From assembly GCA_963921275.4 (NCBI GenBank), contig OZ001293.3, positions 704,001 through 768,000 on the forward strand: a DNA stretch of 64,000 nt, read 5' to 3'. A program made the translations under genes and the position numbers. Numbering within the stretch: the first letter of the stretch is position 1; each line of letters begins with the position of its first letter. Origin of the DNA: an uncultured Hormoscilla sp. (GTDB lineage Bacteria > Cyanobacteriota > Cyanobacteriia > Cyanobacteriales > Desertifilaceae). Shown here in pieces: positions 1 to 64,000 of the stretch. The notes below the pieces were generated by a model. That model was not told where the DNA came from, made no database searches, and was given only the letters and a program-made list of their open reading frames with translations.

Positions 1-857
1 TTAACCACCCCCAGAATTACCAAGGCCGGGGCGAAGAAAGCATGGGCATCGGGCAGCATACCAGCGTTCATCCGAATTAGGGCATATCCCCCCATTTTCA
101 GCAGAATCCCAGCAAGTAACATATGCACTGGGGCAGTAGCTTCCCCGTGGGCATCGGGAAGCCAAGTATGGAAGGGAATAATCGGCAACTTGACAGCGTA
201 GGCAATGAAGAACCCAGCATATAACAATAGTTGGAAATTCAGCGCGTATTCCTTAGCCGCGATCGCCCTCATATCAAAGGTAACAGTATCGCCATAGAAA
301 GCCATTGCCAAAGCAGCCAGCAAAATAAACAGAGACGCCCCAGCAGTGTAGAGAATAAACTTAGTAGCCGCATACAGACGCTTTTTGCCTCCCCAAATTG
401 CCAGCAGCATATAGACCGGAAGCAACTCCAGTTCCCAGGCCAGGAAGAACAACAGCATATCCTGGATAGCAAACACAGCGATTTGACCGCCGTACATAGC
501 CAGCATCAAAAAGTAAAACAGCTTGGGCTTCATAGTCACTGGCCAGGATGCCAACATTGCCAGAGTAGTAATAAAGCCAGTCAGGATCACAAGGGGCATA
601 GATAAGCCATCAACCCCCACAGACCAATTCAAATCTATCTGAGGCACCCAAGCATATTGTTCTACCAATTGCAAATCGGGATTATTCAAATCATACCCAG
701 TGCAGAAGGCGTAAATAATGAAAGCAAAATCAATTAGCCCCACAGTTAGACCGTACCAGCGCACAGTCTTGCCGTCCTTATCTGGTATCAATGGTATCGG
801 CAGCGAAGCGGCAATAGGAAACAGAATTATTGTTGTTAGCCAGGGAAAATTTGCCAT
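1..857 (-). CDS. ndhD: NAD(P)H-quinone oxidoreductase subunit 4 (NdhD1 type), 5' part; runs off the window edge
   Basis: Manual translation from ATG at 857: [37 protein letters not shown]...; later [18 protein letters not shown] motif; directly downstream of ndhF. Confidence 0.93.
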
Positions 858-980
858 TGTTAATTGCTAATTGCTAATTGTTCATGGTTCACTTGTAGGG
901 TGAAATATCACTGACATTCGATGTAGGGTGGGCAGTGCTCACCTTCCCGCTAGATGTAGTGGGCACTGCCCACCTGACTG

Positions 981-3119
981 CTAGCTAATTCCTGAGACAA
1001 TTACTAAGCCTAGCACCGCCCCAAACACAATCAGGGCATAGAATTGGGCCCGACCATTCTCGAAATATTTCAGACCTTCGCCAGTGATAACTGCAATAAA
1101 ACCAGTCAGGTTGACTGCCCCATCCACGATCCGAAAGTCCACTTCCATCACCTGTCTGGCTAAGCGTCTAGACCCCTGAACGAAGAGGGCATCGTAGATA
1201 TCGTCAAAGTACCACTTGTTCAGAGATAGCTGATACAAAGACTGGATTGAATGGGCGATCGCCCCTGCATCAAGCTTCCGAGTCAGATACATCAGGGAAG
1301 CGACAGTAATGCCAATCAAGGCAATACCCACAGAAGATCCACCCATAAGCAGAAACTCAGACCATTCAAATTCAGCAGCAACTTCATGCAGTTCTGTCGC
1401 CACCTCACCTGGGGGATAAATAAATTCCTCAAAGAAGTTAGCAAAAGGCGTTCCCACCAAGCCAACCAACACCGAAGGAATTGCCAGAGTCATCAGTGGC
1501 AGAGTCATGCTCAGAGGCGACTCGTGAGGATGTTCCGCATGATGATGACGATCGCGATCGCGATCGTCATCATGTCCGTCGGGACTTTCCTGATGGACTT
1601 TCGGCATCCCCCGGGTAGCGCGTCCCCCTCTGGCCGCAACTTCTAGTTCTTTAACATCCATCGCCCCCGGACCAAAAACCGGTTCTACCATCTCCACCCC
1701 AGCAGCTAGCTGAAGTTGCTCTCTAATGGACAAATCATTGCCCCGGAATTCCCCTAAAAAGGTAGAGAAATACATCCGGAACATATAGAATGCAGTAATG
1801 CCAGCAGTCAGCCAGCCAACTACCCAGAGGGCGGGATTAGCTGTAAAAGCGCTACCGAGAATTTCATCTTTTGACCAAAAGCCAGCAAAGGGCGGAATCC
1901 CGCAAATTGCCAGAGTGCCTACCAAAAAGGTCAAGCCCGTAACTGGCATATACTTCTGTAGTCCTCCCATCAGCCGCATGTCCTGTGCCAGCACTGGCTC
2001 GTGACCGACCACCTCTTCCATGCCGTGAATCACTGAACCAGAACAGAGGAACAGCATCGCTTTGAAGTAAGCGTGAGTCATCAGGTGAAATAGACCAGCA
2101 CCATAGGCACCGATGCCCATTGCCATCACCATGTAACCCAGCTGGGAGATCGTCGAGTAAGCCAGACCTTTTTTAATGTCGTTTTGGGTAATGGCGATCG
2201 AGGCCCCCAAAAACGCCGTAAAAGCACCCGTCCAAGCAATCACCGTCATTGCCGTCGGGATCTGATCGAACACCGGGTACATCTGGGCAATCAGGAAGAC
2301 ACCAGCTGCCACCATTGTGGCCGCGTGGATCAAGGCCGAGATCGGGGTAGGACCTTCCATCGCGTCTGGCAGCCAGACATGCAGAGGGAATTGAGCCGAC
2401 TTCGCTACTGGCCCTAAAAAGACTAAAACTGCGAATAACGCGGCCAGTCCACCACTGATATAACCATCGGAGACCAACTCAGACAGTTTTGTCCCCATCA
2501 CCTCGAACTCAAAGCTGCCAGTAGCCCAGTAAAGTCCTAGCATACCCAGCAGCAGACCGAAGTCACCGACCCGGTTAACCACAAAAGCTTTCTGGCAAGC
2601 ATCAGCAGCTAGCTTGCGATCGTACCAGAACCCGATCAGCAGGTAGGAACACATACCTACCAGTTCCCAGAATATATATACCTGCACCAGGTTAGGACTG
2701 ACCACCAGACCCAACATCGAAGAACTAAACAGGCTCAGATATGCATAGAAGCGGACATAACCAGGGTCGTGAGCCATGTAGCCATCAGTGTAGATCATCA
2801 CCAGAAAGGCCACCGTGGTCACAATCACCAGCATCAGGGAAGTTAGCTGGTCGATCGTATAGCCCATCTGCAGGTGAAAATCACCCGCCTTTGCCCATTC
2901 TAGAGAGAAGGTATAGGCTGAATGTCCCTGAATTTGACTCCAAAGCAGAGCAAATGATAAAGCCATCGATGCGCCCAAGAGGGAAACCACAAAGATGGCG
3001 TTCAGCTGCCGCAGCTTGTTAGTCTCATGGTTTAAGGATATTAGGCCCAAGCCGACCAGCATCGCACCTGCCAAGGGCAGGACTGGTATCAACCAGGCAT
3101 ATTGATAGAGCAGTTCCAT
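981..3119 (-). CDS. ndhF: NAD(P)H-quinone oxidoreductase subunit 5 (NdhF1)
   Basis: 712 aa membrane protein with AKSAQFPLHVWLPDAMEGPTPISALIHAATMV and His-rich loop. Confidence 0.97.
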   Translation of the reverse strand: MELLYQYAWLIPVLPLAGAMLVGLGLISLNHETNKLRQLNAIFVVSLLGASMALSFALLWSQIQGHSAYTFSLEWAKAGDFHLQMGYTIDQLTSLMLVIVTTVAFLVMIYTDGYMAHDPGYVRFYAYLSLFSSSMLGLVVSPNLVQVYIFWELVGMCSYLLIGFWYDRKLAADACQKAFVVNRVGDFGLLLGMLGLYWATGSFEFEVMGTKLSELVSDGYISGGLAALFAVLVFLGPVAKSAQFPLHVWLPDAMEGPTPISALIHAATMVAAGVFLIAQMYPVFDQIPTAMTVIAWTGAFTAFLGASIAITQNDIKKGLAYSTISQLGYMVMAMGIGAYGAGLFHLMTHAYFKAMLFLCSGSVIHGMEEVVGHEPVLAQDMRLMGGLQKYMPVTGLTFLVGTLAICGIPPFAGFWSKDEILGSAFTANPALWVVGWLTAGITAFYMFRMYFSTFLGEFRGNDLSIREQLQLAAGVEMVEPVFGPGAMDVKELEVAARGGRATRGMPKVHQESPDGHDDDRDRDRHHHAEHPHESPLSMTLPLMTLAIPSVLVGLVGTPFANFFEEFIYPPGEVATELHEVAAEFEWSEFLLMGGSSVGIALIGITVASLMYLTRKLDAGAIAHSIQSLYQLSLNKWYFDDIYDALFVQGSRRLARQVMEVDFRIVDGAVNLTGFIAVITGEGLKYFENGRAQFYALIVFGAVLGLVIVSGIS

Positions 3120-3351
3120 CGCTAACGCCTACTTTATATTTCTTCACTATTTTTGCCAAATCGTTAACAATTGTGACACATGGATCCGGGTGTAAGTCTA
3201 AAGCTCATGTTAAAATCCCCCATCTGCATCCGGTCAGATGGGGGATTGCCGCTGTGTCCCCCGAGAGCGCTACTCGTACTACTCGGGGGACACAGACCGG
3301 TGGTTATTGGTCGGGATTAAATCATGGCCGCTCGCCTGCGGCGTCAGCCAT

Positions 3352-3726
3352 TCATTCTGAGATTTCTGCGGCTGCCACCAGTGAGATGGATGCCGTTGAT
3401 GTCTGGCCTATAGCGAAGGCCTCCAGTTGCTGGCACAGATCGTCAGCACTGTGAAACCCTTCGATCCGATACCGGACTTGGCCACCTTCAAATAGGAGCA
3501 AAGTTGGTAATGTCCTGAGTCGATAGGCATTGGCGAGTTTCAAACTCCGATCGGCATTGAGTCCAACCATTTTCATGGATGCACCCCATTGAGCCTGAAA
3601 CTTCTTCAGGGCTGGGGGGATCAGCCGACAAATACCACACCAAGGGGCCCAAAAATACAATAAAACCGGGGTGGAAGCTTCTAAAACTTCTGAAGAAAAC
3701 GTCCCTTCACTGACCGACAATATCAT
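3352..3726 (-). CDS. Thioredoxin-family protein
   Basis: FWAPWCGIC active-site motif and LPTL cis-Pro loop. Confidence 0.9.
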   Translation of the reverse strand: MILSVSEGTFSSEVLEASTPVLLYFWAPWCGICRLIPPALKKFQAQWGASMKMVGLNADRSLKLANAYRLRTLPTLLLFEGGQVRYRIEGFHSADDLCQQLEAFAIGQTSTASISLVAAAEISE

Positions 3727-3879
3727 GATCGTACAAGTTTGTTATCTTTTTTTCGTATCCTATTGGGATCATGCTACATCTATGTGGGATCGTTTGACTC
3801 ACTGAATTGCAAAATTAAGAAATTGACTGCTTCTGCATGGGCAACTGTCAAAAATTATGTCTATACCCTTGATAAATAA

Positions 3880-4608
3880 TCAATATATGGTATACCAAAA
3901 ACCAAGGCGCGACGTAGCGATGATTAACCAGGGATGCGCCCACCACAGCAGTCCGATAAAAGCAATGATGCCAAAATAGGCGGGGCGGATAAACTCTTGC
4001 CATTCCAGGGTTTGACGCCCCTGGGCGATCGCCAGAAAAGGGATGATAGAGGTGCTAGCTTTGACGGTTTCAAAGACTTGACCATAGCGGTCTGCGAGAC
4101 GGCGATCGCCATGCCAAACCCCAAATATATGATGTAGCACCAAACCGATTGACGTTACCATCGTAAAGGTAGTACCAATCCAAAGGGTATGGGCGATACA
4201 CCAAATCACCTGTCCGACCATTTGGGGATGACGGGTGACGCGAATGATGCCAGTAGAGTACAGATGAACTTGAGGCTTTTGCAGGGCAGCAATTTCCAGC
4301 AGATTAAAAGTAGCTGGGTAAAGAAAAAAGAAGGATAAGGCAGATAGCACCCATACCAGGGGTCTCACGCCTGCTACATCCTGCACCTGCCAGAGTTGCC
4401 AGCCATCATAGCGATGGTTAAAGAAGTAAACGATCAACACCACCGCCAGAGGCAGGCTGACTAGGGCAAACAGGACGCGATAGAGTCGGACGCCCATCAG
4501 TTTTTCTCCCCTTGGGCGACCCGCAGCTAGTCCGCTGTGGGCAACAGCAAAACCCAGCAGCAGTCCGATCATAATCAAATGGCTGTTCATTAACCAATCG
4601 TAAGACAT
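3880..4608 (-). CDS. NnrU-family protein, probably 15-cis-zeta-carotene isomerase (Z-ISO)
   Basis: HSGLA, GIIRVTRHPQMVGQ and HGDRRL motifs; start moved to ATG 4608 to avoid overlapping the kinase. Confidence 0.85.
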   Translation of the reverse strand: MSYDWLMNSHLIMIGLLLGFAVAHSGLAAGRPRGEKLMGVRLYRVLFALVSLPLAVVLIVYFFNHRYDGWQLWQVQDVAGVRPLVWVLSALSFFFLYPATFNLLEIAALQKPQVHLYSTGIIRVTRHPQMVGQVIWCIAHTLWIGTTFTMVTSIGLVLHHIFGVWHGDRRLADRYGQVFETVKASTSIIPFLAIAQGRQTLEWQEFIRPAYFGIIAFIGLLWWAHPWLIIATSRLGFWYTIY

Positions 4609-4721
4609 AAACAGTAAGATTGTGAGAAACCGGATTATGAAGGCATTTTCCCACGATACTTGGAAGTTATAGCGACAGAAACCCGGTTTCTTGACCGATG
4701 TAAAACATAAACCCCGAAAAA

Positions 4722-6593
4722 CTAAAATAGTAAGTCTAGATCTAATTGTCTGAGATCCAGAGTCCAGAGACATCCCTGTGTACCCTCAAATGTAGCAATC
4801 ATCAGACCCGAAGTATGGAAAGAGGCGATCGCACTTATCTGTTTTGGTCCATCAATCTTCCCCACCACCGTTCCCTGCCGATCCAACAAGATAATTTTCC
4901 CCAGCATATCAGCAACCACATAACCCCAGGATGTGGCCGCCAGGAACTCTGGCTGAGGTAACTCCACATTTATCTGTCGGATGCGAAAAGGCTTGAAGTC
5001 GATTAACAGCAGGGATGTCTGGTTATTTGCCTGGGTAGCCAGCAGTCGATAGGGCACCCCACCAGCGATCGCCCGCTCCAGTAGCACTGGCAGCATCCAG
5101 GTGCCCACCTTAGTGCCCCGCCGGGTAAAAACCGACAGCTGCGTCCCTGTCTTATCAGGAGCTAACGCCGCCACATGACGTGAATCAAGCGCCAATAGCT
5201 GAGATGCTGCCGATTGCAGTTCAACAGTGATTGATTTGGGATGAATCGTCAAGGTTTCACCGCCAGTCAGGTGAGAACCGATCGCCCAATCACGCAAATC
5301 GAAAAGCTGCAATTGCTTGTCAGAAGTAGCAGCTGCTATCCAACGTCCGGCTGTTTCGACATCTGCCACAAAGTCACCGTCTTCTTTGGCTATCAATCCG
5401 ATCGAAACAACTGAGTACTCATTTGTCTCAGAGCGCAGGAAATAAATTGATCGATCGGTTACAATAAAACATCCTTGTTGAGAGCCGATCAATTTTTGCA
5501 CCGACTCACTCAGTTGCACCCGAGACAGCTGAAATGTTTCACCCCTATTTATTCCATCTGGATAAATCTGACATTCTACAACCGCTCCTGCGGCCCAATA
5601 TACCTTATCTAGAGATTTAATATTTAAGGGATCTTTACCAGAGGATGTTTCCTGTGAAGATATCACTGCTAGCGCAGCTACAGGTGCTCCAACCTGCTTA
5701 GTCCAAATAGCCCGGTCTCCTATCGGGACATTAGGTCTTACACCCCACCCGTCGATGAAAGAATAAGTTGATTTGTCCGACTCCTTCATCCTCAGAACTG
5801 CTACTTGAATTGTCTGTAACATCTCCGCTGCCGTATGATATCGGCGTGCTCGCAGCTTTTCTAAAGCCTTACTAATCACCTGTTGCAAATGGGAAGGCAC
5901 CTGGTTGGGAATCTCCACCTGCTGGTTAATATGAGCTGACATCAGCTGGGCAGGTGACCCGGAAAAAGGCCGATCGCCCACCAGCAATTCAAACAGCATA
6001 ATCCCCACAGCATAAATATCCGAGCCAATATTATACTGGCCGTAAAACCGTTCGGGAGCCATGTAAGCTGGAGAACCCGTATTATCCGATTTTTCCGGAA
6101 CGGTGGAATCCATCATTTCCTGAGTTAAGCGGGCAATGCCAAAATCAGAAATCCGGGCGATCGGGCCCCCTGGCCTTAAACTGAGCAAAATATTATCTGG
6201 CTTGATATCACAATGAACAATGCCACGGCTATGGGCATAGTGCAAACCCGCCAGCACCTCTGTAATCAGCCTTAAATTCTGCTCCCAAGACAAAGGCGAA
6301 TCGGACTCCATCAAAGTCCGCAGAGTCCCGCCCTCGCAATAATCCATCACCAAGTAGCGACCCGTGCTAGTATGCTCGATCGCCCTAAAGGTGACGATAT
6401 TAGGATGCTGTAAGCTCAACAGAAAGCGCAACTCCCGCAGAAACTTATTGGTGGGGAACCTATACCGGTCTAAATCTTTCAGAGCTACGATCTGACCCGT
6501 TTTGCGATGACAACCGCAGAATACCCGACCATATTGCCCTTGTCCCACCAGTCCCAATATCCTGTACTTGGATATTTGTGATTTTCTGTTCAT
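4722..6593 (-). CDS. Ser/Thr protein kinase with beta-rich C-terminal region
   Basis: GQGQYG loop, VALK, HCDIKPDN, DFG and APE Hanks motifs. Confidence 0.93.
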   Translation of the reverse strand: MNRKSQISKYRILGLVGQGQYGRVFCGCHRKTGQIVALKDLDRYRFPTNKFLRELRFLLSLQHPNIVTFRAIEHTSTGRYLVMDYCEGGTLRTLMESDSPLSWEQNLRLITEVLAGLHYAHSRGIVHCDIKPDNILLSLRPGGPIARISDFGIARLTQEMMDSTVPEKSDNTGSPAYMAPERFYGQYNIGSDIYAVGIMLFELLVGDRPFSGSPAQLMSAHINQQVEIPNQVPSHLQQVISKALEKLRARRYHTAAEMLQTIQVAVLRMKESDKSTYSFIDGWGVRPNVPIGDRAIWTKQVGAPVAALAVISSQETSSGKDPLNIKSLDKVYWAAGAVVECQIYPDGINRGETFQLSRVQLSESVQKLIGSQQGCFIVTDRSIYFLRSETNEYSVVSIGLIAKEDGDFVADVETAGRWIAAATSDKQLQLFDLRDWAIGSHLTGGETLTIHPKSITVELQSAASQLLALDSRHVAALAPDKTGTQLSVFTRRGTKVGTWMLPVLLERAIAGGVPYRLLATQANNQTSLLLIDFKPFRIRQINVELPQPEFLAATSWGYVVADMLGKIILLDRQGTVVGKIDGPKQISAIASFHTSGLMIATFEGTQGCLWTLDLRQLDLDLLF

Positions 6594-6677
6594 TGTTCAT
6601 TGCTAATTGCTAATTGAGCATTGAGAATTGCCCCATTAGGGCAGGTTTGGGGGCAAGTTGGGGGCAGGTTGGGACCA

Positions 6678-7337
6678 TTAGCCATTTACTAGCTTTTGCA
6701 TTATTTCGGCATGTTCTATCTTTTTTTCCACCATTTCTGAAACTGGCTGCAACCTTTCTTCTAACCCCAATACAAAGTGATTGCCCTCTGCTCCCAAGGA
6801 TTCGCAGCTTGTTTGGATGCACTCTAGTTCTTTGCCCGTCAGCTGGCTAAAGAAGGAACTTAAGACTCCTGCCTCCATAAAACAGACTGGGCGATCGCCT
6901 TTGGGACCATGAGCTGCCAAGGGAGAATTCACTATTTTTACCATCAAAAATTCTTGCCGATACTCTGAATTATCCAAATATATTTTACCCCAACCGTGGG
7001 TTTTCCAGCATTGTTGCAGACATTGTACAAACTCTACCATTGCCATCTCTGCCAGGGTATTTTTGTAGTAGTCGCTCAGTTCTTCACAGAAGCGAGCGTA
7101 GAAGTTTTTCCCCCACCAACGACCACAATTGTACAATACCAGACGGGATGCCTGACCTGTTTCTTTGTCCAATCCCGAATATATTGCTTGCAGTAGGGTT
7201 TCTGGCATTGCTATTAGGCGATCGCCCCGGCGATTTTCCAGCAATCCCAGTTCCATATCGCTGCGCACATATACATCTATCGCAAAGTAATTACCCGGTA
7301 TTCTATTATCTATGAGTAGATCTGCTACGGAAATCAT
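6678..7337 (-). CDS. V4R-domain protein
   Basis: HGWG, C-x3-AG-x4-FF and CIQTSCESLG pattern typical of V4R. Confidence 0.85.
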   Translation of the reverse strand: MISVADLLIDNRIPGNYFAIDVYVRSDMELGLLENRRGDRLIAMPETLLQAIYSGLDKETGQASRLVLYNCGRWWGKNFYARFCEELSDYYKNTLAEMAMVEFVQCLQQCWKTHGWGKIYLDNSEYRQEFLMVKIVNSPLAAHGPKGDRPVCFMEAGVLSSFFSQLTGKELECIQTSCESLGAEGNHFVLGLEERLQPVSEMVEKKIEHAEIMQKLVNG

Positions 7338-7497
7338 TTGTCCCTATTCCTTTGTCTCCTGGTCGCTTTTCTCCTGTGTCTCCTGGTCGCTCGATGTCCC
7401 CCCTCCAGGGGACGCGCGCACTACCCCCGAGACATCGTAATCGCACTAGCCAGGAGACACAGCCTGTTCCTCTACTTTCCTTGCCTAATCCTGGCAG

Positions 7498-7959
7498 CTA
7501 TTGCTTTATAAATGTTTCTTTCGCTATCGTTAATGACGGTTTTAGTAAACTGAGCTGTTCTTTACTCACGACTTTACTCAATTGCTGCCATAGTAGTCTA
7601 TACAGTTTTGTTTCGATTTGTGAAGTATTGTAAGTCTCCACAATTCCATCTAGCCAACCCTGCAATCTCTCCTTAACAAATGACTCATCATTCAGCAGCA
7701 TCGCCATCCCACAATAGCGCAGCATCAGCATAGCATTTTTCAGGCTCCGTTCTAAATCGGTCGTTTTTGCCTGAGGCAGTTGCGCTTCCAACTGGGACGC
7801 TACTGCTTGAATAATCTCTAGCTCTTTGTCTCGCAGTTGCTGATATGTTTCCAGGCGAGATGGTAATGATTCTACATACTGGCTAATTATTTTCAGTTCT
7901 TCTGGTTTTAGATAACGACTTTCTGCTTCCTTAAAAATTGCTTCGAGTTTTGGATGCAT
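7498..7959 (-). CDS. Phycobiliprotein/globin-like protein lacking the usual chromophore Cys
   Basis: AESRYL..EL N-terminus and LRYCGMAMLLND resemble phycobiliprotein helices; the CLRD position reads SLKN. Confidence 0.65.
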   Translation of the reverse strand: MHPKLEAIFKEAESRYLKPEELKIISQYVESLPSRLETYQQLRDKELEIIQAVASQLEAQLPQAKTTDLERSLKNAMLMLRYCGMAMLLNDESFVKERLQGWLDGIVETYNTSQIETKLYRLLWQQLSKVVSKEQLSLLKPSLTIAKETFIKQ

Positions 7960-7976
7960 AAACCTTTACATTCGTT

Positions 7977-8300
7977 TTAGAACAGACTGGAGAAATCATC
8001 CAGGGTAAATTCATTGGATCCCTCCTGTGCTGCTGGCTTGCTGGTGTCTGGCACTGGTGCTGCCACTTTATTTCCTTCCCAGGCGAAGCAGCTAAAAAAC
8101 TGAGTCACACTCAGCATCTGCGACAGCGGTTCCTTACTTCCTTGCCACACGGCTTCGCCTGCCTGCTTGATCTGCTGTACCTCTAGGGGCTGTAGATCCC
8201 AGTTGATCGCTGTAAAAAACTCTCCCACCGACCTTTGCAGCCATTCTTGACCTATTCCTGCTATTTTCCCATTTTGCTCCGATCTTGTCAACTGATTCAT
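7977..8300 (-). CDS. Hypothetical protein in the V4R operon
   Basis: 107 aa ORF overlapping the upstream stop by 4 nt; two SVxxFFxxxxW motifs; ends FTLDDFSSLF. Confidence 0.7.
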   Translation of the reverse strand: MNQLTRSEQNGKIAGIGQEWLQRSVGEFFTAINWDLQPLEVQQIKQAGEAVWQGSKEPLSQMLSVTQFFSCFAWEGNKVAAPVPDTSKPAAQEGSNEFTLDDFSSLF

Positions 8301-8980
8301 AGCAGTCTTTCTCCGGAACGTAAGCGTTTTTCGATATCCCGAGCTGTGGCCCCCTCATTCAGCCAGAAGCCAGCTGCATCAATCCTGTCTTTCCCGCCGA
8401 TCAGGAATTTACAGAAAGTTTCGCCCATAGAGTAACATTGGATTTCAATGCAGCCGAGTTGTTTGCGAACCAGTTCTGTAAAGAAGCCTGCGAATAGACC
8501 GGCGTATAGGTGGCAAACTGGCTTGCCTACATCTCCCAGGGTGCGGGCCACCGCCGAATCAAACAGGTTGATGAACATAAATCCCTGTTTGCGATCGCCC
8601 ATATCTACTTCCCAACGACCCCAACCTTGAGAAGTAAACGGCCACTACCAAGTTTCTAGTAAAAACATCAGGTTTGATTGCCGCATATTGCGTTCAAACT
8701 CCTGTTCAAACCACTTTTCAAAGAAGAAAGCGTCTTTTTGACCCCATTCGCAGCCGATCGTATACATAATAGCAGCTGAGGCATCCCCTACTTCCTCCTC
8801 TAACCCTTCTACCAGACCGATGATGAAGTCTTCAGAGGTGAGGACGTTTTGATCACCATTCCAGTCTACGATGCTGCCTCGGTCCTGGTCGAACTGGAAA
8901 AAATCCTGAAAGCCATAGTGATTGTGCTTCTTGGGGTTCTTCTGCTTCAGTCTGTGCAGCAGTGGATTTGCATCTACCAT
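8297..8980 (-). pseudogene. Second V4R-domain protein with one in-frame TAG
   Basis: ORFs 8645-8980 and 8297-8602 share a frame: LETW*WPFTSQGWGRWEVDMGDRK, TAG at 8645-8647. Confidence 0.85.
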
Positions 8981-9428
8981 AGTTTTGTCATGTTAGAAGT
9001 GGTTAATTTGTCAAGGGGTAAAATATCCAATTTTTCCGGCTCGGTGCCTGCCATTATACTATTGCAGACTTAAAAATCATCATTGAGAACTATACTGCGA
9101 ACCGTCAGGAACTACGCTTATTCTAGCAGCAAATATGTCCGGAGCGAGGGGGGGGATAATTGAAAGATCCAAGTGCTCTAAGAGTAACTCCCCCTGCCCC
9201 CGAAGCAATCTCCACACGCTGAGCTGGAGATTGCTAGTGCTCCGAAGCCTGTTGCGAGGTACGAAGCAATCTGCCGCTGCGCTTTTACGAAGTGCGCGTA
9301 GCGCTACGGGGGGGTCTGACAGTTTTGCATACACAGTTACTGCTTTGGGAGCCCCCCCACCGTTCCGGAAAAATCGCAATGACACCAACTTCTCCATTTG
9401 GCGTTCTTCTCTCCCTTTCAAAGTATAT

Positions 9429-9995
9429 TTAGGCATCGGTTGTCTTGGTCATGTATGATCCGATCTGGAAGTCAGTATTTTCCAGCTGCTTGAGGGTTGA
9501 TCGGGTGATCAGCTTGCCAGACTCTACTAGGACTTCGCCGGTGACTGGATGAAGCATATCCGTTTGGGCGCGACGGCCAATTAGGGCCTCAATGTCCTGC
9601 AAAGATTTGACATACATCCCCGGAGGCAGTTCAACGACGACACCGTCTTGCAAAACTCTCGATTGGCAAGCTAGTCGGGAATTGGGCTTACAGGAGGTAA
9701 TAATCTCTAGAGTGCGTTGTTCGCGGCGGGACATCCCGGACAGGAAATCCATGCCCTGCTTGATATACACGTGGCAGGTAGCACACATACCCCGTCCGCC
9801 GCATTCCTTGAGCACATCTAATTCCTTATCAATGAGGATAGACAGGAGATTGCCATTGGTTTCCACCTCAGTGAAGGTGGCGATCGGTTCTAGTTTGACA
9901 ATTTTGACCATTAAATCGTTCTCCGTTAGCGCTAAGGCCTTAGGACTAGGGTAACAACAGTTCTTTTTGTCGGGGGTTGAGGGCTTTTTGCTCAA
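9429..9995 (-). CDS. 2Fe-2S ferredoxin-domain protein; true start probably ATG at 9912
   Basis: CGGRGMCATC...SRLACQ cluster motif. Confidence 0.88.
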   Translation of the reverse strand: MSKKPSTPDKKNCCYPSPKALALTENDLMVKIVKLEPIATFTEVETNGNLLSILIDKELDVLKECGGRGMCATCHVYIKQGMDFLSGMSRREQRTLEIITSCKPNSRLACQSRVLQDGVVVELPPGMYVKSLQDIEALIGRRAQTDMLHPVTGEVLVESGKLITRSTLKQLENTDFQIGSYMTKTTDA

Positions 9996-10833
9996 CTAGG
10001 ACGGGAAAGTCGCGGATGACTTTGGTACATCTGTTGATAAATGCTGCCACCCAGGACTGAAGCCACTCGATTTCCTGCTCTCGAACTTCCCCAGACTCTG
10101 ACTGGGTGGGAGAACCTAGAAAGCTAATTTGGGCTTTGCGGTTGACTTGGAAGTGGTTGAGCCACTCAATATTCTTGGGGCGAGAAGACTTCCAGTAATT
10201 GCTAATCACAACCACTCCTAGGTATTGGGTGGTGAACTCAGACAGGTGGTTGAGGGCTGCCAGGATGTCTTTGAGGGTAACTTGGTTTTCCTGATTATTG
10301 GCGTCATTAGGCGGCGGGGCGGAGTTTTTGAAGCCATTGCGCGAACCAGTATATGTGCCTGATGCTGTTGTCCTGTCCGGAACAGCTGCCTGGAAGCTTG
10401 GCCCGGACTTAGTCTCATCATCGCCTGTACCAGGCTTCCAGTAGCCTTCACCCGACAGAGTTATATTACCAGCTAGCAGGCGAAAGGTGGCTACGCCCGT
10501 GGATAGATCGGCGATGAGTGCTGCTTTGAGTCTTTGGAGAGCTGGTAAATAATCGGAGTAGACTAGATCGCTGCTAGTCAGCACCAGCAGGATCATGCCG
10601 GACGCTAGTTTGTAAATATAAACTTGGTGTGCTGCGAATTGAAATTCAAAAGACTCAAAGCTATCGGGCGTCGTCTCGACCACCTGGCGGATGCCCTGAG
10701 CTAGCGCTTCTTTCTGCTGGAAGTTCAGAGTGCTATCCACGCCATAAAAGTAGGGGCGGGATCGCCTATCCATGACGGCCACACCCGCAATTCCTGGTAC
10801 ATTCAGAAAGTACTCGACTACCTCCCGGTTCAT
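9946..10833 (-). CDS. Conserved hypothetical protein; N-terminus resembles a roadblock/longin-like fold
   Basis: 295 aa ORF heading the operon; VPGIAGVAVMD...VYIYKL..MILLVLT pattern; fold call is inference. Confidence 0.6.
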   Translation of the reverse strand: MNREVVEYFLNVPGIAGVAVMDRRSRPYFYGVDSTLNFQQKEALAQGIRQVVETTPDSFESFEFQFAAHQVYIYKLASGMILLVLTSSDLVYSDYLPALQRLKAALIADLSTGVATFRLLAGNITLSGEGYWKPGTGDDETKSGPSFQAAVPDRTTASGTYTGSRNGFKNSAPPPNDANNQENQVTLKDILAALNHLSEFTTQYLGVVVISNYWKSSRPKNIEWLNHFQVNRKAQISFLGSPTQSESGEVREQEIEWLQSWVAAFINRCTKVIRDFPVLVEQKALNPRQKELLLP

Positions 10834-11140
10834 AGATATCTTATATGTCTATTTATTTTATTGCCGTTTCATGCCACAAAGTTATTGTGGGGAAGTTCTT
10901 GAGCGTAACAATTGTGGTATATCTGTACAACAGCCAGCGACCGATTGAGAACCCTGCCCTATCTCCCGACCCCTAGGAGCACAAAGGGGAGATAGGCCTA
11001 ATCATTATGTCATTTTCTCACCCTCTTACCAGTCGATGATGTCCCGTAGAACAGGTTCCGAATTATAAGCTGACAGCTGACTGCCTGCAATCGGTGCCTG
11101 TTGACCCCTCGGTGTCTCCTATGAAGTGCTCCTACGATGT

Positions 11141-11220
11141 CTTTTGTGCGATTAGCGCTCTGTATCTCCCCTTTTGTGCGATTAGCGCTCTGTATCTCCC
11201 CTTTTGTGCGATTAGCGCTC
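11141..11220 (+). repeat. 30-bp tandem repeat (about 2.7 copies) within a palindromic repeat cluster upstream of rbcR
   Basis: cttttgtgcgattagcgctctgtatctccc repeated. Confidence 0.85.
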
Positions 11221-11325
11221 CCAGGGGACGCCTCGCCCCAGGAGATACCTCGCCTCGGGAGACATCTCCCAACCAGGAGACACCGCTGTCCGGAGTAGAT
11301 GGTGACGATTTTAGGTATAGCAAAT

Positions 11326-13264
11326 ATGTCTGATGACCTTCGTTTCACTTTGGAGCAGTTACGCATTCTCAAAGCGATCGCCGCTGAGGGCAGCTTCAAG
11401 CGTGCTGCTGACAGTCTCTATATAACCTAAGTTGCGACCTATTAAAAAAAATATGAATTACCCACTTAGACTTTACAGATATTTGGGATATTTCGTAGCT
11501 TTTGATACAAAATTATATTTTTTTTGTGCTATACGGCGGGTTGGCTGTTTATAGGTTATAATGTACTAAAATAATAGTTAATTGCTGGGGGATGTAGATG
11601 ATGGAAGATATGATTACAACAATTTTTGTTCTTTGTGACGAGCTACTAAAAGCGTTAAATATAAAAGAAGATCCACAAGTAAAAATGAACAATGCCGAAG
11701 TGATGACAGTCGGATTAGTTGCTGCATATTTTTTCGGAGGACACCACGATCGCTCTTGTCAATTTATGGTCCAACACAAGTATATAAAAAATCTGTTAAG
11801 TAAAAGTAGGTTCAATCGTCGATTACACAATATTGACGAACCAATTTGGATGTTTTTCTTCCAAGTTATAGCTCAAACATTTAAAGAGCTCAATCCGGGT
11901 CAAGAATATATTCTTGATAGTTTCCCAGTGCCAGTATGTGATAATATTAGGATTGATAGATGCCAAATTTATAACAAGGAAGAATATCGAGGGTATATTG
12001 CCAGTAAAAAACGTTATTTTTATGGATTAAGAGTTCATATGTTGGTAAACAAAAATGGAAAGCCAATAGAATTTTATCTAGATACTGGTAGTTATAATGA
12101 TGTTAAAGTTTTGCAATCTTTTGGCTTTGACTTACCATCAAATTCAATAGTTTATGGAGATAAAGCTTATAATGATTATCAATTAGAGGATTTACTAAAA
12201 GAGTCGTCAAGTATAATGTTAAAACCTTTGCGAAAAAAGAACTCAAAAAGAAAAGAATATTCTTGTTTTGAATATATACAAAAAGTAACAAGAAAACAAG
12301 TTGAAACCTGTTTTAGTCGAATCACCAATTTGTTTCCCAAGTCAATTCATGCTGTTACATCTAAGGGATTAGAGTTGAAAATAATTCTCTTTATCATAGC
12401 TTTTTGTATCCAATTTTTATAGGTCGCAACTTGAGTTATATATCGCAACCGGCAGTTAGCCTGCAAGTGCAAAACTTGGAGCGGCAGTTAGAGGTGCCTT
12501 TGTTCGACCGGGGGGGCCGACGGGCTCAACTGACGGAAGCTGGCCATCTGCTGCTCAACTACGGAGAAAAAATCCTCTCGCTTTGCCGGGAAACCTGTCG
12601 GGCGATCGAGGATCTACAAAATCTCCAAGGTGGCACCTTGATTGTTGGCGCTTCTCAGACGACGGGGACTTACTTACTGCCCCGAATGATTGGTTTGTTC
12701 CGGTCTCGGTATCCTGATGTGGCCGTGCAACTACATGTTCATTCTACTCGCCGCACCTGTTGGAGCGTCGCGAATGGACAAATTGACTTGGCTATCATTG
12801 GTGGTGAGGTTCCCGCTGAACTGCAAGAGTCTTTAGACATTACTCCCTATGCTCAAGATGAACTGGCTTTAATTTTACCTGTATTTCATCCTCTAGCGGC
12901 TGAACCATTTATCCAAAAAGACGATCTATACCAACTCCAGTTTATTGCCTTAGATTCCCAATCGACCATTCGCAAGGTGATTGACCAGGTACTCACCCGT
13001 TGCGGCATTGATACTAGCAATCTCAAAATTGAGATGGAGTTGAATTCGATCGAAGCGATTAAAAATGCGGTACGGGCGGGATTGGGGGCCGCTTTTGTCT
13101 CAGTTGCGGCAATTGAGAAGGAGTTGGAGATGGAACTCCTCCATCGATCCAGAATTGAGGGGGTGGTGGTGCAGCGGATGCTGTCTGTGATTGTTAACCC
13201 TAATCGCTACCGCTCTAAGGCCGCAGAGACTTTTAGCCGGGAGATTCTGCCCACTTTCCATTGA
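11326..13264 (+). pseudogene. rbcR: LysR regulator RbcR/Ycf30 interrupted by IS982
   Basis: ATG 11326 [33 protein letters not shown] | [16 protein letters not shown]; removing the IS and one TATATA copy restores the frame. Confidence 0.9.
11425..12436 (+). mobile_element. IS982-family element, 1012 bp, transposase at 11598-12422
   Basis: TIRs acctaagttgcgacctat / ataggtcgcaacttgagt; TSD TATATA; LDSFP, YGDKAY and RKQVET DDE motifs. Confidence 0.93.
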
Positions 13265-13392
13265 GATTGTCCTGATAGTGACAATTTTGGCAGGGGCATC
13301 TATGGTTGCTATAACAGCTTTATTCCGCCTGATTTACGGGCTGTTATCTCGAATGAAAGTAGATTTGTTGATGATTAACTCTTGATTGTTAA

Positions 13393-14385
13393 TTGTCAAA
13401 TTATAACTGTATAATGAGCAAATTGAATCAACTAACCCTCAATTCTACCTTGGGTGATTTCCCCCTGCATGACTTCCAAGTGAATCCGAAAACTCCAGGC
13501 AAGGTTCTCGCTAATGTGTTTGCTTTTCGACCGGATCGGCCTGGGGCGATCATGGCTGATGAATCGCGCATGATTGGCATGATTTCTCGGCACAGGTTTA
13601 ACGATTGGATGAGTTCACCCTACGGCATAGAAGGCAATCAGCTTGTCGAAACCCAGCGGATTGAACTGGCAAATAAATCAGAGGAAATTGCCTAACTTAA
13701 TCAAGGATTTCAGCGAATTGGGCAACTGATATCTCAAAAAGCGACAAAGGCGTTTCGGGCCACTTTCTCAGGAGTAAACGTGATTTGTCGCCATACTAAC
13801 CAGATTGTAGATATCGGTCGGTTATTGAGTGAAGAACTAGAGAGAATTCAGGACAGTTATCAACTGATTAAAAGAGGGTCTCAGGAAGTCCAGCATTTGG
13901 CAGTTAAGGCAGCAATTGTAGCGAATAATTATGTGCCATAATTGCAGGGTTTTAGCCAGATAAATACTGAAATTGGGACATTAGTTAGTCAGACTTTTGA
14001 AGCGGGGCGTCAGATGGACCGTTCTGCCAATCGCTTCATGCAGAAAATTGAAGAATTTACGGAGTCTGCTCATCGGGGGATGAGGGTGACAAAGTCTCTG
14101 ATCCAAGAGATTGAACAGGCGGAGATGCCATTAGCGGGGTTGGAGACATTGGTGTAACAGCACAACAGTAATTTGAGTCTGCAAAAGGAACCTGAAACTA
14201 TTACTGCTGCTGCTAACGGCCAAGAGAATCTAGAAGAGATAGCAGAGGGATCGCGGGCCCTGGTGGAAAAGTTAGCATTAGCAGAGGCAACGCTGTCTGA
14301 TTTGCAGGAAATGGCGAGGTACAAAGATTCTGCGCCGATCGTGCGCAAGATCAGGCGAGCTTTGCATAAGCATAAAACCTATTGA
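13393..14385 (+). pseudogene. Fragmented signalling protein (CBS-like N-terminus plus MCP-like coiled coil)
   Basis: Three collinear short ORFs separated by stops; TLNSTLGDFPLHDFQV..GMISR N-terminus. Confidence 0.5.
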
Positions 14386-15080
14386 ATGTTTACTTGCGTG
14401 CCTACGATCCCGTTTGTAGTAAGGACTTTAGTCCTTACTGTTTGTCGCGCTGTTTGTAGTAAGGACTAAAGTCCTTGCCGTTCGGAAAGCGTATGTACCC
14501 TTGATAGGAATACAAGCAGAAGTTTGACTTATGCTAGATTCCGAATAATATTACAGCGCTTAACATAAAGATAGAATACAAAAATTATTGAATTGAGAAT
14601 TGATAATTGAGAAAAAATATTAGCCTCGTTTTTCCAATGTTCTGTATTAAACTGTCATGAAAAATGCTGTATATCCGGGGAATTACTGACAATTAATAAA
14701 ACCCGTAGGTCACCATCTAGAGCGCTAGCGAAACCTAACATCCTGTTTGGTTTCGTTTCTCAACCCAACCTACTGAGCTGCATTAACGATCGCGCCATAC
14801 GGATTTCCTATTATAACTTGCTCTCAGGCAAAGATAATTAATAGCTTGAAAAAAAATAGGCGTAGCCGCAGCTTGCTTTATTGAAAAAATAGCCAGGCGA
14901 GCGGGTGTGATAGCCTGATGTTTTGTTGTAAATTTAGGTGATGTTGACATTGGGGCTGAAGGAATGCTAAGCTGAGCGAAGCAAAAACTTGCAAGAGGGC
15001 AGCTACGGAAGAATTAGCGCTAAAGCGCAACTAAAAATGGGGCGATCGCCCGAAACAATTTCATCCCCAGCAGCAAAGTG

Positions 15081-15220
15081 GGCACTGGAGAGCGTATAAT
15101 TAAAAGGATCGTCTGAAATCCTCATCCAGTAAGGGATATAGCCATTTTATCCTCTGGGAACGAAACACCTGCCCTGTAAGGGTTTCAGCAGTTTTCTTGA
15201 ATCTTACGCTCTCCAGTGCC
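15081..15220. mobile_element. MITE with GGCACTGG termini and 8-bp TSD
   Basis: TIR ggcactggagagcgta / tacgctctccagtgcc; gcaaagtg at 15073-15080 and 15221-15228. Confidence 0.88.
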
Positions 15221-15594
15221 GCAAAGTGAAATCAACTCAAATATGAAGTAAAACAGCTTTTTCGATTACTGTCGGGGCAAATTCTGTTTCTGCCTAGCGA
15301 TCGTCGCGCACTTCGTATCGGGCGATCACAATCAGACTGTACAACTGGGGGTGAAAATTCAGCCCGGAAACCGCACTTTTGCTATGAATTTGTGCCAATA
15401 TATAGATAATTTGGATGTTAATAGTCAATGGCGAGGCTATGTCCCTTGACAGGCGTGTAAAAATAGAATATCACCCCTATCAAGGGACATCGGTGGCGAA
15501 TGGATAATAGATAATAGCAATCAAAAATAATTAAAAAAAAATGAAAACTCAACTAAATAATAATTTATTATGATGGGGCAAGTATCGCAATATT

Positions 15595-16917
15595 ATGATA
15601 TTATTTGCTCTGTTTATTACTTTTAAGATCGGCGTTATGGTTCCAAATTTTCTCAGATATTTACAATTAAATAAGATGGGATCAGCATCAACCTATCAGG
15701 TCGTCAGCCCATGCTCTCCCAAGGCACGTTTAAAGCATTGCTGCTACTGCAAATACAGGTATAAAAAGATATTACTGTTGCCCAAAACTAACTGGCGATC
15801 GCCTACAATTTGTTTAAAAACTCTGACTGATTTCAATTCCGGTGTCATGGTAACAGGCGGTGAAGGACAACCTGTTTTTCTGACAGCTGTGGAGAATGAC
15901 AAAGCCAAGAGGATCGTCGGACAGGCCCTGGATATTTGGCTCTCTTATAAACAGAAATTAATCCCCATTTTAACTGCGAAAATACTATTGAACCAGAAAA
16001 GCTGCAAGAGGCTATCGCCTATGACAGCATAACCTCCAACTATTGGACTTAATAAATAGTTTTACCTTTGAATTAGAACAGATTACTAATCGCAAAGCTA
16101 CCGCTTGACAGCTCATCCAAACTTTTGGTATACTTCTGGCATTGTTTAAGTTTTTGATTCTGTTGTATCACACCTTAATAAAATTACAAGCTAGTGATGC
16201 CGAAATCGCCCAGGATCATCAGGAAATATCAGCCCTGAACCAGCAACTAACAGCGGAAAATAGCCGCATCAATGCTGAGATAGACGTGACGCGGAAATTG
16301 CAACAGATGCTCCTACCTAAAGAGCAGGAACTGAGTCAAATTATAGAGCTAGATATTGCAGGCTTTATGGAACCAGCTGCGGAGGTAGGTGGCGACTACT
16401 ACGACGTGCTTTATGGCAATGGGAGAGTAAAAATTGACAGCGGCGATGTCACGGGACATGGGTTAGAAAGCGGCGTCTTGATGATTATGGTGCAAACAGC
16501 AGTGCGTACCATGCTAGCAAATAATGAAACAGATACAGTTAAAATATTTAACGCCATAAACCGCACAATTTACGATAACGTGCAGCCAGTATCACTTGAC
16601 ATCCGCGATCTAATATATTACCATATCACGGATGTCAAGTGATACTGCCGGGTAAATTCCGAGAAAAACCTCACCCTCGCCTGGCTGGATTACTATGATG
16701 GTATCCCTCAGTTTGAGCGGACAACATGAAACTCTGATTGTGGTGCGCTCTAGCGGCGTGGTAGAACGGATTGATACGATCGACCTAGGTTTCCCGATCA
16801 GGCTGGAGTCCGACATTACCGATTTCATCGCCTCAACTAGGGTAGAGTTGCGGGGAAGTGGTGGCGCTGTATACTGATGGGATTATCGAAGCAGAAAATG
16901 ACCAAGGAGTGCTCTAC
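15595..16917 (+). pseudogene. Sensor plus SpoIIE/PP2C phosphatase, fragmented and 3'-truncated
   Basis: LQQMLLP, EVGGDYYD, GDVTGHG, LSGQHE and LYTDGIIEAEN motifs spread across frames; 61-bp palindrome inserted at 16587-16647. Confidence 0.8.
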
Positions 16918-17107
16918 GCTCAACCTGCGTCAGCTAGAATTTCTCAATAGTTCTGGCATCAGTATGCTCTCCAAATTTGTCATCAAGGTACGTCAGAAAA
17001 AAAATGTTACCATTTTGGTAATTGGCTCTAAAGGCATCCCCTGGCAGGGCAAGTCCTTGACAAATTTGCAGCGCCTAATGCCTAATTTGACCCTGGAGTG
17101 GGAATAA
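16918..17107 (+). pseudogene. C-terminal half of a STAS-like (Slr1659-like) anti-anti-sigma protein
   Basis: LNLRQLEFLNSSGISMLSKFV...PWQGKSL..LQRL. Confidence 0.7.
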
Positions 17108-17182
17108 GTGCCGATGCTGCTACCAGTAACGTAAGCGTAAGGTGGGCACTGCCACCCTACATTTGACAACTAACCATTAATA

Positions 17183-17896
17183 TCACGGAGAGTCAGCGTT
17201 ATCAGGGATGGGTAAACAAATCTGATTATCTCCCTCAGTGCGGATCAACCCCTTCGATCGCAACTTGCCCATCAAGCGGGTAACCGTCACGCGGGTAGAA
17301 CCAATGGCGCTACCAATTTGGGCATGAGTTAATGACAAAGGCAGACAGTAACCGTTTTCACAGGATTCGCCGTATTCCTCAACCAACAGGTTGAGAAATC
17401 CTAACAGCCGGTCAATAGTACGCCGCTGTCCCAGAGTACTCAACCACAATAACTTCCGCTGGTGCTGATAACGAAAAGCATTCATCACCTCTCGCCGGAA
17501 GTGGGGCCAGTTATCCAAATCTTGCCAGTACATCCACACCACAGAGGTTTTGTCTATATGGGCATAACTTTCGATAGTAAAGGGCGAATGTGCTACAATC
17601 TCAAAAGGCTGTCCAGCTCCGACAAAACCTAAAAAAGATTCTTCTGGCGTCCAGTCGCTCAGATCTCGATGGCGAGTGAATCGCGACGAAGTGCTAGTAG
17701 CGGTGGCACTGACTTTGGAAATGCTCACCAGTCGGACAGCACCCCGTTGTACTAAATAGAGTAACCCCGGACGCACCGGAACCTTATCGTCTTTGTTAAA
17801 ATTCCGACACCTGTAATGTTCTTGGGCCCAGTCGATAATCCGTTGCCAAGTTAAAAAGGGCCGAGATGCCTCTGATTCTTGAGAAAGTGAAAACAT
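17183..17896 (-). CDS. Crp/Fnr-family transcriptional regulator
   Basis: LTHAQIGSAIGSTRVTVTRLMG HTH; start placed at ATG 17896. Confidence 0.9.
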   Translation of the reverse strand: MFSLSQESEASRPFLTWQRIIDWAQEHYRCRNFNKDDKVPVRPGLLYLVQRGAVRLVSISKVSATATSTSSRFTRHRDLSDWTPEESFLGFVGAGQPFEIVAHSPFTIESYAHIDKTSVVWMYWQDLDNWPHFRREVMNAFRYQHQRKLLWLSTLGQRRTIDRLLGFLNLLVEEYGESCENGYCLPLSLTHAQIGSAIGSTRVTVTRLMGKLRSKGLIRTEGDNQICLPIPDNADSP

Positions 17897-18180
17897 AGGC
17901 GACCAATTGTAGATATAGGATGGTATAATTTTGGTTGTTAACCCACAACCAGCAGCGCTGCAAATCGTAAATCCAAGAGTTCCAACGGGTACATTAGCTA
18001 CAATCAAACAAGCCAAATTAACTCCCGGTGTCTCCTATGCATGTGCGAGTAGGGGTCGGGAGACACCGCACCGGATAGAACTTACCCAGATATAAATGTC
18101 CCTGGTAAGTGTTTTATTCATCATTTGTCCCATATATAGAGTAGTAAAAAATACTTGTTCTAGACTAAAGAAAAATTGTT

Positions 18181-19249
18181 TTGTGTAAATTAGTGGTTTC
18201 TACGTCAGAGTTGAGTTTCCCAGAGCAGCCATCAACTCAGAGGATTTTCCCCACTGCTGCATGTCCTGCTTTTAAGTGCCTGCTACTAGATCGGCTTTTG
18301 CAGGTGATCGACCTACAGAATATTACACAGACCGATAATGGGCGATCGCCCCTCAAGGCTATGCTCTGGGAACGCTATGACGATGGTGCTAGCATCATCT
18401 ACAGGTCGGCGATCGCCCTCCGACTAGCCAGATCCCGACAGCTGAGCCCCCAGGACCTATGCGGTGTCTTCTGGTCGCTCGATGTCTCCCATATGGAATA
18501 CATGCTACGAGAGGCTTTTGGGGATGATTTCACTATACTCGTAGTGAGTCCTGGTTGGATTCAGCTGAGTCTCGGAGATTCTAGTTTAGCCCATTGGCTG
18601 CAATTTTTTACACAGACCTCATTCCCAATCAATTCTGAGTGGGTTATGTCTGTCCGGTCATCCTCTCAGCAACCGCCGGCGGACAGGATATTCCAGTGGC
18701 AATATGCTCATGCACACGGCTACGCCTGCTGTTCCCTCCTGCGGAACGGCGATCGCTCAGGGTCGATCGCGCAGCGTGCGGGCAGCGCAATCGCCCTCTT
18801 GCCCAACCCACCGTCGGCGACACTCGGCTGGCGGGCGATCGGGCCGATTGACTGGCTCACCTGCGAGGGTCAACTACGACTGGTGCATCCAGCTGAGCGC
18901 CAGCTGATTGGCCAGTTGTTAGCAACGGTGGATGGACTTTGTTGTCCCGACCGCCCACCCCAAGTCCGCACCTTCGATGTCTCGGGAGAGCTTGATGTCC
19001 CCCGGACGCACGGCGAAAACCCGGGGGACATCATATTCGCACTACTCCCGAGACATCGCTGTCCAATTAGTCCAGTCTTTAAGTCAGAGTTTTCTGACTT
19101 TTGAGAGTGCTTGTCGGATTTGGGGGGAGGTAAAAACCCAGACACCGCAGTTAGCGACTGCGAGATTGGGATTAATTTTAGCAGTTCAGCAAATCCTGAA
19201 ATTGTTGCTATCAGAGGTTTTGGGCGTTTTTGCTCCCAGCGAAATTTAA
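18181..19249 (+). pseudogene. DALR anticodon-binding-domain protein, frameshifted by a palindromic insert
   Basis: QYAHA..CCSLLR and C-terminal CRIWGEV..LA.ARLGL lie in different frames either side of the insert at 18975-19058. Confidence 0.7.
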
Positions 19250-19276
19250 ATTTTGAAAAAAAATTTGCTTTAGGGG

Positions 19277-19305
19277 GTGACAAATCGATCTTAGTGGGTT
19301 ATAGT
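19277..19305 (+). promoter_or_regulatory. Sigma70-type promoter for the Yfr2-like RNA
   Basis: GTGACA - 17 nt - TATAGT; predicted TSS about 19312-19313. Confidence 0.7.
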
Positions 19306-19311
19306 AAGAAC

Positions 19312-20296
19312 CGTGTGGTGCGAATCGTTTTGGCGTAAGTCTGAAATATGGCGATCGCCGGGCTGGTTAATACCAGCAACTCTGGTCATCATGGGGGTTC
19401 AATTCCCCTTCCCCCAGGTACGGGGGTGACACCGGTCCTCGGTGCTGCGGAGTAACATTACCGTGGTGCCTCCCGAGGACAAATGTAGGATAAGGTCTCA
19501 GCCCAGAGACCGACGCCGCTAGGAAAGAGGCTCATGGTTAGAGCAAGCGAATCCCTGTAAGCATCGTCATCTTAAACAAGCGAAAAGAGGCTGACACGCT
19601 TGGTGCAAAATGCGCACGCAGTCCGCGTATCAGTGGTTGCACGTCACTGATATCGTACCCGAAATGACTGCCGGTGTATAGGGGAGACCTAAAAGCCTCG
19701 TGAAATGATACCAGGGAACGTTCCGGACAAGAGCGGTGCTGTCCAGATGGACAAGTCAGATGTGCGTCCGCGTAGCGTGCGCGCAGCGCCTAGCGCATGC
19801 CCGCGTGGGGAGGGAGGTCCTAAGAAGCTAATGCCCGGGGTAATGCCTGTGGATATGCAGACGTAGGACGGATATGGTAAAAAGCTCTAGGAGATAGTAG
19901 CCCTCTAAACGTGCTTAACCAGTGGCAACACTAGGTAGTAATGATGGACTTAAATCCTAACCGGGTAAAAATTTAGAGGCCCCATACGGGCACCTGTTAG
20001 TAAAGAACGGTCATAGTGGTTTTCTAGTTCCCCCCCGTAAACCTTCCGGAGTTAGGTACTCAACTAGTTCATGACTGACCATAAAGGGGCTATATTTCAT
20101 AGGGCAAGGGACAACGGGAGTAATCCCTAGTAATCCTACCCGTGACAAGGGTTTACCAACCAGTAGCCGTGTGCGGTGAAAGTCGCTCTTCAGGTTCCGA
20201 ATGGGAGGATTGTCCCGCGAGGGACAGCTCGACCCCGACCAGGAGCGAACCAGTGAGGGCACCGAGACGAAACACGGCCAGTCGTCGGTGCCCTTT
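19312..20296 (+). ncRNA. yfr2: Yfr2-like small RNA split by a group II intron (exon 1 about 19312-19317, exon 2 20241-20296)
   Basis: Ligated exons read CGUGUG|AGGAGCGAACCAGUGAGGGCACCGAGACGAAACACGGCCAGUCGUCGGUGCCCUUU: GUGUGAGGAG 5' motif plus a terminal hairpin with a GAAACA loop. Confidence 0.75.
19318..20240 (+). mobile_element. ORF-less group II (IIB-like) intron, 923 nt
   Basis: GTGCG start; EBS1 loop TGCACG at 19638-19643 pairs with exon CGTGTG; AGC-containing DV at about 20164-20197 with a mismatched 3' strand; DVI ends GACCCCGACC. Confidence 0.85.
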
Positions 20297-20483
20297 CTGA
20301 TCTAAAACATCTCCACCACCGCATCCATTGAGCAGTTATCAGTGAGCAGTGACCACGTACCATGCCGAGTGACCACTTATTAGCATAGTTTCTGGCGAGC
20401 AATATTTATATTGCTAATAATATCATGTTATCTATTGACAATTGTAAATTCGCAATTGACAATTTGGCATTTATGACATATTG

Positions 20484-20502
20484 GTGCGACTCGTTTAGTG
20501 TA
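20484..20502 (+). mobile_element. First 19 nt of an RT-family group II intron (host of a twintron)
   Basis: gtgcgactcgtttagtgta matches the 5' end of the minus-strand RT intron (gtgcgactcgttcagtgta) at 18/19 positions. Confidence 0.75.
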
Positions 20503-20866
20503 GTGCGATTCGTTCTAGTCTAACGTGGGCAACTACGGAACGCTAGGCCAGGTCCAAACTGGTAACTCTGGTATTCATGGGGGTTAGATTCCCTCTCTCC
20601 AAGTGTGGGAGTAACACCGGTCCTTAGTGCTGCTGAGTCACATCACGGTGGTGCGGAGCAAGGACTTAAATGTAGGATAGCTAGCAGCCTAAGCTAGTGA
20701 CGCCGCTAGGAAAGATGCTAATGGCTAGAACAAGCGAACCTGTGTACGCCTCGTTATCTAGAACCAGCGAAATAAGGCTTAAAGCGCTGGCCCAAAAGGG
20801 AAATGGTAGTTTGTGCTGGTTCTTGCACTTGGCCAGTATCGCACTCTAAGAACTCCCGGGGTATAG
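20503..20866 (+). mobile_element. Truncated group II intron (domain I only) of the ORF-less family
   Basis: Colinear with 23059-23423; EBS1 TGCACT at 20824-20829 pairs with upstream AGTGTA; breaks off after ctcccggggtatag. Confidence 0.8.
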
Positions 20867-22354
20867 CAGGGGCTCAGTTCGGGGCTTTTGCCTAATCTTG
20901 TGCTCCAATATGTGAGGTTCCCGTCGTATGGGCTTGCGGTCCCTTTCACTTTTACGTGTCTGATTATCTCAGTTTCGGAGTGTTTACGTATCTTCATATC
21001 ACCCTCTTTTGTCTTGCTTCGGAATCGCCATTTAGCATCCTGGTTTACAGACCAGTATTTATAGGTTATCCAGTTACTTGACTTGTTAGGGTGCCTCCTT
21101 TTGGCCCATTGCCATAGGATGTTCCATAGGTAGTTGTCCATATCGCTGTAAATTTCCTTGCTTACCACTGTCCTAAAGTAGTTTGACCATCCCCTTATTA
21201 TCGGGTTTAGCCTGCTTATTAGGGCCGCTTGTGGTGCTGTTATATGGCTAGTTACCATTTCTGATAACCGTTCTTTATGCTTCCCTATGGACTTATTACT
21301 GGGTTTGATTAGGGTTTTGAATCCTAGGGGTGTTCCGTTTGTTGATTTGCCGGTTCTGTATTTTCCCTCTTTATATTGCCTTATGTTAAATCCTAGGAAG
21401 TCGAATCCCGGGTTTTCTCCATTTAGCCTGTGGGCTATCTTTGTCTTTTCGGGCCTTCAACTCAAGCCCTATTCTTCTTAGCCACTCTGCCACCACTGTT
21501 TGCGCTCTGTCTATCATCTCCCTGTCTTCATGCATGATCACAAAGTCGTCTGCGTATCTGACTACCGTCAGCTTTCGCTTTTCCCTTTGTGTCTTTGCTA
21601 ATTCCATTACTGCTTCCTCTAACCCCTGTAGGGCTATATTGGCTAGCAGTGGGGATATGACACCCCCTTGTGGCGTTCCTGCCTCAGTTGTGTGCCATAT
21701 CTTCTTGTCAATCACCCCGGCTTTTAACCATGCCCGTACTTGTTTACGGATTGGTGACGTAGTATTTAATTTTTCGACTAGCGCTTTGTGGTCTATCCTG
21801 TCGAAACATTTCGCAATATCTGCATCTAATACCCATTTGGGTTTCTGTTTAATGCTGCTGAATATTGCCGCAATTGCATCGTGGCATCCCCGACCCGGTC
21901 TGAATCCGTATGAGTTCCCCTCCATATATGCTTCCCATTCGGGTTCAAGCGCAATCTTGAGGAGCCCTTGATTCGCGCGGTCGTGCATCGTGGGTATTCC
22001 TAAAGGACGTTTTTCTTCTCTCCCTGGCTTAGGAATCCATACACGACGTGTAGGCTTAGCCTTGTTTGAGATTTCAATCTGTCCTACCAGTTCTCGGCGT
22101 TGCTTTGGGGTTAGTGATTTCACACCATCCACACCGGCTGTCTTCTTTCCCTGGTTATCTTGTGTAACCCGTCGTACCGCTAGACATTTGGCAGCCCGGG
22201 AGCTTACCAGTAACCTTTGGAGCCTGCGAACTTTTTGCTTATTGCCTTCTTGTGCCGCTCTGTAAATTCGTTTTTGCAACTTAAAGACTACCCGTTCCAG
22301 CCGAGGCCAGGGGATATCCTTCCATTCATTCATCGATTTTGACATCGTGCTCAT
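20867..22354 (-). pseudogene. Group II intron reverse transcriptase/maturase, frameshifted near 21453 and truncated
   Basis: GKKTAGVDG, RPLGIP, YGFRPGR, GTPQGGVISPLLANI, RYADD; domain X LNPIIRGWSNYF after the frameshift. Confidence 0.92.
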
Positions 22355-22973
22355 GACGTATGTATTGCTACTTACAACTTTACAATTGACGTTACCGTGA
22401 GGGCGTCAGCATATCCCATCCATTACAGAAAGGCGTTAGCTTCTCCGCGAAATCTTTCCCAGATATAACCTGCCGAATGTAAGCAGATGTTGCGCCTTTG
22501 GTGGCTGCTCAACCTATCGACCGGTGGTTGAGAGTATGTACCTGGTTTACTTCGTTCCTCTAGATGATTGGTCGTAGTTTTAGGTGGATTCCTTATGCCG
22601 GGTTTATTGTCGGTGCTTATTGGTCAGAATTCAAACCGCCAATGACCATTATCCTTTCCCTTTTGGGCCAGCGTGTTTAGCCTTATTACGCTGGTTTGTC
22701 GTAACGACACTGTAAATCTTTGCTTTCGCTCACCGTGACTACTTGCACGCTGCGCGAAAAATCGGCGATGACCGGTTTAGGCTACCAGCCAGGGCGCCTT
22801 TCGTACCCGCTTCACGGATTGATGCCATCGCTACCGTGGGGTAAGTGCTGTCACTCCTGCACCTGGAGGGGTGGGCTTTCACCACCATCATCTAAAAGTT
22901 ATCAAGGCTAATGGAGCCTTGCCAGTGGTCCCCCTTCGGTTATCACCGGTGGTTTACACTGAACGAGTCGCAC
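20867..22973 (-). mobile_element. RT-encoding group II intron (chloroplast-like class), 3' end deleted
   Basis: GTGCG at 22973 on the minus strand, structured 5' region, then RT ORF; no HNH domain, DV or DVI before the junction with the opposing intron. Confidence 0.85.
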
Positions 22974-23045
22974 TAAAACGCCGACATTTTAACTTCTCTG
23001 TGCTGGGAAGCCGTAAAGTGTGTCTTACTACGAACGACTGACCCT

Positions 23046-24030
23046 CTATAGTGAGTCTGTGCGATTCGTTCTAGCCTAACGTGGTCAAACACGGAACGCT
23101 AGCCCGGTTTCATTAGCCGGGAACTCTGACCGCATGGGGGTTAAATTCCCCTCCCCCCAGGTACGGGGGTGACACCGGTCCTCGGTGCTACGAAGCGACA
23201 TCATCGTGGTGCTAAGCGAGGACTCAAATGTAGGATAACTGGCAGCCTAAGCCGGTGACGCCGCTAGGAAAGATATCCAAGGTTAGAGCAGGCAAACATG
23301 TGCAAGCCTCGTTATAAGGAACCAGCGAAATAAGGCTATATGCGCTGGCCTAAAAAGGAAATGGTAGCTAGTATTAGTTTTAGACTCTGGCTAATATAGT
23401 ACTCAAATAGCTCCCGGGGTATAGTGTGGACCTAAAGGTATCGCGAAATGTTGTTAGGGAACGAAGTAACCTCTCGTGTGCTGTCCATCAGGACAAGTTA
23501 GATGTTAAGCGCAAGCCACGGGGGGAGGGATGGCCCAAGAAGCGAATGCCCGGGGTAATTCCTGGGATAACATCTACAGTAATGTAGATGATGCTGGGTA
23601 GCCAGCGCTGACGTGGGTCGGTGATACTAGGAAGCTGCTGGAATGAGTAATCCTAAAAAGCCACGGAACTAATCCGAAACGCAAGTGGAGGATAAGGTAT
23701 GGATAACTGGTAAAACTGACTTGAAAATGGTGATACTAACGGTTATCAGAACAACCACTCGCTAAACCAGGAAAGGGAAGAAAAGACAGGCGGCAAGGGC
23801 TAACGGAAGTAATTCCTATTAAGTCTACCTATGAAAAGGGCCTAGTACCCAGTAGCCGGATGCGGTGAAAATCGCAAGTCCGGTTCCTCAAGGGAGGGTC
23901 GGGAAGCGATTCCCGGCTCGACCCCATCCAAATCATTTGTGTAAATATTCTGGTAAATCAGCGCCCAAACCCTTGCGGGGCAAGTATTTCAGCAAACACA
24001 GATTGCACAACTAATTTAGGCTAGCTATAG
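23046..24030. mobile_element. About 114-bp CTATAG-ended MITE whose left terminus is interrupted by a group II intron
   Basis: Removing 23059-23929 gives ctatagtgagtctaaatcatttgtgtaa ... ttgcacaactaatttaggctagctatag, an imperfect TIR. Confidence 0.7.
23059..23929 (+). mobile_element. ORF-less group II intron, 871 nt, copy 1
   Basis: GTGCG start; EBS1 AGACTC at about 23382-23387 versus exon GAGTCT; well-paired DV agccggatgcggtgaaaatcgcaagtccggtt; DVI ends ACCCCATCC. Confidence 0.92.
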
Positions 24031-24142
24031 GCGCTTTCGTGCCTGGGAAGTAGTAAAGTGTGTCTTACTACGAACGGGGAAGACACACTTTACTGCTTAC
24101 TACGAACGACCGGAAGCGTAAGTCCTGACTAACTGACAGATT

Positions 24143-24613
24143 CTAGGGCAAAATAAGTGGCAAAAATTTGTCTGTCACGACGCTATTAATTTCCTGTGGT
24201 AAGTGGTCCATGCAGGGTTTGAGAAAGCCTTTGGCCGAGTTGATTAGTTCGGCGGGGATGACGCCGTCTTTGATAATCTGCTGTTGGTCGTAGATGTCGG
24301 CAATGAATAGGTTTAGGGCCCTAATCCGCTGCTTCAGTCCCTGTTCCAGCTTGGCCCATTCAGCCGCTGCTACAATCCGGGGGATGATATCAAAAGGAAA
24401 AATTCGCTCGGTTCCTTGGCGGTCCCCGTAGACGTTGAAGGTGACTCCCATCTTAAACAACGCTATCTGTGCTGCTTGTTCTCGCTGCTGGAGTTCCCCC
24501 TCTGATAGAGGGTCAGGCGTTTCTATCAAAGCCGCAGATTCTGGGCGTGGCATGCTGGCAGTGGCAAAAAGTTCGTCGTAGAAGTCCCCTGGATCCTATG
24601 ATGTAAACTGCAC
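24143..24613 (-). pseudogene. Circularly permuted type 2 ATP-grasp protein, N-terminal fragment
   Basis: GVTFNVYG..ERIFPFDIIPR..GLKQR.RALNLF; early in-frame stop and truncation after LKPC. Confidence 0.8.
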
Positions 24614-24729
24614 GGGCTATTTTCTGCGATTGAGATCAATATTTATCATGCAGGTTCGTAGTGAGGATTTTAGTCCTCAAGCCGGTAAGCACTAAAGTGC
24701 TTACTACGAACCTAAAGTACTAACTAGGA

Positions 24730-25530
24730 ATGACTTATAACCGGTGGTCGCCGAAAGCTAAGCTGCTGCTAACTCTAGTGCAGCGGGATTTGGAAGCCCG
24801 ATACAAGGGTTCTGTTCTGGGTAATTTGTGGCCTTTGTTGAACCAGCTGTCACAGTTGCTGATCTATACCTATGTCTTCTCGATCGTCCTCAAGGTGAAG
24901 CTCAGTTTGTCTGGTGTACCGGCTAACAACTTGACCTTTGGCCTGTGGCTGTTCGCTGGCTTGCTGCCTTGGACGACCTTTATTACTAGCCTCTTGCAAG
25001 CCTCTACTTCTGCGATCGCCCAGCCAAATTTGGTCAAGAAAGTAGTCTTTCCCTTGGCCCTGTTGCCTCTGGTGCCGATTCTCGCAGCTTTTATTGAAAG
25101 TGGATTGGGAATGCTGACCTTAATTATCTTCACTAGCTTGTTCTCCCAGACCCTTCATGGTACTATCTGGCTTTTGCCCCTGGTCTGGTTGCCCCAGCTG
25201 TTACTGACCATGGGCCTGGGTTACTTGGCCGCTGGATTGACCGTGTTTCTCCGGGATGTGCCCCAAACCCTTGCAGTCCTGACTAATCTCTGGTTCTATG
25301 TCACCCCGATCGTCTATCCTGCTAATGTGATTCCCGAACCTTGGCGGACCTGGGTGCTTTGGCTTAACCCCCTGGCGGCGATCGTCCAGGTCTATCGCGA
25401 CCTGATTCTCACGGGACAGGTAAAGCATGTGGCTGAATGGGCGATCGCCACAGTTGTTTCTATCTTAGTCTTCTCAGGTGGCTTCTGGGTTTATCAACGC
25501 CTGCGCCCAGCTTTTGCTGATGTCCTCTAG
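24730..25530 (+). CDS. wzm: ABC-2 polysaccharide export permease (Wzm)
   Basis: RYKGSVLG.LW, KKVVFP, TPIVYP and FADVL motifs. Confidence 0.92.
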   Translation: MTYNRWSPKAKLLLTLVQRDLEARYKGSVLGNLWPLLNQLSQLLIYTYVFSIVLKVKLSLSGVPANNLTFGLWLFAGLLPWTTFITSLLQASTSAIAQPNLVKKVVFPLALLPLVPILAAFIESGLGMLTLIIFTSLFSQTLHGTIWLLPLVWLPQLLLTMGLGYLAAGLTVFLRDVPQTLAVLTNLWFYVTPIVYPANVIPEPWRTWVLWLNPLAAIVQVYRDLILTGQVKHVAEWAIATVVSILVFSGGFWVYQRLRPAFADVL

Positions 25531-25572
25531 ACTAGACTATCGTTCTGGCCCGCCCCGCCCTAAAGGGACGGG

Positions 25573-25625
25573 CGGTGTCTGAAGCATGCCGCGTCCTTCA
25601 GGACAAGAGCATGCTTCAGACACCG
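25573..25625. repeat. 53-bp hairpin element, copy 1 (copy 2 at 36781-36833)
   Basis: cggtgtctgaagcatgc...gcatgcttcagacaccg. Confidence 0.8.
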
Positions 25626-25830
25626 ATAATTGGTACAAAACCCGTCTGGGTTCGCTCGTTTCCTGACTCTGGCAGGGAACGTCTTCGGGAGGCAGAGCCT
25701 CCAGTCAGAATCATTGCTTCTAGACTAGCCTAGAGGCGGAGCCTCTAAAGCCGCGTCACCAGGCTCAGCCTGGTAACGAGATGAAACGAGAACCCACCCT
25801 ACACTCAACTTGAGATTACAGCCAGAAAGA

Positions 25831-27180
25831 ATGAGTGAAATTGCCATTTCACTAAAGAAAATATCCAAGTGCTTTCAGCGCTATGCCCGTCCGGCGGACC
25901 GCCTGAAAGAGCTACTGTTTCCTGGTAAAAGTCTGGCACAGAAGTTTTGGGCTTTGCGCGATCTCGATCTGGAAGTCCCCAAAGGACAGACTCTGGGTAT
26001 TGTCGGACGCAATGGTTCTGGAAAAAGTACCCTGCTGCAAATTATTGCTGCTACTCTCACGCCGACTACGGGTGCAGTTGAGGTGCAAGGCAGAATTTCG
26101 GCTCTCTTAGAACTTGGCAGCGGCTTTAACCCGGAGTTTACCGGTCGGCAAAATGTCTTTTTTAATGGACAGCTGTTGGGTTTGAGTCGCCGGGATATAG
26201 AGGATAAATTTGATGACATCGCCGCTTTTGCTGATATTGGTGATTTCCTAGAACAACCTGTTAAAACTTACTCTAGTGGCATGTTCGTTCGCTTGGCTTT
26301 TGCTGTCGCTACTAGCGCTGAACCTGATATTTTGATAGTGGATGAGGCTCTTTCCGTGGGGGATGAAGCTTTTCAACGTAAGTGTTTTGCTCGCATTCAA
26401 GATATTCGAGATCGGGGGGGGACGATTTTGTTTGTCTCCCATGCTGCGGCGACCATCGTGGAATTGTGCGATCGGGCTATTTTACTGGACGGCGGCGAAC
26501 TGCTCTTGCAGGGTACTCCTAAGTTTGTCGTTTCTAAATATCAGGAGTTTATTTATGCTCCGGGCGATCGGGTAGCATCTTTACGGCAAGAACTCCGCCA
26601 AGCTAATGAAAAGTTGCTGGCTGAGACTAATATAATAGGGTCAAAGAATATCCACTTAAATAGTAATCTTGAAGAAGAGACGCCAGAATTTTACGACCCT
26701 TCCCTAAATCCGGAAAACACGATATCCTACATTAGCCGGGGGGCAAAAATTATTAATCCCGGGATAACTACAATCGCCACCGGTAAGCTAGTAAATCATT
26801 TGAGCGGGCGTCGCAAATACCTTTACAGCTATTCAGTTCGGTTTTGGCAGCCCGCCCAGAATGTCCGGTTTGGTATGCTGATTAAAACTGTTAGTGGATT
26901 GGAGTTGGGAGGCGCTTCCTTTTCTCCTTCCTTTCATGAGAGCGTGGATTTTGAGGCCGAGCAAGTGGTCAGGGTAAAATTTAGATTTCACTGCCTGCTA
27001 CATCCGGGAGTTTATTTCTTAAATGCCGGAGTATCTGGTATGGTGGATGGAGAATTCGTTTACTTAGCCCGTTGTATAGATGCAGCTATCTTTCGAGTAA
27101 AATCGGAGGAAAAATCCTGTGGCAATGGAACGATCGACTTTAAGATTGAACCTAGTTTGAGTTTATCTGGGGAGGAGTGA
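25831..27180 (+). CDS. wzt: ABC ATPase Wzt with C-terminal carbohydrate-binding extension
   Basis: GRNGSGKST, YSSGM, LIVDE, VSH motifs plus a long C-terminal beta domain. Confidence 0.92.
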   Translation: MSEIAISLKKISKCFQRYARPADRLKELLFPGKSLAQKFWALRDLDLEVPKGQTLGIVGRNGSGKSTLLQIIAATLTPTTGAVEVQGRISALLELGSGFNPEFTGRQNVFFNGQLLGLSRRDIEDKFDDIAAFADIGDFLEQPVKTYSSGMFVRLAFAVATSAEPDILIVDEALSVGDEAFQRKCFARIQDIRDRGGTILFVSHAAATIVELCDRAILLDGGELLLQGTPKFVVSKYQEFIYAPGDRVASLRQELRQANEKLLAETNIIGSKNIHLNSNLEEETPEFYDPSLNPENTISYISRGAKIINPGITTIATGKLVNHLSGRRKYLYSYSVRFWQPAQNVRFGMLIKTVSGLELGGASFSPSFHESVDFEAEQVVRVKFRFHCLLHPGVYFLNAGVSGMVDGEFVYLARCIDAAIFRVKSEEKSCGNGTIDFKIEPSLSLSGEE

Positions 27181-27189
27181 GAACGGTAG

Positions 27190-29211
27190 ATGATGGAGTC
27201 AGAAGGGATATTATATCCAGATGAGAGTAACTTAGTTATTCAAGAGTTTATTAGAGAGAAGGTTAAGTACCCAGGGTCATTTAAGTCCGGAATCAGTATT
27301 CGGGACGAAATGTATCTGTATGCCTTAAATAATGCTAAAGGCGATCGGGAAGAAGCTACCAGGCGCTACTATAGAAATGGTCGCCGGATTATGGATGCAG
27401 TCCAAGATCTAATCGGTGAGTACAGAGGGGGATTCGATCGCCTGGACTCTTTCCTAGATTTTGCCTGCGGTTACGGACGCTTGACTCGCTTTCTGATCCA
27501 GGAAATGCCCCCTGCCCGAATTTGGGTATCGGACATTGACGCCGCTGCGGTAAAATTTCAAATAGCGAAATTTGGAGTCAATGGCATAGTTTCGACGACT
27601 AATCCTCAAGATTATCATCCCCAGGACCGGTTTGATGTGATTCTGGCAAGTTCCTTTTTTAGCCATGTTCCGGAAAAACCCTTTGCTAATTGGCTACAAA
27701 AACTCTATAGTTTACTGTCAGATCGTGGATTATTAATTTTCAGCGTCCACGACTGGACCCTATTTCCTGGTAAGATGGTGGGAGGAATTCATTTTATCCC
27801 CCAGAGTGAGAGTCAGTCCCTGGATGGGCAAGAATATGGTACAACTTATGTGAGGGAAGCGTTTGTCAGTAAAGCGATAAAGCAAGGTGTGACGAGGGGC
27901 GAGGTAAATTACCAAAGGCGACCGCAAGGATTGTGCGGACACCAAGATTTATATATAATAGGTAAAGGCAGTTCGGCTAAGCTCACTGCCAGAAGTGATG
28001 GTTTAGGATCGGCAATGGAATCAAAAGTGCTGGCGATCGCGGGGATGCATCGTTCGGGAACATCTTTAACTGCTTCTGTACTCCAGAGTGCGGGAGTATA
28101 TTTGGGAGACAGGTTAGTCGGGGTAGATGTGGGAAATGATAAAGGTCATTTTGAGGATATAGATTTTGTCGAGTTTCACAAACAGCTCCTGCGATCGCAG
28201 TCTCTGGACGCCGATGGCTTGACTTTCCAGCCTCAGATGAATGTAGCTGATCGCTATGTTAAAATAGCCCAAGACCTGATCGAGGAAAAATCGGTGCATT
28301 CTCTCTGGGGATGGAAGGATCCCAGGACGACTTTGTTTTTGGACTTCTGGTTGCAGTTACTCCCGGATGTTAATTTCCTCTTGGTCTATCGATCGCCTTG
28401 GGAGGTGGTTGACTCCCTTTACCGCCGGGGAACGGACGAACTGATTGCCGCTTACCCGGAAAAGGCCGTGGAACTCTGGATGCATTATAACCAAAAAATT
28501 CTGGAATTTTACGACCGCGTCCCCGATCGCTGTCTGTTAGCATCGAGATGCCAAATTGTCAGCAATCCTCAGTTATTGATCGAGACAATTAATGAAAAGT
28601 TTCAGCTCAATTTAACTGAGCCAAGACATGATATAATCGCACCAGCGCTCATGGGGCAGTCAGTCAGTCAGACCCATAGACCGGTGTTGATCAAAAAATA
28701 CTTCCCCGCAGCATTAGATCTATATCTAGCGTTGGATGCCAAAGCGGCACCGATGCATGGAGAACCGAGTTTGTCTTGGTCTCAATATGTGAAATCATAC
28801 TCGCCCCAAGACTGGGGTTTTCGAGATTGGCAAGAAATAGGAAGTCTGAAAAGTCAAATCCAACTGCTGCAAACCCAAAACGATCGCACTCAACTCCAGC
28901 GGACTCAAGCCGAACTGCAAGAAACGCGATCGCAGCTGCAAGCAACTCAGTCCCAACTGCAAGCAACCCAGTTGCAACTGCAAGCAACTCAGTCCCAGTA
29001 CCAGCAGCTACAGACAGAAACGCAAGAGTTGAATTCGCAGCTGGAGGAGACGCGAGTGCAACTGTCTGAGACGCGATCGCAGTTGGACCAAACTCAGGTA
29101 AAACTGCTTGCATGTGAAGGTCAAATAGCTGCCATGGAAACCAGCAAGTTTTGGCGATTACGGAAAAGATGGTTTAAGGTGAAAAGGTGGATGGGTTTAA
29201 GAACTGAGTGA
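27190..29211 (+). CDS. SAM methyltransferase - sulfotransferase-like - coiled-coil fusion
   Basis: FLDFACGYGR; GMHRSGTS and WGWKDPRT; QATQSQL heptads ending METSKFWRLR. Confidence 0.85.
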   Translation: MMESEGILYPDESNLVIQEFIREKVKYPGSFKSGISIRDEMYLYALNNAKGDREEATRRYYRNGRRIMDAVQDLIGEYRGGFDRLDSFLDFACGYGRLTRFLIQEMPPARIWVSDIDAAAVKFQIAKFGVNGIVSTTNPQDYHPQDRFDVILASSFFSHVPEKPFANWLQKLYSLLSDRGLLIFSVHDWTLFPGKMVGGIHFIPQSESQSLDGQEYGTTYVREAFVSKAIKQGVTRGEVNYQRRPQGLCGHQDLYIIGKGSSAKLTARSDGLGSAMESKVLAIAGMHRSGTSLTASVLQSAGVYLGDRLVGVDVGNDKGHFEDIDFVEFHKQLLRSQSLDADGLTFQPQMNVADRYVKIAQDLIEEKSVHSLWGWKDPRTTLFLDFWLQLLPDVNFLLVYRSPWEVVDSLYRRGTDELIAAYPEKAVELWMHYNQKILEFYDRVPDRCLLASRCQIVSNPQLLIETINEKFQLNLTEPRHDIIAPALMGQSVSQTHRPVLIKKYFPAALDLYLALDAKAAPMHGEPSLSWSQYVKSYSPQDWGFRDWQEIGSLKSQIQLLQTQNDRTQLQRTQAELQETRSQLQATQSQLQATQLQLQATQSQYQQLQTETQELNSQLEETRVQLSETRSQLDQTQVKLLACEGQIAAMETSKFWRLRKRWFKVKRWMGLRTE

Positions 29212-29233
29212 GAATAATTACCAGAGATGTGAC

Positions 29234-32200
29234 ATGGCGAAAAATATTAAAGAAATAATCAAAGCAGTAAAGAAAAGGCTGAAACCGCTGAAATCATTGA
29301 TGATTAAACCAGGACAGCAAGAGGGAATCCCGACAGGAGACTTGCTGGGATATTTAGAATCTCCCCAGGTGATGGAGAAAAATATAAACGGCACTCTGCG
29401 GGTATCGGGATGGGTATTGCACAAACAGGCAAAAATTACCGCCTTGATGCTAGTGCGATCTGGTTTTCCCGAAGAACAGATTGCCTATGGGATCGCGAGA
29501 CCTGATGTCGCCCAAATTTTCCCAGAAATTGCTGGCGCCGAAGCAAGCGGGTTCGGGTGGAATATTCTTCTAGACCGGAATTATACGGGTAAAGTAAATA
29601 TTAAAATTTGGGCAATTCTGGAAAATGGCGATCGCCTTTGTTGCTTTGCGGCCAAAACTCAAGTCATGGCGTTGGTTCCAGACGATCCTCGCAGCAGTTT
29701 AAACCTATACCTATTTTTATCTACTGTCGCACGCAAAGCCTGGGTTGTTTATAAGCAAGGACGCCTGCCCCTGTCTCCCATTGTCTGGATCCGCTATCTG
29801 CGCCGCTACTACCGACAACTGAACGTGACCGTAGAATATGCTAACGTCATTCATCCCTGGCAAACACGAGACCCCTATCAGCGATGGATAGAAATAAATC
29901 GCCTCACCCCCAAACTGTTATCGCGGATGCAAGCAGATGCGGAAAAACTAAAAACCACAGGTGTCAAGATTAGCGTTGTTGTGCCAGTATACAATCCCCC
30001 CGTCCAATTTCTGCGGGAGGCGATCGCCTCTGTTACCGCCCAAATTTATCCCCAGTGGGAACTCTGCTTGGCAGATGATGCTTCCACCCTCCCTCATGTT
30101 AAAGAAATCTTAGAGCAAGGGCAAGCATCCGACCCCAGAATTAAAGTCATTTTTAGGGAGGAAAACGGTCACATTGCCGCTGCGACCAATTCCGCTTTAG
30201 ACCTGGCCACCGGCGATTATATCGCCTTTTTAGACCATGACGATTTGTTACCACCCGATGCCCTGTTGCATGTTGCCGAATGTATCAACAACCATCCTAA
30301 TGTAGACTGGATCTATACTGATGAGGATAAGATCGACGGCGAGGGTTATAGATTTGACTGTCAAATGAAAGGGGCCTGGAGTCCGGAAATGGCAATTACT
30401 CATAATTATACCCATCACCTGACAGCCATCAGAAAAAGTTTAATTGACCGAGTGGGGGGGATGCGGAGGGGATTTGAAGGGGCCCAAGATTTAGACTTAT
30501 TTTTACGAGTCACCGAACAGACTGCAAATAAGAAAATTAGACATATTCCCCATGTTTGCTATCATTGGCGCGTGCATCCGGAAAGTACCGCCTCCCACGG
30601 CACCCAAAAGCAATATGTATTTGATAGCGCCTATCGGGCTATCAAAGAGGCGATCGCCCGCCGGGGACTAAAGGCGAAACCATTCTTGCCGGCTATTTTC
30701 CAAGATAAGGGATTATGCCTGCATCAGTTAGCATGGGATAGTTCGATCTTAGCAGAAAATCCCGTCACGATCGTCATTCCCACCCGGGACAGAGTAGATC
30801 TGTTAGCTAAATGTATCTCCAGTCTGGAAAGAACTGTAGACCAGCGGTTTGTCAAAATTATAATTGTAGATGACCGTTCCGAGTCAGTCAAAACTCGCCA
30901 GTATCTGGAACAATTGGAAAATAAACAAATTTGCCGGGTAATCCGTCCAGAACGCCCGGATGGTAAATTTAATTATGCCCGGTTGGTGAATTTAGCAGCG
31001 GCAGAGGTGGATACTCCCCTGATGCTACAGTTGAATAACGATATCGAGGCGATCGCCCCTGGTTGGCTAGAAGACATGGTAGGATGGATGTCCGTAGAAG
31101 GAGTAGCAGTCGTTGGGGCAAGATTGCTGTATCCAGACCAGACAATTCAGCATGCTGGAGTTGTGGTGGGGACGAATCACGGACTAGCAGGGAATTTATT
31201 TAAGAGTCAACCCCAAACTGATTTGGATTATATCTTTTTACCCCATGCGGCCCGCAATGTCTCAGCAGTAACAGGGGCATGTATGTTAACTTCTACTGCA
31301 ATATATCGAGAATTGGGGGGATTTGATGGGGAAAATTTAGCTGTTGAGTTTAACGATGTGGATTACTGTATGCGAGTGTGGGAATTGGGTAAACGGATTG
31401 TTTATACGCCTCAAGCTACCTTAATTCATCGTGAGAGTGCTTCCAGAAAAAATATAGACTACAATCCCCGAGAACATCTTAGCTTCATTATAAAGCATCT
31501 GGGATATCGGGACCCCTTCTTTAACGAAAATCTCGAAATCGAGAATGAAATAAAGGCGATCGGAATGGAACTCAATCCCCTGCATTTCGGTCACGCCGAG
31601 AGAATATCTAACTTAAATATCCTGTTAATCACCCATAACCTGAACCTAGAAGGTGCGCCGCTGATGGCCTATGCTTTTGCTAAGCACTTTGCTACCGTCG
31701 GGGACTTTCAGGTGACGGTCATTTCTTTAGAAGATGGTCCCTTGCGTTGGGACTACGAATCCCTGAATATTCTCGTTAAAATTATAGCAGATAACCTCAA
31801 GGTACTTGACCCGGACTTAAACCAATATCGCCAGCGCCTGAAAAACCTGGGAGAAAGCCTTGACATCGCCCAGTTCGATCTAGTAATATCTAATACGATG
31901 GTGAGTTTCTGGGGAGTAGAGTTAGCCCAGCTATTTGGCTTGCCCAGTATCTGGCACATTCATGAAAGTAGTAATATCCCCAGAAGTATCGCTAAATTTT
32001 TTGGGGAATCATTACAAAGCGCGATCGGGCAATTATTGCCAGATTGTTTCAAAAATGCCAGTCGAGTGGTGTTTGTCGCCGACGCCACCCGCAGCATATT
32101 TCACGAATTGGATGTTCGCGGAAATTTCCGCACCATTCATGGGGGACTGGATATCGATCGCATCAATGAGTATCGTCAGGCACATGCGAAGTCGGAGTTG

Positions 32201-32779
32201 CGGGCGAAATACGGGATAGAGGCCGATCGCGCGGTCATCACCTTAGTGGGAACCATCTGCGAACGGAAAGGACAACATGTATTTATAGAGGCGATCGCGC
32301 AATTAGCAAAGCAATACGCAGGATTTGCCCATCTAGATTTTATCATGGTGGGACCGCCGAGAGAGGAGGTTTATTTCAACTGCGTGCAAAAGCAGTTAAA
32401 GAAGTTAAACATGCCGAATGTGAAGATCTATGAAGAAACGCGGGAGATATATGACTTTTATGCCATGAGTGATATATTTGTATGTGCTAGCTTTGAAGAA
32501 TCATTCCCGAGAGTTCTGTTGGAGGCGATGGCTTTTGAGTTAAAGATAGTCAGTACGGCAGTATATGGGATAGTAGAGATGATCGGCGATCTCGAACATG
32601 GCTACCTAGTCTCCCCAGGAGATCCGCAAGCCTTAGCAGCAGCTATGCTAAAATCCTTATCAGAGGAAAATGCTCAAAAAATGGCTGCAAAAGCCTATGC
32701 CAAAGTCTGTCGGATGTATAACAATCGATCGCAGTTACAAAAACATCTCTTAATGGCAAAAGAAGTCGCTATCCATTAA
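29234..32779 (+). CDS. Multidomain glycosyltransferase (GT2-GT2-GT4)
   Basis: ISVVVPVYN/DHDD, VTIVIPTRD/LNND and ESFPRVLLEAMA motifs. Confidence 0.92.
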   Translation: MAKNIKEIIKAVKKRLKPLKSLMIKPGQQEGIPTGDLLGYLESPQVMEKNINGTLRVSGWVLHKQAKITALMLVRSGFPEEQIAYGIARPDVAQIFPEIAGAEASGFGWNILLDRNYTGKVNIKIWAILENGDRLCCFAAKTQVMALVPDDPRSSLNLYLFLSTVARKAWVVYKQGRLPLSPIVWIRYLRRYYRQLNVTVEYANVIHPWQTRDPYQRWIEINRLTPKLLSRMQADAEKLKTTGVKISVVVPVYNPPVQFLREAIASVTAQIYPQWELCLADDASTLPHVKEILEQGQASDPRIKVIFREENGHIAAATNSALDLATGDYIAFLDHDDLLPPDALLHVAECINNHPNVDWIYTDEDKIDGEGYRFDCQMKGAWSPEMAITHNYTHHLTAIRKSLIDRVGGMRRGFEGAQDLDLFLRVTEQTANKKIRHIPHVCYHWRVHPESTASHGTQKQYVFDSAYRAIKEAIARRGLKAKPFLPAIFQDKGLCLHQLAWDSSILAENPVTIVIPTRDRVDLLAKCISSLERTVDQRFVKIIIVDDRSESVKTRQYLEQLENKQICRVIRPERPDGKFNYARLVNLAAAEVDTPLMLQLNNDIEAIAPGWLEDMVGWMSVEGVAVVGARLLYPDQTIQHAGVVVGTNHGLAGNLFKSQPQTDLDYIFLPHAARNVSAVTGACMLTSTAIYRELGGFDGENLAVEFNDVDYCMRVWELGKRIVYTPQATLIHRESASRKNIDYNPREHLSFIIKHLGYRDPFFNENLEIENEIKAIGMELNPLHFGHAERISNLNILLITHNLNLEGAPLMAYAFAKHFATVGDFQVTVISLEDGPLRWDYESLNILVKIIADNLKVLDPDLNQYRQRLKNLGESLDIAQFDLVISNTMVSFWGVELAQLFGLPSIWHIHESSNIPRSIAKFFGESLQSAIGQLLPDCFKNASRVVFVADATRSIFHELDVRGNFRTIHGGLDIDRINEYRQAHAKSELRAKYGIEADRAVITLVGTICERKGQHVFIEAIAQLAKQYAGFAHLDFIMVGPPREEVYFNCVQKQLKKLNMPNVKIYEETREIYDFYAMSDIFVCASFEESFPRVLLEAMAFELKIVSTAVYGIVEMIGDLEHGYLVSPGDPQALAAAMLKSLSEENAQKMAAKAYAKVCRMYNNRSQLQKHLLMAKEVAIH

Positions 32780-33046
32780 GAGGAAGGGGTAATTTTTTGC
32801 ACAATTGCTTTACAACTGTTAATATAAAAAACACTTTTTACGGTTAAATACCAGTGGCGATCGATAACAATACAAATGGTCAACTATCTGACGCAAATTG
32901 TCGGTTAATGCAGTCAAGCAAGTTGCGATCGCGACAACGCTATACGCATTTGGCAACAGACAGCGTCCTCGTCCACCTCGTCCTGGTAAGGACATTGCTG
33001 TTGAACGCGATGGCGTCAAACCAACACAACCGACTTTTGGCGATAT

Positions 33047-33453
33047 TCAGTATGCGCCTTTGACAGGACCCGCCTCATCCATAATCGCCACTTCCGGTCC
33101 AGCGGCGGCTCTCACCGAACCTGGTTTGCGAGTCAAAGGCGGTAGGGGATTGCTGGTCATCTGATGGGAAGCTTCGGTCATGCCATAGGATTCGATCGCC
33201 GGGGCCTTGAATTGAGCTTCTAACTCTACCATGACCTGGGGCGGCAAGGGGGCGGAGGAAGAGCGAATGAACCGAATTGGACATTGGGAAACGATCTGGC
33301 GATTAGAACTGGCCCGTGCCAGAATCCCTTGGTGCATGGTGGGAACTGCTGAATACCAGATGAGGCGAAACTCTGCTAACCAGTCAAAGAATTTGGACCC
33401 GTCAAAACCGGGAGTGCAAATCACGCTGGCCCCGGCAGTTAGGGATGAAAGTA
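33047..33453 (-). pseudogene. Internal fragment of an acyl-CoA (oxalyl-CoA-like) synthetase
   Basis: WYSAVPTMH, RFIRSSSAPL, ESYGMTEASHQM, RKPGSV; both ends missing. Confidence 0.8.
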
Positions 33454-33649
33454 AGCCGCACCCATCACTTGATGGGACAAAATGTCGATGTCTAAAGGGC
33501 AGTAAGATGGCGCTGCGCGCCCAGCGCAGCGCATGTAGTGCGCCCGGAGTACATCTGGTGCCGACTCCGGGCTTTCTCCCTAAATGGCGTTGGCTGAAAA
33601 GGTCGCTGCCAGGGCCCACAACAATAGAGATATTTTATCCGAGAATAAC

Positions 33650-33909
33650 TTCCTCACTCCCTGGAGTAAGGAAGTTATTCCCTGGAGAACTCAGTCATTC
33701 CTAGGACTAACTATTTATTCCACCGAGTACGAGAATCATTCCACCGAGTACGAGAGTCATTCGGTGGCGTCACAACCTTTTGCTTTGACTGGAAACACCA
33801 TTACCAAAAGGAAGCTGAGTAACTCCAAGGCCGGAGCGGGAGCCTCCAAGGCCGGAGTAAGCACCTCTTTGACCGGAGTCAAATCGGGGGTGTGGTCTTG
33901 CGCCCGTTG
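33650..33909. repeat. Several imperfect approximately 21-bp tandem duplications ending at the GGGTGTGGTCTTGCGCCCGTTG motif
   Basis: attccaccgagtacgagaatc x2, ctccaaggccggag-type x3; motif at 33888-33909. Confidence 0.7.
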
Positions 33910-34107
33910 GTAAGAGGATCTCGGGAATGCGCTGCGCGCACGCGAGGATCTCGGGAATGCGCTGCGCGCACGCTGCGCGGACGGATCGCTCGCTACCAGT
34001 GAGAGTCGAAAATTGCTCTACTACAAATGAGCCGCACCCTCTGTCAGTTGATATCCTGGGCAAGTTGCCTTACAAAAACAATCCAAAAGGATAAAAAATA
34101 GATCGTG

Positions 34108-36357
34108 ATGCCAGACTTTATTATTATCGGGGGGCAAAGATGCGGCACGACATCGCTGTACAGCTATCTGATCGAACATCCCCTGATCGCCTCAGCAGCA
34201 GAGAAAGAGTTACATTTCTTTAACTTGAACTTTGACAAAGGAGTAGAGTGGTACTCCTCACAATTTACCCCAGCATCCCAACCACAGGTGCTGACAGGAG
34301 AAGCGAGTCCTTACTATATCTTTCATCCTCTCGTCCCCCAGCGCCTCCACCAGCTGTATCCCCAAGTAAAGCCGATCGCCTTACTCCGAGACCCCGTAGA
34401 CAGAGCGATTTCCCACTATTATCATGAAGTCAGGCTGGGGTTCGAGTCCCTGAGTCTGGAAGAGGCGATCGCCTCAGAGGCCGCCAGACTGGAAGGAGAA
34501 GCAGCCAAAATCATCGCCGATCCCAACTATCACAGCTTCAACCACCGCCATTACAGTTACCTCTCCAGAGGTATTTACATCCAACAGCTGCGCCACTGGA
34601 TGCAATACTTTCCTAGAGAACAATTCTTGATTCTCAAAAGCGAAGACTTCTACGCTAACCCAGCAGCGATCGTCAGTCAAGTTTTCCAGTTCCTGAACCT
34701 CCCCATCTATCAGCAAGGGCAATACAGCAAGTACAATAGGGGAGATTATCCAGTCTCCTCCCTTGACAAGCACCTGCGCCAGATGCTAGAAAAGTATTTT
34801 CAACCCTACAACCAGCAACTGGCAAGCTATCTGGGCAGAACTTTTTGGGAATATATGACAGAAGCACCGCAAATAGATTACGAAGGCGCGTGGGACACCT
34901 ACGCCCAGTCCTGGCAGAGTACAGGACAAGCATACATCGGCGATGAGTGGAATGGCAAGAACGCCGGGGCCGCCCAGGATCTGGCAGAATATGAAGCCCT
35001 GATCGAACAGCAGGCGATCGCCTCCTACATCAACAAAGCAGATACCGTGTTAGAAATAGGGGTTGGCGGCGGAAAGACAGCAGCATTATTACTAAAGCAC
35101 TGTCAACAGCTAGTATGTGCCGATATCTCCAGCCAAATGTTGCAAGCAACCAGAAAAAGGCTAGGGGACGAAAACATATCATATATCAAGCTAGACGGAT
35201 TAAGCTTAAATAATATTGCCGCAGGAACTATCGATGTCTGCTTTTGCTATGACACGATGGTGCATATGGAACCCCGAGACATCTACAACTACTTAACCCA
35301 GATCCCCAGACTAATGCGGGGAAAGCGCCTGTGTCTATTTCACCACAGCAACATCCTCACTCCCCTGGGGTGGCAGAAATTCCTCAACGACTACCCCCAC
35401 AACCTATTAGGGCGTCGGAACGGCACCGCCTTTTCCGTCATGACAGATGCGATCGTGGAAAAATTTCTCACCCACCTAAATTATGAAATTATCCATAAAG
35501 AAACCGAACTCGTCCCCCGCGATTGTATCTGGATTTGCCGGGCACCTATAGTATCAGCACCACAGCAGGTCTTACTCGAGTTGGTTCAGTCAACTGCGAT
35601 CGATCTCGAACCCATAGCATCAGCACCAAAGCAGGTCTTACCCGAGTTGGCGAGCAATAATTTAATTCGAGAAATTTCCCCGAACGACGCCATGTATGCT
35701 AGCAACGACAGGCATTACTTTAGCGTCGGTCAGTCAGCCTTAAAAGCGATCGAACTAGCGCTCAAGGCAGCAGAGAAAGAAGAAGTAAATGAGATTCTCG
35801 ACTTACCCTGCGGACATGGTCGAGTGCTGCGAACGCTCAAAAGTGCTTTCCCCAAAGCTCAGCTCACTGCCTGCGATCTAGACAAAGACGGCGTAGATTT
35901 CTGTGCCAGAGTATTCGACGCAACAGCAGTTTACTCAAAGCAGCAGCCAGAGCAAATCAAAATTGACAGCAATTTCGATTTGATTTGGAGTGGATCTTTG
36001 CTGACTCATTTGAATGCTCCAAGATGGATAGGCTTTCTGAAATTGTTTAATGCTCTGCTGAACCCAGGCGGCGTCTTAGTTTTTACCACCCAAGGACGCA
36101 GTCCTATCCAATTGATTAGGGAAAATCAATATACTTATGGACTGGAACCCAATCAGTTGCCACGGCTGTTAAATGACTACGATCGCAAAGGTTTCGGTTA
36201 TCTAGATTATTCCGATAGTAATGATTACGGAATTTCCCTAGCATCACCAGCTTGGGTCTGTTCGCAGTTAGAGCATCTGCCTTCTCTGCGACTACTGCTA
36301 TATAATGAAATGGCATGGGACAATCACCAAGATGTTGTCGCTTGCGTTCGAGTTTGA
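34108..36357 (+). CDS. Sulfotransferase fused to two SAM methyltransferase domains
   Basis: PDFIIIGGQRCGTTSL and LLRDPVDRAISHY; VLEIGVGGG; ILDLPCGHGR. Confidence 0.88.
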   Translation: MPDFIIIGGQRCGTTSLYSYLIEHPLIASAAEKELHFFNLNFDKGVEWYSSQFTPASQPQVLTGEASPYYIFHPLVPQRLHQLYPQVKPIALLRDPVDRAISHYYHEVRLGFESLSLEEAIASEAARLEGEAAKIIADPNYHSFNHRHYSYLSRGIYIQQLRHWMQYFPREQFLILKSEDFYANPAAIVSQVFQFLNLPIYQQGQYSKYNRGDYPVSSLDKHLRQMLEKYFQPYNQQLASYLGRTFWEYMTEAPQIDYEGAWDTYAQSWQSTGQAYIGDEWNGKNAGAAQDLAEYEALIEQQAIASYINKADTVLEIGVGGGKTAALLLKHCQQLVCADISSQMLQATRKRLGDENISYIKLDGLSLNNIAAGTIDVCFCYDTMVHMEPRDIYNYLTQIPRLMRGKRLCLFHHSNILTPLGWQKFLNDYPHNLLGRRNGTAFSVMTDAIVEKFLTHLNYEIIHKETELVPRDCIWICRAPIVSAPQQVLLELVQSTAIDLEPIASAPKQVLPELASNNLIREISPNDAMYASNDRHYFSVGQSALKAIELALKAAEKEEVNEILDLPCGHGRVLRTLKSAFPKAQLTACDLDKDGVDFCARVFDATAVYSKQQPEQIKIDSNFDLIWSGSLLTHLNAPRWIGFLKLFNALLNPGGVLVFTTQGRSPIQLIRENQYTYGLEPNQLPRLLNDYDRKGFGYLDYSDSNDYGISLASPAWVCSQLEHLPSLRLLLYNEMAWDNHQDVVACVRV

Positions 36358-36375
36358 CTCAGTCAAAAAATAATG

Positions 36376-36600
36376 CTAACCCACTCCCAGCTGTTTTTTC
36401 GATTCCTCCAACCTTTGCCATAGGGATTCAATGTCAGAGGATGCCTGCTCTAATGTAATCTTACCGCTGGTAGCCAAACCACTGATGTAACTCACCCGCT
36501 GAGCAAATTCCTGTAAATTTGCATTAAACACCAAATTCTCTGGTTTTACTTCACCATAGTAGCGGCTTTTGGGATACAAGATGCTAGAAATATTTGACAT
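36376..36600 (-). CDS. Small conserved cyanobacterial hypothetical protein
   Basis: YPKSRYYG..PENLVFNANLQEFAQRV motif; AAGGA RBS. Confidence 0.75.
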   Translation of the reverse strand: MSNISSILYPKSRYYGEVKPENLVFNANLQEFAQRVSYISGLATSGKITLEQASSDIESLWQRLEESKKQLGVG

Positions 36601-37111
36601 TTTTATAATTCCTTATTATCTCTATCCTTTACCTCTATTGATATTGTTAACCACGATCCCCAGTATCTTCGTGATAGTAGTCGCCCAAGTCATGTGATAT
36701 TTTGCTGCCGATTGCGTGATGGCAATAGGGTATACCATATAATCTCCAACACTGAGTGATAGCAGTCATAAATGCCTGTGCGGTGTCTGACCCATGCCGC
36801 ATCCTTCAGGACAAGAGCATGGGTCAGACGCCGAAAGCATCACACTCCATTAGTTGTTAGTTGTTCATTGAGAATTGTTCATTGAGAATACATATTAGCC
36901 ATTAGCATCATTTTTACCATGTCATGTATTACAAAGTCCATTATTCATCAGTAACCTAGAAACTTGGTTTCTCTTATACGCAGTGCGCGACGCAGTCGCG
37001 CTATAAACCTGGTTTCTTAATTCAAAAGTGAGTGCTTCCGTTGTAACTGACTTGACAGGATAACCACTTCAAGTTATTATCTAATGCTCAATGCCGTACA
37101 GGAGTAAAGAA

Positions 37112-37759
37112 ATGAAGCCAAATGCTATGATTCTATTGATGACAGGGCTGAGTCTAGCAGTAATGCTGGCCATACCGTCGCAACTAAAGAATACCAAGGC
37201 AGTTGCCGCTAACCCAGTAGAAAATAATATTTGGCAAAAGGGATCCTTTCCAGTAGAAAATTTTCAGAACTATAGTTCCGGTTTTGGCTACCGCGAATAT
37301 CCATATCAGGGCTTTCATTATGGCTTAGACCTGGCAGCGCCGCAAGGTAGCTACATTCGCAGTTGGTGGAGTGGCAAAATAGTCGAAGTTTGGTCAGATA
37401 GCAAATGTGGCACCGGAATTATGATTCAATCAGGCAATTGGAAACATATCTATTGTCACCTCAAAGGTGATGTATTATCGGCAGATGGTCGCCCCTATTT
37501 GATCGATCGAGATGGCGGTATCCAACTTTGGCAGGGTCAACAAGTGTTAACTGGCCAGAGAATTGCTCGTGTAGGCATGAGCGGTCGCACTAATGGCCCC
37601 CACTTGCATTGGGGACTGAAGCATGCTAACCAATGGGTAGATCCAGCCCTAGTACTGAAAGCTATGTACAACTCTGGGCGGCAAAACCCCCATTGGCAGC
37701 GTGCCGCGCAGCGTGGCGCAGCCATAGCCGTGCGCGCAGCGTGGCGCAGCCATAGATAA
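37112..37759 (+). CDS. M23 metallopeptidase
   Basis: FHYGLDLAAP, YCHL and GPHLHW motifs; signal peptide; C-terminus extended by short repeats. Confidence 0.9.
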   Translation: MKPNAMILLMTGLSLAVMLAIPSQLKNTKAVAANPVENNIWQKGSFPVENFQNYSSGFGYREYPYQGFHYGLDLAAPQGSYIRSWWSGKIVEVWSDSKCGTGIMIQSGNWKHIYCHLKGDVLSADGRPYLIDRDGGIQLWQGQQVLTGQRIARVGMSGRTNGPHLHWGLKHANQWVDPALVLKAMYNSGRQNPHWQRAAQRGAAIAVRAAWRSHR

Positions 37760-37765
37760 TTGCTA

Positions 37766-39640
37766 TTAAAGACTTTTTACCAGTTTTTGTCCAGGCACTT
37801 GAGTATATTCAGCAACTATCTTGCGAAACTCGTCGCCCTCGATCGTTTCTCGTTCCAGCAGCAGATCCACGAGGCGATCCATGAGTGGTCGATGTTCGCG
37901 GAGGATGCAGCGAGCTTTTTCATAGCAGGCCATGGCAATATCCCGGATCTGGCGATCGATCTGAGTTGCCACAGCCTCAGAATACTCAGATCGAAGCATC
38001 AAATCGCGACCCAAAAACACCTCGTTACCGGGATTTTCCAAAGCCAATTGTCCCAGATCGGACATGCCATAGAGAGTTACCATCCTCCTGGCCAAGTTAG
38101 TGACCTTTTTGAGATCGTTACTAGCGCCATCAGTTATCTCATCGGAGCCAAACACCTCTACCTCTGCTGCCCTTCCCCCCAGACTGACGGTAATCTGGTC
38201 CAGGATCCAAGCCCGACTGTAGAGACCTTCGAGATCTTCATCGGGCACCCAACTAGAAAAACCGCCAAGCTCCCCCGATCGGGGCAGAATTGTAGTTTTA
38301 TCTAAGGGGTCAGCATTTTTCAGCTGGGTTCTCACCAAGCTGTGACCCACCTCCTGGTAGGCAATTAACCGCTTCTTCTTGCTATCTAGCAGGGGATTTA
38401 AGGTCAAGCCAATCGTCACCCGATCGATCGCATCGCTAACTTCTAAAGGTGTAATCGCCTCTTTGCGGCGACGGGCTGTCAAGATTGCAGCTTCATTGAG
38501 AACATTAGCTAAATCCGCCCCAGAAAAACCAGGAGTACGTCGGGCGATCGCCTCCAGATCCACGGACCGATCCAACTTCTTATTGCGGGCATGGACCTGC
38601 AAAATGCCCAAACGCCCCTTATAAGTCGGCAGATCGACGCTCACCTGACGGTCAAACCGACCCGGTCGCAGCAGGGCCGTATCCAAAACATCAGGGCGAT
38701 TAGTTGCGGCAATAATAATGATCCCATTGTTAGTTTCAAATCCATCCATTTCCGTGAGCAACTGATTGAGAGTTTGCTCCCGTTCGTCATTCCCGCCGCC
38801 AAGGCCCGTGCCCCGTTGGCGTCCCACCGCATCGATTTCATCAATAAACACCAAACAGGGAGCATTTTCCTTCGCCTTTCTGAACAAATCCCGCACCCGG
38901 GACGCCCCGACCCCAACGAACATCTCCACAAATTCCGAACCCGAGATGCTGAAAAATGGCACCCCCGCTTCCCCCGCGATCGCCTTGGCCATCAGAGTTT
39001 TGCCCGTGCCCGGGGCTCCGATTAACAGCACCCCTCTGGGAATCTTTGCCCCCAGGGCTGTGAACTGTTCGGGTGTTTTCAGGAAAGTAACCACTTCTTG
39101 CAGTTCTTCCTTAGCTTCTTCTATCCCCGCCACATCATCGAAATTTACTCCTGTTTTCGCTTCCATTTGAAAGCGCGCTCGCGACTTGCCAAAATTCATT
39201 GCTTGACCCGTCGCCTGAGAGGAACGACGCAAAATCATCATCAATCCCGTAATCAACAGCAGAATCAACAGCAAATTTGTTAATATCCCTAGAATCGCAC
39301 TGCTTCTAGCAGTCCGCTGCTCTCCAAATTCTACCTGATTGGCTTTCAGAGCCTCCAGCAGCTGGGGATTGCGATCGAATATTCTTACCTCGATTGTTTC
39401 CTTTTCGGAATCTAACTTAACTCGGGCAAGATTTTGCTCCGAGTCAATCTCAACGGCGCTCACTTCCCCGGCCTCAATTTTCTCTAACAGTTGGCTGTAA
39501 CTCAGTCGGGGGCGATTTTTCTGTGCCAGAGCTGGCGTTTTCCCCAGTCCAGATGATAACATCATCATCCCACTGAGGGTCAAGGCACTGCCTACTGCAG
39601 CAACATACCTCATCCATGCTTTCATCGAGTCCCTTTTCAT
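37766..39640 (-). CDS. ftsH: FtsH AAA+ protease paralog with altered zinc motif
   Basis: [30 protein letters not shown] reads QEVGH. Confidence 0.93.
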
Positions 39641-39830
39641 CTTTTCTCCTACTCAAGCCTGTTTCAGATCGCCTCCCATGGTCTTGGTTATGCATCAGCT
39701 GTTGCCGTACTTCTAGTATAGTGACTATAATAGGCGACAGCTCCCAAGCAGTCCCGTAAGGCAGGGGAACGCCAAAATGGAGTCAAGTACAGCCAGTAGT
39801 TGTTTGGGTGAAGCGTAGCGGTGGGATGGC

Positions 39831-41297
39831 ATGATTTTCTGGTTAATATTTTTGGGACTGATTACTTACTTCATTGTTAAGCGTAGCGTTGCCGGCAGCA
39901 CCCGGACGCCAGTATGGCTCTTGTGGCTAGTGCTCATGACACCGGCGCTGATTTGGACGGGGTGGACTTCGATCTATGGCCAGAATACGCCGCCGCCACG
40001 GGAGCTGATTTGGGGACCGTTTCTGATTTCTCCATTGCTGTACTGGTTGCTATTTCGGCTGGGACGCTGTCCGATGTCACGGCATCAGGCCGGACAGCAG
40101 CAAGATAAAAGTCGTACATCTGTCAAGCAGCAACCCACCCTGAAATTAGATCCCAAGGTCCAAAGCAAACTCAAGGACTGTTTTCCCTGGTCAGTCTACT
40201 ACCTGACAGAGATTGAGTATAGACCTCAAGTGGTAGTCTGTCGGGGGCGACTGCGCACTACACCTCCGGTAGCCTATCAGACGATTCGGTCCAATATTGA
40301 GGATCAATTTGGCGATCGCTTCTTGGTGCTGTTTCAAGAAGGCTGGAATAGTCAATCCCAACCCTTCTTTACCCTGTTTCCTAATCCCGATGTTAATGCC
40401 ACGGCTAAAAAGCAGACTCTCGAGCTGACGCGACCAGGTCTGGCCTTGGGACTGCTAGCTGTTACGGGTCTTACCACCACTTTCATCGGGACGATCGGGA
40501 TTGTATCGACAGAAGAACTTTTTGCCGACCCCAAACTGTTACTTTTGGGCATGCCCTATGCCTTGGCGCTGATGTTGATTCTGGGCATCCATGAATTAGG
40601 TCATTATCTGACAGCGCGGCATTATGACATCCGTACCACCCTTCCCTATTTTATCCCAGTGCCTTTTTTCCTGGGAACCTTTGGAGCCTTCATTCAAATT
40701 CGTTCGGCAATCCCTAACCGCAAAGCAGTATTTGATGTGGGCATTGCGGGACCAGTGGCAGGTCTAGTTGCTACATTACCTTTATTGCTGTGGGGATTAG
40801 CCCATTCCCAGGTAGTACCGGAAAACCCCAATGCTAACTTATTGAGCTTCACGGCCCTCGACCCCAAGAGGTCTACCTTACTCGTCCTTCTGAGTAAATT
40901 GGTCTTAGGCAGTGCTTTAAAGCCAGACAGCGCGATTCAACTCCATCCTGTGGCTGTAGCTGGTTATTTGGGGTTGGTGGTTACGGCGCTGAATTTGATG
41001 CCAGTGGGACAACTAGACGGAGGTCATGTTGTCCATGCTATATTTGGGCAACGCATCGCTGTACTCATTGGTCACGTGACTCGATTCTTAGTTCTGATTC
41101 TAGCAATGATTAAGCGGGAATTTTTCTTGTGGGCGATCGTCCTCTTGTTTATGCCAGTCTATGACGAACCAGCCTTGAATGATGTGAGTACTCTGGATAA
41201 CTGGCGCGACTTGGCTGGCTTGTTAGTAATAAGTTTATTATTGATGATTATTTTGCCGGCACCTAGGGCAATTACCCAGTTGTTATTAGGAGGTTGA
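39831..41297 (+). CDS. Site-2 protease (M50 family)
   Basis: HELGH and NLMPVGQLDGG motifs. Confidence 0.9.
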   Translation: MIFWLIFLGLITYFIVKRSVAGSTRTPVWLLWLVLMTPALIWTGWTSIYGQNTPPPRELIWGPFLISPLLYWLLFRLGRCPMSRHQAGQQQDKSRTSVKQQPTLKLDPKVQSKLKDCFPWSVYYLTEIEYRPQVVVCRGRLRTTPPVAYQTIRSNIEDQFGDRFLVLFQEGWNSQSQPFFTLFPNPDVNATAKKQTLELTRPGLALGLLAVTGLTTTFIGTIGIVSTEELFADPKLLLLGMPYALALMLILGIHELGHYLTARHYDIRTTLPYFIPVPFFLGTFGAFIQIRSAIPNRKAVFDVGIAGPVAGLVATLPLLLWGLAHSQVVPENPNANLLSFTALDPKRSTLLVLLSKLVLGSALKPDSAIQLHPVAVAGYLGLVVTALNLMPVGQLDGGHVVHAIFGQRIAVLIGHVTRFLVLILAMIKREFFLWAIVLLFMPVYDEPALNDVSTLDNWRDLAGLLVISLLLMIILPAPRAITQLLLGG

Positions 41298-41436
41298 TAG
41301 TTGCTAGTTGACGATCGCTTTATAAGCGAATTAAGAAACCAGGTTTCTTGAAGAAACTTGGTTTCTGGGTTACTGATTAATATAGAGTTATCGGCAAAAT
41401 TGAGATGCGACGAGCGCTGTATAATCAACAAGGAAA

Positions 41437-41919
41437 ATGAATAATGAACAAATAAAAATACTCCAACAGCAATTAATCCAAGCAGAACAGGAACGAGATC
41501 GGGCCTATGCCAGTGAGGCCAACTGGCATAAACTCTACGAAACGGAAGCACAGCAGCGTCGGACAGAGGCAGAGTTAGCGCAGCAAACTATTGCGGAACT
41601 CAAGGCGAAAATTCAGGAACTGCAAGCAGATCCTCCAGATTATTCCGGAACAGTAGGAGAATCTATTTCTGATGAAGCGATCGCTTCACTGGTGGAAGAG
41701 TTACAAATACCAGCAGAGTTGAAGCAGAAATTGCTCTTAGCCCTTAGGGAGCGCGATCGCCTGGCCCTGGCACTGCAAGCAGAAAAAGAGCAACATGCCC
41801 ATACTAAACAAAGTTTAACATCGACTCTGGTAGACGCGATCGAGCAGCTGAATAAAAACCGAGTTCAAAAGGAAGCATCTTCTGATCGCGCAGCGTGGCG
41901 CAGCCATGCGAACAGTTGA
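41437..41919 (+). CDS. Coiled-coil hypothetical protein
   Basis: 160 aa ORF with AAGGA RBS; WHKLYETEAQQRR. Confidence 0.7.
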   Translation: MNNEQIKILQQQLIQAEQERDRAYASEANWHKLYETEAQQRRTEAELAQQTIAELKAKIQELQADPPDYSGTVGESISDEAIASLVEELQIPAELKQKLLLALRERDRLALALQAEKEQHAHTKQSLTSTLVDAIEQLNKNRVQKEASSDRAAWRSHANS

Positions 41920-42152
41920 CAGTTGATAGTTGTCAGTTGTCAGCGCACAATTACGGGTTCGGTTCAGTTGTTAATAATTGATTGTTAACGATTATTGTAT
42001 TTATAAATAATCACGATTCAATTTTCGGCTACCAACGTAACGCGGGACAAATTCGCCCTAGGGAGCGGCCTCTATCTCTGTGGGCTGGAAGCCTTGCACC
42101 GTGGGCTGTCCCGGCTTAAGTTGGTAGCCTTAATACGGGAGAGCGGAACACG

Positions 42153-42431
42153 GTGATTACCAAAGGCGGTATGGCCCAGGTTACGGGCCATCGGTTGAAG
42201 TTCGATTTTTCGCGCAGCGTTCCCACGGATGCACTGCAAGGCATTTATCTGATCGACGAACAAAATAACCCCATTGCCATAATCATAATTGGGGAAAACA
42301 AACCTTCTCGCCTGATGTTCATGATGCCACCAGATCTCACTAGTGGAGAGTATACCCTGGAGGTGCGAACCAAAATAAACTCAGATCGACTGCGTAGCGG
42401 TCGCTTGGAGAAACAGTTGACAGTGGCTTGA
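42153..42431 (+). pseudogene. 3' fragment of an Ig-like (DUF4469-like) protein
   Basis: G.RLKFD...QGIYL...NKPSRL.F..P.L.SGEY.LEVRT pattern; no N-terminus. Confidence 0.5.
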
Positions 42432-42526
42432 TGGAAGCATATCCCGATCGGGGCCAAGCTGGTGTTGCTCAACGGGCCAATAAGGCAAAGGGTTTCCCGA
42501 AATGCAGCCGGAGGTTTTACGACTTG

Positions 42527-42700
42527 CAGCACTAGGGTTTGCGGAATAACAGCACTAGGGTTTGCGGAATAACAGCACTATGTTTTTTGGAATGACAGCA
42601 CTATGTTATGAGGAATAACAGCACTATGTTATTTTGAATGACAGCACTATGTTATGAGGAATAACAGCACTATGTTATGGGTGTGGTCTTGCGCCCGTTG
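42527..42700. repeat. 23-bp tandem array (7 unit starts) followed by the GGGTGTGGTCTTGCGCCCGTTG motif
   Basis: cagcacta starts at 42527, 42550, 42573, 42596, 42619, 42642 and 42665; motif at 42679-42700. Confidence 0.9.
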
Positions 42701-42901
42701 TTACTCGGCCTCGCCGCCCGAACCCGTGCATGGTCCGGCTACTCGAACTAAGCCCGCCTGCGCGGGCTATATTACATGCATCATTGATGCACCTGGCTAT
42801 CAACTACAAGTGATCGCACCCCGTTCCCACGGTTTGGCATCAGGCATACAACGAACGATCGCTAACCACTGACAGGCAAAGGAGCGGTCCTACGGCACTG
42901 A

Positions 42902-44014
42902 CTAAAACCCCATTGCTTGAGCTACTGAGCCGATATCTGGTTCAATTCCCCGCTGCAAGGGATTGTTGCTATGTTTAATGGCGATATCCGGGTCTTTCAA
43001 ACCGTTACCAGTCAGGACGCAAACTACTGTCGCCCCCGCTGGCACTTGCTCTTTGATCTTCAGCAAACCCGCCACAGATGCAGCAGATGCAGGTTCGCAG
43101 AAAATCCCTTCGCCACTGGCTAGCAACCGGTAGGCATCCAGAATTTCTTCGTCTGTGACAGCTGCAAATTGTCCTTGACTCGCTTCTTGGGCCGCGATCG
43201 CCTTTGACCAACTAGCGGGATTGCCGATGCGAATGGCGGTTGCTAATGTTTCTGGATCTGTTATTGGCTTTCCGGCGATAATCGGGGCGGCACCGGCGGC
43301 TTCAAATCCCATCATTCGGGGCAGGCGATCGCATTTTCCATCCTGATGATACTGACAAAATCCCATCCAGTAAGCAGTGATGTTGCCAGCATTGCCCACG
43401 GGGATGCACAACCAGTCGGGGGCATCTCCCAAATCATCTACTACCTCAAATGCACCGGTCTTCTGACCTTCTAAACGATAGGGATTGATTGAGTTTACCA
43501 GGGTGACGGGATAATCCGCCGCCATCTGCCGGACAATTTCCAGGGCTCGGTCAAAATTTCCCTTGATTGCCAGCACCTCCGCGCCGTAAACTAAAGCTTG
43601 AGCCAATTTTCCCAGGGCGATATAGCCATCTGGAACGATCACAAATGCTTTAAGTCCACCCCGCCGGGCATAGGCTGCTGCTGAGGCTGATGTATTGCCG
43701 GTGCTAGCACAAATTACTGCCTGGGCACCTTCTTCCTTGGCCTTGGAAACCGCCATCGTCATCCCCCGATCCTTGAAGCTGCCCGTGGGGTTCAGACCGT
43801 CAAATTTGACATATACTTGTACCTGTCTGCCGATCTGCCCCGTGATCGCCGGAGCCGGAATTAGGGGAGTGTTCCCCTCCAGTAAAGTGACAACTGGGGT
43901 AGTTTCAGTTACCGGCAGATAATTGCGGTAGGTTTCAATGAGACCGCGCCAGATGGGGCGTGTTGGGGTAGCCTTAAGGGAGTGGGAGTTTTCGGCTGAC
44001 AGAGTAAGAGTCAC
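42902..44014 (-). CDS. thrC: Threonine synthase
   Basis: [13 protein letters not shown] motif, [15 protein letters not shown]; start placed at GTG 44014. Confidence 0.95.
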
Positions 44015-44428
44015 TTTCGCTTGGTGGTTTGATTTCAATCTATTTGGTGCTTCTGTCCAGTTTAACCCGATTTTTCGCGCAGCGTTAGCCTGACCATAAT
44101 TCCGGGAAATCACCGATCTTTTTGGGGATCGCTAGATTACCGACTGTTGCCGACCGGCGTAGCATGGGAGCAATGCGGTGCAGGTACAACGGCAACTAGC
44201 TGCTTGTACCCAAACCCAGACAAAAAAGCAGTTTTTTGGGGAAAACCGGTCTAAGCAGTCTATACTCGGAATTGCTGAATTTTTGCCCGATCGCCCTCAA
44301 AACCCATACTCAGAGCAGATTATAACCTATGTGAAAAGATAATTTGTGCAATTGACACTAGAGCAGTATAATGATCGGGAACGATGGGGCGAGTTACCGG
44401 GCAAGTTACCAGACAAAAAACGAACAAA

Positions 44429-44932
44429 ATGAGTTTGACAGACCAAGTGATCCCAAATCCCAATACAATAGAACAATCATGGGTGTCTGTTCAGTTTCCT
44501 TTGACTACGGTAGGGGCACCGGTTGTTAATGGCGCTGGACGAGTTCTGATTGTTAAAACTACCAAGTGGCGGGGCACCTGGGGCGTACCGGGTGGTAAAG
44601 TAGAATGGGGCGAAACCCTAGAAGCGGCACTAGCCAGAGAATTTAGAGAAGAAGTCGGTCTAGAATTGACCCAGGTGCGCTTCGCATTATTACAAGAGGC
44701 TGTGCGAGACCCGCAATTTGTCCGGGATGCCCATTTCATCATGATCAACTACTATGCCTTCTCCGCGAGTGAAACCATTAGGCCCAACGAATAAATTGTC
44801 GAATGGGCCTGGGTGACTCCCCAACAGGCAATGTCTTATCCTCTCAATAGTTATACCCGCGTGTTGATTGCCGACTATATGGAAAAGATGATTGATAATT
44901 ATGAGGGCCAGGAGGAGAGAAGATCATGTTGA
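44429..44932 (+). pseudogene. NUDIX hydrolase with internal TAA
   Basis: PGGKVEWGETLEAALAREFREEVGL Nudix box; IRPNE*IVEWAWV continues in frame to overlap the next start. Confidence 0.8.
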
Positions 44933-45645
44933 AAAAGGCCCTGGTAACAGGATCGGCGGTGGGAATAGGACGGGCGATCGCACTGGATCTTGCAAGTAAA
45001 GGATTTGATGTCGCCTTTCACTATAATAAAAGTGCCGAAGCAGTCAAAAAAGCGAGTCAAGAAGCTGCTACCCACGGAGTAAAATATATTGCCCTGCAAG
45101 CAGATATCACCAAACTTGATCGAGCTAAGTTTCTAGTAGAAACGGCAGCGGAAAAACTCGGAGGCTTATCAGTGGTAGTAAATAACGTGGGTGACTATTT
45201 GGGAAAAAAAATTAGCCAAGTATCCGTAGAGGAATGGCATCAAATGCTTGATTCCAACCTCAATAGCGCTTTCTATGTTAATCAAACCGCAATCCCTTAT
45301 CTAAAGGCAGCAGGTTGGGGACGGATCGTCAACTTTGCTTTCGCTAGTGCCCAAAATATGATAGCAGATGACATGCATCCAGTCTATAGAATTGCCAAAA
45401 CGGGTATTATTGTCTATACTAAGTCCCTGGCATTAGAGTTGATTGAAGACAACATTACCGTAAATGTAGTTTCCCCAGGAGTTGCAGAAAATTCCATTGG
45501 TTTAGAGGGAACGATCCCGTTATTACCAACTAAAAGACCCGCAACCTTAAAAGAAATCAGCAATGCGGTGGGTTTCTTTATCAGCCCTGAAGCAGATTAC
45601 ATCACGGGACAAATTTTGGAAGTTGCGGGGGGGTGGAGGTTATAG
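44926..45645 (+). CDS. SDR oxidoreductase (FolM/pteridine reductase-like by context)
   Basis: TGSAVGIG, NNVG and YRIAK motifs; lies among pterin genes. Confidence 0.8.
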   Translation: MLKKALVTGSAVGIGRAIALDLASKGFDVAFHYNKSAEAVKKASQEAATHGVKYIALQADITKLDRAKFLVETAAEKLGGLSVVVNNVGDYLGKKISQVSVEEWHQMLDSNLNSAFYVNQTAIPYLKAAGWGRIVNFAFASAQNMIADDMHPVYRIAKTGIIVYTKSLALELIEDNITVNVVSPGVAENSIGLEGTIPLLPTKRPATLKEISNAVGFFISPEADYITGQILEVAGGWRL

Positions 45646-45732
45646 TGTGGCCTGGAGTTCCTAAATTATGAGTCAAGTGGCTGGGGAATTGTTGTAAGAC
45701 TGAAAAATTACTATCCTTGATGACAGGAGGTT

Positions 45733-47506
45733 ATGCTGACTCTAGAAAATATCTACGAAATTTATGAAAGACATAAAGATGCCTTCAATGCTAGAGTTGA
45801 AGAGTTTAAACTGGGAGACAAAAGGTTTAACTTTAACGATAGAAAATCAATTTTAGGAATTGTTAATCTTTCCACAGATTCTTGGTATAAAAACAGCGTC
45901 TGTTATAATCCAGAGCAAGCTGTACGTCGTGCAATGGTACAGAAAATTCAAGGTGCAGATATCATAGACATTGGTATAGAATCTACAGTGCAAACAACAG
46001 AGAGAGTCGATGCTTTTAAACAAAACAGTAAAGTTTTGCCAGTTCTGGAAAGATTAAGTCAAGAATGTGTTTTAACTTCAGTGGAAACTTATTATCCTGA
46101 AGTTGTCAGAGAATGTTTAAAGGCTGGGGCAAATGTTATTAATTTGACAGGAGCAGAGAAAAGGGAGAAAATTTACCAAATTGTGTCTGAGTTCGATGCG
46201 GGAATTATTATGTGTTACGTGCAAGGGAAAAACGTGAGGGAGTTGGGAGACCTTAAGGTTGGAGACGATCCAATAGATTTAGTGTACGATTATTTCGCCC
46301 GAGAAGTGGAAACAGCAACTAAATTGGGTGTCCGAAAGATTTTTATCGATCCTGGAATTTGCTTTAGCTACAGCAATCTTTACACAAAAGAGGAATTCTA
46401 TTCGTTGCGTATTTGATATCAGATAACAACTCTTTTAAATAGTTTTGGATGGGGTCGAGCCGGGAATCGCTTCCCGACCCTCCCTTGAGGAACCGGACTT
46501 GCGATTTTCACCGCATCCGGCTACTGGGTACTAGGCCCTTTTCATAGGTAGACTTAATAGGAATTACTTCCGTTAGCCCTTGCCGCCTGTCTTTTCTTCC
46601 CTTTCCTGGTTTAGCGAGTGGTTGTTCTGATAACCGTTAGTATCACCATTTTCAAGTCAGTTTTACCAGTTATCCATACCTTATCCTCCACTTGCGTTTC
46701 GGATTAGTTCCGTGGCTTTTTAGGATTACTCATTCCAGCAGCTTCCTAGTATCACCGACCCACGTCAGCGCTGGCTACCCAGCATCATCTACATTACTGT
46801 AGATGTTATCCCAGGAATTACCCCGGGCATTCGCTTCTTGGGCCATCCCTCCCCCCGTGGCTTGCGCTTAACATCTAACTTGTCCTGATGGACAGCACAC
46901 GAGAGGTTACTTCGTTCCCTAACAACATTTCGCGATACCTTTAGGTCCACACTATACCCCGGGAGCTATTTGAGTACTATATTAGCCAGAGTCTAAAACT
47001 AATACTAGCTACCATTTCCTTTTTAGGCCAGCGCATATAGCCTTATTTCGCTGGTTCCTTATAACGAGGCTTGCACATGTTTGCCTGCTCTAACCTTGGA
47101 TATCTTTCCTAGCGGCGTCACCGGCTTAGGCTGCCAGTTATCCTACATTTGAGTCCTCGCTTAGCACCACGATGATGTCGCTTCGTAGCACCGAGGACCG
47201 GTGTCACCCCCGTACCTGGGGGGAGGGGAATTTAACCCCCATGCGGTCAGAGTTCCCGGCTAATGAAACCGGGCTAGCGTTCCGTGTTTGACCACGTTAG
47301 GCTAGAACGAATCGCACAGACTCAGGAGGTTAGGGTTTCCAATTTGCAACCAAGTCCCCACTGCATCGGAATGTTTTGCAGAAGAGTTCAGAAGTTCTCA
47401 AACTTTTACTGCAGTGCTGGCGATATTGGGAAAAACAGATCTTATGAGAACTCATGAAGTGCCTAAAGTTAAGGCTGTTTTGGATACTCTGAGTTTATTT
47501 GAGTAG
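45733..47506 (+). pseudogene. Dihydropteroate synthase-like protein with an internal TGA and an antisense intron
   Basis: GIVNLSTDS, GADIIDIG.EST, IDPG; LRI*YQITTLLNSF | RLRRLGFPIC...RTHEV rejoins in frame after removing 46447-47317. Confidence 0.85.
46447..47317 (-). mobile_element. ORF-less group II intron, 871 nt, copy 2
   Basis: Reverse complement of 23059-23929 with the same length; upstream exon also ends TGAGTCT. Confidence 0.93.
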
Positions 47507-47623
47507 CGACATTAGGAGAGTGCGAGGTGACAGCGCGATCGCAGCGCGAAGTGTGGAAGAGGATTTGCGATCGGTCTCCCCCGAGCTCGCTACTTGCACA
47601 AAAGGGGGGACACCGTCGGATGA

Positions 47624-48169
47624 TTAGTTCCGCTGGATAGATAAAGTCACTCCAGAACAATCTACTTTTTCGACCAGTTGACCGATCGTCTCTCGGGAGA
47701 CTGGTTCTATCCAGTCGGGAGCTATTTCCGCCAATGGCACCAAAACAAAAGCTCTCTGGGTCATTCTCGGATGTGGAATTTGCAATTCGGGGGTTTCCAG
47801 GATTAAATCCTCAAATAATAGTAAATCCAAGTCTAGGGTTCGCGGTCCCCAACGCTCTTGACGGACTCGACAAAACTGGTCTTCAATCCCTAGTATAGTC
47901 TTGAGTAATTCTTGGGGATTTAGTTCTACTTCTAGGAGCGCACAACCATTGATATAATCCGGCTGTGATGGACCAATGGGGACAGTTTTGTACCAGCTAG
48001 AGTAGGTTTTGACGGTAATGCCGGGCGTTCGATCGAGGGTTTTCAGGGCCGCTTCTAGGGTGGCCAGGGAGTCCCCCAGGTTACTGCCCAGAGCGATCGC
48101 GCTTTGGGTGAGCTTTGTGGTTGCTGCCTTGTCAGGGTTTAAGACCATCACTTGCGGGAAGTTTGTCAT
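47624..48169 (-). CDS. folK: HPPK (6-hydroxymethyl-dihydropterin pyrophosphokinase), copy 1
   Basis: IALGSNLG, WGPRTLDLD, PHPRM and RAFVLVPL motifs. Confidence 0.9.
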   Translation of the reverse strand: MTNFPQVMVLNPDKAATTKLTQSAIALGSNLGDSLATLEAALKTLDRTPGITVKTYSSWYKTVPIGPSQPDYINGCALLEVELNPQELLKTILGIEDQFCRVRQERWGPRTLDLDLLLFEDLILETPELQIPHPRMTQRAFVLVPLAEIAPDWIEPVSRETIGQLVEKVDCSGVTLSIQRN

Positions 48170-48500
48170 ATAACACGTTCACGAGCCGTACCATTGTAAC
48201 CCGTTCGGTAGTTCTTCAGCGGCAAATTCGATGTGAAGAACCCGCCGATGGCTGGGTTGGCCTGCTGGTAGGGAGGAATGGACTAGCAATGGCTTCATCA
48301 CCAGCACTCCGCCAGACTTAACAGTAGTAGTTATAGCATGTTTTTTGAGATTTGCAATTGTTTCCCGTGGGATAATTCCCCGATTATTTGATGTTGTCTT
48401 TCACTATAATAAAAGTGCAGAAGCAGCCAAACAAGCGAGTCAAGAAGCTGCTAACCACGGAGTCAAATCTATTACCATGCAAGCATATATTACCAAACTT
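48170..48500. pseudogene. Chimeric duplicate: PhyH 3' end (minus) joined to an SDR N-terminal fragment (plus)
   Basis: 48170-48385 matches about 53434-53650; 48386-48500 matches about 45003-45117. Confidence 0.8.
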
Positions 48501-48525
48501 ACCTGTCGTTTTGGCCTCCAAATGA

Positions 48526-49626
48526 TTAAGATTCAATAGCTCTCTGGGCCAGTACATCGTAGAACCAATTTTCCATACGATTTCCATAAACTTGCATGGT
48601 ATATTCTGCTTCCGCCTGCTGTCGGCAAGCTAAGCGGTCGAGTTTGTCAAGATTGCGAATTGCTTTTACCAATTCTGCCACGTTGTCGGGCGGAACTAGC
48701 CAACCCGTTTTGCCGTGACGCACGATTTCAGCGGGACCTCCCTTATTGTAGGTAATGACAGGCACGCCGCAAGCCAATGATTGAATAGCAGTCATGCCGA
48801 ATGCTTCAGTCCATCGATGGGTCATCAGATATCCTCGACTGCGCCGCAGCACTGACTGCATTTCGCTGATTGGCAGAAAGCCTAAATATTCTACCGGCGC
48901 TAAGGGATAATTTTGCTGGATACTCTCCCAGTAAGACTTATCCTGAAGCAAACCCATTATTTTCAAGAAAATACCAGTATTTTTTGCAGCCTCAACAGCA
49001 TCTTCCAATCCTTTTTCAGGAGAAATTCGCGCCACCCACACCAGGTAATCCTCTGGTTTGTCACAGTATTGGTACTCTTTTATGTTAATACCATTTCCCA
49101 CAATTCGACATCTGCTAGCAAATGGGAAAGTTTCTGCCTGAGCTTTTGTGTAAACGCCAATAGTACCGGGAAAACGAATGCTGGTTTGTTCGATAATATC
49201 ATTCATCGCTTTTGACAGAGATCCCATACTTACCAGATGAGCAATGGGAACATTCATAAACGCCGATAGATAAAAAGGAAGCCAGTCGTAAGCAAAGTTA
49301 ACTAGCAAATGGTAATTCGTTTGCTCTTCTCCAATCAACTCCCACATTCTGGTGAGTACGGAGTTAGTGGTTATTTGAATCGGGGCATCGCGATTTAATT
49401 CCTGCATGCTAGTTTGTAGCTCTCCGGCAATTTCAATTATGCGACAATCCACTTCTGTTATCGAACTCTGTGGCGCGACTATATCTACCTTATGTCCTCT
49501 GATAATCATCTCTCGGGCAATATTCTGTAATATGAATTCGACCCCACCACCAATGCCTGAACCAATAGCTCCCACAGGTGTAGAAGCAAATAATAAGCGT
49601 AACGGATTAGCTTGAGTAGCTGCCAT
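48526..49626 (-). CDS. GT4 glycosyltransferase, pteridine glycosyltransferase-like
   Basis: LLFASTPVG..GSG.GGGVE N-terminus, FAYDWLP, RISPEKGLED, EAFG motifs. Confidence 0.8.
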   Translation of the reverse strand: MAATQANPLRLLFASTPVGAIGSGIGGGVEFILQNIAREMIIRGHKVDIVAPQSSITEVDCRIIEIAGELQTSMQELNRDAPIQITTNSVLTRMWELIGEEQTNYHLLVNFAYDWLPFYLSAFMNVPIAHLVSMGSLSKAMNDIIEQTSIRFPGTIGVYTKAQAETFPFASRCRIVGNGINIKEYQYCDKPEDYLVWVARISPEKGLEDAVEAAKNTGIFLKIMGLLQDKSYWESIQQNYPLAPVEYLGFLPISEMQSVLRRSRGYLMTHRWTEAFGMTAIQSLACGVPVITYNKGGPAEIVRHGKTGWLVPPDNVAELVKAIRNLDKLDRLACRQQAEAEYTMQVYGNRMENWFYDVLAQRAIES

Positions 49627-49655
49627 TTTTTTGTCCTATACTTGCCATGCATACT

Positions 49656-49788
49656 TATAGCAATAGTCCGGACAGTTTTTAGGTAAACGGCTGAAACCCT
49701 GATTATCCGGGCGATGGTTGGTTAGTGGGGCTATTTCCGAGCCCGAAACCCGCATTCTACCGTTGCCACTGTCCGAAGTATTGTTATA
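49656..49788. mobile_element. TATAG-ended MITE
   Basis: tatagcaatagtccggacagt ... actgtccgaagtattgttata imperfect TIR. Confidence 0.65.
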
Positions 49789-49806
49789 GATGTTTCGTTC
49801 GATACT

Positions 49807-50567
49807 TCAAAGTTTTCGATAACACCGGGTTGTAATTAAATGCGGGTGAAACACTTCTAAAAAATGCGATTGCAGCGTTTTAAAAAAATATTCCACAATA
49901 GCAGAATCGTCTAATAGAAACGGAAATTGGTTGTCAAAGCCCTTATGAAAATACCAATTAATTAAAAATTTCCCATCGTCACTCAGCAGTTTATAAAACT
50001 CAATTAACTGTGATATTGGATCTCTTAAATGTTCCATGACGTCAAAACACATAATCGTGTCAAATGATTCGTCAATTCCCAATTTTGATGTGACGTGAAT
50101 TTTGTGAGATAACCCTAATTTTTGCGATCGCTCGATGACGAAATCGCAGTTAATGAGATTTACATCTAAATACTGAACTTGCGTAACATCGGGACACAAA
50201 GCTGCTGCGAGCAAGTGTGTTCGGATCCCCCCGCCAAAATCCAAAACGCGACCTTTGGTAAAATCCGCGATCAACTGTAGCATATTGCTGATATAATCGC
50301 AGCTTTCTAAATGCCACGCTGCTAATGACAAAATATAAGCCGTTCCCACTCGATCGCGTAGCGTGCGCGCAGCGCAATCTCGATAAAATTCATTCGCTGC
50401 TTCCCAATCAAAGTTTTCTCTTAATTCGGCGAGAGCTTGATAACCTTCCTGAAGTCGAATCTGAAGGTCTGTCGATCCATATTCAAAAACGCCTGGATGT
50501 GATTTTCCAGATCTAAATGATTGTCCCAGTAAGCCTTTAGAAACTCTGGTTTAGCTGCGGTTAACAT
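49807..50567 (-). pseudogene. Class I SAM methyltransferase, frameshifted near 50465
   Basis: VLDFGGG and CFDVMEHL; ATG 50567 frame stops early; 21-bp insert near 50357-50377. Confidence 0.75.
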
Positions 50568-50659
50568 AGAAAAAAACTCCTGACTCCTCTAAATTTATCT
50601 TGATGTTGCCCCTGTCAAGGACTCATTGATTACTCATTAGGTTGAGTAGTACCATCTTT

Positions 50660-51367
50660 TTACCTTTCTTTTTGTCCCATATTTGCATGGAGTATTGCAC
50701 CATTGAGCACTGAGTTCGTGGCTGCAAAATAAATGGTTTGTGCAATCTCGGCAGGTTCGATTAAACGATTTTGAGCATTCATACTTTTTATCTGATCGAT
50801 GATCGTTGAATCGTGATTAAGATGATTGCGCAACATTGGGGTATCGGTAAAACCAGGACAAACACAGGTTGTATGAATACCTCGATCCATTAAATCCTGG
50901 CAAGTGGCTCGCATTAGTCCCACGGCTGCGTGTTTGGAGGTGACATAACTAAAGGCACCAGGCACCGCCTTTTCGGAAAGGGTAGAACCCACATAAATGA
51001 TGGCAGAACCATTTGACATTTTTGGCAAAACTATCTGATTCAATATAGTTGGAGCCACTAGATTAATTTCCAGGATATCTCGGAAATTATTGGCTTCAAT
51101 ATTTTCCACATTATCCTTGTCTAACCGGGCAGCATTGTGGACTAAAATCACTGTTTCGGCATTTTCCAGTTGCGGGAGTAACTCTGTTTTCAGGCGGGAC
51201 TCAAAAAAGTTTTGAGTCAAATCTACCTGAATATTGACCACCTCACTCAATGGACATAAATTTCTGGAAAGATTGATCGCTTGAAAACCCTTATCAAGAA
51301 ATAGTTTAGCTGTCGCCAATCCTATGCCGCGACTTCCACCAGTTATCACCAAATATTTTTTGCTCAT
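50660..51367 (-). CDS. SDR oxidoreductase
   Basis: TGGSRGIG, HNAA and YVTSK motifs. Confidence 0.88.
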   Translation of the reverse strand: MSKKYLVITGGSRGIGLATAKLFLDKGFQAINLSRNLCPLSEVVNIQVDLTQNFFESRLKTELLPQLENAETVILVHNAARLDKDNVENIEANNFRDILEINLVAPTILNQIVLPKMSNGSAIIYVGSTLSEKAVPGAFSYVTSKHAAVGLMRATCQDLMDRGIHTTCVCPGFTDTPMLRNHLNHDSTIIDQIKSMNAQNRLIEPAEIAQTIYFAATNSVLNGAILHANMGQKER

Positions 51368-51864
51368 TTTTTACTCCAAAAACTGCTACCTGACTGACCC
51401 GGACCTGAGAAAATTTTAACCTCTATTGCGTGAATTAGATGCTCTGGGTGAGCTTCTACATGGACAATTAATTGTTGTAGAAACCAATGAGAAAGCTCCT
51501 CTACAGTAATATTTAGCACGGGTAGCAATTTTACATCTCTTTTAAGGAATGGGATTTTTTCTTTGTCATGATTGAAGAAAGCATAGATATATTCATCGGC
51601 TTCTTCTATTCTGAGATAATGATTTTTCAATGGTAGTAGTACCACTTCATCAAGAAATTGACAGTTCTCAAAGATAATTTTTTTGTAAATACCATAATCA
51701 AAGGTCATGCCATTTTCCATCACTTCAGCCTCGAACATAGCATAGACGGAAAAACTGTGACCATGGAGGTTTTCTCGTTCCCTCTCGGAAAAAATAGTGA
51801 AATGACCTGCTGCAAATCTCATTCTTTCTTTAAAAATTTCTATTTTAGTTAGTCGTTTTTCCAT
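51364..51864 (-). CDS. 6-pyruvoyl-tetrahydropterin synthase / QueD-family protein
   Basis: FAAGHF, ENLHGHSF and NITVEEL motifs. Confidence 0.85.
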   Translation of the reverse strand: MEKRLTKIEIFKERMRFAAGHFTIFSERERENLHGHSFSVYAMFEAEVMENGMTFDYGIYKKIIFENCQFLDEVVLLPLKNHYLRIEEADEYIYAFFNHDKEKIPFLKRDVKLLPVLNITVEELSHWFLQQLIVHVEAHPEHLIHAIEVKIFSGPGQSGSSFWSKK

Positions 51865-51917
51865 AAAATATTAGCAGTTTATTTACTTTCACTTTTATGA
51901 TTTAGCTTGACTCATTA

Positions 51918-52062
51918 GGGTGCATCTCAGCTTTGCAAATGGAGCAATTTAAGATTGTTTCATTGAGCAAGCTAAAATTGCAAAATTTCTCCATTTTCCC
52001 TTCTCAATTCGCAATTAGCCATTTTGCATTTGCAAATACAAATGCAAAAGTGAGATGCTCCC
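51918..52062. mobile_element. MITE with GGG(T/A)GCATCTCA termini and 8-bp TSD
   Basis: actcatta at 51910-51917 and 52063-52070. Confidence 0.85.
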
Positions 52063-52111
52063 ACTCATTAGTCTCACTCTCCCGATTTATTTTTGGCTTT
52101 TCACAACTTCG

Positions 52112-52247
52112 GGCACTGGTTCAGTTTGATTAATAAAACTGCTGAAACCCTTACAGGGCAGGTGTTTAGGCAATTGAGGATCGAAGATATATATCCCTTA
52201 CTGAATGAGGGTTTCAGGCGAGCATTTAATTAGACTGAACCAGTGCC
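52112..52247. mobile_element. GGCACTGG-ended MITE with a core related to 15081-15220
   Basis: ggcactggttcagt / actgaaccagtgcc TIR; no TSD seen. Confidence 0.75.
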
Positions 52248-52334
52248 CTACACCCAGCTTAATGATTCCAGATTGAACAGCACGTCAGCGGCGAAAGGTA
52301 ATTTCGTTCAACCCGTACCGAGAAATTACTGGCC

Positions 52335-52829
52335 TCATCCTGGGAAGAAGGGGACGCGGGGTTTGAGGATGTCGGGAGCAGTGGCCAAGGTGACCGCAGT
52401 GCGATCGGGGAAAGGGCGCTTGTACAGAACTAGGTCCGTGTTATATACGCCGGTGTTGTCGATCTCCGCACCATACTCCATTGCCAGGGGAACCAGTTCA
52501 GCTAGCCGGTTGGGTTCGTAAGCATCGTCAGCATCAAAGTTGGCGATCGCCTGCCCTGTAGAAATCTCAATGGCAGCGTTACGGGCGACAGCCTCTCCAT
52601 TCCCAGAGCTACCGGTGAAGGTTTGTTTCAAGCGGCGATCGCTAATACCTTGGTCTGAGAGCAAAGATAAGTAATCTACAGTATCATCCGAGGCGATCGC
52701 CGCCTCCCAGTTGCTATAGGTTTGGGCCAGGAGGCTTTGCACCGCTAGCGCAATCGTGCTTTCGGCTCGGTATGCTGGAATAATAATGCTGACTAGGGGC
52801 TGGCTATTCTTAGACATATTACTATACAT
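52335..52829 (-). pseudogene. GT2 glycosyltransferase, truncated
   Basis: VSIIIPAY, ARNAA and FDADD; only 164 aa, ending shortly before a MITE. Confidence 0.65.
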
Positions 52830-53433
52830 ACAATTCCCACAAAGCTTGGTTCTCTACCTTAAGAATATCTTTATAATTCAATTTCTGCTTCTTGTCCTCA
52901 ACATCCAACCTCCTCACTCCCGAACAGTCTGCCTTTTCGACCAGTTGGGCGATCGCCTCTCCGGAGACTGGTTCTCTCCAGTCAAAAGCAATTTCCGCCA
53001 ATGGCACTAAAACAAAAGCTCTCTCATTCATCCGGGGGTGAGGGATTTCCAGTTTCGGCGTAGAGAGAATCAAATCGGCAAATAACAGTATATCTAAATC
53101 GATAGTTCGCGGTCCCCAACGTTCTCGACAGACTCTGCCAAACTTGCGTTCAATGTCTAGCAATGTCTCTAACAATTCGGACGGACTTAGCTGTACCTCT
53201 AAGATAGCACAGCCATTGAGATAATCTGGTTGTGGCGGTCCTATGGGTGCCGTATTGTACCAGCTAGAGTAGGCTTTTACGGTAATGCCGGGCGTTCGAT
53301 CGAGGGTTTTAAGGGCCGCTTCTAGGGTGGCCCAAGAGTCCCCTAGGTTGCTGCCCAGAGCGATCGCGCTTTGGGTGAGCTTTGTGGTTGCTGCCTTGTC
53401 AGTTAATACCATCACTTGCGGTAAGTTTTTCAT
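52822..53433 (-). CDS. folK: HPPK, copy 2
   Basis: IALGSNLG, WGPRTIDLD and PHPRMNERAFVL motifs. Confidence 0.9.
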   Translation of the reverse strand: MKNLPQVMVLTDKAATTKLTQSAIALGSNLGDSWATLEAALKTLDRTPGITVKAYSSWYNTAPIGPPQPDYLNGCAILEVQLSPSELLETLLDIERKFGRVCRERWGPRTIDLDILLFADLILSTPKLEIPHPRMNERAFVLVPLAEIAFDWREPVSGEAIAQLVEKADCSGVRRLDVEDKKQKLNYKDILKVENQALWELYV

Positions 53434-54125
53434 CTAATCTGTTCGCGAGCCATACCATTGTAACCCGTTCGGTAGTTCTTCAGCAGCAAATTCGATGTGA
53501 AGAACCCGCCGATGGCTGGGTTGGCCTGCTGGTAGGGAGGAATGGACTAGCAATGGCTTCATCACCAGCACTCCGCCAGACTTAACAGTAGTAGTTATAG
53601 CATGTTTTTTGAGATTTGCAATTGTTTCCCGTGGGAGAATTCCCCGATTATGGGAACCTGGTATTAGACGTAGGGCACCGTTGTCAGCATCTGCATTATC
53701 TAGATGAATGCGTAGGGTTAGCATTTTCTCTAATATACTCACGGGAGGCTGGACGCGATCTACCCTCTCTTTAATCGACCAGGGACCGAAACCTTCCGTG
53801 TCGATGCGTTGGCCCACGGCAATGGTAAGAGCCTGATGCCAGGATACTCCCCAGTTTGCTTCTGGGTTTTTGTCAAAGAAAATGCCCCGCACGGGAAAAG
53901 CCCGATCGGTTATACGAGGGCGCGGATGGCTGTTTCCTCACATAGCTGACGCACTGCCCGAATGATTTCCAGGAGGCGACGCATGCCATAGTGCTTAGCG
54001 GCTCTGTGTTCTCGGGCCGATCGCACTTCAGATATTAGATCGGCTACCTGATGCTTGTCAAGCACTCCCGGAACCAGGCTAAACCCATGCTGCTCTACAG
54101 TCTGACAGTAGGAAGTGCTCTCCAT
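53434..54125 (-). pseudogene. Phytanoyl-CoA dioxygenase-family protein with a stop and frameshift near 53910
   Basis: FFDK...NW.V.WHQ, RIHLD, NGALRLIPGSH and RRVLHIEF. Confidence 0.8.
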
Positions 54126-54203
54126 CTTATCACTTATCAATTTGATATGGTATATCTTAGCCTGGAGACATCTTGCTGGGCGATGGCCGATCGGGAGAGC
54201 CCC

Positions 54204-54697
54204 GGGTGTGGTCAAAACCCGTTGATACGCTACAAGGCATGGATATCCCCCCAGGATATCGCGAAGGAGGGCCGTGAGACTCTTCACATCTCATGATGAA
54301 CGGTTGCCAACGGGCGCAAGACCACACCAGTTTTAAACCCCAACCGAGAGGTTTTAAACCCCAACCGAGAGGTTTTAAACCCCAACCGAGAGGTTTTAAA
54401 CCACAACCAAGAGGTTTTAAACCACAACCGAGAGGTTTTAAACCTCAACCGAGAGGTTTAAAACCTCAACCGAGAGGTTTTAAACCCAAACAGTGGGGCA
54501 CCGGAAACGCGGGTGTGGTCATGCATTAGTTGCATAGGGATCCCCCCCCAAACCCCCCCGCGCCAATTGGGCTATGGAAGCTTCCCGAATTGCGCGGTTT
54601 CCCCCGAAGATGCGGGGGGTTTGGGGGGATCCGGGGGTTTGGGGGGATCCTCCGACTGAGAGGGCCCATGTTAGATCGACGGGTTTTGACCACACCC
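54204..54697. mobile_element. Composite non-autonomous element with GGGTGTGGTC termini, 9-bp TSD and an internal 21-bp array
   Basis: TIR gggtgtggtcaaaacccgt; gagagcccc at 54195-54203 and 54698-54706; ttttaaaccccaaccgagagg x7 from 54331. Confidence 0.85.
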
Positions 54698-54789
54698 GAG
54701 AGCCCCGTCCGAGAGAAATATCTTGAGAAAATTTGATACAATTTAAGTTAATCAGCTAAGATAAGGTAAATATTACACAGAAGAGCTAC

Positions 54790-55146
54790 TTGATGGAACT
54801 AGAAAAACTGGGCCAATATAAGGAATATGAAGAATCGGTTTTCCAGGGACTAGAGGGGGTGAAGCAGCCTTTGCCAGACTGGGTGCCACTGGATCGCCGT
54901 CAGAGTCTGGAAAGCCTCAGACAAGCAGCCACCAAAACAGTAGAACTAGCATCGTCGCCGGTGAAGAACGGGGTGATGGGAGAATTCAGTAGCGGCAAAA
55001 CCTTGCTGTTGGGAAGCTTGATCGGCTACGCGGATGCTTTACCGGTCAGTGAAACCTCCACTACAGGCAACGTAACTGCTGTCCACCTGATGCAGGAAGA
55101 CTCACTCCAGACCACTAAGGTGGACCAGTTGCAGCAACATCAGTAA
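54790..55146 (+). pseudogene. Dynamin-like GTPase N-terminal fragment
   Basis: GVMGEFSSGKT..LPVS...TTG G1/G2 motifs, then an early stop. Confidence 0.65.
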
Positions 55147-55194
55147 AATGATGCGTTCAGAGATGTAAGAGCAGAGCGATAAAAGAAGATCAAC

Positions 55195-56106
55195 ATGAAA
55201 GAGAATGCACACTATGAAAATGCCGTTGATATTTTGAGCACGATGTCTATTTTAAAGGAATCCTTTTCTGTTACTGAAATAGAACTTTTCGTAAAGATGA
55301 TGAACTTTCAAAGATACAAAGAAAAGGTTAACATTATGAGTAAAGGTGAGCCAGCTACCTCTCTCATGTGTCTTGTCGCTGGTGAGGCTCGTGTTATTTC
55401 CAGGGGTCATCAATTGGCAATATTACGAGTAGGGGAAATATTTGGAGAATCGATGTTTTCTGACGAAGGCATTCGCACGGCTGATGTAATCGCGAGTGAA
55501 GATGTCTCTGTTATAATCTTTACAGTAGAGGATCATGAAAGGCTAACAAGGATTTCTCCAAGCATCGCTCTAAAGTACAAGATTTTTTTTGAGTCGATTT
55601 ACCAACATAACAAAAATAAAGATAATAAGTTTTTCCATGTCGATTCCACAAAGTATCTTGCCCTCATCGCTCATAACGAAATGAAAAGTAGCTTGGTTGA
55701 GTTTGTGAAACAACACATAAAATTGATTACTAAATTCCCACTTGTGGCCACAGGTACTACGGGACTCCTTCTTTACCAAACAGCAGGTGTGGTACTTTCT
55801 CGAAAAGTAAAGTCTGGACCTTTAGGAGGGGATCAAGCCATTAGAAGTATGATTTCCACAGGTAATATCTGTGGTGTATTTTTCTTTCGTGATCCTCTTT
55901 CTTCACACCCTCATCATGCGGATATTGAAGCGCTATCAAGATTATGTGATGTCTATCAAATTCCGTTGGCCACCAACCATTCTACTGCTGAAGCTGTTTT
56001 ATTATATTTAAACAATACTCCTTCAGAAGGTAAACATACTTTCAATCCAGCATTGACAAAATATAAACAACAGCAGAGTCGTGTAGTTCAAAAACCTGAG
56101 TTCTGA
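55195..56106 (+). CDS. cNMP-binding domain fused to methylglyoxal synthase
   Basis: GEIFGE...RTADV cNMP cassette; LALIAH, ATGTTG, SGPLGGDQ, FFRDP...PH..D, IPLATN. Confidence 0.85.
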   Translation: MKENAHYENAVDILSTMSILKESFSVTEIELFVKMMNFQRYKEKVNIMSKGEPATSLMCLVAGEARVISRGHQLAILRVGEIFGESMFSDEGIRTADVIASEDVSVIIFTVEDHERLTRISPSIALKYKIFFESIYQHNKNKDNKFFHVDSTKYLALIAHNEMKSSLVEFVKQHIKLITKFPLVATGTTGLLLYQTAGVVLSRKVKSGPLGGDQAIRSMISTGNICGVFFFRDPLSSHPHHADIEALSRLCDVYQIPLATNHSTAEAVLLYLNNTPSEGKHTFNPALTKYKQQQSRVVQKPEF

Positions 56107-56139
56107 ATCAGGAATAGCGTAGCTGGTAAAAAAAAGATG

Positions 56140-56180
56140 TTGACATCCTCCCCGGCCTAAAGGCACAGGGATTCCTACCG
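56140..56180. mobile_element. IS200/IS605-type end hairpin remnant
   Basis: tgacatcctccccggcctaaaggcacagggattcc resembles cyanobacterial IS605/IS607 termini; no transposase nearby. Confidence 0.45.
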
Positions 56181-56534
56181 AGCCAAAGCTCCTCGGCGGG
56201 TTGACGTTTCATTGGCTGCTGCGCCCACCCCTTCCAACATTTTCGGGATTCGCCGCCAGGAGCCCCCCCCGTTAGCGTAGCGGCGCGACGCAGGAGCGCT
56301 AGCAATCTCACCGCGCTGTATCCTGGGTAGCGCGAGTAGCGCTCCCAGGATACAGCGAACGACGCCGGAGTGATCTTTATCTCATACGAGGCGGGGGGAT
56401 TGCTAGCCCTCCTGGCGTCGGGCCGCTGCGCTAACGAGGGGGGGTTAACTCGGTTCCGCATAAGTTAATCGCTACGTACCCCCCCCTCGCAATGACAAAT
56501 AAGATGCAAAACCTACAAAGTATTGACCGATGTG

Positions 56535-56734
56535 CTAGCTCATCGTCGTACCACTGCGATCGTAGCTCGCTCGGAAACTGGAATGAGGCTTTCCTTGAAT
56601 GTGGTTCCAATAGTAGCTGCTTCCACCGGTAATCCCACTTCTGCTGCCGATCGACCCAGCATCGATTGCTCCCGATTCTTGACTAGATGATGATGACGCA
56701 TCATTAAGGCCCGAGCAAGTTCAAGAGCAGACAT
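56535..56734 (-). pseudogene. Tandem gifA paralog with a 1-bp deletion
   Basis: 200 nt versus 201 for the intact copy; frame shifts after PVEAA. Confidence 0.8.
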
Positions 56735-56796
56735 TTTCACATCCTCCGAGCGTATAATTGATCTGTGATTAACTGTTGACTATCAAACCGGTTGTT

Positions 56797-56997
56797 CTAG
56801 CTCATCGTCGCACCACTGCGATCGTAGTTTTTCCGGAAAGTAGGATGGGGTTTTCCTTGAATGTGGTTCCAATGGTTAGCTGCTTCCGCTGGTAATCCCG
56901 CTTCCGCTGCCGATCGACCTAGCATCGATTGCTGGCGATTCTTGACTAGATGATGATGACGCATCATTAGGGCCCGCGCTTGTTCTTGAGTAGACAT
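56797..56997 (-). CDS. gifA: Glutamine synthetase inactivating factor IF7
   Basis: MSTQEQARALMMRHH...KNRQQSML.R...QGKP...FR..YDRS. Confidence 0.88.
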   Translation of the reverse strand: MSTQEQARALMMRHHHLVKNRQQSMLGRSAAEAGLPAEAANHWNHIQGKPHPTFRKNYDRSGATMS

Positions 56998-57056
56998 CTG
57001 AGGATCCTCCTTTGCTTTTCAGACCAATGGTTAACTTTCTTTCTCTTACATTTATA

Positions 57057-57087
57057 ACTATAACCAACAAACTGTAGCGAAATTAAC
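57057..57087 (-). promoter_or_regulatory. gifA promoter with an imperfect NtcA site in a repressing position
   Basis: -10 TATAGT at 57057-57062; GTT-N8-TAC at 57074-57087 overlapping the -35 region. Confidence 0.55.
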
Positions 57088-57465
57088 AAAATAGCCCTAC
57101 TTTACAAAAATTTACACAATTTTTCCTTGTGTAACCGGCGAATAACAGCAATAGCACAACCCACCAGTAGTAGGGTGGGCACCGCTCACCAGTAGCTAGA
57201 GCGCCGGTCAATAAACAGGGCTTGGAGTGCAGCATTGAGATCTCGAAGATACCTGCATCTATAACCCGGTTTATCGCTTATAGAACGCCGGTCAAGCGGT
57301 TCGACTTCGCGGTCTCAGAGGATAGAAAAACTGGCGATCGCCCCAACCCGGGCAGGCGAGACGCCCGCCCTACGAACCTGGAAACAAACCTGACGAAGAA
57401 CGGGACTCAGGACTGCCATCCTGTGGTAAGCTCTTGGGAATCAGTAATGGTACAGGAAAAAATAA

Positions 57466-58314
57466 GTGTCAGTTGAGGAGCATTTTCTTAGGGTCGGAGC
57501 CCTGGAATGGTTTTATCGGGAGTCTTTACCAGTTTCTAACAGTGAAAAACCACCGGTGCTGCTGCTACACGGCTTGGTCTCCCAGGGTTACAGCTATCGG
57601 GACATTCTGCCAGTCTTGGCAGAACAGGGGTTTCGGGCGATCGCCCCGGACTGGATCGGTTTCGGTTTCTCTGCTAAACCTGGCAAGCGGGACTTTGCCT
57701 ACACCCCCGATGCTTTCGTAACCGCCTTGGCAGCATTTATAGATGCCTTAGAATGCGATCGCATTTCCCTGGTCGTGCAAGGATTTGTCGGATCTGCCGG
57801 TTTACAATATGCTCTGCGTCACCCTGAGAAGATCGCACGCTTGGCAGTCCTGAATACCCCCCTTTCCACCGAGGCCCAGTTGCCCTGGAAGATCAAACAG
57901 TTAGGGTTGCCCTTGCTGGGAGAGGTATTTACCCAAGACCCCCTGTTGGTCGATCGCACTTTGGAAGGCGGCGGCCCCTACCAGGTAGCAGATAAAGATT
58001 TAGATGTCTATCGCCGTCCCTTTCTCCAAAGTTCGGCAGCCGGACGTGCCCTGTTCATCACTATCCGTAACCTCCGGCTGCAACAGGTGACCGCAGAAAT
58101 AGAGAAGGGCTTTAGCCAATGGCCGCAACCAACCCTGATCGTTTGGGGCACCTCAGACCCCTGGTTACCCTTAACCCAGGCCCAAAGCTTTGCCAGTTCC
58201 CTGGCCAATGGCGAAGTAGTCCCCCTAGAACAGGTAGGACATTATGCTCAAGAGGACTGGCATGAAAAGGTTAGCGAGGTTCTCCTGCCTTTCCTGCGCC
58301 GTCAAGAAACTTAG
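57466..58314 (+). CDS. Alpha/beta hydrolase (haloalkane dehalogenase-like)
   Basis: LLLHG, APDWIGFGFS, WG..DPWL and GHYAQED motifs. Confidence 0.88.
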   Translation: MSVEEHFLRVGALEWFYRESLPVSNSEKPPVLLLHGLVSQGYSYRDILPVLAEQGFRAIAPDWIGFGFSAKPGKRDFAYTPDAFVTALAAFIDALECDRISLVVQGFVGSAGLQYALRHPEKIARLAVLNTPLSTEAQLPWKIKQLGLPLLGEVFTQDPLLVDRTLEGGGPYQVADKDLDVYRRPFLQSSAAGRALFITIRNLRLQQVTAEIEKGFSQWPQPTLIVWGTSDPWLPLTQAQSFASSLANGEVVPLEQVGHYAQEDWHEKVSEVLLPFLRRQET

Positions 58315-58353
58315 CTAGTTAAATCTGATGCCGAATTATGATATATTTCTTTA

Positions 58354-59365
58354 ACTCAAGTTGCGACCTATAAAAATTGGATACAAAAAGCTATGATAAA
58401 GAGAATTATTTTCAACTCTAATCCCTTAGATGTAACAGCATGAATTGACTTGGGAAACAAATTGATGATTCGACTAAAACAGGTTTCAACTTGTTTTCTT
58501 GTTACTTTTTGTATATATTCAAAACAAGAATATTCTTTTCTTTTTGAGTTCTTTTTTCGCAAAGGTTTTAACATTATACTTGACGACTCTTTTAGTAAAT
58601 CCTCTAATTGATAATCATTATAAGCTTTATCTCCATAAACTATTGAATTTGATGGTAAGTCAAAGCCAAAAGATTGCAAAACTTTAACATCATTATAACT
58701 ACCAGTATCTAGATAAAATTCTATTGGCTTTCCATTTTTGTTTACCAACATATGAACTCTTAATCCATAAAAATAACGTTTTTTACTGGCAATATACCCT
58801 CGATATTCTTCCTTGTTATAAATTTGGCATCTATCAATCCTAATATTATCACATACTGGCACCGGGAAACTATCAAGAATATATTCTTGACCCGGATTGA
58901 GCTCTTTAAATGTTTGAGCTATAACTTGGAAGAAAAACATCCAAATTGGTTCGTCAATATTGTGTAATCGACGATTGAACCTACTTTTACTTAACAGATT
59001 TTTTATATACTTGTGTTGGACCATAAATTGACAAGAGCGATCGTGGTGTCCTCCGAAAAAATATGCAGCAACTAATCCGACTGTCATCACTTCGGCATTG
59101 TTCATTTTTACTTGTGGATCTTCTTTTATATTTAACGCTTTTAGTAGCTCGTCACAAAGAACAAAAATTGTTGTAATCATATCTTCCATCATCTACATCC
59201 CCCAGCAATTAACTATTATTTTAGTACATTATAACCTATAAACAGCCAACCCGCCGTCTAGCACAAAAAAAATATAATTTTGTATCAAAAGCTACGAAAT
59301 ATCCCAAATATCTGTAAAGTCTAAGTGGGTAATTCATATTTTTTTTAATAGGTCGCAACTTAGGT
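58354..59365 (-). mobile_element. IS982-family element, second copy (transposase 58368-59192)
   Basis: 1012 bp with the same TIRs; 10-bp TSD tatttcttta; protein differs by one residue (T to I). Confidence 0.93.
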
Positions 59366-59435
59366 TATTTCTTTAACATAATTCCCCCCATGATGGGGCA
59401 GTTTAATTTGTTGAATAGCAAGATTGGATGAAGTT

Positions 59436-59879
59436 ATGTTACGATATCGCTCTTTTCTAGCTTTAGTATTGACACTGGTGACAGTGTTTGTAGTCAGCTG
59501 TGCCACGCCCACTGCCCAGCAGCCCCTATATGACCAGTCCAAGCTAGCCCAAGTTGAAATCTTCCTTCCCAGAATACTTTCCACCCGCGATCGGATGCCA
59601 GAACTAGAGGATCTGATCGAAGAACGGGACTGGGTATTTGTCAGCAACTTTATCCACGGACCCCTGGGAGACTTGCGGCGTCAGATGAAAAGTTTGGCTT
59701 ATAACCTGCTTCCCGCAGATGAAAAAGCAGCTTTAGACGTCGCCGATCGGCTGTTCGATGACTTAGTAGCCATTGACGCAGCCGCCGAAGCAAACAGCTA
59801 TGCCCAAGCAGCGGTTAGTTACAAAGCTGCCATTAAGGATTTTGACAGTTTCTTAGATCTGATTCCCACAAAGGGTTAG
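59436..59879 (+). CDS. psbQ: Photosystem II extrinsic lipoprotein CyanoQ
   Basis: Lipobox VVSC; DW..V.NFIHGPLG.LR motif. Confidence 0.88.
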   Translation: MLRYRSFLALVLTLVTVFVVSCATPTAQQPLYDQSKLAQVEIFLPRILSTRDRMPELEDLIEERDWVFVSNFIHGPLGDLRRQMKSLAYNLLPADEKAALDVADRLFDDLVAIDAAAEANSYAQAAVSYKAAIKDFDSFLDLIPTKG

Positions 59880-59956
59880 TCTCTCTCACCTGACTTTGGT
59901 GACTTCTCTGTTTTTACTCTCGGGTGGGCGATCGCCCACCCGACTATTATAGAATT

Positions 59957-61108
59957 ATGACTCTTGTAATCATCATCGGCTGTGGCGCGATCGGGGCCAT
60001 GACAGCCTATGAACTCAGCCAAGTTCAGGGACTACAAATCACTGTCATTGACAAGCAACCCCCCGCCCAAGCAGCAACAGGTGCGGCCCTCGGGGTGATG
60101 ATGGGCATTATCTCTGGGAAAGTCAAGGGCCGGGCCTGGGAACTGCGCCAAACTAGTATCCGACGCTATGAAACTTTGATTACAGAACTAGAAGAGATTA
60201 CACAGGGCCAGATCCCTTTTAATCGTCAAGGCATTCTCAAGCTTTGCACTGAGTCTGAAGAGTTAGAAAAAGGGCAACAGTTAGCAGAAATTCGTCGGTC
60301 TCAGGGCTGGCAGCTGGAAATTTGGGATGCCGATCGCTTATTATCTCACTGTCGGCATTTGAGCGATCGCTTCTACGGTGCGATCTATTCTCCCCAAGAT
60401 AGACAAGTAGATCCTACTGCTCTCACCCATGCCTTGGTTACCGCAGCCCAAGGCAATGGCGTTACATTTAAGTTTGGTGTTAATGTAGAGGGGTTAGCAA
60501 CATCCGACGGAGGCCGCTGTCTTATTCAGACTAATGCGGGAAATATGAAGTGCGATCGCTTAGTAATTGCAGCTGGGTTGGGGTCCACAGAGTTAACAAA
60601 ATCTTTACAAAAAACTATTGACATTCGCCCAGTATTAGGGCAAGCTGTACAGTTAGGGGGAGTGAGCTTGGGAAATCAGGAGTTTCAGCCCGCTATTACA
60701 GCAGATGATATCCATATCGTCCCCGTGGGCGATTGCGCTGCGCGCACACGGCTACGCCTAAGCGATCGGAATTACTGGGTGGGGGCCACGGTAGAATTTC
60801 CCACAGCTACAGGTGAAATAGCAGCAGACCCGAAGAATTTGCAGATGGTTAAGGAAAAGGCGATCGCCATTTGTCCCGCCCTTGCAGATGGGGCGATCGT
60901 CAAGCAATGGTCGGGTTTACGTCCCCGTCCTTCCGGACGGCCAGCCCCCATTATCGGTCATCTGCCAGGTGATGATAACATATTGCTAGCCACAGGTCAC
61001 TATCGCAATGGCATCTTACTCGCACCCGCCACCGCCCAAGCAATCAGAAAGGCGATCGCGCAGGACGGGCATCTTGCCTGTCACGGGCATCCTGTACAGG
61101 ACTGTTAA
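59957..61108 (+). CDS. FAD-dependent oxidoreductase (glycine oxidase/DAO-like)
   Basis: IIGCGAIG, WSGLRP and GHYRNGILLAPATA motifs. Confidence 0.88.
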   Translation: MTLVIIIGCGAIGAMTAYELSQVQGLQITVIDKQPPAQAATGAALGVMMGIISGKVKGRAWELRQTSIRRYETLITELEEITQGQIPFNRQGILKLCTESEELEKGQQLAEIRRSQGWQLEIWDADRLLSHCRHLSDRFYGAIYSPQDRQVDPTALTHALVTAAQGNGVTFKFGVNVEGLATSDGGRCLIQTNAGNMKCDRLVIAAGLGSTELTKSLQKTIDIRPVLGQAVQLGGVSLGNQEFQPAITADDIHIVPVGDCAARTRLRLSDRNYWVGATVEFPTATGEIAADPKNLQMVKEKAIAICPALADGAIVKQWSGLRPRPSGRPAPIIGHLPGDDNILLATGHYRNGILLAPATAQAIRKAIAQDGHLACHGHPVQDC

Positions 61109-61373
61109 CGAACTTTATCGCTGAGTAGAGATGCAAGAACCGCTAGTGGTTTGGTGGATGTTTGTCCCAGGTTTAATTTAATTGTAGGATTCAGACAATT
61201 TCACTTCTTAAGTCAATTATGGGCGAGGAAGCAGAATATAATTGTTAAAGAGCCAGTGGCCCAGAGTATTCTGTTTCTTTCAGCTAACCCTTAGTATGGA
61301 AGTGGGGATATTGAGATGCATCATAAGTTGGAAGTTTGAATTGCTTAGTAGTTGTAGTGAGTAGAGAGAGAGT

Positions 61374-62084
61374 ATGACGGGAAAATCACAAGAATATCTA
61401 CGTCCGGTCCGAGAGATTATCTCGATTGTAGTAGCATTGACGATTTTGGCGGGCATATTTTTTATCGCCCCGAAATTCGGAACAACAATTCAATTTAAGC
61501 AGGAGATCAATGACGAAATTGCGGGGATAATCGTCGTGCTATCCTTTGTTTCCCTGGCGGTACGCAGCTCCGTCAAAAGCTTTGTTGGTGCTGTCCGCGA
61601 TGTGGGCCAAGAAAGGCTAGAAAAACTGAATAAAAAGAAAGAAATTGACCGCAATTTCATTAAGAATGTCAAGGAAAAGATTGAGGAGAAGATTAAAAAT
61701 AATCAGTTAAGTTCAAATGAAGAATTGGAGTCTCTATTCGATCAGGAATTCGCTCCATTGTTATCAAAAGGAAAGGAATTATATCAGGAGCAAACTGAAA
61801 TAATGGCGGCGCTCAATGAATACGAAGCAAACACGGAACTGATCAGCAATCTGGCAACGATCGTAGCAGGTTTGCTAGTCAGCATGGTAGGGGTGCGAAC
61901 CCTGGGCACTTTTTGCGAGTACGACTCGCTATCGGGCTTGCAACTGCGGTTTTTTGAGGCTGTTGATATTGTGTTGACTGCGGGATTGGTTTTGGGCGGT
62001 AGAGAAGCGATCAATGGGTTGACTGCTATAATTCAAAATGCTACCCCAAACACCACGAGTCAGTCCGCCTCCACGAGCAAGTAG
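61374..62084 (+). CDS. Hypothetical membrane protein
   Basis: 236 aa with four hydrophobic segments flanking a charged helical region. Confidence 0.65.
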   Translation: MTGKSQEYLRPVREIISIVVALTILAGIFFIAPKFGTTIQFKQEINDEIAGIIVVLSFVSLAVRSSVKSFVGAVRDVGQERLEKLNKKKEIDRNFIKNVKEKIEEKIKNNQLSSNEELESLFDQEFAPLLSKGKELYQEQTEIMAALNEYEANTELISNLATIVAGLLVSMVGVRTLGTFCEYDSLSGLQLRFFEAVDIVLTAGLVLGGREAINGLTAIIQNATPNTTSQSASTSK

Positions 62085-62237
62085 CGATCGCTGCTAATTG
62101 TTAATTGCCATGAATGGCAGTGAAATCAAAGATGCCCACCAAACCCGATTTCGCCGAAGAAACCGGGTACGAGACTTTCACAACTGATTGATAATTGCTA
62201 TATTATAAGATCAGATCGCATAACTTGATATTAGCCA

Positions 62238-63242
62238 ATGAAAGTAATTTTCTGCGGAACCCCTGAATTTGCCGTGCCCAGCCTCGATCGCCTGCTGTCC
62301 AATCCCTTCTTTGAAGTTGTGGGCGTAGTTACCCAGCCAGATAAACGGCGGGGACGCGGGAATAAACTAACACCTTCACCAGTAAAAACTGTAGCACTGA
62401 CTCATAACTTACCAGTTTGGCAGCCCCAACGGATCAAAAAAGATGCCGCCACCCTTAGCCAATTGCAACAGGCCCAGGCTGATGTATTCGTAGTGGTAGC
62501 CTACGGGCAAATTCTTTCTAAAAAGATTCTGGACATGCCTCAACTAGGATGCATTAACGTTCACGGTTCTATTTTACCCCAGTATCGGGGGGCTGCACCA
62601 ATTCAGTGGAGTCTATATCATGGTGAGACGGAAACTTGCATTACTACTATACTGATGGATGCAGGCATGGATACAGGTGATATGCTGCTGAAATCCTTTA
62701 CTCCTATTGGGTTACTCGATAATGCCCAGGAATTGGCTCAGACCCTTGCCAGTACGGGGGCTGATTTGTTAGTAGAAACCCTGCTGAAGTGGGAACGTTC
62801 TGAAATTACACCCATTCGGCAAGATGCCTCGGAAGCAACCTATGCGCCACTGATTACCAAAGCAGATTACTTGCTCTCATGGTCCAGAAGCGCGATCGCC
62901 CTGCACAATCAAATTAGAGGATTTTGCCCCAACTCTGTAGCCTCATTTCGCGGTAAATCCTTGAAAATCACTGCCACAGCCCCTCTCGGCGACCAATACT
63001 GGCATCAGCTACCGCCAGAATTGGCCATTTTAGAACAGAATTGGGCCTCACTCTCTGCCAATACTGGGCGTCCTGGAGAAGTAGTGAGCATTGCCAAGCG
63101 GATAGGACCAATTATTCAAACTGGCAAAGGATTATTACTATTGCGGCAAGTCCAGCTGGCGGGTAAACGCGCTCAGTCTGGGTGGGATTTTGCCAATGGT
63201 GTCCGCTTGGCAGTAGGAGAGATATTAGAAAATGGACAGTAA
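62238..63242 (+). CDS. fmt: Methionyl-tRNA formyltransferase
   Basis: [29 protein letters not shown] and MDAGMDTGD motifs. Confidence 0.96.
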
Positions 63243-63255
63243 AGTGAACAATAGC

Positions 63256-63645
63256 TCAAACACAAGTAAGGTGGGTCGCGCCCACCGAAGGCAAAGATTT
63301 TTCATAAAAACGACAAGAATCGCATGGTCCCACTGGGTTAACTGCACAGCGCACCAGTTCAGAATGAGCATTGAAGCGACAACTGGCGTCTCCCAGCACC
63401 CAGCGTCCATCGATCAGACTTTTCTCAGCTGGACGTGGTGCGGACTGGACAATAAGGGCAATTTTGTGCAAGCGATAGCGTCCTGACTTCAGCTTGTAGC
63501 GGTGGCGACGTTCTAGGACAGCGTAGGTTTTACCTTTGAGGTCGAGATAGTGACCGGGTTGGGGGTTCCAATCTAGTGTCAGGTTTCCAAGGGTCTGACG
63601 CGGATGCGTCAGAATCACCTCTATGGGTAGAGAATCTGGCTCCAT
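63256..63645 (-). CDS. Conserved cyanobacterial protein (DUF6464-like)
   Basis: ERRHRY...GDASCRFNAHSELVRCAVNP.GPC..C. Confidence 0.7.
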   Translation of the reverse strand: MEPDSLPIEVILTHPRQTLGNLTLDWNPQPGHYLDLKGKTYAVLERRHRYKLKSGRYRLHKIALIVQSAPRPAEKSLIDGRWVLGDASCRFNAHSELVRCAVNPVGPCDSCRFYEKSLPSVGATHLTCV

Positions 63646-64000
63646 AATTAATGTGTTCGGTAATACATAATTATCCAAGATATCGCATCAACGCCGAAAG
63701 CCTGCCACTGTTTAGATTCTCAATAGAATTGTTTTGCACCGACTGCCTCCCGTTTGTAGTAAGCACTTTAGTGCTTCCCCGTTTGTAGTAAGCACTAAAG
63801 TGCTTCCCAGGCGCGATCGCCCCATGCAGTCTGGAGAATCATAGCACAAATTCCTGGCGATACTGCTGCGCAGTCGCTGCGCGAACGGGTGAGTGTGGCC
63901 AATATGACGACCATTACATCGACCAGCTGGAGAGTCGGTCGCTGTAGAACGGATTTTGGAGCGAGGCATATATCTATTATTGTCTAGAAAAATATAGCAT

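Follow-up and report, generated by a model that had tools for sequence, protein, structure and literature searches.

In the genome of an uncultured Hormoscilla species, the invariant 5' motif of a gene for a Yfr2-type small RNA (sRNA) is split by a group II intron that lacks an open reading frame (ORF). The insertion has exact ends, the interrupted gene is, by its sequence and predicted fold, a Yfr2-type sRNA, and the catalytic domain V of the intron is defective. We put at roughly 0.6 the probability that this mobile-element hit has disabled, or strongly knocked down, the sRNA copy. The intron is a new but ordinary addition to the ORF-less group II introns of cyanobacteria, which are best known from Thermosynechococcus, and its host is an ordinary Yfr2-type sRNA; it is their combination that is unusual.

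The Yfr2 RNAs are among the most widely conserved sRNAs of cyanobacteria. According to passages in two reports, their conserved 5' motif pairs with the sRNA Yfr1, to which it is described as 'nearly complementary' only (PMC6778093, PMC6974561). Yfr1 binding has been tested for four Nostoc copies of Yfr2 (PMC6974561). An allele in which this motif is broken can be compared with relatives that retain it. Species-representative genomes were scanned with an alignment of the protein encoded upstream of the sRNA, and the best 80 of 361 confirmed relatives served as comparison loci. Those named most often below are L001 (a Hormoscilla MAG), L002 (Hormoscilla sp. SP12CHS1) and L017 (an uncultured cyanobacterium). 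The window is the whole 64-kb stretch of DNA that was analysed, and its relevant features are collected in Table 1.

Table 1. Coordinates of the interrupted sRNA gene, the intron and its relatives within the window
Feature	Position	Strand	Basis
DALR anticodon-binding-domain pseudogene, conserved upstream neighbour of the sRNA	18181..19249	+	homologues 72-75% identical, PF05746
sRNA promoter GTGACA-17-TATAGT	19277..19305	+	10/12 consensus positions
5' exon, about 5-6 nt (CGUGUG or GUGUG) = IBS1	19312..19317	+	start inferred; EBS1 pairing
ORF-less group II intron, 923 nt	19318..20240	+	empty sites; sister homology; weak Rfam Intron_gpII and D1D4-2 matches
EBS1 UGCACG, loop of domain I hairpin	19638..19643	+	aligns with sister AGACUC; complements CGUGUG
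Domain V, AGC triad and GAAA loop kept, helix beside bulge broken	20164..20197	+	20 bits; fold; 27/34 identical to sister
Domain VI, unpaired A20232, GCGA loop	20203..20235	+	fold; 5 pairs changed on both sides versus sister
3' exon = Yfr2-type sRNA body, AGGAG...	20241..20302	+	R1 79.7 bits; Cyano-1 23 bits; identical to L002
Sister intron copy 1, 871 nt, intact domains V and VI	23059..23929	+	Rfam 44.4 bits
Sister intron copy 2, 871 nt, 100% identical to copy 1	46447..47317	-	antisense in folP-like gene, ends fixed

An intron within the 5' motif of a Yfr2-type sRNA gene

The window, which has 47% G+C and contains 58 HIP1 octamers, matches the L002 contig at 97.5% identity over 1345 nt and at 91.5% over 5507 nt, and the nearest proteins to the product of the upstream DALR gene are those of Hormoscilla MAGs. 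Both L001 and L002 hold the same locus without the insert. In each, the same promoter is found, TATAGTA(A/G)GAACCGTGTG is followed by AGGAGCGAACC with nothing between, and CCGTGTG thus runs directly into the latter. Because GUGUG abuts AGGAG in these two alleles, the insert must comprise exactly 19318-20240, and no alternative placement, even one shifted by a single base, recovers the empty site. Joined by script, the two exons of the window reproduce the L002 allele as an exact 70-nt run. The L002 allele can therefore serve as a proxy for the ligated RNA and, the ends being exact, ligation would restore the wild-type sRNA exactly. The insertion probably postdates the split from the Hormoscilla SP12CHS1 lineage.

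The promoter lies where the preliminary description of this DNA had placed it, and a similar element, GTGACA(AA)-17-TAnnnT, occurs at equal distance in L001, L002, L017, L069, L075 and L076. A promoter scan of 19000-20600 returned four promoter-like sites, against 1.6 +/- 1.3 in shuffled sequences. In the orthologues, 6-7 nt separate the end of the -10 box from GTGTGAGGAG; since GUGUG begins at this distance, the predicted 5' exon is 5-6 nt long. From this promoter geometry, transcription would start near 19312, giving the small RNA a start of its own.

Beyond the intron, the 3' exon folds into a hairpin (20251-20299) with a 12-nt loop (20269-20280) that begins with the GAAACA noted earlier from the window. 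In the fold of the identical L002 allele, the stem carries a three-pair top helix with a single bulged G on its 3' side. Against the Rfam family Cyano-1 (RF01701), whose gathering score is 41 bits, the L002 allele scores 36.4 bits (E 5.8e-5 in a small search) and aligns with the full length of the model, positions 1-69, including the 5' GUGUGAGGAG. The sRNA of the window thus stays below the gathering score both as the 3' exon alone (23 bits) and as the L002 allele. The L017 orthologue reaches 42.4 bits at the equivalent position and is the only one of ten orthologous loci scanned to exceed the threshold; as the other nine fall short, the DALR-linked subfamily straddles the Rfam limit.

A covariance model of our own (R1), built from 18 orthologues, places the sRNA just downstream of a DALR-domain gene and on the same strand at 36 loci among the best 80 of 361 relatives, with scores of 89-99 bits. 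The window scores lower than L002 (79.7 versus 96.8 bits) because GUGUG is missing from its 3' exon. Four pairs of the sRNA hairpin change on both sides, and none of 500 shuffles reached the observed covariation values. This arrangement behind a DALR-domain gene occurs in Nostoc, Hormoscilla, Anabaenopsis, Kastovskya, Potamolinea and a Leptolyngbyaceae MAG (for example L008 10957-11023, L017 10879-10945 and L069 2070-2136); among the 80 loci, those of Microcoleus, Tychonema and Okeania do not carry the sRNA directly behind the DALR-domain gene. Model R1 found no second copy of the sRNA in the 64-kb window, and no Yfr1 gene was found there.

The first 18 nt of the sRNA are invariant in all 18 orthologues, including the 5' motif GUGUGAGGAG, which is unpaired in the fold. 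In the window, this motif exists only as two halves, at 19313-19317 and from 20241 onward. Several proposals of the preliminary description can be judged from these comparisons. Its 923-nt insert at 19318-20240 has its ends fixed independently by the empty sites, and the intron-less allele downstream of the DALR gene that it suggested looking for in relatives is found in L001 and L002. Its 3' boundary, argued from a sister intron, agrees with those empty sites as well as with the reading frame of the folP-like gene that hosts the sister. The empty alleles and the conservation of the motif in 18/18 orthologues confirm that the intron splits the conserved 5' motif of a Yfr2-type sRNA, between G5 and A6, and the seed is indeed present only in the ligated form, GUGUG and AGGAG lying 923 nt apart in the window. 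The very short 5' exon that it envisaged is consistent with the spacing between the -10 box and GUGUG in the orthologues, from which the start is predicted.

Intron structure and exon recognition

The insert begins with GTGCGA at 19318, of which GUGCG (19318-19322) fits the group II consensus GUGYG. It holds no long ORF between 19318 and 20240; the ORFs of at least 50 amino acids that touch it encode 53, 83, 52 and 70 residues. Aligned with its sister, it is identical at 542 of 863 columns (63%). In a pairwise consensus fold of the two introns, 36 of 185 pairs have changed on both sides without losing the pairing, so that the two lineages must have diverged as structured RNAs. When the minimum-energy fold of each intron was mapped onto the other, 165 of 265 pairs were kept in one direction and 154 of 287 in the other, a noisy and symmetrical result. 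The GUGYG start, the sister homology, the compensated helices, a domain VI and the EBS1-IBS1 pairing together uphold the original assignment of the insert to the group II introns. A blastn search at E 1e-5 found no relatives of the intron in the comparison loci (the best 80 of 361 relatives), and seven plasmid records in PLSDB match the intron query, each over only 7-9% of its length.

The 923-nt intron ends in ...CCCCGACC and the sister in ...CCCCATCC; both finish with CC, extending two bases past the Rfam model, and the next base is A. A 3' splice site at 20238/20239, which would follow the end of the Rfam model (20239) and bring the branch A to -7/-8, was rejected because the empty sites put the CC inside the insert. 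The possibility that the final CC had been carried over from a donor exon was discarded on the same evidence, and the insert of the sister also ends in CC. Two single-base differences between the introns may be recorded here. In one, at a putative domain II/III junction located solely from the predicted fold, an A of the sister corresponds to U in the 923-nt intron; in the other, three bases ahead of the 3' end, a U of the sister corresponds to A in the 923-nt intron. The swap resembles the usual gamma pairing displaced by two bases.

Both sister copies are preceded by GAGTCT and followed by AAA. One of them interrupts a dihydropteroate-synthase-like (folP-like) gene whose homologues continue LLNSF-RLRKLGFP across the site; in the window, LLNSF runs to 46446 and RLRRLGFP resumes at 47318, which fixes the sister insert as exactly 46447-47317. 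Their complete identity points to very recent mobility and to a working maturase somewhere in the genome. Domain IV of the sister retains a 31-aa maturase-domain remnant that is 55% identical to a broken frame at 20779-21258. In the 64-kb window there is a single reverse transcriptase/maturase reading frame, which is frameshifted, and no intact maturase. That frame lies in a pile-up of group II intron pieces, spanning 20484-23929 and absent from L002. It contains 19 nt of an intron start, from position 20484, a truncated copy that shares 78% identity with the sister (20503-20866), a minus-strand intron from 22973 with a reverse transcriptase frame (22354-21386), a maturase frame (21258-20779) and the frameshift between them, and the complete sister copy 1 (23059-23929). 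An identical 23-nt motif, for which no occurrence is expected by chance, flanks the sister copy in this region (23013-23035 and 24053-24075), and the same motif was seen by eye in L001 at about 11204-11226, downstream of the sRNA.

Recognition of the 5' exon can be followed by comparison with the sister. EBS1 of the 923-nt intron forms six pairs with CGUGUG, four of them Watson-Crick and two G-U, and in the same alignment column the sister carries AGACUC, the exact complement of its own 5' flank GAGTCT at both sister sites. This column-for-column correspondence, together with the complementarity, substantiates the EBS1 that had been proposed from the window, with its two wobbles. The IBS1-EBS1 duplex is worth -5.4 kcal/mol, or -3.0 kcal/mol with a 5-nt exon. 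An IBS2 upstream of the transcription start, also proposed, was not recovered: the EBS2-homologous loop (CGCACG, 19613-19618) finds no complement in the 16 nt upstream of IBS1 and instead matches the same CGUGUG as EBS1. With no EBS2-IBS2 pairing, and with an EBS2 loop that fits CGUGUG, the site has the look of an ectopic insertion for which EBS1 was the sole guide. The sequence CCGUGUG, the last 7 nt before the intron, recurs in the 5' strand of the damaged domain V (20168-20174), perhaps by coincidence.

Domain V is a 34-nt hairpin in which pairs 6-29, 7-28 and 9-26 have become G.A, U.C and U.U. Three of the nine lower-helix pairs are thus mismatched, and both bulge bases differ from those of the sister. 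The Rfam domain V score is 20 bits, below the RF00029 gathering score of 40, versus 44.4 bits in the sisters; the fold, at -7.2 kcal/mol and a z-score of -0.62, is no better than that of shuffled sequences, whereas the sister reaches -17.4 kcal/mol and -4.84. The early caution that the strands of this domain pair poorly therefore holds, and more strongly than it was first expressed. A faster divergence of domain V than of the domain I core was considered and dropped (27/34 versus 72/83 identical positions, Fisher p 0.40). A rough comparison of positions within or abutting consensus helices gives 16 at which the sister alone pairs and 5 at which the 923-nt intron alone pairs, a split with a binomial probability of about 0.03 by our own estimate, and suggests some uncompensated decay elsewhere in the intron too. 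At least three uncompensated changes among eight helix positions exceed what neutral decay since the split from L002 would lead one to expect, and the domain V defect may for this reason have another history. In domain VI, the candidate branch point A20232 lies 9 nt from the 3' end, a distance shared by the sister, for which the folP frame defines the end; the usual distance in group II introns is 7-8 nt.

Fate of the interrupted gene

The sRNA is surrounded by other disrupted genes. Relative to L001, the upstream DALR gene has acquired an 85-nt insert at about 18970-19054 that shifts the frame, so that the C-terminal part lies in another frame; the ends of this insert are 10-nt inverted repeats, and from its sequence it looks like a miniature mobile repeat. 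A Pfam scan of the truncated DALR frame gave no match, and the domain is assigned through its homologues. The folP-like gene (Pterin_bind, 45724-47503) is split by a sister intron that, being antisense to the gene, is not spliceable from its mRNA, and at 46414-46416 of the window an in-frame TGA takes the place of the Q, K or R found in homologues. Elsewhere in the window, 11141-11284 holds a perfect 30-nt tandem repeat in 2.7 copies, the unit of which contains GTGCGA, followed by a looser 17-nt repeat in 3.8 copies.

The course of events that we favour can be outlined as follows. A distant relative of the group II intron family active in this genome, itself devoid of an ORF, would have entered an ectopic site, mainly by means of EBS1; its target would have been the Yfr2-type sRNA gene behind the DALR gene, within the invariant 5' motif. 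The intact sRNA promoter would now yield a precursor of about 1 kb in which the two halves of the motif are held apart by the intron. The catalytic domain V no longer forms in the predicted fold, an IBS2 contact is lacking, and only five or six pairs hold the 5' exon. Given the state of domain V, the lack of IBS2 and this weak hold on the exon, ligation would be absent or very inefficient, and splicing has probably been lost or become so. The outcome would be a knockout or a strong knock-down, one of several mobile-element hits beside other broken genes.

A different outcome follows if the intron is still removed with the help of a maturase encoded elsewhere in the genome, perhaps one that tolerates the odd domain V. 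Mature Yfr2 would then depend on splicing, possibly conditionally, and the 5' exon would consist of IBS1 alone. We hold this to be rather unlikely. The sense orientation and the exact, family-type ends, with which ligation would yield the wild-type RNA without a single changed letter, have to be set against a domain V with three mismatched pairs beside the bulge and half the bit score of the sisters. Domain VI is intact, the promoter and exon are fully conserved and the EBS1-IBS1 pairing is retained; however, no IBS2 accompanies it, and a free exon of 5-6 nt, bound at -3 to -5.4 kcal/mol, would be prone to dissociate ahead of the second step. Passages in a study of Thermosynechococcus describe ORF-less introns for whose splicing and mobilisation other introns supply the proteins (PMC2882425), and the identical sister copies indicate that a maturase was recently active here; but the 64 kb contain no intact maturase, and at only 63% identity to the demonstrably mobile family, recognition of the 923-nt intron by the protein of that family is uncertain.

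The more specific proposal, that a maturase supplied in trans excises the intron and that Yfr1-sequestering Yfr2 is made only when splicing is active, appears to us quite improbable. The preliminary description had put forward such a working splicing-gated regulator and had named an sRNA knockout as the alternative. The broken domain V, the missing EBS2-IBS2 pairing, the weak IBS1-EBS1 duplex, the want of an intact maturase in the window and the broken neighbours tell against the former and lead us to judge the latter the better account. Very unlikely, in our estimation, is a third course, in which the intron is dead and the long transcript is processed to a shortened Yfr2 that comprises the 3' hairpin without the 5' motif and acts only through its loop motif, not on Yfr1. 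The hairpin and loop are fully conserved, as this would predict, although the conservation of the 63 nt concerned is not statistically compelling, the plus strand has no promoter-like site in 19306-20434, and no processing site could be predicted.

Some observations run counter to a loss of the sRNA and should be stated with it. The promoter and the sRNA body are untouched, with no difference from L002 in 70 nt, while the flanking intergenic DNA is about 88% identical; roughly two to three changes would be expected without constraint, and the probability of none (P ~0.08, our own rough estimate) makes this weak evidence. The orientation of the intron is sense, its EBS1 fits the site, its domain VI is sound and 36 of its pairs are compensated. 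In addition, the 3' end is of the family type, a maturase was recently at work, and domain V has kept its AGC triad and GAAA loop.

Relation to known systems

In most respects the host sRNA resembles Yfr2 as it is known. Passages in a report on Synechocystis Yfr2a-c (PMC2662882) describe RNAs whose conserved 5' end is unpaired and whose 12-nt loop lies four positions from an interruption of one base. Like the Yfr2 RNAs of RF01701, as far as these descriptions extend, the host has a single-stranded GUGUGAGGAG-type 5' motif, a long stem, capped by a 12-nt loop that starts with GAAACA and interrupted by one base at four positions from this loop, and a strong-looking promoter of its own. It departs from them in the 923 nt that divide its gene within the 5' motif. 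The DALR-linked subfamily to which it belongs differs further in scoring mostly below the Rfam gathering score and in its 18-nt conserved 5' stretch, which is longer than the motif in those descriptions.

For the intron, the closest parallel is the TeI3 family of Thermosynechococcus elongatus. Passages in the report on that family (PMC2882425) describe small ORF-less introns in multiple copies in a cyanobacterium, their insertion into other introns and mobile DNA, their reliance on the proteins of other introns and the selection of targets by EBS-IBS pairing. All of these have counterparts here, where the sister keeps its 31-aa maturase remnant. Unlike that family, the intron described here occupies a site with IBS1 only, lies 5-6 nt from the predicted transcription start of an sRNA gene and has a defective domain V. 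Searches of open-access full texts found no group II intron in Yfr2 or in a trans-acting sRNA gene, and none for Hormoscilla.

Functional RNA genes with introns of the autocatalytic type are familiar from group I introns in cyanobacterial tRNA genes and from group II introns in plastid tRNA genes. As in those genes, the active sequence of the sRNA would exist only after ligation. The introns of tRNA genes are, however, old, conserved and known to be spliced, whereas the present one, lineage-specific and missing from the two nearest genomes, is catalytically impaired, judging from its modelled fold. The locus also recalls genes of reduced or symbiont genomes that have been disrupted by an insertion sequence or a miniature repeat, being a recent, lineage-specific hit on a conserved gene beside other disrupted genes. 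It differs from these cases in that the element is a sense-oriented ribozyme-type intron, and for this reason the disruption is, in principle, reversible at the level of RNA.

The significance of the allele depends on which of these outcomes is correct. If the intron is dead, the locus represents a tidy but ordinary instance of mobile-element damage in a Hormoscilla-type genome. Were excision to occur, this would be the first bacterial trans-acting sRNA with a seed assembled by group II splicing, and a natural intron using an IBS1-only, triphosphate-ended 5' exon of 5-6 nt together with a non-canonical domain V. A by-product of wider use is the conserved pairing of a DALR gene with Yfr2, found at 36 of the 80 loci (the best 80 of 361 relatives), together with the 18-nt length of the conserved 5' stretch. 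An allele whose Yfr1-binding motif is split by an intron offers either a clean natural knockout or a natural test case, and raises the questions of how short the 5' exon of a group II intron can be and whether RNA splicing may act as a gate for an sRNA.

Follow-up and report, generated by a model that had tools for sequence, protein, structure and literature searches.

A large population of ORF-less group II introns with divergent EBS loops in a cyanobacterial chromosome, probably spread by protein supplied in trans

Introduction

A bacterial genome normally tolerates no more than a few group II introns. The best-studied bacterial expansion, that of Thermosynechococcus elongatus, comprises 28 introns, of which 17 are ORF-less, in 6 families, according to the available text of Mohr et al. 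2010 (PMC2882425). The same text reports experiments in which ORF-less introns are mobilised by the IEPs of related introns, as well as selection for A-14/A-15. The maximum among 1,790 representative bacterial genomes is given in the accessible part of Miura et al. 2022 (PMC8919778) as 101 introns, in Arthrospira platensis. Euglena plastid group II/III introns and twintrons, as far as the available text of PMC2882425 covers them, include many ORF-less and nested introns that depend on a few trans-acting maturases, a pattern that recurs here.

The introns described here resemble the ORF-less TeI3 and ORF-bearing TeI4 introns of T. elongatus, as portrayed in that text, in several respects. The closest solved relative of their IEP is the T.el4h RNP structure 6ME0 (best PDB match 6me0_C, E 1.5e-115). 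The architecture is of the IIB type with EBS1, EBS2 and EBS3, ORF-less copies outnumber ORF-bearing ones, and families are set by divergent EBS loops fitting their own sites. Introns are inserted in other introns and in repeats, and a conserved A stands at -15/-14 upstream of IBS2. With Arthrospira platensis, as described in the accessible part of its report, the present genome shares a filamentous-type cyanobacterial background, CL-type introns and a very high copy number. In contrast to the Euglena introns, which are degenerate and in some cases lack D5, those described here are complete six-domain ribozymes with conserved D5-D6, present as near-identical recent copies in a free-living bacterial chromosome. 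The best explanation as a whole, to which we assign a probability of roughly 85%, is RNA-guided spread of ORF-less introns by protein supplied in trans.

Intron Content of the Window

A preliminary description of the window, the whole stretch of 64,000 nucleotides that was analysed, had proposed a single family of four introns starting at 19318 (+), 20503 (+), 23059 (+) and 47317 (-). The four positions hold, whereas the elements fall into three families (c0, c5 and c1) and the one at 20503 proves to be a fragment. All four begin with GTGCG, in agreement with the GUGYG 5' end of group II introns. The complete copies, of c0 and c5, encode no RT, as had been proposed; the longest ORF within c0 is 53 aa, and ORF-less elements span 835-923 nt. 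The features of the complete copies are as follows.

19305..19317 (+): target of the c5 copy, 5' exon (sequence and family EBS assignment)
19318..20240 (+): c5 intron, 923 nt, complete, ORF-less (nhmmer D5-D6 profile, family alignment)
19570-19574 (+): EBS2 of the c5 copy, TCTTA
19638-19643 (+): EBS1 of the c5 copy, TGCACG
20162-20238 (+): D5-D6 of the c5 copy (own nhmmer profile, 45.5 bits)
23046..23058 (+): target of c0 copy 1, with IBS2-region CTATA (23046-23050, 4/5 pairs) and IBS1 GAGTCT (23053-23058, 6/6)
23059..23929 (+): c0 intron copy 1, 871 nt, complete, ORF-less (Rfam RF00029, sequence, family alignment)
23315-23319 (+): EBS2 of c0 copy 1, TAAGG
23382-23387 (+): EBS1 of c0 copy 1, AGACTC
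23422 (+): EBS3 of c0 copy 1, U
23528 (+): gamma of c0 copy 1, G
23851-23927 (+): D5-D6 of c0 copy 1
23921 (+): putative branch A of c0 copy 1
23930 (+): exon +1 of c0 copy 1, A
46446 (-): exon +1 of c0 copy 2, A
46447..47317 (-): c0 intron copy 2, 871 nt, 100% identical to the copy at 23059-23929
46449-46525 (-): D5-D6 of c0 copy 2
46989-46994 (-): EBS1 of c0 copy 2, AGACTC
47318-47323 (-): IBS1 of c0 copy 2, GAGTCT

The c5 copy, one of 7 genome-wide, pairs 5/5 through EBS2 with IBS2 TAAGA (19305-19309) and 6/6 through EBS1 with IBS1 CGTGTG (19312-19317), two of the latter pairs being G-U. Its D5-D6 has no Rfam match at E<=1, and RF00029 recognizes D5-D6 in both c0 copies (44.4 bits, gathering score 40). 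The absence of differences between the two c0 copies, noticed earlier by eye, is confirmed by alignment, and so is the unrelatedness of their sites, the flanks having in common only TGAGTCT upstream and AAA downstream. Copy 2 has a convergent HPPK gene (47624-48169, -) on one side and a Pterin_bind ORF (45733-46416, +) on the other. The EBS1/IBS1 pairs first noted by inspection (TGCACG/CGTGTG, TGCACT/AGTGTA and, twice, AGACTC/GAGTCT) are all found at their window coordinates.

The region between the c5 intron and the first c0 copy has the following features:

20484..20502 (+): first 19 nt (GTGCGACTCGTTTAGTGTA) of an ORF-bearing-type intron (sequence)
20503..20873 (+): 5' fragment of c1, positions 1-371 of 835 nt (100% identity to c1 over 1-371)
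20757-20761 (+): EBS2 of the c1 fragment, TCTAG
20824-20829 (+): EBS1 of the c1 fragment, TGCACT
20872..22973 (-): ORF-bearing group II intron, positions 1-2059 of ~2400 nt, lacking D5-D6
20779-21258 (-): maturase part of the broken ORF (GIIM)
21386-22354 (-): RT part of the broken ORF (RVT_N+RVT_1)
20954..20975 (+): unoccupied c0 target, ACGTGTCT/GATTATCTCAG, antisense to the broken RT gene (junction 20961/20962)

The c1 family (835 nt, 76 copies genome-wide) is represented here without D2-D6 and hence without the D5-D6 module. Its IBS1, AGTGTA (20497-20502), is part of the 19-nt ORF-bearing-type intron start into which c1 inserted; the same site carries complete c1 copies at two other loci and is uninterrupted in ORF-bearing introns. 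The fragment adjoins, tail to tail, the minus-strand RT-encoding intron (22973 down to 20872), which is truncated at its 3' end. The RT and maturase parts of that intron lie in different frames, indicating that the gene is broken, by frameshift as well as truncation; over its N-terminal 322 aa the product is near-identical to an intact 590-aa protein, that of L001. Elsewhere, copies of this ORF-bearing intron type hold c0 at the site homologous to the empty target (...ACGTGTCT[871 nt]GATTATTTCAG), and comparison of the empty and occupied forms delimits the c0 insert as exactly GTGCG...CATCC.

Fold and Element Boundaries

The multi-domain secondary structure of a group II intron is recovered, with covariation, when RNAalifold is run on 35-36 family representatives, of which D4 aligns poorly. 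Of 116 predicted pairs in D1, 61 are backed by compensatory double changes, with pairing in 95.6% of cells; D5-D6 comprises 27 pairs, 10 of them compensatory. The A located 8 nt before the 3' end is predicted in a bulge or internal loop of D6, and the lower helix of D5 contains two non-canonical pairs in all 7 c5 members. A D1 nucleotide pairs with the first nucleotide of the 3' exon (EBS3-IBS3), as in subgroup IIB. The elements are very probably ribozymes of ORF-less group II introns, IIB in type, whose lineage is related to the Thermosynechococcus T.el3/T.el4 introns. The non-canonical D5 pairs of c5 and its lack of an Rfam match count against this reading.

Group II introns normally keep an A as the penultimate nucleotide of their 3' end. 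The ends noted in the window depart from this rule, with ...GACC at 20240 (...CCCCGACC) for c5 and ...ATCC at 23929 (...CCCCATCC) for c0 copy 1, and both turn out to be true element ends. Empty sites, gamma-gamma' covariation and the restoration of reading frames all place the element boundaries. Removing exactly the element re-creates a sense ORF of 250 aa or longer at 39 of 264 distinct sites, as against only 3-4 sites when either boundary is shifted by 1-2 nt. A single J2/3 column is complementary to the last intron nucleotide in 33 of 36 families, the next best column in 28. The terminal tetranucleotides of the 36 families are GACT (11), GACC (11), TAAT (9), AACC (2), ATCC, GGCT and ATCG (1 each), so that the penultimate base is C in 27 families and A in only 9, a further point against the reading as group II introns. 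Relative to the canonical GAC of five Thermosynechococcus-like G172 introns, the 3' end is one nucleotide longer (GACY, UAAU or AUCC), with gamma' on the added nucleotide. A covariation of the penultimate nucleotide with that two positions upstream (33/36) was dismissed because these positions cannot pair and only few tail types exist.

The intron-less form of one host gene, glutamate-synthase-like and joined exactly at the predicted junction, occurs in contigs from two metatranscriptome runs; the contigs derive only from ~92%-identical relatives, and spliced RNA or an intron-less allele would fit equally. The 39 frame-restoring insertions place many copies in sense inside protein genes, in contrast to T. 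elongatus, where few introns lie in genes according to the available text of its report.

Copy Number and Site Recognition

A BLASTN search of the genome, suggested at the outset as a check for further copies, returned 139 uninterrupted c0 copies (at least 98.6% identity, mean 99.86%). They occupy 109 distinct sites whose flanks are unrelated, and 61 do not differ at all from the window copy. Our own profile search yields 491 matches to D5-D6, i.e., ~490 cores; with RF00029, at least 148 matches in the genome (148 of 150 scored) exceed the cut-off, and the 5'-end motif GTGCGnn[TC]CG[TC]T has 467 matches. Of these cores, 324 pair into ORF-less introns of 46 families, and ~7.6% of the genome is intron DNA. 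No clean replication-related switch of c0 strand was seen along the chromosome. The c0 family is, with high probability, still bursting or did so until very recently.

Repeats of 0.9 kb are typical of those that get misassembled, and an assembly artefact might in principle inflate such numbers; nothing specific points to one here. Each copy has unique flanks in a 6.88-Mb contig, and intron contigs reach a k-mer depth of ~3000-8000 versus 36-72 for a flanking gene, in two runs with the same organism label that are possibly not independent of the assembly. We consider an artefactual origin of the copy number extremely improbable.

All three exon-binding sites covary with the flanking exons, EBS2 and EBS3 in addition to the EBS1 originally noted. 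The proposed genome-wide fit of EBS1 to IBS1 is borne out across 31 specificities, with 5.13 of 6 pairs at own sites versus 2.70 at the sites of other families; EBS2 forms 3.83 of 5 pairs versus 2.21. None of 20000 label permutations reached the observed pairing of EBS1 or EBS2. In an unbiased column scan a single D1 column stood out, being complementary to exon +1 in 34 of 36 families, against 23 for the next best. This EBS3 column corresponds to c0 position 364, and the homologous column is complementary to exon +1 in 5/5 G172 introns compared. In the target logo, A/G occur opposite U and C/T opposite G, the wobble pattern expected of RNA pairing. Conservation across families and predicted pairing speak against the candidate EBS2 'AAGGTT' (c0 221-226), which was discarded; the covarying loop lies at c0 257-261.

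These patterns bear on whether the spread took place at the DNA level, through segmental duplication, recombination or a DNA transposase, without an RNA intermediate. About a quarter of the c0 copies (144 cluster entries versus 109 distinct sites) reside in repeated carriers, either other introns or a 0.6-0.8 kb repeat, indicating that some multiplied together with their carrier. However, the 109 sites have in common only a 15-nt IBS2/IBS1/IBS3 pattern complementary to loops inside c0, each of the 31 specificities fits its own sites, and the unrelated flanks rule out segmental duplication. The boundaries lack terminal inverted repeats and target duplications, and the element alone, to the nucleotide, makes the difference between empty and occupied sites. 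As a general explanation, spread as DNA is already contradicted, and we give it very little credence.

RNA-guided spread would proceed as follows. Each intron RNA would recognize its DNA (and pre-mRNA) site by base pairing, with EBS2 (5 nt) pairing exon positions -13..-9, EBS1 (6 nt) -6..-1 and EBS3 (1 nt) +1, and the conserved A at -15 probably being read by the protein. After excision, the RNA would reverse-splice into the matching site, and a reverse transcriptase/maturase/HNH protein would copy it to DNA. Lacking a gene for this protein, the ORF-less intron would receive it in trans from ORF-bearing introns at other places in the chromosome. Mutated EBS loops would have given rise to at least 31 targeting specificities, each colonising its own sites. 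Copy numbers, exact boundaries, the covariation of the three EBS/IBS pairings, the conserved fold and the open IEP genes are observed, whereas splicing in vivo, the retrohoming chemistry and the choice of driver protein in this scheme are what we infer. By analogy, the mechanism would be a known one, matching the T. elongatus precedent as given in the available text of Mohr et al. 2010 (PMC2882425), at a scale that appears exceptional for a bacterium.

Source of the Protein

The RT gene of the window is broken; elsewhere in the genome stand 17 open T.el4h-like RT-maturase-HNH frames. These extend from residue 25 or lower to residue 555 or higher, 15 of the 17 with an M start, carry RVT_N, RVT_1, GIIM and HNH domains and fall in at least five lineages. 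With ORF-less elements too short for an RT and open frames elsewhere, mobilisation in trans is the only available route. The maturase acting in trans that had been postulated is consistent with identical ORF-less copies at unrelated sites together with these frames; mobilisation in trans can be regarded as well supported, short of demonstrated.

The origin of the ORF-less lineage is less straightforward. Its ribozymes are only 66-75% identical to those of resident ORF-bearing introns, in D1 and D5, and neither D4/DIVa similarity nor ORF remnants were detected above chance (BLASTN word 7; local alignment against shuffles, z <= 2). Shared break-points, ORF remnants and a similar DIVa, the marks that loss of the ORF from a resident intron would leave, are not found. 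The cognate relationship known from T. elongatus thus appears absent, and the lineage, unlike its counterparts in the available account of that species, did not arise by recent deletion from ORF-bearing introns of its own genome. One candidate 'mother', a divergent ORF-bearing intron present as a single copy (C1:~1775350-1778400, IEP 41% identical), has a ribozyme unrelated to the ORF-less lineage.

Hence the lineage might instead be, or have been, driven by a protein other than the resident T.el4h-like IEPs, such as a lost cognate IEP or one brought in by a transient element, and its copies may be stranded, some perhaps splicing-incompetent. The low core identity fits this possibility, as does the failure to find in the genome an ORF-bearing sibling with an ORF-less-type ribozyme; moreover, many IEP genes are wrecked by antisense c0 insertions (8 maturase matches in 486-aa frames). 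Against it, the c0 copies that are not identical are 1-3 nt apart, indicating that the driver acted very recently, and the open IEP frames remain. Long host ORFs are still intact across the 39 insertions, and relaxed-specificity 'driver' IEPs are documented in T. elongatus in the available text of PMC2882425. We therefore regard a non-resident driver as unlikely, and supply by resident IEPs as the preferred reading.

Discussion

Here ~490 cores were counted, with 324 of them paired into ORF-less introns and no fewer than 31 specificities, compared with 28 introns, 17 ORF-less introns and 6 families in the available text on T. elongatus. The core count is more than fourfold the 101 introns given for Arthrospira platensis in the accessible part of its report, a comparison that is approximate because our count stems from our own profile search and the pipelines differ. 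An RF00029 scan of the phylum, in which at most 29 candidates per genome were scored, gave raw counts made up mostly of background. No larger bacterial intron load than 101 was found in the openly accessible literature searched. With somewhat less than even confidence, we suggest that this is by far the largest bacterial group II load yet described, and that it consists mainly of a derived ORF-less lineage whose 3' terminus has been re-modelled, which lacks a cognate coding sibling and which resides in sense in dozens of intact protein genes.

If this is true, the cell would depend on a shared trans-acting splicing and mobility apparatus and would be a present-day bacterial counterpart of the stage of intron invasion that early eukaryotes are proposed to have passed through, still under way, as the 61 identical copies of one element would indicate. 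Diverged paralogues (41% and 67% identity) exist for the housekeeping-type genes that are interrupted, which weakens the case that the cell depends on splicing.

Many of the introns lie within genes, and the genome holds dozens of naturally occurring variants of one compact ribozyme that differ in targeting. A culturable-type genome carrying several hundred ORF-less introns, recent and structurally intact, would open several questions to direct test. Among these are the sharing of one or few proteins by many introns, the speed of EBS loop diversification and the use of a 3' splice site without the conserved penultimate A. Intron-on-intron parasitism is equally accessible, as antisense insertions that kill IEP genes, as twintrons and as tandem arrays; the genome contains both tandem arrays and self-insertions of introns, in which it differs from T. 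elongatus as far as the available text describes it.

Introns in the window

The preliminary description had recognized a family of four related ORF-less group II introns in the window. All four elements are present; they belong, however, to three families, c0 (871 nt), c1 (835 nt) and c5 (923 nt), and the element starting at 20503 is a 371-nt fragment.

Intron elements in the window (coordinates, strand, element)
19318-20240, +, complete 923-nt ORF-less intron of family c5 (sequence and genome comparison)
20484-20502, first 19 nt of an intron of the ORF-bearing type (sequence and genome comparison)
20503-20873, +, c1 fragment, positions 1-371 of 835, 100% identical to the family master
22973 down to 20872, -, ORF-bearing intron, positions 1-2059 of ~2400
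23059-23929, +, 871-nt ORF-less intron of family c0
23851-23927, +, group II D5-D6 module (Rfam, above gathering score)
46447-47317, -, 871-nt ORF-less intron of family c0, identical to the 23059-23929 copy
46449-46525, -, group II D5-D6 module (Rfam, above gathering score)

Genome comparison confirms that the two 871-nt copies, alike by eye, are identical, and Rfam reports two D5-D6 modules above gathering score in the window. The c1 fragment has its insertion point at the 19-nt piece of an ORF-bearing-type intron. At 20872/20873 this 5' fragment meets, tail to tail, the 3'-truncated ORF-bearing intron on the opposite strand, a sign that inverted intron copies have rearranged or that a deletion has occurred between them. 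The RT and maturase parts of the latter intron lie in different frames, and D5-D6 is missing.

Ordinary genes lie nearby, namely those for a Crp-type regulator, an ABC-2/Wzt transporter, a short-chain dehydrogenase and HPPK, together with a Pterin_bind ORF (45733-46416, +) whose match is limited to profile positions 2-176 of 244; this ORF ends 30 nt short of the c0 copy on the opposite strand and may have been truncated by that insertion. By eye, copies of a ~30-nt motif (GGGAAG..GTAAAGTGTGTCTTACTACGAACG) at 23006-23040 and 24044-24110 flank the c0 copy at 23059-23929; one has an inverted half adjoining, and the motif looks like a small repeat. Short intron-like fragments occur in isolation at 25570-25621 (52 nt) and 36771-36835 (65 nt). 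Also visible by eye are GCGATCGC palindromes, which we take to be suggestive of a cyanobacterium.

Genome-wide census

A D5-D6 profile built from 41 sequences gave 491 matches, 450 of them near full length and all on the 6.88-Mb contig C1; the 5'-end motif gave 467 matches genome-wide. Pairing of ends yielded 324 ORF-less introns (600-1150 nt) together with 28 longer spans (2300-2500 nt), and 26 of these longer spans are ORF-bearing introns. Judged by their 3' tails, 391 D5-D6 cores belong to the ORF-less type and 78 to the ORF-bearing type. The ORF-less introns form 46 families at ≥90% identity, the largest being c0 (144 entries), c1 (76), c2 (17), c3 (14), c4 (8) and c5 (7). Intron-derived DNA amounts to 533-558 kb, or 7.6-7.9% of the genome; the six small contigs contain none. 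In two runs bearing the same organism label, which may be the assembly's own data, k-mer depth is in the thousands for intron contigs versus 36-72 for flanking single-copy sequence. Contig C3 (31,420 bases), with a G+C content of 17.6% versus 47.4% for the chromosome, could be an unusual replicon, or else DNA of foreign or contaminant origin.

Family c0 comprises 139 uninterrupted copies of at least 98.6% identity (mean 99.86%), all on the 6.88-Mb contig and 61 of them identical to the window copy; five more are split by a second c0 placed after position 768. Segmental duplication, in which flanks are shared well beyond IBS1, had been raised as the alternative to retrohoming. Such flanks are found neither for the window pair nor for the c0 family, which occupies 109 distinct sites once copies with common carrier sequence are collapsed.

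Element boundaries and the 3' end

Four independent lines of evidence fix the element ends. In the window, at 20961/20962, the c0 site ACGTGTCT/GATTAT (slash, insertion point) has no insert; elsewhere it is filled, the difference being exactly the element. Likewise, the c1 site ...CAGTGTA/AACCACC is filled at two loci and has its empty form in uninterrupted introns. When the intron is removed exactly, 39 of 264 distinct sites regain a sense ORF of 250 aa or more, compared with only 3-4 when either end is moved by 1 or 2 nt. In contigs of ~92%-identical relatives, ...ATTAGAAGAGTTTG runs straight into AGACTGC... exactly at the junction predicted where c1 interrupts a glutamate-synthase-like gene (C1:5580677-5581511; ...AGAGTTTG to AGACTGC...). 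Finally, the gamma-gamma' and EBS3-IBS3 covariations are valid for these ends only.

In the ORF-less introns, the true ends are ...GACY, ...UAAU or ...AUCC. The non-canonical termini noticed beforehand are hence real, with A as the penultimate base in only 9 of 36 families. The putative branch A of D6 lies 8 nt from the 3' end (6 in the Rfam consensus), and the Rfam alignment halts at an internal AU, 2 nt short of the c0 end. In G172, a Thermosynechococcus-like genome (2.6 Mb, with 28 RF00029 hits), five ORF-less introns have a G as the homologous gamma, paired with the C of a canonical ...GAC end; the nucleotide that follows covaries with EBS3 and therefore belongs to the exon. The resident ORF-bearing introns end in ...UUUAAU. 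The extra terminal pyrimidine is therefore a derived trait of the present ORF-less lineage, in which gamma' has shifted onto it.

Target recognition and ribozyme fold

The only feature common to the 109 c0 sites is A(-15). C C T T A(-9) n n G A/G G T C/T T(-1), followed by A(+1). The A/G alternatives face a U of the intron loop and the C/T alternatives a G, the pattern expected from RNA pairing. An alignment of one representative per family reveals two hypervariable loops within conserved stems: EBS2, in CCTCGTTA-NNNNN-AACCAGC (c0 positions 257-261), and EBS1, in TTAGTnnT-NNNNNN-TGGCTAA (c0 positions 324-329). The 36 alignable families display 31 distinct EBS1+EBS2 combinations.

Complementarity of exon-binding loops with target positions (own sites; other families' sites; permutations reaching the observed value)
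EBS1 with -6 to -1: 5.13 of 6; 2.70; 0 of 20,000
EBS2 with -13 to -9: 3.83 of 5; 2.21; 0 of 20,000

An unbiased scan over all alignment columns of the 36 families located the remaining contacts. The D1 column at c0 364 complements exon position +1 in 34 families (runner-up column, 23) and is EBS3, which places the introns in the IIB type. The J2/3 column at c0 470 complements the last intron nucleotide in 33 (runner-up, 28), and this pairing is gamma-gamma'. The covariation of EBS1 with its target, at first proposed from the window introns, thus holds genome-wide and extends to all three exon-binding sites.

In the family representatives, the fold predicted for D1 comprises 116 pairs, of which 61 show compensatory double changes, with 95.6% of cells paired; that of D5-D6 comprises 27 pairs, 10 of them compensatory. 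In one respect c5 stands apart: all seven of its members have the same two non-canonical pairs in the lower helix of D5 and are missed by Rfam.

Host genes interrupted in the sense orientation with the frame kept
glutamate synthase homologue
MetH-type methionine synthase homologue (c1 intron, C1:1409762-1410596)
class III aminotransferase
histidine kinase; response regulator
restriction-modification enzymes; large repeat proteins
RT genes of other introns

Reading frames stay intact across the junctions for up to 999 codons, which argues for either very recent insertion or effective splicing. Diverged paralogues exist for glutamate synthase (41% identity), the MetH-type enzyme (67%) and the class III aminotransferase (78%), so that these three genes may not be essential. 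Exon 1 of the glutamate-synthase-like gene (locus L045, 1883-1963; C1:5580582-5580662) includes an 81-nt in-frame segment, rich in GCGCAGC/GCTGC repeats, that is missing from the contigs of the ~92%-identical relatives.

Candidate helper proteins

The window's own IEP gene copy is broken. The maturase domain has 75 matches in the genome, and 17 open frames span nearly the whole IEP, 15 with a start codon, so that a trans-acting protein is available elsewhere. By identity these frames form groups of 100, 85, 76, 73, 71 and 41%. The intact ORF-bearing intron at locus L001 encodes a 590-aa protein with RVT_N, RVT_1, GIIM and HNH domains, its best solved relative being the T.el4h-type maturase RT (6me0_C, E 1.5e-115). 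The originally suggested mobilization in trans is supported.

ORF-less and ORF-bearing ribozymes share only 66-75% identity, confined to parts of D1 and D5, with no detectable similarity in D4, and the search turned up no ORF-bearing intron whose ribozyme is of the ORF-less type. The HNH motif reads EVDQI in L002 (source genome G000, C1:5051770-5054161) and four similar open frames, and EVDH in the others. This group, ~85% identical to L001, has the conserved histidine replaced and may represent an endonuclease-deficient lineage. In L001 (620-2392) and the other intact ORF-bearing introns, the IEP ORF crosses D5 and D6 and stops 8 nt before the intron end; a conserved C-terminal peptide (...VKVSRPVLKTSR.GD.LA) is thus encoded by catalytic RNA domains.

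Nested and tandem insertions

A recurrent ~3873-nt composite consists of an ORF-bearing intron with sense c1 at ~253 and antisense c0 at ~2026 of the IEP gene. This antisense insertion shortens the open frame to 486 aa (eight maturase hits lie in such frames); ORF-less introns thus destroy genes of potential helper proteins. There are five cases in which one c0 copy lies within another, inserted after position 768 (TTAAGTCT/A). In head-to-tail c0 arrays, the good IBS flank stays with the upstream copy and is followed by GTGCG, a pattern that fits homing into one 5' exon more than once, the G of the resident intron serving as +1. Another carrier, mobile or repeated, is a repeat that has c0 at one fixed site (CTCCTAGAGGATCT/AAACTCAG), its copies sharing sequence over ~160-420 nt on the upstream and 240-400 nt on the downstream side.

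Examples of nested, tandem and carrier-borne insertions (contig C1)
~3873-nt composite: 1057198-1061070, 1148034-1151906, 3087391-3091263, 3651009-3654879, 4451358-4455230, 4756421-4760293, 6630463-6634335
c0 tandem arrays: 824934-826675 (two copies), 5447656-5450268 (three copies)
c0 within c0: 1325884-1327522, 4741955-4743593, 5180205-5181843, 6029677-6031315, 6410359-6411996
c0 in the repeat: 2174755-2175625, 2454749-2455619, 4220306-4221176, 4604214-4605084, 6423952-6424822

Comparison with known systems and related genomes

According to Mohr et al. (2010, PMC2882425), the T. elongatus genome harbors 28 introns, 17 of them ORF-less, in six EBS families; "driver" IEPs act in trans, and the introns insert into other mobile elements, with selection for A-14/A-15. 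The present introns appear to work by the same logic and differ in their 3' terminus, frequent residence in genes and scale; derivation of ORF-less introns from a resident ORF-bearing intron is a T. elongatus feature not seen here. Tandem arrays and self-insertions also set the present genome apart, the word "tandem" being absent from PMC2882425. Arthrospira platensis, with 101 introns, is given by Miura et al. (2022, PMC8919778) as the maximum of 1,790 representative bacterial genomes, and a literature search that covered few subscription journals found no report of a larger bacterial load. The kind of system is known; the altered 3' end, the lack of a cognate sibling and the magnitude are, as far as searched, not known from elsewhere.

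Related introns occur in all four other species of the genus (8 to 196 first-look candidates). Among the nine genomes from the family's two other genera, weak matches came from one (G012) only. A c0-like element is found in a single other species of the genus (G004), at 91-92% identity, which, with the near-absence from other genera, indicates that the c0 burst is specific to the lineage of this species.
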